From contig NC_068985.1 in NCBI RefSeq assembly GCF_001194135.2, positions 119,755,234-119,797,859 of the forward strand: a stretch of 42,626 bases of DNA, written 5' to 3'. Shown here piece by piece: positions 1 to 42,626 of the stretch. This DNA is from Octopus bimaculoides. Its lineage: Eukaryota. The notes beneath the pieces are model-generated. The model was not told where the DNA came from. It made no database searches and was given only the letters and a program-made list of their open reading frames with translations. Both the position numbers and the translations under genes were made by a program. Each line of letters opens with the position of its first letter. Position 1 is the first letter of the stretch.

Positions 1-796
1 TTTTTTTTTTTTTTTTGTCCTTCCTTCCCCCTCCCAAAAAGAAAAGCTCTACATTGTATTTGTCCCATCTTCGTTGAGCCCTGTGTGGCTAATAAAAGAA
101 ATGTATCTATCTACTGTCTGTCTGTCTGTCTATTTATCTATGCATGAAGATTTCAGTATGTCTGTTTACAGTTGGGAGTATTAAAGATTTGCATATTTTA
201 GCTGCTACTGAAAGCTGAAGGAGAAAATATTAAAATGTTTAAAAATTTTCACTTCTAAATATTTAGTGAAGAGAATTGCAATTTTGATAACTTAAATGAC
301 AGCAGAAGAACAAATTCTTTTTTCATATGCAATAATTACTTGCTCCTAACTAAAACCGTGTGGAATTTTCTAAAATATATACTTTGCTAATTAATCTGCA
401 GATCCTCGTTATTAGATATACAGTTCACATTTGAATACTCCTATATGTTTACCTAAAATGCACACTGTGGTATATTTCCAAATATGTCTTTGGATTGTCA
501 GATGAATTCGTTCTTATTTTCGATTTGTTCCTCCATCATCATATGTCTGAAAAGAGGTAATATTAATTCAAATTTCAAAACGTTAAATAGAATTCGTAGA
601 GGAAGAATAATGCTACAAAAGACACCATCACTCCCAATAATGAAAATATATTTTGTGCTAATTCAAATAACATTGGAATTGATTAAAACAAATGCAGAGT
701 TTAGGGAAACGAAAGAATGTATCTGACAAACCAGTAGGAAAGATAAAGGCTAAAATTTAATTTGATTAGTTATACATTACCTCCAGCCTATCTATA

Positions 797-997
797 CTCT
801 TTTACTCTTTAACTTGTTTCAGTCATTTTACTGCGGCCATGCTGGAGCACCGCCTTTAGTCGAGAAAATCGACCCAGGATTTATTCTTTGTCAGCCTAGC
901 ACTTATACTATCGGTCTCTTTTTGCCGAACCGCTAAGTTACGGGGACGTAAACACACCAGCATCGGTTGTCAAGCGATGGTAGGGGGACAAACACAG

Positions 998-1032
<35 letters not shown>

Positions 1033-1204
1033 CATATATACGACGGGCCTCTTTCATTTTTCGTCTACCAAATCCACTCACAAGGCTTTGGTCGGCCCGA
1101 GGTTATAGTAGAAGACACTTGACCAAGGTGCCACGCACTGGGACTGAACCCGGAACCATGTGGTTGGTAAGCAAGCTACGTCCCACACAGCCACTCCTGC
1201 GCCT
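797..1204 (-). mobile_element. tRNA-headed SINE, family 1 (full length, internal CA/TA microsatellite)
   Basis: The reverse complement starts AGGCGCAGGAGTGGCTGTGTGG (A-box-like) ... GGTTCCGGGTTCAGTCCC (B-box-like). The same body recurs at ~19410-19835, 21705-21990, 26625-26790 and 39295-39514. Confidence 0.85.
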
Positions 1205-1263
1205 CACACAGCCACTCCTGCGCCTCACACAGCCACTCTTGCGCCTCACACAACCACTCCTGC
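1184..1263 (-). repeat. 21-bp tandem repeat (~3.8 copies) of the SINE 5' end
   Basis: Unit CACACAGCCACTCCTGCGCCT at 1184, 1205, 1226 and partial at 1247. Confidence 0.95.
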
Positions 1264-2655
1264 AGCAATTGTTTTTTATCCTGTCATCTATAAAACTTAT
1301 TTCACTCCAACTTTCTACATGGTGGACTGAACACGCATTCCTAAATATATTTAAATTTAATCATTTAATTTCGAAAGATTTGGCTATAATGAATAAACAG
1401 TTACAATTTCTTACATTTTCGTATCTCTAAACTATCATGTGCCATTTCATTTATCTTACAGTTATAATTCACTTTTCTTTCATTCCGTCGTTCTTTTCGC
1501 TACCCTTATATGTACATATTTCTAACTATATATGAAATAAATGCCGTTAAGTTTGAAATTGTTTCAACACACAGATCAACAATTGCATTTATATATGTCT
1601 CGATATACACACACATATGCGCGTGCAGATATGTGTGTTTCTGTGTGTGAATGAAATAATTTGTTTACAAGCATATACAAGGCTGTCAGTTAAAAGAAAC
1701 TGAATTAAACGTAAGTGTATTTAAAATTGGTTCCAAGTAATCTATCGAGTCAAAAAATAAAATACGAAGTCCAGCTAGTTGAGAGCAAATGAAACGAGGT
1801 AGGTAAACAATGATTTAAGCATGGTTATTGCCAAAATAAAAATCGGAAATCAGAATGTGAGACATGTTTGTTTGGTATCGGTCGAATACTTAGGAAGCCA
1901 GTGTGACAGCAAATTTTCATCTGCAGCACATACAACTTGTTTCTGATTGGTTAAAACTTATCATATCTGACTCACTAAAGAGTTTCTGTCGAACTGAAAG
2001 AGTTCCTGTTGAACTTGACAAAAATGGCTAGGAGTCTACCAATAAATGAGACAGCACATTTAATTTGTGAAAATAACATAAGCAACAACAGCAAAACCAA
2101 AATATCACCTGCATGATTGAAACTATCTTCTAAACATCGCTGGACAGGAGGCATTCTGGTCCGGTTTCATGGAATGTAGAAAGCTAGATATAAATTCACC
2201 CCCTAGATACAAAGCACACGCATATATGTACATATTTAAATACACACAGCGCGCGCACGCACACACACATTCACATGGAAGGCAAATTCTCAGATAACAC
2301 CTGATACCTAATCACATCACTAACGTGAAACAAAGTAGTGATGAATAACAATATCATGTTCAAAAACCAAACTATGCGCCTGTGACAGAGTTGAACTCAC
2401 GATATATGATGAAAGACTCAAACGCCATCTTGTCACTATTCCTATAAGCATATATTAAATACCGTCACAATAAACAGAAATATAACAAGCAACGGTAATG
2501 ATCAGACTGTCACTGAAATTTATAAAGTAAATGTTTTTCAATTCACTGATTTTTATTAATAAGATGTCTTCATTTAATTGCAGTATACTTAACTTAGTTT
2601 GTGTGAGCTCGTATTCAATAAAAATCTATGTTGATTTGTATGAGGGCCATTCAAT

Positions 2656-2782
2656 ATTTCAGCCAGTGCGGCAATAACAACGACCACCACAACAACAACA
2701 ATAACAACGACCACCACAACAACAACAATAACAACAACAGCAGCAGCAGTAAAAACAACAACAGCAACAAAGACAACAACAC
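2656..2782. repeat. Imperfect (AAC)n trinucleotide microsatellite
   Basis: AAC/AAT/GAC/CAC/AGC triplet run. It explains the poly-Asn and poly-Val ORFs. Confidence 0.9.
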
Positions 2783-3273
2783 ACATTTTAACCAGACACT
2801 GGACAAGCAATAATATACAATTTACAGAAATAATGTTATAACAACAGAAAATAAATAACAGAAAAAAAAATTTTTTTTTTAAATATGACAAATTATGAAA
2901 ATTATTAACAATTACAACAACATCGATAATGAAAGCTCAATTATAATGTTTCATGCCATGAAAGTATTAAACTGTATTTCAGCTCCATGCACTTGAAACT
3001 GTTGTGAGAAAGATGCATATATTCCATCGACGTGGCTTCATTATGAGAAAACTCCATTGATTTCCGAGATTTGCTCCATTATACTTGTAGTCACTTGAGA
3101 TGACAGCATTCCAATGAAACTCAGAATGAATGAAGGCAAGCCACAGTATATTAATGCTGAATAATGCAATGTTCGATCAAATGTGCTTGCTAGGTTTTAA
3201 CCAGTTAGTATCATTCAAACTCGAGTAAATAAATGGATGCATTGGTATATTTATTGTATAATTACGACGTTTT

Positions 3274-4139
3274 NNNNNNNNNNNNNNNNNNNNNNNNNNN
3301 NNNNNNNNNNNNNNNNNNNNNNNNNNNNNNNNNNNNNNNNNNNNNNNNNNNNNNNNNNNNNNNNNNNNNNNNNNNNNNNNNNNNNNNNNNNNNNNNNNNN
3401 NNNNNNNNNNNNNNNNNNNNNNNNNNNNNNNNNNNNNNNNNNNNNNNNNNNNNNNNNNNNNNNNNNNNNNNNNNNNNNNNNNNNNNNNNNNNNNNNNNNN
3501 NNNNNNNNNNNNNNNNNNNNNNNNNNNNNNNNNNNNNNNNNNNNNNNNNNNNNNNNNNNNNNNNNNNNNNNNNNNNNNNNNNNNNNNNNNNNNNNNNNNN
3601 NNNNNNNNNNNNNNNNNNNNNNNNNNNNNNNNNNNNNNNNNNNNNNNNNNNNNNNNNNNNNNNNNNNNNNNNNNNNNNNNNNNNNNNNNNNNNNNNNNNN
3701 NNNNNNNNNNNNNNNNNNNNNNNNNNNNNNNNNNNNNNNNNNNNNNNNNNNNNNNNNNNNNNNNNNNNNNNNNNNNNNNNNNNNNNNNNNNNNNNNNNNN
3801 NNNNNNNNNNNNNNNNNNNNNNNNNNNNNNNNNNNNNNNNNNNNNNNNNNNNNNNNNNNNNNNNNNNNNNNNNNNNNNNNNNNNNNNNNNNNNNNNNNNN
3901 NNNNNNNNNNNNNNNNNNNNNNNNNNNNNNNNNNNNNNNNNNNNNNNNNNNNNNNNNNNNNNNNNNNNNNNNNNNNNNNNNNNNNNNNNNNNNNNNNNNN
4001 NNNNNNNNNNNNNNNNNNNNNNNNNNNNNNNNNNNNNNNNNNNNNNNNNNNNNNNNNNNNNNNNNNNNNNNNNNNNNNNNNNNNNNNNNNNNNNNNNNNN
4101 NNNNNNNNNNNNNNNNNNNNNNNNNNNNNNNNNNNNNNN
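3274..4139. other. Assembly gap. Other large gaps: 4615-4857, 23525-23618, 28367-28953, 30259-30533, 38088-38758, 39515-40115
   Basis: Runs of N, mostly flanked by microsatellites. Confidence 1.
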
Positions 4140-5419
4140 TGTGTGTGTTTGTGTGTGTGTGTGTGTGAGCGTGTATGTATGCTTGTGTATATATACTTCT
4201 GTATGTATAGGTATATTACTGCATATGTGTGTGTATTTTCATGTGTTTGTCTTTTGTGCAATGTAGTATATTGATCCCGGCTTATGACTAATGTCTCAAA
4301 CATCACGTGCTCGATTATTATTCAAAACATCCACGTGTGATAAGCAAATAAATTAATAATCCATGTTTCTTGCTAGTATTATCAATACTTATCAATACTT
4401 TGAGCACACAGTACAAATATGGAGAGAAATTCATAATGCATTTAACGAGCGTGAAAATTTGTCTCTACTCTTGTTTTATAAACACAAAAACACATACACA
4501 TATGCATATACATACACATGTGCATATACATACACATGCAACTCTACATACATACATATATACATACATATATATATACATACATACATATATATATGTA
4601 TATATATATATATANNNNNNNNNNNNNNNNNNNNNNNNNNNNNNNNNNNNNNNNNNNNNNNNNNNNNNNNNNNNNNNNNNNNNNNNNNNNNNNNNNNNNN
4701 NNNNNNNNNNNNNNNNNNNNNNNNNNNNNNNNNNNNNNNNNNNNNNNNNNNNNNNNNNNNNNNNNNNNNNNNNNNNNNNNNNNNNNNNNNNNNNNNNNNN
4801 NNNNNNNNNNNNNNNNNNNNNNNNNNNNNNNNNNNNNNNNNNNNNNNNNNNNNNNNNAGTGTATAGCATAGTTATACCGCTAAGCGTTATAGTATCCATA
4901 TTAATTCTTTCCTTTTAGTTATAAATATTTCGTTCCAAACAACTTTCAAAATTTAAAATATTATCCCCTTCATCACAATTTTTGGGTTTTTCCCATTTTT
5001 TTAATGAAAATCTTTTAGGAATCCTATGAGGAGAATACGGAGATTACAATTCTGAGTAATTTTTCCCCAAACTTCAACGTTTAAAATTTTAGCTCTCTCC
5101 CTCCTGGCTTTAAAGATATACACCTTACCTTGGTACCAATATTCCGGTTGTCTTTAAATTCGACTACTTAGTTCCGCATGCACAGCTGTGTCTTGAACTA
5201 GCATGCCTGAAATAGTAGCTAGATCTCTGTAAAAGGATTTTTCAAAGGAATTTAATGTTTTAAATCATTGCATTTATGATAAAGTAAAATAGAATTTTTA
5301 TTCATATAATTCTGTTTTCATCACCATAGAGCTGGACAGATTATGAATATTTCAATTTGTTCCTAAAAGTGAATGCAAAAGCAGTGTTTATGCTTTCATT
5401 CTGAAACAGAAATTTAATG

Positions 5420-5900
5420 CAATTTGTTAAATTAAAGATTTATTATTTTTCTCAATATATGCGCTTTTCTCAATATTTGCACTTCACAGAATCTAGCAGT
5501 TGATTTTTGCCACCGACCAAAGTCTTTCCACTTGGCTAGTGGAACAAAATCCCATATTTTAAAACAATTTAGTTCCTCTGAAAATTTTTAAACACACTTC
5601 CTTGACAGTGAAGAGATTCACAGTGTTTTCAACGTATTTCTCAAGAATACGAAGCTGATCTGACCAATCTACCTCAAATTGATCGACTCATATTGCTGCA
5701 TTGCTTTCTGACTGGTGTCATCTAATTCAGCTACTACTGTTTTATATCCATGTCTGATTTACAGGATTTTTAACATTTGCTGTATTTATACATGCTTTGA
5801 GAAAAATCATCCATTGTGCATTGTGTTGCATTCTCAGTAACCTTATAGCTTGAACCTCTGTAGTAAGTTCTCGGCAGTAACAACTTTAAGCCTGATATTG
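5420..5900 (-). pseudogene. Possible degenerate hAT-like transposase C-terminal remnant
   Basis: Manual minus-strand translation (with stops and frameshifts) gives ...KVTENATQCTMDDFSQSMYKY...EVDWSDQLRILEKYVEN...STSQVERLWSVAK. The last part resembles the hAT dimerisation motif (TSxxxERxFSxA). Only a weak motif match. Confidence 0.3.
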
Positions 5901-6311
5901 AACTTCGAAATACTTTTAATGCTAACGTGTTTTCTATGTCATTACATTTATTGTTCGTGATTTTATGAGTGATGTTCCTTTTCTCCTGACTTAAATCGTT
6001 ATTTCCATAATACCTCCTATCTAACATATATCTACTTATCGCTTATTGTCTTCTTTGATGTATTAAAATAAATCGAATTTAGAAAAGATGTGAAAGTGAT
6101 TTTATCAATAAATGCAAAATAAAATGGAAAACTGCATTGAAATTTGAAGGAGATTCGTGTGTTATTTCTAGCAGGTTGAGCGATTTCGTAAATGCTTCTT
6201 TGTTCGTTTGTCTTCCGTCCGGTATCGAATGGAGGACAAATGTTCTCTAAATTGCAGCTGCTGTTTAGAGTTATTTCGAAATTACATTCAGCCCTACCAC
6301 ACAGCCACTCA

Positions 6312-6909
6312 GGATCTTTTTTAAAACGGGGCCACATTTTTCATTAATGTTTTACGTAGTGTTTTTGGTACCGAAAGACTTTCAAACTTCGTATATTTAT
6401 CTATTCTGTGTTATAGAACAGAAAAATATTTTTGTATTCGAATTTATTTCATGTAAAAAATTGTCTTATTTCGATAATTTCAACAAATCACTGACAAGTA
6501 TTCAGTTGTTTACATTTACTCCTTTGGCTGAATAAGCCATAGCTTCGTTTTATTTGCTTTTTTCATTTTAAATTTGCTTTTTTCATTTTCTTTTTTTGTT
6601 CTTCGCTTTATTTGCTTTTTTCTTTTTAAATTTGCTGTTTTACCCTAACCCTAACCCTATCACCGATAGAATTGTTTCAGAATCGTTTGTTTATGTAGTC
6701 GGCACTTAATGTATATCGGCTGAATGGACGTCAGTGATTGGTTGAAATTACAGAAATACGACAAATTTAACATGGAATAACTTAGGGATTTCTTTTTTTT
6801 TAAAGAAGACTAAGAGAAAAAGATGTTTTATATGACACATTCTACCAGTGTTCCAAGTTTCAAAGTGTTTCGTTAATGAAAAATGTGGCCCCCGTTTTAA
6901 AAAAGATCC
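6312..6909. mobile_element. Non-autonomous foldback DNA transposon (MITE) with GG termini, 8-bp TSD and internal CCCTAA repeats
   Basis: Terminal ~36 bp are inverted (GGATCTTTTTTAAAACGGGGCCACATTTTTCATTAA, one indel), with imperfect arms extending ~200 bp. TSD GCCACTCA at 6304-6311 and 6910-6917. CCCTAACCCTAACCCTA at 6643-6659. Confidence 0.92.
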
Positions 6910-7339
6910 GCCACTCATATTCTGCATGTTCTACAAAACTGGAGTTAGGCTCACAACAGAGTACAACGCTATTTGTTCTTTAGAATTGCCTGGGTGCATT
7001 GCCACTTCTTCTCAGGCATTCCCGTCCAATGTGTCTCTCCGCCTTTTTGTGTCTAGCCAGGCTTCGCACTAATAATAGTATTTCGACATTTCTTCCCTGA
7101 TCGTCCGACCATTGGAATTTTCTCCTTCCTCATACATTTCCCAGAGGTGTTGACTTACGATGTTTCAAGAGGAATATTCATGGCGTCAATCACACTGGCC
7201 TGGAAAGCCATGAGTATTTCCTTGATTTCTGGAGCCAGAAAATGAAGAATCAAGTGAATCAGAGAAAACTGAGGACACTTCGTCTGACATCTGTTGGGAA
7301 CTGGTAAATATAATTCTGATTGACATTGCGTTACTTAGC

Positions 7340-7970
7340 CCGTCGGTAACGCTTTCACGTGATTAGAGAAAACGAGGGAGAGATAAATGTCCATGACATG
7401 AGGTAGAGGGAATGTAATTGTAACGCTTTCACGTGATTAGTTGAAGGGAAAGAGAAGAGAAAGAAAAAGGAGAGAGAAAAAGAGGATAAGGTGAAGAGCG
7501 AGACTGAAAGAGGGAGAAAGGAAAAGAGACAAAGAGAGAGACAGAGATAGAGGGAGGGAGAAAGACGGAGAGAAGAGAGAGAGAGAGAGAGGGAGGGAGA
7601 AAGACGGAGAGAAGAGAGAGAGAAGGAGAAAGACGGAGAGAAGAGAGAGAGAGAAAGAAAGAGAGAGAAGCGTCCATACCACGAGGTAGAGGGGATGTAA
7701 TCGTAACGCTTTTAAGTGCTTAGTTGGAGGGAAAAAGAGGAGAAAGAAAAAGGAGAGAGAAAAAGAGGATAAGGCGAAGAGTGCGACTGAAAGAGAGAGT
7801 GAAATGAAAAGAGAGAAAGAGAGAGAGAATGATGGAGAGAAGAGAGAGAGAGAGAGAGAGAGAGTGGGAGAGATAGAGATAGAGATAGAAAGAGAGAGAG
7901 AGAGAGAGAGAGAGACAAAGACAGAGAGAGAGAGAAGCGTCCGTGCCGTGATGTAGAGGAAATATAANNN
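7340..7970. repeat. Composite ~280-bp tandem repeat with GA-rich bodies
   Basis: Header ...GAGGTAGAGGGxATGTAATxGTAACGCTTT... at ~7400 and ~7680, with partial header pieces at ~7345 and ~7940. Each header is followed by a similar purine-rich tract. Confidence 0.7.
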
Positions 7971-8025
7971 NNNNNNNTAGCGGAGTGATGTTCTGATGGT
8001 GAGGTTAAAGAAGGGCTGAGAGAGA

Positions 8026-8065
<40 letters not shown>

Positions 8066-9989
8066 GAGTATGAGAAAGACGGAGAGACAGAGAAAAGAGG
8101 CAGAGAGAGAGAGAGAAAGGGGGGGGGAGAGTTGATGGTGTAGTTCTTAAACCGGATGGTGATCTTCTGTCGGGTGGCTTATTTAATCCTAGTAAACAAG
8201 AAATCAGAGCGGCAAAATCTAGTAAAAATCCCACAGAGCATCTCATCCAATGTTTTAATAATTCTCCCATAATTCAGCCACTCCACTATCCTAGTCCGCT
8301 GCTCCATCTTATTGACTCCGAAAGGATGAAGAGCAAACTTTACCTCACGATTTGAACTCCGAGAACAGATAACAAAAATGAATAACAAGAGAATATTTTA
8401 TCCTACTCTCAAATAAATGTGTCTTTTTTTTCACCAGCAATCAAGGCAAAGGCCGAGGTTATTCTCATGACGGGGAGCTAACTCAAGCGCTTCCAAGAAA
8501 GCGTATTCTGCAAAAGCAGCAAAGGGCCAGTGATAGCGTTAAACCGGTCGACGTAATTGTTCTTCCAATCATAACTATACACAATAACACGGAACTGCTG
8601 ACACCTTAACTAGATGTTAATGCAAATATGCAATTCTCGTTAACAGCAATAATTAATTTTATGCTGCGTTAGATACTACTTTGCAATTCAACACATCTTT
8701 CTACTAAACCACACGACACACAGACGCCTATCACCCACATACACACACGCACGCATCTCCCTGTTATACACATTCAAAATGCACACATGGCTTCACGTGC
8801 AAAAGTTATCCACAACCATTTCACAACAAAAAGCAAAAAAGCAAAAAATGAAACAACGAAAGCCCCACAGCATCTCAGAGCTGTCATGCCTTGCTATTCC
8901 ATGTATCTTAATTCCATACAACTGCTTAAAACAATAACATCATAATAACAGTAGCAGTAACATTAGCAACAACTTCAAAAAAACGACAACATGCAGTTTA
9001 TAAAGAATAAGACAAAAAAGAAAAAAAAGATGCATTGATTCATCAAACATTAAAAAAAGGAAAAGATAAGACACGAATTAGTAAGAAAAAATTTAGAATT
9101 GCGATGATTGTTAAGAGGTTTCTGTGAACAGAATAGACACTTATCTGATATTGGAAGAAAGTGGAAAAACAATAAAATACACAGGAAGCAACTCAATGTA
9201 AGCTAAGTAGATAATAATGTTGCTTATGTTTTAACTGATATTATAGCATTCAGGTACATAAATGCACACAACCTATCATAAAGAAAATCTCACACACACA
9301 TACAAACACACACATATGAAGTGCTTAGTTGTATTGCTACGAAGACCACTGTTCAATAAAATACTCAATATACATTATAAAGTAGAGTTAATAATTTTTT
9401 TTATATGAATATTGCCTCTCCGAGTGAATCATCCGTTTCGAGTTACTCCTTAGCGCACATAAAGTTCCACTGGTAAATATATTTTATATTGATAACAGAA
9501 ATTAATCATTGTATTACTTCGTGTTTATCAATGCATAATGTCGTTTTTAAGTGATTGATCGACAGAGAAGTTAGTGGATGTCATACAAAATACCTAGCGG
9601 TATTTTCCCGATATTATACCTTCTGGATTCCAAATCTGCAGAGGTGAACTTTGCTTTTCATCATTTTGAATCGAAAAAAGAAAGAAGCAGTTAAGTTGAT
9701 GGCATCGACTAATACCTTTCCGCCAAAATTTTAGATCTGACTTCTATGCAAAAAAAAAACATTAACATAGAGTAACTTCGATTATCCATGGTTCCATATT
9801 CTAATCAGGGATATATTTGTATGGTAAGTGCTTTGATCTCAGGTCATGTCCTGAAACTAAAACGATTGCGTTGTGGAAGTAGAGACACTCAAAGACCATT
9901 ATCTTTACTTAAACATTTACCGTGTGTAATATATCGAAATTTTTGCCGTTCGAAACAGGCACCTGATCACAGCAGCACAAATTTTGTCT

Positions 9990-10226
9990 GCGAGAAGGTC
10001 ACAATTTCGAGCAACAAGAATGTTGGCACCATGTTGTTTTGCAAACAACTCACACATGCAAGTGCTACCAGTCGAGAACTCCGCATACCGGAAGCCAGCA
10101 AGTGTATGGGGTCATCAGGAGAGAATGCGCGCCGTTTCGGGGCCTACCTCTCGACGGCATCAATGCGCATCGGCCTCCCCCACTGATATGAGGCCCCGCT
10201 TGCTAGATCAACTGGTTACAAAAAAA
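9990..10226 (+). other. Unidentified GC/CpG-rich segment ending in a poly(A) run (possible retroposed insert)
   Basis: Sharp compositional shift from the AT-rich flank, followed by about 16 A at ~10210-10226. Confidence 0.35.
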
Positions 10227-10644
10227 AAAAAAAAAGGTTCAATGTTTCTCTAGCCATCGCTCATCGTCTCTTTTTAACCAAAATAAATAAATGTTTGAAT
10301 GAAGTAACAGTCTTTGTGTGTTTCTCAATGGCTAACTCTTGTCTTCCACGCTGCAATCATTATATTTGAGTTATTTTACTCTTTTACCTCTTATTTGAGT
10401 CACTGACATCCACCCCTTACTGGGGTGCTGCCTTCGAAAAAGAACTGATGTTTGCGTCGTCTGGGAAGTGAACCTAGTTCGACTGCTTAGAAGATAACCA
10501 TTTTCAAAGTCGGACTTAAAAATTGATTTCTCAGTGAAACTATATATATGAGATGTATTGGCATCCAGAAGATCCAAGGTGGAAGGTAACGCTATGCAAA
10601 ATCCTCCACAATCCTTTTTAACTCTCCAAGCTTATTTTACTTGT

Positions 10645-11035
10645 TTAATACTACACATATAGGCATGCATATGCGTACGTATGCGGATGTATGTGCGTAT
10701 GTGTATAGGTGTGTGTGTGTGTATGTGTGTGTGTGTGCGCGATGCGTGTATGTATGTATACATGTGCATGTATACGCGTATGTTTGCGCGCGTGTATGCG
10801 TATATGCATTTATCTATGGGTATGCGTGTGTGTGCATATATATATGTGTGTGCATGCATGTGTACGTATGTTTGTATACGCATGTGTATGCAGACATGCA
10901 TATGTGTGTATATGTATGTGTGTGTATGTGTATATATATATATATGCATGCATGCCTACGGATTTAAATACACAAGTACGCAGGCCTATTTAATAATGCA
11001 TACACACGCATATATGTACGTGCGTGCGTGCCTAT
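10645..11035. repeat. Complex (TG/TA/CA) low-complexity microsatellite tract
   Basis: Alternating purine-pyrimidine repeats. Source of the overlapping MCVCV-type ORFs. Confidence 0.9.
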
Positions 11036-11099
11036 ATCGATGTACACTTCTTTCTTTCTTTCTTTCTCTCTGATTCCTCTCCCCACACTATCACATTAG

Positions 11100-12590
11100 T
11101 CAGTAGAATAAACACGTAAGTCTATTTATAGAAACTTGACCGTTCTTAGTGTTCTTCCCTTCCGTTTTCTGGTTTACTACTCACTTTAGAAACCCCACTC
11201 CTATACCTTTTCTTTACCAATCCCTTAATGCCCGTCTAACATATCACCCCACTTCGCACATCTCACACATATTCATTACTTACATTCTTATCTCTTCCTA
11301 CCTCTCCTATACTCCTCTCCCATTCCCCCCTCATAATATCTTGACCACCAACTAACACACCTTTTTCATTATTTAGATAATATTTTGTTTAATTCCTGGA
11401 GAAATTTACTCGGTGGATTTGGGATAGTAAGGAAGCGAGAGTTCAATTTCGAAATGAGCAGTGACCTTATAGCAACAATTCCACCAGGTTGTGTAATTAA
11501 TCTTTTCATTCATCTGTTGATTTTTACTTGAATCTCAAATAATTTATTTTCAAAATCCTTTTTAGCCATAACCATTAAATCTATTGAAAATATTACACCC
11601 AGAGGTTTGAAGTCATCTGGGTTAAATTCAATTTTTAATTTAGATAAGTGTGTGACTGAGCTGCTCTTTCTTACATCTACCCATATCAATTAAGACTTAT
11701 CATAATTAATTTTAAGTCCAGATATATCAGCATAAAAGTTCAGTGTCAACTGTAGTTTCAAAAGACTCTTGTGAACCATCTAAAGTGAACTCTGTATCGT
11801 CTGCATAGTGCGTCAACAGATACTCCCCATTATCAACTGTAATTCGTTTAATATCTCTGTTCTTTCGTATAAGACCACCCAGGACCTCGACACAGAGGTT
11901 GAAAGTATATGGAGTGAGAGGATCACCCTGTCTACAGCCCCGCTCAACAGGAAACCAAAGAGACAATGTACTATTAATAGTCAGATAAGATCTAGCACTA
12001 TTGTACAGAATATTGAACCACTTACAAATGTCATCACCAGAACCAAAAAAAAGCTAATATTTTGTTTATAAGTGACGATGAGATAGAATCAAATGTTTTC
12101 TCAAAATCTATTAAAAACAACATTCCCAGCATATCATTTGATTCTGTGTGGTTCATCAAATCATATATCAGTCTATTGTTATCGCCAATGTATCTGTTAG
12201 ATATTAATCCTGTTTGATTAATACTAACCAACTTTGTAAGGATACTTTTGAACCTCTCAGCAATAACAGATGAGAGAAGTGTGTACGCAGAAGCAAGAAG
12301 TGAAATATGTTTCCAGTTCTTCAGGAAACGCTTGGGCTTATCTCCTTTTCGAATACAAGTAATAATACCTTGCCTCTGTGTCACCGGCAGATAACCCTTA
12401 GCAAAACTATAACTGAATGACCTCAACAAAAACAGATAAATCTTTCCAAAAGAATTTATAAAGATCATAGATGAACCCATCTAAACCTGGACTTTTATTA
12501 TTCTTTGCCTTTTCAAACATTCCAAGAGTTCTTCGTGAGTTATTGGGCCTTCCAATGAGTCAGACTCTCCCTTACTAAGCCTATATAAGT
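11100..12590 (-). mobile_element. 5'-truncated, decayed L1/Tx1-clade LINE (AT-rich lineage), ORF2 RT domain
   Basis: Fragments include EGPITHEELL..KSPGLDG, QRQGIITCIRKGDKPK, NQTGLISNRYIGDNNRLIYD, LIDFEKTFDS, RGCRQGDPL, THYADD and RSLLISKLN..TIPNP. A purine-rich putative 3' UTR lies at ~11100-11370 (boundary uncertain). Confidence 0.92.
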
Positions 12591-13007
12591 CCTGGGGTCG
12601 ATTTATTCGACTAAAGGTGGAGGTCTAGCATGGCCGCAGTGAAATGACTGAAAAAAGTAACAGAATAAAAGAATACCTACAATTTTGCATTCCTTTGAAT
12701 ATTCATATCTTTATATTTAAACAGTTTTCGTTCATATAAATACTTCATGTTTCTCTCTCGTATTAAGATAGTTCTTCGAATGGCATGCGAATGTGGGAGC
12801 CTGGATACAATTGCCGAGGCAGCTAGAAGTACCAGGCAAATTTACCTCAATTTCATATAAAAAGAATATCTTGCATATGAAGACCTAGATATATAGTTAA
12901 AAACAGAAGGAACTATTTGGTCATCATTCTGTTAGATTATGTCTGATCTGATGCCAAACGATAAAGGTTTAAAATAACGTCTAAAGACTGATAGCGGTTA
13001 GATATTA

Positions 13008-13220
13008 CGAGTCGGTGACTGGCAGAATCGCTAACAAGCCAGGCAAAATGTTTAGTATCATTTCGTCCGTCTTTACATTCTGAGTTCAAATTCCACGCAG
13101 TCGACTTTGCTTTTTATCCTTTCGTGGTCGATGAAATAAGTATCAGTTGAGCACTGGGGGCGATTTAATCGACTTACCCCTCCCCAAAATTGCTGACATT
13201 GTGTCAAAATTTGAAACCGA
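13008..13220 (+). mobile_element. tRNA-headed SINE, family 2 (Nin/Deu-like central domain)
   Basis: tRNA-like head (GAGTTCAAATTCC B-box) plus core GTCGACTTTGCxTTTxATCCTTTCGxGGTCGATxAAATAAGTA. Further copies at ~8310-8375(-), 9560-9735(+), 19955-20182(-), 27885-28045(-), 35375-35500(-), 35668-35868(+), 36045-36426(-, two) and 41795-42150(+, two). Confidence 0.85.
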
Positions 13221-13431
13221 TATGATATTCATGAAACTGCTTTTGCCCATTTGTAAAAAAACGTAAACTTATATTGGGTGAGTGTAAATAAAACAATGTA
13301 TAGTTACCTGTTGTCTTGATCGAAAGACACACTACTCTATGCAAGCTCATTTAATTCACAATTTGGTTTAACTTTAGACCAGACTCTCCAGCCGTCTGGC
13401 CCTGCCGAATTAAAGCTCTGGTATAGTTCAC

Positions 13432-13755
13432 AGGTTGAGGCGTGTGGCTTAGTGGTTAGGGTGTCAGCATCATGATTGTAAGATTGTGGTTTCGATTCGT
13501 GGACCGGGCGACGCGTTGTGTCCTTGAGCAAAACNNNNNNNNNNGTAAGATTGTGGTTTCGATTCGTGGACCGGGCGACGCGTTGTGTCCTTGAGCAAAA
13601 CACTTCATTTCACGTTGCTCCACTCCACTCAGCTGGCAAAAAAGAGTAACGCTACAATGGACTGGCGTCCCGTCCAGTTGGGGAACACATACGCCATTGA
13701 AAACAGGAAGCCGGGCCCATGAGCCTGGCTAGGCTTTAAAAGGGCGCATTTATTT
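13432..13755 (+). mobile_element. tRNA-headed SINE, family 3 (V-SINE/Meta-like core)
   Basis: GTGGCTTAGTGG A-box, GGTTTCGATTC B-box, TGTGTCCTTGAGCAAAACACTT core and ATGGACTGGCGTCCCGTCCAG. Interrupted by a 10-N scaffold gap with a duplicated overlap. Confidence 0.8.
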
Positions 13756-14119
13756 ATTATATAGTTTACAGAAGAACAATTCTTTCTGTGTATCTCATTG
13801 TAACTCTTTTACTTGCAGGTAAACATGACATTGTTTTCAAAGCTGGAGCTAGGCTCCACCTAGTTAAAAAAACCTGAAACAAGCCGTATGCTACGATGGA
13901 AACCTTGGGATTTTAACAATAGTAGAAAGTTGGATGTCTGAAGGATATAGTATTGACTCTATGATTTTATGAATTGCTCCAGTTGGAAAAATCAGCACCT
14001 ATGAGTTTTTCATGGCCTCTAGGCTGGAACAGAAAAACTATTCTCATAGCAGAGACCTGGATGAAATATTTTCAACAAAGCCGACCCTACTAAAGGCATT
14101 CAGTCTGTTATCTTTTCCT

Positions 14120-14415
14120 TATATCAGTCATTGGACTGCAGCCATACTTGCGTACCGCCTGAAGGGCTTAGTCGAACAAATCCATCCAAGTTTTTTAAAG
14201 TTTAGTACTTTATCGTCTGCTTCGAGACCCACTATTCCAAGTAAAAATATGTAAGCAGCATATCTACCAAAGTTGGTCCAAGTTAATTCAGAAGGCATTG
14301 CTTGGTCCAGAGCTATAATAGAGGACTTTTGCCCAAATTCCACGCAATGGGACTGAACACGAAACCATGCGTTTGCAAAATTGAACTTCTTAACCACACA
14401 GCCATTTCTGTGCCT
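14120..14415 (-). mobile_element. Internally deleted SINE family 1 copy
   Basis: Tail piece CAGTCATTGGACTGCAGCCAT and head GGGACTGAACACGAAACCATG...ACCACACAGCCA. Confidence 0.65.
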
Positions 14416-15280
14416 ATGATAAATTTAAGGTGCTAAACTAGGTAATGGATTGAGTCTGCAATTCATAAACAGTTATATTCCAACCTGTGGGCTTTCACAC
14501 ATTCTCAGTTTCCATCTACATTACTTTATTAACAAATTTCTTAATCGCTGGGCCATGTGAGGAGCCTGAATGTCTGATGTGTGACAACCCTCATCTTTGT
14601 AAAATATCTTCTGTGAATACATCCACTGTTACACGGACATCTTAGGCCACGAGAAATTCACAGATTATAAAATATTTTCAAAAAAATCTATGCGAATCCA
14701 ATCTCAGCTTGTCTATGCATCATGATGATGCTTGTTAATGCTGAAAGAACACATCCCAAAGCGAAAACACTCATACGAAATAAAAAAAAAAGAACAAAAA
14801 AACAGCTATTTGTGTGTGACGTAGAAGATGAGATATGAGTTTGATTTCTGGTAATTCTTTTCTCAGACAGATCTAAAATAAGGATGAAAAAAAAAAGAAG
14901 CAAAATCGAAAATACATTAAAGCAAAAGAATGAAACGGAAGAACATGAAGAAAAATAAACATAAACAAAATTAAAGAATGCTTGATCTTTATCATGGTTA
15001 TTGTTTCTTCTAAGTAGCTTAATTACATCGCAGATCTTCACCAGGATCTTACGATGGTAGTGGGATATAGAAAAAAGTAGTTTTGTGCAAATCGGTTAAT
15101 ATATTTGTTTGGTCTTAACATTGTGTATTTCTTTTTTTCTGATAAATCACATTATTAATTCATCTCATTGAGTGAAGAGGTAAACATCATATATAACACA
15201 CGCTCATGCACACACTCACACACACACACACACACACATACACATATATAAACACACACAAACACACACGCGCGCACAAT

Positions 15281-15318
<38 letters not shown>

Positions 15319-16062
15319 TATACATGTAAGCACTCACATAAAACATACATATGCACACATAGAAACAAAGAAGCATGCTAAAAAATGGTCTTGTTTCTCG
15401 AAGAATTAATAGTATATTTTTTACCAGTTCTTTATGTGAATTGTCCATCTAGTATACTTTTTCAGATATAAAATTACAGTCAGGAAGTGAGGTAGCAAAG
15501 TGGTTAACGCTTCATGTACAACACGCTAGTCCACATATCCTTTGCTTTCTAGTTGTTACATTCCGAGTTCAAATTCTGACGTTGGTCATATTAAGGCTAC
15601 TCTTCACACAACTAAGAGAAAGAGTCGAGACCGATAACAACAGCTGCTTGTTTCTGCAATCCGAGATACGTCCCATCATATTTACACAATCCATGGGCTT
15701 TGATATTGGGGGTCTCTGAAGAGCAAACACAATGCGGCTTCGCACTCACGACATTTTCTCGTCTATATTCAAAATCACTCTCGAATGGTTACGAGGTTCC
15801 AGAACACTTGAAACCACCTTAGTCAACAAAGAAATGCTGACGATGACAATAACTGCAATGCAGTTCATGAGTTGAGATAACTCTATATGACTTCATGGGA
15901 CTGTACGCTGGTTTGAAAGGAGATGCATTTTTAATTACCTACTGATATGTGTGTGTGATTGTTCAGTTTCATTTCAAGAATTCTTGCCAATAGAAAAAAA
16001 AGCCCGTTTCTAATCAAGATCCAACGTTCCTTCATTGGAATTTAAACACCAACAGGGTATTT

Positions 16063-17216
16063 TTGTATGTATGTATGTATGTATGTATGTATGTATGTAT
16101 TTGTGCAGATTTGTATGTTTTACTTGTATGTATTCTCAGGCATATAGTTGCATATTTACACATTCTCATACATATATATATAAATGATAAACTTCTGGAA
16201 AGTTGTACAGATCTTTACAGTTCCCGTGATGAATTGGATCTGTAGTCTTCGAATTAGCTTTCTCCTTTCTGGTTTTGAGAAGCCTAATTTCTCAAAATTA
16301 GTATTTAGGCAGTGTGTTACATATACCAAGGCTCCAATAATAACAGCTATAAACCAGAATTTGTAATCTGGATAGATTAACTGCACATTTCTCAATAGTT
16401 CAACGTAGGTATTCTCTTTTTCACTGATCTTCAACTTTATATTAACATCCGCCGGGTCGCTAATTTCCACAACTGTACACAGTTTCTCTTCTCTACCTCA
16501 AATCATTATATCAGGTCTGTTGTGCTTACATTTTATAAAGGTCTTCACTGGAACATTCCACCAGTACTCCTTTTTATTATTAGTGGCCCTGGCTTCTACC
16601 ATACTGTGTTCTTATTTCTTTGTCCTAGGGATTATCCTTTCAACGGACTTCTTTATAGAGTGTCCTAGCTACAACATCATGTCTCATCGGTAGGTAATAC
16701 CGTGATGATATTTTCGGACAACTGCTTATGATGTGGGTGATATCTTCGATGTCAACTCCACAAAGTCTGCATCGGATGTCACATTTTACTGCTTTTCCTG
16801 CATTTCTATCCCTTTTGTGCATCAGGTACTTAGTCGATACTTCCTTTCCTGGATTTCAAACGTATACTCTTCAAATGGGGAGGTAGTAATCCGGCAATTG
16901 GTCCATGAAAGACTGCTTCGATGATCAACGTTACTATCACCTCCCAGGTTTCTACATAGTCTTCTTCACATATAGGCTCGTCCTTTCATCTGACATGTTG
17001 CGGTAGAATCGTGCGACTTCTTTGGGCACGCATTGTAGGTTATCAGACAATAAATGTTGCTTAAGGAGCTGCCTCCCAAGTCTTATGATGTTATCAGCCT
17101 CATGTAAGCAAACTTGGTCAAGGGATTCACTTCAACACTTGGTCGTTAAAAGATGTTGCCGAAGGGATATGATACGGCATTCAAAGGCATTTGGGATCGA
17201 TATTAAACCTCTGCCA
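16063..17216 (-). mobile_element. 5'-truncated R4/Dong-clade non-LTR retrotransposon with restriction-like endonuclease (copy A)
   Basis: GRGL (RT thumb) ... VDHRSSLSW ... CRLCGVDIEDITHIISSC (CCHC knuckle), RHDVVA, WWNVPVKT..HNRPDIMI, VVEISDP, EKENTY, IIGAL (PD-(D/E)xK). Short 3' UTR, then (TACA)n. Several stops and frameshifts. Confidence 0.92.
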
Positions 17217-17451
17217 TGTATGCATGCATGCATGCATGTATGTATGCATGTATGTATGTATGTATGTATGTATGTATGTATGTATGTATGCATGTATGTA
17301 TGTATGTATTTATACATGTATGTATGTATCTATGTATTATATGAGTATGTGTATGTGCAAGTGTGTGTATGTGTGCATAGGCGAAGAAGAGTGAAGGGTT
17401 GTTAGAAGTTTTGCCGACAGCGAATGACAACAGCTCTCTTGGAATATGTTG

Positions 17452-17509
<58 letters not shown>

Positions 17510-17570
17510 GTATGTCTGTCTGTCTGTCTGTCTATGTATGTATGTATGTATGTATCTATCTATCTATCTA
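17216..17570. repeat. (TGTA/TGCA)n and (TCTA/TCTG)n microsatellite block
   Basis: Direct reading. It separates Dong copy A from Tx1 copy A. Confidence 0.9.
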
Positions 17571-18705
17571 AGGAACGAAGGTGTTGGAGCCGCGTGAGAG
17601 ACCCGGGTGGCGGAGGCGCAACAGGGCAACAAAACCACCATTCGGTCTCTGGTGGAACAGGGGCGCGAACTGCTCCAGCCAAGCAAAATGTGTGAGGCCT
17701 TTCAGCGGCACTTTGCTCGACTGTTTGGGACGAGTGGCGAGCGAGAACGCAGGGTGGACTTCAGTGCCTACCTGCGTAGCCTGAGACGACTCTCGGCAAG
17801 AGAGGCGGAGTGCTGCGAAGGTGCCATCACGGCGGCGGAAGTGAGGGACGCGATGGCGGGATGCTCGAGGGACAAATCTCCGGGTTTGGATGGTCTGCCC
17901 TACGAGCTTTACAACTGTAAGCCAGACTTGTTNNNNNNNNNNACAAATCTCCGGGTTTGGATGGTCTGCCCTACGAGCTTTACAACTGTATGCCAGACTT
18001 GTTTGGAGACGTCTTGGTGGCGGTGTACTGCAACTGGCAGCAGAACGGGAGCATTCCCGGTTTTGTGAGCCGAGGAGCCGTAACGCTGCTGAAGAAAGTT
18101 CTAAACAAGGGGGTCGTCTTAGATAACTTTAATCCTATCACTCTGCTCAATGCAGACCTGAAAATTTTGGCCAAGGTGTTAGCCAAGCGGTTGGCGCTTG
18201 TCATGGAGAAACTGGTCGGCAAGACGCAAACGTGCGCCGTGCCGGGCAGGAGCATCCATGACAACCTCCATCTGATGCGCTACACCATAGAGCGGCTAGT
18301 TAAGGAACCTGGCATGGATGGGACCCTGATCAATTTAGATCAATGGAAATCTTTCGATAGGGTAGACCATCAATACAATGTTTTCATAGCGGCCGGCTTC
18401 AGTCCCATTTATCGCGGCTGAATAGCTGCCTTGTTTGGAGACGTCTTGGAGAACTGGGACGAGATAACGCGAAGGGTGGCCACACTACTCCGTCATCTAC
18501 TACTTCCTGACCGTCGTTCCTTTTCCCGAACCTACCATCACCAAGCTGGAGCGAATCCTCTTCCGCTTCTTGTGGAAAGGAAGCGTTCCGATAGTTAGGC
18601 GATCTGTTTGCTGCGAACACCCGTTAAAAGGACAGGGCATGTCGTGGTTGATGATGCGCAGACACGCACGGAGACTGAAACATCTCCGGCTCTACGTATA
18701 CAACG
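17571..18705 (+). mobile_element. Decayed Tx1-clade LINE (GC-rich family), copy A, RT region with internal deletions
   Basis: EGAITAAEV..DKSPGLDGLPYELY, PITLLNADLKILAKVLAKRL, QTCAVPGRSIHDNLHLMR, NLDQWKSFDRVDH, then FLWKGSVPIVRRSVC..MSWLMMRRHARRL. Confidence 0.93.
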
Positions 18706-19195
18706 GCACTCAGTGACAATCTCCTGTTCCGAGATTGTAAACGCAAAGCCTTCAAAGTGTGATGTGTTGTAGTAGTCTTGTGTCCAAGTGAAGCTACGTT
18801 TCGTGTCAATTCTACAGTTTTCGTCAAGCTTCCGGGCAACATACCCATGCATAGACTATTTTGTATGATGAGTGCTTTCCATCTGGGTCTTCTCTGTGGT
18901 AAGAGAGCCCAGCTGTTTTGGGGCTGTATAGGAGATCATCAGGGAGAGAATGCTTCTTGAGGAGATCGCTGCCAACTCGTATTATGTTGCTCACTTCACT
19001 TTTCAGCATCGCATTTATGTATTTATTTTTGTTGCTGCTGTTTAGCAGGTGCTACCTCAGTGATACCATACGGCATGCGAAGGCCGTCTGCACTGATCTT
19101 AAGCCTCTACTGCCTTCATTTCTTCTTAGGTAGAGCCTGTCAACATCACTGCTTCTGTGCCTGTTCCCAGTTGTCAGGATTTTGCAGGTTTTTTT
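18706..19195 (-). mobile_element. R4/Dong-clade fragment (copy B, different subfamily)
   Basis: KTCKILT..SDVDRLYLRRNEGSRGL, MHGYVARKLDENCRIDTKRSFTW, SHFEGFAFTISEQEIVT. Collinear with but divergent from copy A. Confidence 0.85.
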
Positions 19196-19409
19196 ATGTA
19201 TGTATGTATGTATATTTGTGTGTGCGTGTGTGCGTGTGCGTGTGTGTGTTTGCGTGTGTGTATAACGAAATCGCAGATATACCCATAGTGACGAGTGGTT
19301 CATGGTGGAGACTATTTAAAACATTTTTATTTTATCTCTAATTAGTAACAGTTAACCTTGGTCTAAACAACAGCAACAACAACAGTCACTATTTTTTAAA
19401 TTCTTTTAT

Positions 19410-19835
19410 TCTTTTACTTGTTTTAGGCATATGACTGTGGCCATGCTAGGCTAGAACACCAGGAGTTATTTCTTGAGCCTAATACTTATTCTATCAGTCC
19501 TTTTGTCGAACCGCTATATTACGGGGACGTAAGCACACCAACACCGGTTGTCAAGCGGTGATGGTGGAAAATGCAGACACAAAGATACACACAGATACAC
19601 ACACGTGTGTGTGTGCGTGTATATGTGTGTGTATGTGTGTGTGTGTGTGTATGTGTGTGTGTGTGTGTGTACGACGGGCTTCTTTTAGTTTCCGTCTACC
19701 AAATCTACTCACTAGGCTTTGGGCAGCCCTAAGTTATAGTAGGAGACACCTGCCCAAGGTGCCACCCAGCAGGACTGAACCCAGAACCATGTGCTTTGGA
19801 AGCAAGCTTCTTACAACACAACAACACCTGCGCCT
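19410..19835 (-). mobile_element. SINE family 1, full-length diverged copy
   Basis: Aligns end to end by eye with 797-1204. Confidence 0.85.
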
Positions 19836-21226
19836 ACTGCCGATTCTATTTTTATGCAATCATTAAATTAAATATTTTACCAGAGAAGTCTATTTATTAG
19901 ATTGTACTTGACTGACACTTATTTTATTGATCATAAAATGTAGAAGAACGGAACAAGATATCGGTTTCAAATTTTGGCACAAGGCTACCATGTTCGCGGG
20001 AGGGGTTAAGTCGATTACATCGACCCCATTGCTCAACGGGCTCTTATTTCACCGACCGCGAAAGGATGAAAAGCAAAGCAAACTTCAGCAAAATTTGAAC
20101 CCAAACATAATGACGGACGAAATGCCGCTAAACCTTTTGCTCGGCATGCTAATGATTCTGTCTGGTCACCGCCTGAGATGTTAACACGATATTGCATCAT
20201 ATTTTGTCCAGCACTCAAAAGATATTTTTACTCTCCGACCTGCTTTAAATTTAATTATTAAAACAAAAATAATTTTATTATTTAAAACAATCTCGTTTCT
20301 TTCTATTATCTTTATTATTCATCCGTGATATGTTGCATGACGTATTTATTAGTTTGTTTCCGTGGTTGAGTTATTTGTTGTTCCTTTTTCTTAGATGAAG
20401 CAGAAATGGTTGTGTTCTTGAACTTGGCACAGACATCCAAAACAAATGGGGGAAACAATGAATGCCTTGTTATTTCGAAATCAAGAGGCCTGCTTGAAAC
20501 AGAGCTCACTCTCTCCAAGGGCCAGGTGGTTCTACTAAACCACACTCGATAATCCTGGAATTCAATCACCGTGGTGTTACCAGTATTATTGTTCGACGAT
20601 TGGTCAGCCTTGATTTACGTGGCTTTGAGATCAATACTCCGAATATAACTAACACGTCTTGGTTTTCGTTGACATATTGTAGCTCTCTGTATGCATAAAA
20701 ATATCAGGGAATTTCGTCGTTCCCGTGTATGACACAAGCTTGCAACATGACGGATATTTAACTAATACTTTTAGCAGGTCATGCGACCGCAAACAAATTT
20801 CCTTCCCTAGTCATAAGGTGTTGTAGAGCATGTTGTTCACTATCTTATATATATTTGTGGAAATATACTAATACACTCAATTAACTGATTATTGATAGAA
20901 AATCATTATTGACAGAAAAGCATTATACGTAATATGTAAATTTAGTATAAGTTTGCTTATGCCTTTTCTATCTTCTCTTCTATTCCAGATAGTGTTGATC
21001 TATGTGATTTTACTAATATGCTTTTCATACCCACCACGCTGTGATAATCTTGAACTGATATGTGTTTACAACTTTTTAATTTAACAAAGATTGTCTCGAT
21101 TGTAATTATTACAAGGTAGACAATCTTTAGCGGGATTAGAAATGTGTATTTGAAATTAAGGAATAAGGAAGAATACACATCGAAGAAATGGGTGTGTGTA
21201 TGTGTATGTGTGTGTATGTGTGTGTA

Positions 21227-21257
<31 letters not shown>

Positions 21258-22393
21258 ATTTGCCAACTTGTTACATAGTTATTTTGAATTCAATCATTAA
21301 ATAGGAACAGTTCTCTTGTGAAAAAAAACACGGTTTGATAAATAGTGGTAATTCATATATTGGCTAGGAGTATTAATTTTTAATTAATGTTATTTTTATG
21401 TGGTATATATAGCATATGACGATGGACTTTAGAGCGCTGGGTTGACTGAATCAGTCGAGTGACATGAAAGACTCCTTACGGGTTTTTAGTTCTGAGTTCA
21501 AATCATGCCGAAGCTCATTTACAGAGTTGGCACTCATTCACCAGTTACGAGATCTCTGTAGAGGGGGAAAAAAATACCTTCTAAACTATAGTTCCATATA
21601 GACATTATTCATATTTCTTTACTATTCCTTCCCTACTCCACTGAGTATTTCTGATCTGATAATAAAGTTTCAACATAGAAAACGGTCACAGATTTTGTTT
21701 TTCACTTCTTTTAATCATTCGATTGCAGCAGTTATTTTAAAATCGGGTACTTATTCTATCTGGCTCTTTTGCCGAATCATTAGGTTGCGTGAACGAAACC
21801 AAACTAACACACACACATACACGCACATGTGAGTGTATGTATATACGAGGGGCTTCCGCATAGTTTCTGTTTAACAAACTTACTCACAAAGTATTAATTG
21901 GTCCCGGGCTATAGCTGTAGACACAGTGAAATTGAAAGCGGAAACTATATGGTGGCAATGGAAGCTTCTTAACAGCACAGTTATGCCTGTGTTTGTATTT
22001 ATGTATAGCTATGAAATATATTTATACATTGCCACAATAGTAGCGGTTTACATCAAATCAACTCAACGTCATATTTCAGTTCTTAAAAATTAGTAAATAA
22101 TCCATTAATTCATATAAAAGACAGAAAATCTTGCCTGAGCAAAACGTATTTGTGTATACAAATTTTTAGTTACTTATATACCAGACACGAAATAATTAAA
22201 TCCTCTGAGTATAAATTTTTTAGACATCAGGATTTTTATTTTAATCCAATTATTATCTTATATTATTTATGCTTTCAATTTATTTATTCATTTATTTATA
22301 TTGATCTTTCGTATTTAATTTTAGAAACTATTAGATTATTCACGTATTAATAATTCCTACGCAAGTTGGTACTGAATAAGCTAGCGTAATATG

Positions 22394-22436
<43 letters not shown>

Positions 22437-23189
22437 ATTTTTATCATGTACTTTTATCATATTTATGCATACATACTTATATACACATGCAAATACGCAA
22501 ACACACACATACATATATATACAATATATACAAACGTACATACATACATATATGCCTGTGTATGTGCAGGAATAAATACATCACAATTATGACAAAAATA
22601 TATCTTTTGTGAAAAGCGAACAGTAGCAGAGTTTAATAAATATGACAATGAAATTATCCGGTTTAACACCAAAAGATATAATTATATAAGAGTACACCTG
22701 AAACCTAAAGTCACTTCAAAATTTAAAACAAAGTTATTTGATGTATTCTACATCTACAACAATAATGTATTCTATACCTACTTCTAGTATGGTATTTATT
22801 ATAGCACTTAGATGTTCACAGGAGTGTATAGATATGTGATGACTTCATCAAAAAAATAATACTTCCTTTATTGCCCACCAGGGCTGAAAACTAAACGTAG
22901 TGAACGATACACAGACGAGGGACAGTGAGGTTAAACATATAAAAAGCAAGCTCGATTAACAAAGAGATCAAATCAACAATATGCTTCCCTAATAGGGAGT
23001 GGGGGGAGTTCCACCGTAAGGTGACCAAAGAGGCTTCATGTACTTTGGACCCCTTAACACCAACGGTTCCTCAGAAAAGCCCCCTCTCTTCTCCCTTCCA
23101 TCCGGCCTACAGGCGCACACCTAGAGTAAGCCCATTCACGCAGGCCATTCTTTTCACATTCACTCACCTTTCAACGAACTTACCGGGTG

Positions 23190-23222
23190 ATAATTAATTC
23201 GTTTTATTGGCCACAAGGGCTA
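23190..23222 (-). mobile_element. 33-bp 3'-terminal fragment of another Tx1 subfamily inserted into Tx1 copy B
   Basis: Identical to 28075-28107 and interrupts the ERKV/SPGKF coding sequence. Confidence 0.8.
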
Positions 23223-23275
23223 CCTTCCTCTCCAGTGTCACTTTCCTTTTCAGATGGAACCTGAAAAAGTGAATC

Positions 23276-23758
23276 GGTAGAGATGGACTATATGTAATCT
23301 GAACCTTTCCCCACCTTATTTATTAATTTTTTTTACGGAATCCCACGTTTTAGGCTATGGAGATTCCGATTCTGAAAAAAAATGTTTTGAAAAATTTCAA
23401 TTCCCCCCCCCCCCACCAAGCAGGCTATTTACATGCTAGAAATAACAGCCAAATCTCACAAAACTAGTGTTAGGGTTAGGTTTAGGGTTAGGGTTAGGGT
23501 CAGGGTTAGGGTTAGGGTCAGGGTNNNNNNNNNNNNNNNNNNNNNNNNNNNNNNNNNNNNNNNNNNNNNNNNNNNNNNNNNNNNNNNNNNNNNNNNNNNN
23601 NNNNNNNNNNNNNNNNNNAAATTTTGAAATTGAGATTTTTGAAAATTCTTTTCCAGAATCGGATTCTCCATGGTCTGAAACATAGGATTCCGTAAAAAAA
23701 AAAACAAAATTTAAAAGGGGCGGGGGTATACCCAGATTACATATACTCCATCTCCACC
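23276..23758. mobile_element. Non-autonomous foldback DNA transposon with GG termini, 8-bp TSD and internal (TTAGGG)n array
   Basis: Inverted arms of ~130-140 bp start GGTAGAGATGGA / GGTGGAGATGGA. TSD AGTGAATC at 23268-23275 and 23759-23766. Removing the element restores the Tx1 reading GLIHFF. Confidence 0.93.
23470..23524 (+). repeat. Interstitial telomeric repeat (TTAGGG with TCAGGG/TTAGGT variants), running into a gap
   Basis: About 9 units visible before the N gap at 23525-23618. Confidence 0.95.
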
Positions 23759-26062
23759 AGTGAATCAGTCCTTGGCCGAAAAGGATAGTACACGTCTACT
23801 ACACTTTCAGTCGTGTCCACCACACAACCTTTATTGCCATAGCCACCAAGCAGAGAAAAATTGCCCTCCTTCCCGGCCTAAAGAAGGATGCGTACATACA
23901 ATGTACTCGGATGATAGCCGAATCCGTCCCACACGTGACAATAACTGTTCGACAAAGCTCCACAAGTCAGCAATGCGCGGACACTGTACGATAGCATGCA
24001 GAGCGGTTTCATCGCCCCGCGTGCATCTCGGTCAAGCCGGATTGACTGCACACCTGTACCTGTAGAGCTTATCTCGAACCAGCAGTGCCCTTCGTAGCAT
24101 TGCCAAGCCAGGGATTTCTGGAAGTTATCCATATTTCACGGCCCGAAAGTATTTCGGAACAGACCAGCTAGTTGATTCCTCTCGACGCCCAGGACGTCTC
24201 CGAGTACGTCGTCGATCTTGCGCTCCACTAATTCTCCATAGAACTCCAAGGTGGAATTTCCACCGACCGCATTGCTCGAATGGTCGAGGGCTGTGAGCGC
24301 TTGGAGACACTCTAGATACCAAGCGCCCTGCCTCGGTCAACGCTTGATCCAAGACTGTAGCTCCGTCAAGGAGACGAGGTGCGGAAAAGCGCGTTCGACA
24401 AACGGCGACTACACCTACTCACCGTTAAGGTATCGCTGGAGATGTCGCAGCCTCAGAGCATGTCTGGCCAACTTCAGCCACGGCATATCCATTCTTCCAC
24501 ACATCCACACAACGAGAGCTGACAGCAGATGGACCGTCTGACGAGCGGTACCTATCTTCTACACAAGAAAAGGAAGAGCAAACGTTCAGCCACAAAGTGG
24601 GGAAAGGGACGACAGTTAGGCGATAATAGATGACGGATGCGATGTACGCATTCCCCACTTCCGCCAGACCCTTCAGGGACAACTTCCTCTCTGCCTATTT
24701 CGGGGTGAGATTGGCTACCCTGATCGTCACCCTGCCCCGATTATTGTCCACTTGGGAGTCTGGACGAAACCAGACCCCGACCGATGTAACTGGGCCTTCC
24801 ATCCGGCGCCCTACAATGCTGTTGGTTGGCCGACCGACTTTTCCTGGTTGATCTTTGCTCCTATCACCGCTTCGTACTCCATTAGAGCAGTACCGATCAC
24901 CTCGATCTCCGCGGTGTCCGACACTATTAAGGTGACATCATCTGCTTAAGCCGACACGAACCTTACGCATTCCAGATCACGCGGAATATCCCTCGAAACA
25001 ACCAGCTTCCGCAACAATGGCTCGAGAGCCAGTACGTAGAGAAGAGGTGAGAGAGGGCATCCTTGACGGACTGAACGAGCGATACTAAACGAGTCCGAGA
25101 TGTGGCCATTTACTTTGACCACCGAACAGATGTTGCTGTGCATTGCAGCGATCCAGCCTCTGAAAACGGGACCGAAACCAGCCGCCTTGTGGACAGCCTC
25201 CAATTACAGATAGTTGACCCTATCAAAAGCTTCTGATTGATCATAGGGATGACGACCCCACGCATAGCAGATTTTCCATTAACAACATATCACAAAGTTC
25301 TTTCTTTTCTTTTCTTTTAAGTTAACATCACAGTTAACAGTTCTTTTAACACATGTAACGACGAAGTACATTTTAAAGAATATTTGAACAAACCTTCACC
25401 GTAATANNNNNNNNNNTTTTAACACATGTAACGACGAAGTACATTTTAAAGAATATTTGAACAAACCTTCACCGTAATAAGTTCCTTTCTTTCAAAACTC
25501 CTACTATAATCCAAGAAGTAGTGACCAACTGACATCTACGATCTTTTGGCTGCCACACAGTCCCATCTCTCTGTCCCTCTCTCTCATTGCTTCAGTCCCT
25601 ATCGGCTGACTGGTTCCTTTCTGACCATAGGCTCTCTCTTTCTCAGCCTCTGTCTGTCAGTCTCTCTGTTCATCTTGGTTGGCTGCTAGCCTTCACATCA
25701 ACTGCTGGACATTTTCACTTCATCCAACTCCCTGGCCAACTGCTTGATGTCAACTGCTGTCGCCAACTCCTTGTCCCCAACTGCTTGATGCCCACTCCTC
25801 TGGCCAACCGTTCGCGCCAATTCTTTGTTTATCACAAATACCGTAGCTTTACAGTGGTAGCTTACCCCCTCCCAAAGCTGGGTCAGTCCAGTACAATTCC
25901 TCACTTTTTTTCTGAACTTTTGGTGACNNNNNNNNNNAAAAATAGCTGTACTTGTTCACAAGACAAAGGAAATACCATTATCCTCAACAACCAGCATACG
26001 GTTTCAAAACCCAGCTCGGGAGATAGGGATATAACATTAATTTGTATTTTCGGTGGTCGCAT

Positions 26063-26100
<38 letters not shown>

Positions 26101-26198
26101 GCGCGCGCAACTACAAACACTCACGCACTCACAAAAACATTCGCTTTGTCTTTCCCACTATCTCCATCTCTCTATTTCTCTTCCTTTCTCTTCCCCTC

Positions 26199-26229
<31 letters not shown>

Positions 26230-26886
26230 ACACACACTCATTCTCTCCATTCTCTCTTCATTTATCATAGTCTATTAAACTTATTTTCTACTTCCATCGT
26301 TTTTTTTTGCAATCCAATTCAATCATTATTTTTAGAGTTGTAACGATTTCAAGTAATTTTCTTTCGATAATTCCAGTATAAGTTTCATGTTAGTTTTGTT
26401 TTTTTGATTTAGTTCTTTTTTTTTTTTCATGCAATTAATTTTATTCCATTCAATTCAATTAATTATCATTGCATTCAATTACAGGCAAATCTTTTCAGAT
26501 ATTGAATTCAAGGTATAATATCCGCTTCGCTTAATGCTAAAGGTGTGAAATTCTAAATAATTTACTTACAATTGACAAACTTTCATCAGAATATCAAAAT
26601 GTCTATGCAGTTATATATACAATAAAGGAAAACTGGTTCAGCCATGGCTACGTAGTAAGCTGTTTGCTTCCCTAATACATGGTTCCGGGATAAGTCCCAC
26701 TGCATGTCACCTTGAGCAAGTGTCTTCTACCATAGTTCCGGGTCGATTGAAGCCTTATGTGGGAATTTGGTAATATATACTATTCTATTAAAACCGAAAA
26801 AAAAATTTCGCACACTGTCAGTTAGAGTTTCACATTACTGTTCATCAGACAGTAATGATAATAGAGACTAATAGAGAAACTTATAT

Positions 26887-27010
26887 GGCACTGTCATGGT
26901 ATTAGCTGTCAGAAGTGAAAGTAGAAAAATCTGACAAGGAACGTTACTGCTGGTTTGAGTTGATTCTTTGGCTACTGACAGCTAATACCATGACTGGCCG
27001 GAGCGAGCTA

Positions 27011-27045
<35 letters not shown>

Positions 27046-27524
27046 ATCTATCTATCTATCACTCGAAAGTTATTGGAACAAATTCGACACCTCTATCCAT
27101 GCGTTTGAAAACACACAGAGTGGTCCCGAACGCGCAGTCGCGCGTCCGCGCTAGCTAGTCGTGAGTGGTCGATCCTATTATTTTTAAACTTCAAACTTCA
27201 TTTGTTTTCTATTTTGATAAATTCTCTCTGTTGAAAATTATATTTTTATATTTTAAATAATTTGCAATTTCAGAAAATATATTTTTATATTAAATTTGCG
27301 TTTTCTAATTTGATAAATTCTACAGACACAAACAGAGGTGAACGAGTGATAGATAGATAGATAGATATATAGAGAGAGATAGTGAGATAGACAGACAGAT
27401 AGACAGACAGACAGACAGCTAGATAACTCCGGCCAGTCAGTAGCCAAAGAATCAACTCAAACCAGCAGTAACGTTTCTTGTCAGTTCTACTTTCAACTCT
27501 GACAGCTAATACCATGACAGTGCC
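26887..27524. mobile_element. Non-autonomous foldback DNA transposon with GG termini, 8-bp TSD and mirrored microsatellite arms
   Basis: Arms of ~180 bp start GGCACTGTCATGGTATTAGCTGTCAGA, with (TCTG/TCTA)n mirrored as (TAGA/CAGA)n. TSD ACTTATAT at 26879-26886 and 27525-27532. Confidence 0.93.
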
Positions 27525-28064
27525 ACTTATATATATTGTGATAATATATAGGCGTTTATGGGTTCAATTTCAATGAATAAATTTTTAAAGAGATTGAGTA
27601 ATTATTTAACAAAAATAAAGGGGTGCAATGGAAAAGAACTGGAAATTGATTTTAACGGCGAAATAAATATAAACAATAGTTCAATAATAAAAATACTTTG
27701 TGTAAATGATATACAGTAGATGATCGTTGGAAGGTAGACAGAATACAATAGACTATATGAGGATTAAGAATTTGCAAGTAATTAAAAAGAATATAATAAA
27801 AATAGGCTGAAAAGTAAAAGCTAGAGTTATAAGTGAAATATGAAAACGAATAAAAATATAATAATAATAACAATAATCCTTTCTACTATAGGCACCAGAT
27901 GTAAAATTTTGGAGGAAGGGCAAGTCGATTACTCAACTGGTACTATTTCACCGAACCCGAAAGGATGAAAAGCAAAGTCGACCTCTGCGGAATTTGAACT
28001 CAGAACGTAAGGACAGATGAAATGTCACTAAGCATTTTGCCCGAGAAAAAGAAATAAATAAAAT

Positions 28065-29308
28065 AATAATAATAATAATTAATTCGTTTTATTGGCCACA
28101 AGGGCTAATATAAATTAAAAACATATAAGGACAAAGACAGGACGAAGGTTACAAAAGGTTTTGTCCGAAAAGGTAGGAAAGTTCGTCTAAACAGGGGAAG
28201 AAAACGGAGAAAGTTATAATAAATAAATAGATAAATAAATAAGTAGAACTCCCAAAGGGGGAGGCGCTTCGAAAAAGGAAAGGTTACACGTGGAAAAACC
28301 CATAAAACCACGGGAGCCTGGTCAGAAAAAATAAGAAAGTGGTATAGAGCCCTTTCTCCTTTTACANNNNNNNNNNNNNNNNNNNNNNNNNNNNNNNNNN
28401 NNNNNNNNNNNNNNNNNNNNNNNNNNNNNNNNNNNNNNNNNNNNNNNNNNNNNNNNNNNNNNNNNNNNNNNNNNNNNNNNNNNNNNNNNNNNNNNNNNNN
28501 NNNNNNNNNNNNNNNNNNNNNNNNNNNNNNNNNNNNNNNNNNNNNNNNNNNNNNNNNNNNNNNNNNNNNNNNNNNNNNNNNNNNNNNNNNNNNNNNNNNN
28601 NNNNNNNNNNNNNNNNNNNNNNNNNNNNNNNNNNNNNNNNNNNNNNNNNNNNNNNNNNNNNNNNNNNNNNNNNNNNNNNNNNNNNNNNNNNNNNNNNNNN
28701 NNNNNNNNNNNNNNNNNNNNNNNNNNNNNNNNNNNNNNNNNNNNNNNNNNNNNNNNNNNNNNNNNNNNNNNNNNNNNNNNNNNNNNNNNNNNNNNNNNNN
28801 NNNNNNNNNNNNNNNNNNNNNNNNNNNNNNNNNNNNNNNNNNNNNNNNNNNNNNNNNNNNNNNNNNNNNNNNNNNNNNNNNNNNNNNNNNNNNNNNNNNN
28901 NNNNNNNNNNNNNNNNNNNNNNNNNNNNNNNNNNNNNNNNNNNNNNNNNNNNNAAGCGCCCTTTCTCGGTCTACGTTTGATCATTGCAGCTCTGTTAAAG
29001 AAACGAGCTGCGGAAAATCGCGTCTGACGAAAGGCGACCACACCTGTTCACCGTTCACGAAACGCTTGAGATGTCGTAGCCTGAGCGCATGTTTGCGCAT
29101 CAGCAACCACGGCATGCCAAGGCCTCCGTTCAGCGGCTGTTGACAACAGATAGAGCGCCTGACCAGTGGTACCTGACCGTTCCACAAAAAAGTTGAAGAG
29201 CAAGCGTACTATCTTGGTTAACCAGCGGTCGGGACAAGGGACGACGGTCAAACGGTAATAGATGACGGATGCGATGTACGCATTCGCCACCTCCGCTCGA
29301 CCTTTCAA
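28065..29308 (-). mobile_element. 5'-truncated Tx1-clade LINE, copy D (gap inside)
   Basis: KGRAEVANAYIASVIYYRLTVVPCP, WNGQVPLVRRSICCQQPLNGGLGMPWL. 3' UTR ends GCCCTTGTGGCCAATAAAACGAATT(ATT)n. Continuity across the gap is inferred. Confidence 0.85.
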
Positions 29309-30039
29309 GGAATAATAATAATGAATAAGAAGTGCTTGTCTTTGTCTTTGTTACCCACCACTGCGTGACAACCGATTTGGGTTTGTTTACATCGCCGTAA
29401 ATATGCACTGGACATTTAAAAATTGGTACTGGAGTTGATTCGTTTCCTTTGCAATAATAAAATCTTCAAAGCTGTGCTCCAGCCTGACCGCAGTCGAGTG
29501 ACTGAAACAAGTAACAGTAAAAACATCTCTACATGTATATAGCAGTTCTCCATTCTCAGTAGATATATTTAGATTTAGTAATGAAGTTGACTTCCTAGTT
29601 ATTTTCGATTTCTTAATTCTGCTGCTACTTATTCAGCGAATTCTTTTCTTCACTGAAACCTATATTTGAGACTAGCGCTATTATTATAAATGGCGTTAAA
29701 GTTATCAATCACGGCAGAAACTAGAATGAATATGTCTCATTTAATTAGATATGTTATACGGTGTTGCCCGTAAGCGTAGAGAACTCATTGCAATGATTTT
29801 GTGTTCTGATTGCATTTCTGACGCTAAAATAACACTTCGTAGTCAGATAGTCTAAAGCATATTGTAGTAAATTTCTGCTCATACTACTATAATATACCGA
29901 TTGGCTTTGATCGATCTGTGCAATTGAGTCATGTTTTACATTTACGTACAAAAGTTACCTTTAGTTTTGCATTTGAATTAGTTTATTATATTATGTCTAG
30001 GGGCCAAAAAATATACTACTGTACTCTCCTCCATCTATC

Positions 30040-30042
30040 TAA

Positions 30043-30112
<70 letters not shown>

Positions 30113-30145
30113 GTTTGTCTATCTGTCAATCTATCTATCACCTTC

Positions 30146-30193
<48 letters not shown>

Positions 30194-30199
30194 TTTTTT

Positions 30200-30258
<59 letters not shown>
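30040..30258. repeat. (TCTA)n/(TC)n/(TTTC)n microsatellite block
   Basis: Direct reading. Confidence 0.95.
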
Positions 30259-30533
30259 NNNNNNNNNNNNNNNNNNNNNNNNNNNNNNNNNNNNNNNNNN
30301 NNNNNNNNNNNNNNNNNNNNNNNNNNNNNNNNNNNNNNNNNNNNNNNNNNNNNNNNNNNNNNNNNNNNNNNNNNNNNNNNNNNNNNNNNNNNNNNNNNNN
30401 NNNNNNNNNNNNNNNNNNNNNNNNNNNNNNNNNNNNNNNNNNNNNNNNNNNNNNNNNNNNNNNNNNNNNNNNNNNNNNNNNNNNNNNNNNNNNNNNNNNN
30501 NNNNNNNNNNNNNNNNNNNNNNNNNNNNNNNNN

Positions 30534-30591
<58 letters not shown>

Positions 30592-30936
30592 CGTGGTGGA
30601 GTGCATACACTAAATACATATGTATAATCAGTGTTTCTTTTGCAAATTTTAATTGTTTTTTGCGTTATTCGTGGCAGATGTCTTCCAGAACAGTCATTGC
30701 TCTATTGCATGTCTGACTGCATAACCAATATCACTAGGGCCTTCCTACAAAAATCTAGCTTACTTTGATTTTCTTGCTTTTTACATGCAAAGGACAATCA
30801 CATACACATACACACGCACACATACACACACGACCATTCACACACACACATACGCACAGGGAACATACATATATATAGGTATGCGTATATATGTGCATAC
30901 ATTAATGCATATTACATACATGCATGCGTATACATA

Positions 30937-31951
30937 GTAGCAGAAATACCCGGCGTTGCCCAGATTGAAGAAAATAATGAAATTTTAAAACGCCGTCTAG
31001 ATTATGCAGGTCTCAACTGCTAGTAGCTGAGATATCAACTTTCTATATTAATAACTCTACAACTCATGCCAGCATGAAACATAGCCGTCAAGTGAAATGT
31101 GAAAAAAAAGTTTTCAACTCATAGATATATATAACATAAATGCACGTAATCCAAAAACACCTTTTGTCTAATTTATTTTGTAAGCAAAGGACATGTGCAG
31201 ATTATAAACAATGAAAGGCCATGCGTAGAGTACACATACACACACAAACATAGCGAATTATGTTTCTTAATACGACGGGCAGAAATCAAATACGAAATTT
31301 TAACGGAAAATAACGTATTGTACAGGTTGATGCGAAATTTGTTACTCAGTGAACCAAAGAGTCAGTATCGAAGCAATCAGAAAAAAATCGTCAGCAACAG
31401 AAAAATACAAAACCGTACTTCTCTCAGTAATTTATGAAATTACTTGCATCAGTAATTTTGAACTTATTTCTGTCATAAATAGCGATTGAAAACGTAAACT
31501 TATAGTCAAAGCAATAACGATTGCAGTTAAAGTGAAAAACCAAATGCGTGTGAAAAATGAAAGTGAAAGGAATTGCATCTGAAAAATGAAAGTGAAAACA
31601 ATAGTGAAATAAAGATAGATAGATAGATAGATAAATAGATAGTGAGTGAGATAGAGCTAGCTAGCTAGATAGATAGATAAATATATTTAAAAAAAGGATA
31701 AAACTCTTTTACAAGAATTTTATCAAGAAGCCAGTGTGTAAAAAAATTCATTAGGGAAATTTCTATTCCCAAGAATATAATTATTCGTTTATATTTATAT
31801 AAAGGGCATTATTATAGAAAAATAATAACGCCACACAGTGGACTTCTCAAAAAATAACCACATAGGTACTAAATGTGGTTATTTTTTGAGAAGTCCACTG
31901 GGTGGCGTTATTATTTTTCTATAATAATGCCCTTTATATAAATATAAACGA

Positions 31952-32004
<53 letters not shown>

Positions 32005-33437
32005 CTGATAAATACAAATAGATATAGAGACATGGAGATAAATATAGATTGAGATATAGATAGACATAGAGAGATATGTTACAGAGAGATAGAGTTAGAT
32101 AGGGAGAGAGGGATAGAGAGATATAGAAAGAGAGATATGTTACGTTACTGACGCTACAAACCATGAAATTAAAGAGAATAAATTATTGCAATTAGTCATT
32201 ATTTATTTTACCCCATTTTAGACCTGATGCTTTGAAAATTAAAAATTATCAAATTAGAAATTAGCGTGTAAAAAAAAAATTACTTGGAATCCAACCGAGA
32301 AAAGCATGTTGATTGTTAAACACAAAAAAATATTGACATATTTTATTAGAAATTTCAATTACAATTGGATCAAAGATGAAGAATTTTTTTGAAAAGGAAA
32401 AGGTACCTGTCACCTGACTATGTTCCAAACTCTTTCAACTTTAACAACAATAATAACTATGCTGATCATTTTGTAACTCGTAAAGATGATGCAGCAGTAC
32501 AAAGTTATGATGCAGTACTTGCATTGTAATGATTTCAATGATATTCCAAGGTATATTTGTAGAGAAATTCATTAAAAAATATCCATTTTCTTGAAAGTTA
32601 AGCCGAATTGAAAGTGGACTTCGGTGAATTTTCAGAATCCGCCCCCACTAAAACACTTTTCACCCCCACCCCACCCTCACATATAATTATTTTAAATACT
32701 TGGAATCGACATGATATAGCACATATTCCTAGTGTAAACGAAAATATACGAGTGCAGAAGATAGTAAACAATGAAAATAACATGGTAACGGAAATTATGT
32801 TTCTTAAGACGACATTGTATGGGTCGAAGCGAAATTTGTCACTCAGTGAATCAAAGAGCCAGTATCGAAGGAACCAGAAAGAAACCGTCAACAACAGAAA
32901 AACAAAAAACAGTACGGATTGAATTGAAATTTATGAAGATATTTCTGTCAGTAAATTATGAAATTGTGAACTTCTTTCTGTCAGTAATTTGTAGTTGTTT
33001 GTTTGTAAATAGCGATTCAAAACTTAGGCTTACAGTGAAAACAATAACATGGAAGTTAAACAATGGCGTATGAAAATTGAAAGTGAAAAGAACAGCGTCT
33101 GAAAAATGAGAGTGAAAACAAGAGATATAGACAGAGAGATATGTTACAGAGAGATATAAATAGAGAGAGGTGGATAGAGAGATATATATAAAGAGATATG
33201 TTACGTCACTGGCGCTAGAAATCCGGAAGTAAATATTTTAAAATCTTTCAAAGACGTGAATGTAATATAAAAAGCAATATTTTTTTATTTCTAATAATTT
33301 TTAATAAAACGATCAAATGAACAGCCTATAATTTGTCCAAGGTCAAATTATTCATGCATCACAAGTATGAAAGCAATTGGTGAAGCCGTTTTCGCATGAA
33401 AAGAGAATACGCACACATCTCTATTTTATATATTAGG
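30937..33437 (-). mobile_element. Probable non-autonomous Helitron-like element with internal duplication
   Basis: Minus-strand 3' end ...GGGCAACGCCGGGTATTTCTGCTAC resembles the Helitron GC hairpin plus CTAG (one mismatch). 5' end CCTAATATATAAAATAGAGATGTGTGCG resembles the TC-start, AT-rich Helitron 5' end (one mismatch). Joining both ends into one element is inference. Confidence 0.6.
31782..31954. repeat. Near-perfect inverted repeat (82-bp arms, 9-nt loop, 1 mismatch)
   Basis: 31782-31863 is the reverse complement of 31873-31954 except for one base. Confidence 0.97.
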
Positions 33438-34087
33438 TAAAATATAATTAAGATTCCGTTGAATCAGGTAATTAAATTGAGGCACTTTCTAGGTCAGTAT
33501 AATCCACACACCCAAACAATATTAAATGAATATTGAATATCAAGACTCCGTACAGGAGTGTTTGCACTTCATATTTCTGGCGTGTGTGCAAACAGAATAA
33601 GCCAGCTATGTGAAGATATTCGCTCTTGCTAATTCATACCTTTACTTATTGCAAAAGTACTTTCTATGACATTTCCGAAGTGCAGATTCCACTTTAGGTG
33701 AATACAATATAGATGGGCAACAAAAAGTATGGCCGTAATGAATTGACACCTGCACATCTTCGTTACTCATATATANNNNNNNNNNTATATATATATATGT
33801 ATGTATGTATGTATACACATATATATATATATACAAATATATACATATATATACATATATATAAATATATATTGATAGATAGATACATACATACATACAT
33901 ACTTACAGACACACATACACACATACATACATATCTACACATCTATACATATATGCACGTAGTAAAAATAATAATGATAATAATCTTTGTATGGAATTTA
34001 TAAATATTGGCACAGCTCGGTGCAACTCCAAAAAACTGGTATTGCCAGTTGGCATGATTAGGCTTAAAGGATATCAGCTTATGTATA

Positions 34088-34134
<47 letters not shown>

Positions 34135-37100
34135 TCCACTTAAGCACTCGAGAAATTGATGAGCTGAGCGGAATGTAAATGAATAGTGTGAGGTATGGAA
34201 TCAGTGCACATAGTATTTTGTGAGGAGTATATACAAACATATGTGTGTTCGTATGTATGGACATATTATATTTGTTTTGCCAGGACCTAAACGCTTGTGG
34301 CTTATTGAAGTAAGTAATGAAGTAAGTGTTGGTGTGAATTATTGCGCAGTTATAAGGTTTTGATCGAATTACACGTGTTAAACGGATTGATGTGGATGTT
34401 GTTTAGGTGCAGATCATCCCTGAATAAGCCTATATATGCTTGCGAGCGCGCCTGTGTGTGAGTGTGCATGTGTGTATGTGTGTGTGTGTGTGTGTGTTAG
34501 TGTATGCATGTATTTATATGTTTGTACGCATATAAATATACATATACACAACATACAGACACATACACGTATATATATAGGCATATATAAATTATCTGTG
34601 TGTGTGTGTGTGTGTATACTCGCACATACACACATATATATTTATATAAGGTTGCATTATTCAATGTGTCGTTTTTTAAGATAATAGATTTATACTAGAG
34701 AAAAATATGTCTGCTATTTCTAGCAGGTCTAATCGCAACAATGGCTCATATCTGAATCATATAAAAGGTTTTATGTAAAAGTTATTCACTATTGCCTGTT
34801 ACCTAACAAACATAGTAATTATTTTAATGTAGGAATTCCTTTCTTGTGATACATTAATGTAAAATCCACTGAAGATATTCTTCAATCTTCGAGCTACAAT
34901 CATTCGAACGAGAAATAAATTCATGATTAATGGATGTTGTTTTATCCGTATAGCTATTCACTAGATTGTAGATAGTTTCATACCTTTATTCATGATTGAA
35001 GGTTTTTATTCGTTCACATATGTGGTATCTCTCTCAGTATTTTTTTCCTTCTAGGATTAACTGCTTTTTTTTTCTTCTTTAGCGCGCTTCATTTATTTTA
35101 CATAATGCAAACCATTTCCTTGAAGATGATTTCAATATACTATATTTTATTGATAAACGCTCCCTTATTATACAATCCTCTGTATCTAAGGAAGCCAATA
35201 TTTTATGCTGTGACTTCTGGATTTCTTTCGATTAATGAAGAAATTTCCCTGTAAGACTTATGAAGAGAATACTACTGTATGTGTTGAAGGACAAAGAAAA
35301 TTGCTTCTACATTGCATATTGATATCATGTTCTACAAACGCTTTCAAATTTTAGCAAAAGGTCAGAAGTCTTCAGTTGAAAGTAGCAAGTCGATTATATC
35401 AATTACTTGACTGGTAATTTATTTCATCAACAGCAAAAGGATAAGAGATAAAGTTAACCTCTGCGTAATTTGAACTCAGAACATAATGTGTTAGAAGAAA
35501 TGTCATTGTGAATGCTGATATTAACTTGTAACTCTTTGGTATAGAACACAATATATGTTAGGCGATGTTCAACACTATTCGTCTTGAATTACGTATTTGA
35601 TACTTACCATATCCTACAAAGTAATGCTGAAATTATATATATATATATATATATATNNNNNNNNNNAATCGTTAGCACGCCGCGCAAAATACTTAGCGCA
35701 TTTCGTCCGTCTTCACGTTTTGTGTTCAGATTCCGCCGAGATCGACTTTGCCTTTCATCCTTTCGAGGTCAATAAAATAAGTACCAGTTGAATACTGGGA
35801 TCAATGTAACCGACTTACCCATCTTCTAAACAAAAATGCTGGCTCTGTGCCAAAATTTAAAACCGATATAATTTATGTATTTGATACTTATACACTACAA
35901 ACTAATGTTGATATTCACCGCATAATTATGGTTGAGTATCTCATTTTATTCTTTTACTTGCTTTACTTAGACTTCCTCAGATATACTTCGACGTACTGGA
36001 CGAAGTAATTAAGAGAATGTCGCAAATATTGTACATAACACTTTTTATTATGGGTACAAGGCCTGAAATTTGGTGGGAGAGAGTTAACTGGTACAGTGCT
36101 CAATTTGTATTTATTTTATCGACTCCGAAAGGATGAAAGACAAAGCTGATCTCGGTGGCATTTGAACTCAGAACTTAAATCTGAAAGAGATTCCGGGGTT
36201 CATTCTGCTCGGCATGCTAATGATTCTGCCAGCTCACTGCCACAAGGGCAGCTTAGGGGAGGTGGGGATGAGTCGATTACATCGACCTCGATGTTCAACT
36301 GGAACGTATTTTATCGACCCCGAAAGTATGAAAGAGAAAGTCGACCTCTGCGGAATTTGAACTCAGAACGTAGCGACGGGCGAAATACCGCTAAGCATGC
36401 TAACAATTCTGCCAGCTCGCCGCCTTAACATTGTATTAAACAATATACGCAAAAGTAGCCGTGAGAATTGCTATTAGTGACTGAAGCAAAGCAGTCAAAG
36501 TCACCACCAGAACTGGAAAATAATAGCTAAATTAATTTTAACATATTGATCACAGAAAAGAAAATTAATATTAATTATACTGTGAGAGAAAAAAATGGCA
36601 TTCTTTCATTAACTAATATTTATATGATTTATATTGAAGCTTATTTTGTTATTAATTTCAAAGCAAATTGACCGAAACCAGAACTAAAATTTCTCGGATC
36701 ATTCCATTTCTTTCCGGTATCAATTATTACGTTTCAATGGCTTCATATGCATAGAGTAATATTCTGTTAACGCTGCCTCTGTTTGTGATTCCGCTGATGA
36801 CGGCATCACGCCAATATTTTACTGTTACAAACGCTAAAAATGTGGGGCAGTGTACGGATAGCTTATTAAATACATGCAACAGAATTTATTTATTCAGATT
36901 TTTAACTTATGAGATTTATTTTGCAATGAGAATTAACGAAGTGAAAGTGAAAAAAAAACTATAATGCAAATGTACAATATTGCGCATGAGCATTTGGCTA
37001 GTTTATGCCTTACTGAGATAGTATAATCTGACCGAATCGTGTTCACTTTTTACCTTACCATTTGTATATCTCGGTAATTACCTTCAATGATATATTATTT

Positions 37101-38002
37101 CTTTAAAATTTAATTAGATAGAGTTAGTTCCGTAATGGTAAGGGTTGATATGTAGCCTTCAAGTGAATAATGATAATCAAAAGTATCAATAAATTATAGA
37201 TGTACTTCTAACAAACATGCATTCGTTTGCACACAAGCACAAACGCATATCAATTCTAATACACACACACACATATAAATATAAAGATATATATATGCAT
37301 GTATAAGTACGTGTACACACACACACATACACACACGTAGACACATACATTTGGGGAGAGTGCGTATAAGAAGTCTTCAGTACACAAAAGTTTCAATGCA
37401 GGTAGAAACGCTAAATGTTTATTTAAACGAAAGGAGAACGATTGTTAATTTGAAGTTTCTCAGGCAGCAGGTCGTCAAACTGAATTCCAATCATATCAGG
37501 AAATATCGATACCCTTAGGTATATTAAGGGCGCTTTCATGTGTACGATATATTGAATTCCTCTCGGAGGAAATAAGTAATATATGCAAAAAAAAAAAAGA
37601 TGATATTACTAGAAGGAAATAATGATACAAGAAAACTTTGCTACACTCGAGAAAGATTGAAGACCTACAATCAGAATTAAATATATGACGCTATGTACTA
37701 TCCTCTGGATTGCTAAAAGGTTGAAGCAGAATCCGTTAATCATGGATTTATTTCTCATTCGAATGAGGAGAACTTTATCAACGAATTTTACAGTATTATA
37801 TCATAAGATAATTCCTACATTGACAAAATTATTCTCGTTGTTATGTAGTAAATATAAGCAAATTATTGTTTTCATAAACATTTTTAAAGAATCCAATATG
37901 CGGCATTACACGCTGTCATATAAACTGCCAGAAATGGCAATTGAATCTCCTCAAACTCTTAACATAGGACAATAGAAACAAACACAAATTGTTTAATATG
38001 TT

Positions 38003-38046
<44 letters not shown>

Positions 38047-38055
38047 CATACACAA

Positions 38056-38087
<32 letters not shown>

Positions 38088-40115
38088 NNNNNNNNNNNNN
38101 NNNNNNNNNNNNNNNNNNNNNNNNNNNNNNNNNNNNNNNNNNNNNNNNNNNNNNNNNNNNNNNNNNNNNNNNNNNNNNNNNNNNNNNNNNNNNNNNNNNN
38201 NNNNNNNNNNNNNNNNNNNNNNNNNNNNNNNNNNNNNNNNNNNNNNNNNNNNNNNNNNNNNNNNNNNNNNNNNNNNNNNNNNNNNNNNNNNNNNNNNNNN
38301 NNNNNNNNNNNNNNNNNNNNNNNNNNNNNNNNNNNNNNNNNNNNNNNNNNNNNNNNNNNNNNNNNNNNNNNNNNNNNNNNNNNNNNNNNNNNNNNNNNNN
38401 NNNNNNNNNNNNNNNNNNNNNNNNNNNNNNNNNNNNNNNNNNNNNNNNNNNNNNNNNNNNNNNNNNNNNNNNNNNNNNNNNNNNNNNNNNNNNNNNNNNN
38501 NNNNNNNNNNNNNNNNNNNNNNNNNNNNNNNNNNNNNNNNNNNNNNNNNNNNNNNNNNNNNNNNNNNNNNNNNNNNNNNNNNNNNNNNNNNNNNNNNNNN
38601 NNNNNNNNNNNNNNNNNNNNNNNNNNNNNNNNNNNNNNNNNNNNNNNNNNNNNNNNNNNNNNNNNNNNNNNNNNNNNNNNNNNNNNNNNNNNNNNNNNNN
38701 NNNNNNNNNNNNNNNNNNNNNNNNNNNNNNNNNNNNNNNNNNNNNNNNNNNNNNNNATATATATAAAACAAAGTAAAATTGGAGGATACCGCTCGAGTGA
38801 AAATATATAAGTAAGAGGATTTGAAAATGCAGCGGTCTTTTAAAGATGTTTATTGACTTGGCCGGTTTCACTTTTATAAAAAAAAAAATTTCAAAAGTAA
38901 AATGCACGACTTTGTGTAGCCTTTGTGGTGTTTAAAATAGTTGACATAGATGTATTAAAATACACTGATAGAGTCTTTGACAATGATGAGAAAATGTTAA
39001 GAGGGGCCTTGTGCTTAAACAATTTGCATAAAAGTGTTCAAAATAGGTAGTAAAATAAATTCTTCATTATTTATAAGTACATCAAAAATCATGATTGTAT
39101 ATAAGCATATATACAGAAAGAATTTGTAGGCAGTATTTGATACTATGAGTCAAAACATTATCCGGAATCATATTTAAATATTTATATTTTCTACCTTGAC
39201 TTTTTTCCTTATATACAAATATACAAATATATATACATATATATACAAATATATATACATATATATATATACATATATACAAATATATGTATCTGCTTTT
39301 ATTGCTTTACTTGTGTTTCAGTCTGCTGGAAGACCTCCTTGAAGGGTTTTTAGTCAAACAAATGGACCCCCCAAGGCTTATATATAAGCCTAGTGCTTAT
39401 TTTATCGGATGCTTTTTGCTGAACCGCTAAGTTATGGTGACTAACATACCGGTTGTCAAGCGCTGATGGGAGTACAAACTGACACAAATAAAACACACAT
39501 ACACACACACACACNNNNNNNNNNNNNNNNNNNNNNNNNNNNNNNNNNNNNNNNNNNNNNNNNNNNNNNNNNNNNNNNNNNNNNNNNNNNNNNNNNNNNN
39601 NNNNNNNNNNNNNNNNNNNNNNNNNNNNNNNNNNNNNNNNNNNNNNNNNNNNNNNNNNNNNNNNNNNNNNNNNNNNNNNNNNNNNNNNNNNNNNNNNNNN
39701 NNNNNNNNNNNNNNNNNNNNNNNNNNNNNNNNNNNNNNNNNNNNNNNNNNNNNNNNNNNNNNNNNNNNNNNNNNNNNNNNNNNNNNNNNNNNNNNNNNNN
39801 NNNNNNNNNNNNNNNNNNNNNNNNNNNNNNNNNNNNNNNNNNNNNNNNNNNNNNNNNNNNNNNNNNNNNNNNNNNNNNNNNNNNNNNNNNNNNNNNNNNN
39901 NNNNNNNNNNNNNNNNNNNNNNNNNNNNNNNNNNNNNNNNNNNNNNNNNNNNNNNNNNNNNNNNNNNNNNNNNNNNNNNNNNNNNNNNNNNNNNNNNNNN
40001 NNNNNNNNNNNNNNNNNNNNNNNNNNNNNNNNNNNNNNNNNNNNNNNNNNNNNNNNNNNNNNNNNNNNNNNNNNNNNNNNNNNNNNNNNNNNNNNNNNNN
40101 NNNNNNNNNNNNNNN

Positions 40116-40162
<47 letters not shown>

Positions 40163-41618
40163 GAGAGTCTCCCAAAAATGTATACACACTTTAAATAGTT
40201 GTAAAGTAGGTGTTTATTAAAACACATTTCATTTTCAAAGTTTTAATAGAACATACAGACATTATTTTATTGCCTTGTCAACGCCCGTTTTCAAGCTGAC
40301 GTCTGTTCTGGTCCAGGCATTGCTAACAACGCGAAGCAATGGAATCGCAAGCATCACGTAACAATTCGTTTGGTATTTGTGTGCTTCTCGTTCAATAGTT
40401 GCTCTCAAATCAGCGACTGTTGCAGGTTTCATAGCGTAGACTTTGTTTTTAGGTATCCCCATAAGAAAGTTTAGTGGTGTGAAGTCTGCTGAACACTGAG
40501 AGTATTCAACGAAACCTCCTCGTCCAAACCACTTGTTTGGCAAAATCGCGATGCTAGTGTGGGGGTGCCCCATCTTGCCGAAAATAAAGCTCCTCATCTT
40601 CAAAGCCTTCTCTAATGCTTTGCATGACAGACTGTTGCAGCAAGTTCAAGTAAACGTGACCAGTCACAGTAGCGTCAAGAAAGAACGGTTTGATTAATCC
40701 TCATGATGATAAGCCATACCACACTGTAACTCCTGGTAAATCAACATGGTGTTCCAGCATAACATGCGGATTCTAAGGTCCCTAGTAGGTGAAATTGTGG
40801 GGGTTAATTGAACTATTTAATTTGAATGTAGCCTCATCACTCCACACAATCTTTGTTGGAAAGTGTGCACCTTCTGTAGATCGTGGCAAGTACCACTCGC
40901 AATACTGCACTCTTCGGTTTGGATCATCGTCATTAATAGCACGGACTAATCTTGGAACGTAAGTTCTCTGTTGACAACGCTTCAAAAAGCGTTGGACAAA
41001 CGATTTTGAAATACCTGCCTCACAACTCGCTTGCCGCACAGATTTTCTTGAACTTTGGTGACATGTCTCCAGCACATCTTCTTGGTTTGTGGGGGTTGTC
41101 GATGTTCGTGTTTTTCCGGAAAGCTTCTCGTGGACATTCTGATGAGTTCCATTGGCTTCAAACTTATCTCTAATTCGAGTGATGGTAAGTCGCGTAGGTA
41201 ACTACCTTTGGAACGTAAGCAGCAGGCTAATTGACTTACAGTTCGATTATTCATACTTTCTCATTGGTATAGATACGGAGAAGAAATTAAGAATATAGCT
41301 TTAGCTTGCAGCAAACCTGAAAATTGTTATTACGCTTTTGTCTAAGAATCTTCGAAATAGCTGCAGACTTGTATAATACCTATGTATATGTTATCTCTCA
41401 GTCAAGAAATATTTAATCTGTTAGAAACCCCCTCCTAAACTGTATTTCCACTTCAACTGCGTTTTCACACTTCCAGTAGCATTTTAGAATGAATTTTCTT
41501 TGTTCAAAGCTTAGACTGACTACCATCATTAATTCCAATGGGTTTAATCTAGAAAGAATAAACATTAATTGAGTTATAAGCTGTTAAAGTGTGTACACAT
41601 TATTTTAGAGACACCCTG
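40163..41618 (-). mobile_element. Near-full-length decayed Tc1/mariner transposon, DD41D (rosa/Visitor)-like
   Basis: Imperfect TIRs (CAGGGTGTCTCTAAAATAATGTGTACACACTTT versus GAGAGTCTCCCAAAAATGTATACACACTTT) flanked by TA. Transposase fragments: [70 protein letters not shown]. Confidence 0.9.
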
Positions 41619-42318
41619 TATATATATGATAATTGTTATAAAGATATCTTTTTTCTGTCAGCTGATGATGGTACTACACCAATAAATTTAATCGCTTTAA
41701 GTGCTAAACATAATAACATGTGTCCCGTATAAAGTTCTATATTAATACAGTAGAGTTTATTTGATCGCAAGTAAATTATTAAAAAAGAAATTAAGGCAGC
41801 GGGCTGGAAAAACCGTTCAGTCATCGAACAAAATGTTTAGCGGCATTTCTTTGAGTTGCCCACCGAAGTCAACTTTGCCTTTCAGCTTCAGTCAAGCACT
41901 GGTGTTGATATCATCGATTATTTATTCCCACCAAAACTGCTGACCTTGTGTCAAAATTTGATACTATTATAGGCGGCGAGCTAAAAAAATCGTGACTGCG
42001 ACGGACAAAATTTTTCGTCACCTTTCTTCTGGCTCTTTACATTCTGAGGCCAACGCGGCAGACTTCGATATTGCCTTTGATCCTTTTGAGGGCGATGAAA
42101 TTTGTATCAGTTGAATATTGTTTGACTATAACTGACTTCGCCCAATCTGTTCAAATTTCAGGATTGCTATTGTTTACGTATTAACAAATAAACTTAAATA
42201 CAAGGGCCAATAACACAAATTTCTTCTCCAAACACTGTTTCATTTATCTCATAAGCCAAAGAGTCATTGTTGGCATTTTAGTAATAAGCACACGGAATGA
42301 TATATCGCCACACATGCG

Positions 42319-42626
42319 GATTCCTGGATCACACATTGATTCTGATTCCTGAATCACACATTGATTTTGATTCCTGGATCACACATTGATTCTGATTCCT
42401 GAATCACACATTGATTCTGATTCCTGGATCACACATTGATTCTGATTCCTGGATCACACATTGATTCTGATTCCTGGATCACACATTGATTCTGATTCCT
42501 GAATCACACATTGATTTTGATTCCTGGATCACACATTGATTTTGATTCCTAGATCACACATTGATTCTGATTCCTGGATCACACATTGATTCTGATTCCT
42601 GGATCACACATTGATTCTGATTCCTG
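42319..42626. repeat. 25-bp minisatellite, at least 12 copies, runs off the window end
   Basis: Unit GATTCCTGGATCACACATTGATTCT with recurring G/A and C/T variants. Confidence 0.97.

Follow-up and report, generated by a model that had tools for sequence, protein, structure and literature searches.

A stretch of 42,626 nucleotides of the Octopus bimaculoides genome (hereafter the window) raises the question of what three foldback structures with the same terminal bases and the same length of flanking duplication are, what kind of enzyme moved them, and why telomeric hexamers lie inside two of them. We refer to these structures as E1, E2, and E3. The first-pass annotation had delimited them and reported GG/CC ends, 8-bp duplications, and long arms, all of which we confirm, the arms being 127-205 bp long. 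Each structure starts with GG at its 5' end and finishes with CC at its 3' end, i.e., all six ends begin with GG. The 8-bp duplications are exact and none can be extended to 9 bp. An exact 8-bp match between flanks is expected by chance with a probability of ~1.5e-5 per element, and GG at three independent tips with a probability of ~3e-5 (GG frequency of ~0.032). We also scanned the window starting from the target duplications (4-11 bp) and then requiring at least 15 inverted-repeat matches out of 20. Only E1, E2, and E3 were returned with a non-palindromic duplication of at least 7 bp, and the same scan of 41 kb of Octopus DNA returned no such element.

E1 (6312-6909) is a 598-bp non-coding foldback element with ends GGATC...GATCC, flanked by GCCACTCA at 6304-6311 and again at 6910-6917. 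Its left arm (6312-6516, + strand) pairs with its right arm (6708-6909, - strand), and the well-conserved terminal inverted repeat is the outer 37 bp. In a gapped alignment the arms are identical at 82% of the aligned bases (69% when gaps are counted), with 36 of 37 positions matching at the tip, where the first 20 bp are perfect. As a single strand, E1 folds much more stably than its shuffles, with a z-score of -9.2. The loop contains a T-rich tandem repeat (6552-6641) with a period of 20 bp and ~4.6 copies, where a 41-bp copy occurs twice, 93% alike and 58 bp apart. A telomeric tract of ~2.8 CCCTAA units (~17 bp, ~6642-6659, + strand) lies in the loop, ~40 bp off the symmetry centre.

E3 (26887-27524) is also a non-coding foldback element, of 638 bp, with ends GGCACTG...CAGTGCC and the duplication ACTTATAT at 26879-26886 and 27525-27532. 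The left arm (26887-27059, + strand) includes a (CTGT)n/(CTAT)n microsatellite (27008-27060) and the right arm (27367-27524, - strand) a (GATA)n/(GACA)n microsatellite (27348-27425). The gapped alignment of the arms gives 93% identity on aligned bases and 81% with gaps counted, the first 27 bp of the tip are perfect, and the folding z-score relative to shuffles is -24.6. A repeat search and the arm alignment revealed a third copy of the terminal motif, internal and inverted (26966-26994, - strand), of which positions 26975-26994 match the right-end copy (27499-27518) at 20 of 20 bases. The right arm lacks 15 bp opposite this internal copy, the missing stretch lying between GTCA direct repeats. 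The sequence from 26887 to 27524 is free of gaps, and the telomeric repeat is absent from it.

E2 (23276-23758) spans ~483 bp as scaffolded, including 94 N, with ends GGTAGAG...CTCCACC and the duplication AGTGAATC at 23268-23275 and 23759-23766. The left arm (23276-23402, + strand) pairs with the right arm (23628-23758, - strand) with 86% identity on aligned bases and 77% when gaps are counted (gapped alignment), and 24 of the 26 bases of the tip match. The loop carries a telomeric array (23465-23524, + strand) of 10 TTAGGG units, 88% matching, with the variant units TTAGGT and TCAGGG; the symmetry centre of the element falls inside the array. Its six final whole units are arranged as an 18-bp repeat (TTAGGG TTAGGG TCAGGG) present twice, and this higher-order structure indicates that the array has evolved since its synthesis and is not fresh. 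The array enters an assembly gap (23525-23618) of 94 N, whose length is estimated, whose sides have no overlap, and which lies at most ~10 bp from the inner end of the right arm. Hence, the real length of the array may differ from the 10 units of the scaffold.

This is the only gap inside any of the three elements, but the window as a whole is a gappy draft with 14 runs of N, and one may ask if the elements, or the array of E2, were created by the assembly, for instance as inverted chimeras or by mis-scaffolding of a telomeric contig. At 13535, 17933, and 25407, the 10-N gaps have exact duplicates of 57-63 bp on both sides, which shows that they are unmerged overlaps and that the sequence is continuous there. 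The same 10-N signature, with a 61-bp overlap, was observed in the O. bimaculoides locus used for comparison. Gaps 7968 and 25928 have no exact terminal overlap like the other three: the sides of the former have only an AG-rich repeat in common (best local score of 45, well back from the edges), those of the latter have nothing in common, and neither gap has a bearing on E1, E2, or E3. While the unmerged overlaps and the proximity of the E2 array to a gap could be taken as signs of an artefact, the arms have diverged and carry indels, unlike the identical copies produced by chimeras, and E1 and E3 contain no gap. In E2, the two contigs bear complementary arms and both copies of the same 8-bp duplication, which shows that they were rightly joined across the 94-N gap. 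The gap thus does not undermine E2 as an element, and we regard an artefact as extremely improbable.

E1, E2, and E3 are insertions of non-autonomous DNA transposons with terminal inverted repeats. At 483-638 bp, they show the structural features of MITEs (less than ~800 bp, non-coding, with inverted repeats and a target duplication). The pooled peptides of their open reading frames had no homologue among 5.8 billion proteins, and one open reading frame of E1 had none among 1.8 billion representative proteins. All 24 positions of the target duplications are intact, whereas the arms differ by 7-18% and by indels, which indicates that the arms were already imperfect at insertion.

The three elements are not relatives of one another. 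BLASTN between them finds only the telomeric hexamer common to E1 and E2, in agreement with the earlier remark that their arms are not obviously homologous, and their terminal 25-37 bp are unrelated beyond GG. MITEs typically also occur as numerous copies scattered among dissimilar flanks. Further copies of E1, E2, or E3 were found neither in the window, nor in the 41 kb of Octopus DNA, nor in metagenome or viral collections, and no empty site was encountered. As for the wider context, many interspersed repeats of the window are common to O. bimaculoides and O. vulgaris loci (65-84% identity), three non-octopus loci have only a Tc1-like element in common with it, and its GC content is 36.7%, against 36.8% for the O. 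bimaculoides locus.

Which transposase moved these elements? We searched Pfam with all open reading frames of at least 62 aa that passed a low-complexity filter, covering up to ~37 kb, and with the likeliest frames of at least 90 aa across the whole window. The only domains found were a reverse transcriptase and a weak Tc1-type helix-turn-helix, in line with the initial observation that the locus lacks an autonomous copy; no transposase domain of Merlin (DDE_Tnp_IS1595) or MULE (MuDR-type) was found in the open reading frames of the window. It had been suggested that one transposase system mobilises several families here. Taken strictly, this does not stand: since the terminal binding ends are unrelated, each family requires a cognate enzyme of its own, and what the families may have in common is at most a superfamily. 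By analogy with DDE transposases, an enzyme encoded elsewhere in the genome would bind the conserved terminal inverted repeats of 25-37 bp, excise the element, and reinsert it at a staggered 8-bp cut, whose repair would leave the 8-bp duplication.

The fit to Merlin proposed at the outset agrees with the published definition, under which these elements begin with a conserved 5'-GG, carry inverted repeats of 24-462 bp, and make duplications of 8-9 bp (PMC8101967). The inverted repeats of all three elements begin with 5'-GG, the duplications have 8 bp in three of three, and both the conserved tips (26-37 bp) and the arms (127-205 bp) fall within the length range. Most of the newly described Merlin families have an 8-bp duplication, and O. 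bimaculoides has an unusually high number of matches to Merlin transposases, 191 (PMC8101967). The elements thus resemble the non-autonomous Merlin elements (Feschotte 2004, via PMC8101967) by their GG...CC termini, 8-bp duplications, and repeat length, and their host has a genome rich in Merlin transposase sequences (PMC8101967). They differ from them by the internal telomeric hexamer arrays of E1 and E2, which are absent from the available part of the Merlin description in PMC8101967. Judging from the ends and duplications of one copy per family, we consider that Merlin (related to the IS1016/IS1595 DDE transposases) is on balance the best candidate for the superfamily. The combination of GG ends and 8-bp duplications also occurs outside Merlin.

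The long arms, with their internal repeats and microsatellites, also recall Mutator-like or Foldback-type non-autonomous elements moved by MULE transposases. Among MULEs, GG tips are common but not invariant. They are invariant for Merlin (PMC8101967) and present at all three tips here. Long inverted repeats and duplications of 8-10 bp define the MULEs, with 8 or 9 bp in Muta1 (PMC5225508); in Tm1, a Mutator/Foldback family, the inverted repeats are composite and there are MITE-like members (PMC3169594). Both resemble the present elements in their long, internally repetitive arms, in having non-coding derivatives of the MITE kind, and in duplications that are sometimes of 8 bp. Moreover, 21 of the recently active families of O. 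vulgaris are Mutator, versus 2 for Merlin. However, MULE and Foldback families most often have 9-bp duplications. In Tm1, duplications of 8-10 bp occur in 45 of 53 complete elements and 9 bp is the commonest length (PMC3169594), and Muta1 and Tm1 have mostly 9 bp or a mixture of 8 and 9, whereas all three elements here have exactly 8 bp. Unlike these systems, they also have no MULE domain nearby, the Pfam search of the window's open reading frames having found none. As 8 bp is within the MULE range but a minority class, this origin is compatible with the data without being favoured, and we judge it unlikely.

A last reading is that the common signature is a coincidence, the three families belonging to different superfamilies that make 8-bp duplications, or to one that was overlooked. 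Such duplications are indeed made by several superfamilies, and atypical hAT, P, Novosib, or Zisupton would be candidates. The ends of the elements resemble each other in GG only, and O. vulgaris has 49 recently active families with terminal inverted repeats that are unclassified. Against this, finding GG at all three independent tips is the ~3e-5 event given above, and the ends of hAT and P normally start with CA or TA. The 8-bp target duplication of hAT is found in E1, E2, and E3, but its short inverted repeats, with the consensus YARNG (CA or TA), are not: the ends start with GGA, GGT, and GGC. We hold this coincidence to be quite improbable.

Among mollusc elements, we also considered pearl of oysters and DTC84 of Donax (PMC3879986), which, like the elements described here, are short and non-coding and contain tandem repeats as well as tetranucleotide microsatellites; the likeness concerns the (CTGT/CTAT)n of E3 and the repeat of 20-bp period of E1. 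These elements have a putative AA dinucleotide duplication, and inverted repeats of 10-20 bp, are laid out as L-core-microsatellite-R, and are possibly Helitron-like (PMC3879986). E1, E2, and E3 do not belong with them: their duplications have 8 bp, their ends are GG/CC, and their arms are long, and the microsatellites of E3 lie inside both arms instead of on one side of a core array. Overall, we conclude that E1, E2, and E3 are probably single copies of three unrelated non-autonomous cut-and-paste families of the MITE/foldback type, with Merlin as their likeliest superfamily. The elements themselves are of an ordinary, known kind; the link to telomeres is a curiosity based on two cases.

Of the telomeric repeats that the first-pass annotation had attributed to two elements, those of E2 are clear with 10 units, while the attribution is thin for E1, given a tract of only ~2.8 units. 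Sites with at least two telomeric hexamers number only two in 39 kb of the window, one in the loop of E1 and the other in that of E2. Neither the 41 kb of Octopus loci nor any of 300 shuffles contains such a site. The chance that both tracts fall within the three elements is 1.7e-3, and within the two loops 7e-5; these figures are optimistic, since the association was picked after it had been noticed. The association between telomeric tracts and transposon loops is real in this window.

How the repeats came to be there is a separate matter. The foldback centre may have broken after insertion, through processing of a hairpin or cruciform or through stalled replication, and telomerase may have added repeats during repair, in which case the elements would be a sink and not a vehicle for interstitial telomeric sequences. 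Imperfect arms with loops of ~190-220 bp are a poor geometry for cruciform extrusion, and here the arms match at only 77-86% and enclose loops of that size. The E2 array, with its variant units in an 18-bp repeat, is not fresh, yet the duplications are still perfect. On the other hand, the tracts lie at or near the symmetry centre (the E2 array spans it, that of E1 is ~40 bp away), and their occurrence in two unrelated families points to a process that recurred, not to inheritance from a common ancestor. The insertion of short interstitial telomeric sequences during double-strand-break repair is also on record (PMC8537989). As described there, these too are short tracts of the TTAGGG type in the interior of chromosomes, but they come from vertebrates and from unique sites, whereas those of the window are in transposon loops. 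We find addition after insertion somewhat unlikely, and less likely than repeats that pre-existed in the loop.

We lean towards telomeric repeats that were already in the loop when each element last transposed. They may have been acquired as filler synthesised by telomerase at the time a deleted or foldback derivative formed, and would later have been remodelled by slippage. More speculatively, and doubtful at this stage, the loops of GG-ended foldback transposons with 8-bp duplications could be a recurrent place of entry for telomerase-made repeats, either when interrupted gap repair gives rise to such a derivative or when the centre of the palindrome breaks, and the elements would then spread these repeats. 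If this were true, transposons would make or carry a considerable part of the interstitial telomeric sequences of the octopus, and a first hint of it would be that two unrelated families bear such tracts within a single window of 42 kb.

Direct reading of the sequence confirms the coordinates, the GG...CC tips and the exact 8-bp duplications that the first-pass annotation gave for three foldback elements, called E1, E2 and E3 here. E1 (6312-6909, 598 bp) starts with GGATC, ends with GATCC and has GCCACTCA on either flank. E2 (23276-23758, 483 bp as scaffolded) runs from GGTAGAG to CTCCACC between two copies of AGTGAATC, and E3 (26887-27524, 638 bp) from GGCACTG to CAGTGCC between two copies of ACTTATAT. 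In no case does the duplication continue to 9 bp. The arms were delimited by gapped alignment of the left half of each element with the reverse complement of its right half. They measure 205/202 bp in E1, 127/131 bp in E2, and 173/158 bp in E3, with identities over aligned bases of 82%, 86%, and 93% (69%, 77%, and 81% with gaps counted). Conservation is far higher in the outermost 26-37 bp than in the remaining arm, since the tips match at 36/37 positions in E1, 24/26 in E2, and 27/27 in E3, where they are perfect. These conserved tips of 25-37 bp are probably the functional inverted repeats. The left arm of E3 holds a third, internal and inverted copy of the terminal motif (26966-26994), of which 15 bp have been lost from the right arm between GTCA direct repeats; this copy may be a subterminal binding-site repeat. 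Folded as single strands, E1 (z = -9.2) and E3 (z = -24.6) are much more stable than shuffled sequence. The duplications match at all 24 positions, against differences of 7-18% plus indels between the arms, which points to fairly young insertions of elements whose arms were already imperfect when inserted.

The chance of an exact 8-bp flank match beside an inverted repeat is ~1.5e-5 per element. With GG making up ~3.2% of dinucleotides, that of three independent GG tips is ~3e-5. To see whether E1-E3 were a selection from many, we scanned the window in two ways, starting either at inverted-repeat tips or at direct repeats of 4-11 bp followed by at least 15/20 complementary terminal bases. Between them, the two scans found only E1-E3 with a non-palindromic duplication of at least 7 bp. 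The tip-first scan recovered E1 and E3, and missed E2 because of a mismatch in its tip. For comparison, we took 20 kb around each of two Tc1-like genes, one in O. bimaculoides (locus L004, GCA_001194135.2) and one in O. vulgaris (locus L005), 41 kb in total. The duplication-first scan found no such element in this DNA, which also lacks relatives of E1-E3. BLASTN between the elements aligned the telomeric hexamer of E1 and E2 only, so their arms show no obvious homology, as had been proposed, and BLASTN against the rest of the window revealed no further copies or fragments. The exact inverted-repeat-tip patterns had no match in JGI metagenome contigs or IMG/VR. When the flanks of each element were joined and searched for paralogous empty sites in the window remainder and all loci, no alignment crossed the insertion point.

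A palindrome at 31804-31932 could be taken for another GG-ended element, the fourth, flanked by a 10-bp duplication, but this reading was rejected: TTTATATAAA, the apparent duplication, forms a palindrome on its own, and the inverted repeat runs outward to TA flanks. The whole foldback (31784-31952) is a 169-bp near-perfect palindrome with an arm identity of 95%, TA on either side, and a (GATA)n microsatellite directly after it. It reads as a MITE of the Tc1/mariner type with a TA duplication, and not as a GG/8-bp element. It also gives sub-threshold hairpin matches to miRNA models.

The window has a G+C content of 36.7% (36.8% in L004) and contains numerous microsatellites together with fragments of LINE reverse transcriptase and a broken Tc1-like transposase, whose named relatives include O. 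vulgaris and O. bimaculoides proteins. Its comparison with five loci gave 54 alignments, the majority involving the two Octopus loci, from several repeat families at 65-84% identity. The Tc1-like element is all that the window has in common with 56 kb of three ENA contigs, which proved not to be host DNA. This frameshifted transposon (40137-41628, minus strand, DUF4817 + HTH_32 + DDE_3 type) is 84% identical in DNA to the O. vulgaris copy of L005, flanked by TA and with CAGGGTGT... at its ends, and 80% identical to the copy in an unrelated ENA contig. Related proteins are found in arachnids, horseshoe crab, and lizard, a distribution suggestive of horizontal spread. The LINE fragments, at 12034-12480 (-), 17590-18663 (+), 23905-25273 (-), and 28965-29311 (-), belong to at least two families and are 65-83% identical in DNA to O. 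bimaculoides and metagenome/Logan copies. An interspersed repeat of ~160 bp, probably a SINE, has at least five copies in both orientations (13060-13218, 19963-20123, 27930-28023, 35700-35864, and 36259-36428), 72-80% identical to positions 6315-6475 of L004; the inverted copies at 35.7 and 36.3 kb imitate a terminal-inverted-repeat element. An exact 33-bp motif, ATAATTAATTCGTTTTATTGGCCACAAGGGCTA, occurs at 23190-23222 and 28075-28107 within unrelated flanks, with an (AAT)n run before one copy, and may represent the conserved end of a family of retroposons.

Five assembly gaps (7968, 13535, 17933, 25407, and 25928) touch none of the elements. The three 10-N gaps among them (13535-13544, 17933-17942, and 25407-25416) are flanked by exact duplicates of 57-63 bp, hence they are unmerged contig overlaps and the sequence is continuous. 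A similar 10-N gap with an exact 61-bp overlap is found in L004 (12259-12268). Shared repeats, G+C content, and this gap pattern make it very likely that the window is O. bimaculoides DNA. The duplicated bases disrupt reading frames, e.g., GLPYELYNC.PDL is found twice in a LINE ORF. No exact terminal overlap exists at gaps 7968 and 25928; the sides of the former have an AG-rich repeat in common and nothing else, and those of the latter have nothing in common. The AG-rich region at 7378-7936, which adjoins the 7968 gap, contains a 283-bp unit twice (82% matches), and similar AG-rich sequence resumes beyond the gap.

The ORF peptides of E1-E3, pooled as one query against 5.8 billion predicted proteins, gave 3517 word candidates, none with E <= 1, and an E1 ORF had no match among 1.84 billion representative proteins. 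We searched Pfam with the ORFs of at least 62 aa that passed a low-complexity filter, up to ~37 kb, and with the ten most plausible longer ORFs of the whole window. The window ORFs gave a reverse transcriptase and a weak Tc1-type helix-turn-helix, and nothing else. There was no Merlin, MULE, or hAT transposase among the ORFs tested, in agreement with the initial view that the window holds no autonomous partner. Rfam and tRNA scans for an RNA-gene or SINE origin returned sub-threshold microsatellite hairpins only and zero tRNA. Given that E1-E3 are short, have inverted repeats and duplications, and show neither protein homologues nor a transposase, they are non-autonomous DNA transposons whose autonomous partner is absent from the window. 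Structurally, they are MITE/foldback elements of a known kind.

Which superfamily mobilised them is a matter of their ends, said in the first-pass annotation to fit Merlin. Merlin elements share a conserved terminal 5'-GG, make duplications of 8 or 9 bp, and carry inverted repeats between 24 and 462 bp long; the families newly described in the same survey all start with GG, most have 8-bp duplications, and with 191 Merlin transposase hits O. bimaculoides is prominent among bilaterians (PMC8101967). E1-E3 have every testable feature of this definition: the GG tips, the 8-bp duplications, and the inverted-repeat length. This signature is not exclusive to Merlin, since the mosquito MULE Muta1 makes duplications of 8 or 9 bp, and long inverted repeats with duplications of 8-10 bp are the hallmark of MULEs (PMC5225508). 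In Tm1, a Mutator/Foldback family, the arms are composite, some members are MITE-like, and most duplications are 9 bp long (PMC3169594). Mutator families also outnumber Merlin ones (21 vs 2) among those recently active in O. vulgaris, where 49 terminal-inverted-repeat families are unclassified (PMC13282606). Yet all three duplications are exactly 8 bp long and all three tips are GG, which makes a MULE/Foldback assignment unlikely and tilts the odds to Merlin, which we hold to be somewhat more likely than not; other or mixed superfamilies seem less likely still. The ends of E1-E3 do not follow the usual hAT terminal consensus, which speaks against that superfamily. DDE transposases are specific for the terminal sequences that they recognise, and only similar ends permit cross-mobilisation. 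The proposal of one transposase system behind all three families may therefore stand at the level of one superfamily, but not as a single enzyme, as the ends share GG alone. Unrelated ends point instead to a separate cognate transposase for each of the three families, perhaps all from the same superfamily.

At least two tandem telomeric hexamers are found at two sites only in the window, 6643-6654 in E1 and 23482-23517 in E2, so that two of the three elements do carry telomeric repeats, as first noticed. The 41 kb of Octopus DNA and 300 shuffles contain no such site. Each tract is located in the central loop of its element: the array of E2, with 10 units and 88% matches, extends across the centre of symmetry, and the tract of E1 (~2.8 units) is ~40 bp off it. 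Of the read bases, 4.1% belong to the three elements and 0.8% to the two loops. The chance of both tracts falling inside is 1.7e-3 for the elements and 7e-5 for the loops, figures that are optimistic because the association was noticed before being tested. The sole gap inside any element, 94 N at 23525-23618, is in E2. The telomeric array runs up to its left edge, and the right arm's inner end lies ~10 bp or less from its right edge. The left-hand contig has the left arm and one AGTGAATC, and the right-hand contig has the complementary arm and the other AGTGAATC. Hence, the join is correct and the array, which runs into the gap, is truly within E2.

Since E1 and E2 are unrelated, shared descent does not explain their telomeric tracts, and to judge from these sequences some recurrent process places telomeric repeats in such loops. 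We lean towards telomerase-made filler, which would enter when a deleted or foldback derivative forms and would then be carried by the family. The repeats could also have been added after insertion, at a break in the centre of the palindrome; in vertebrates, break repair is documented to insert telomeric repeats (PMC8537989). We regard this as less likely, because good cruciform formation would call for better-matched arms and for loops shorter than these (~190-220 bp). Furthermore, the final six complete units in E2 are arranged as two 18-bp repeats (TTAGGG TTAGGG TCAGGG), which shows evolution by slippage since synthesis, while the duplications are still perfect. The literature searched contained no direct precedent for MITEs with internal TTAGGG arrays, though one may exist elsewhere. 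The mollusc MITE-like elements pearl and DTC84 contain internal tandem repeats and tetranucleotide microsatellites (PMC3879986); they differ from E1-E3 by an AA duplication and by their layout, so that E1-E3 are not members of these groups.

As transposons, E1-E3 are ordinary: three small families, probably of Merlin type, to be added to the cephalopod repeat catalogue, in a genome where many terminal-inverted-repeat families are still unclassified. The link with telomeres is the one aspect that goes beyond this. If hexamer tracts are systematic in such loops, they would offer a concrete, testable way in which interstitial telomeric sequence could arise and spread in an invertebrate, and would call for caution in assembly checks that rely on telomere motifs.
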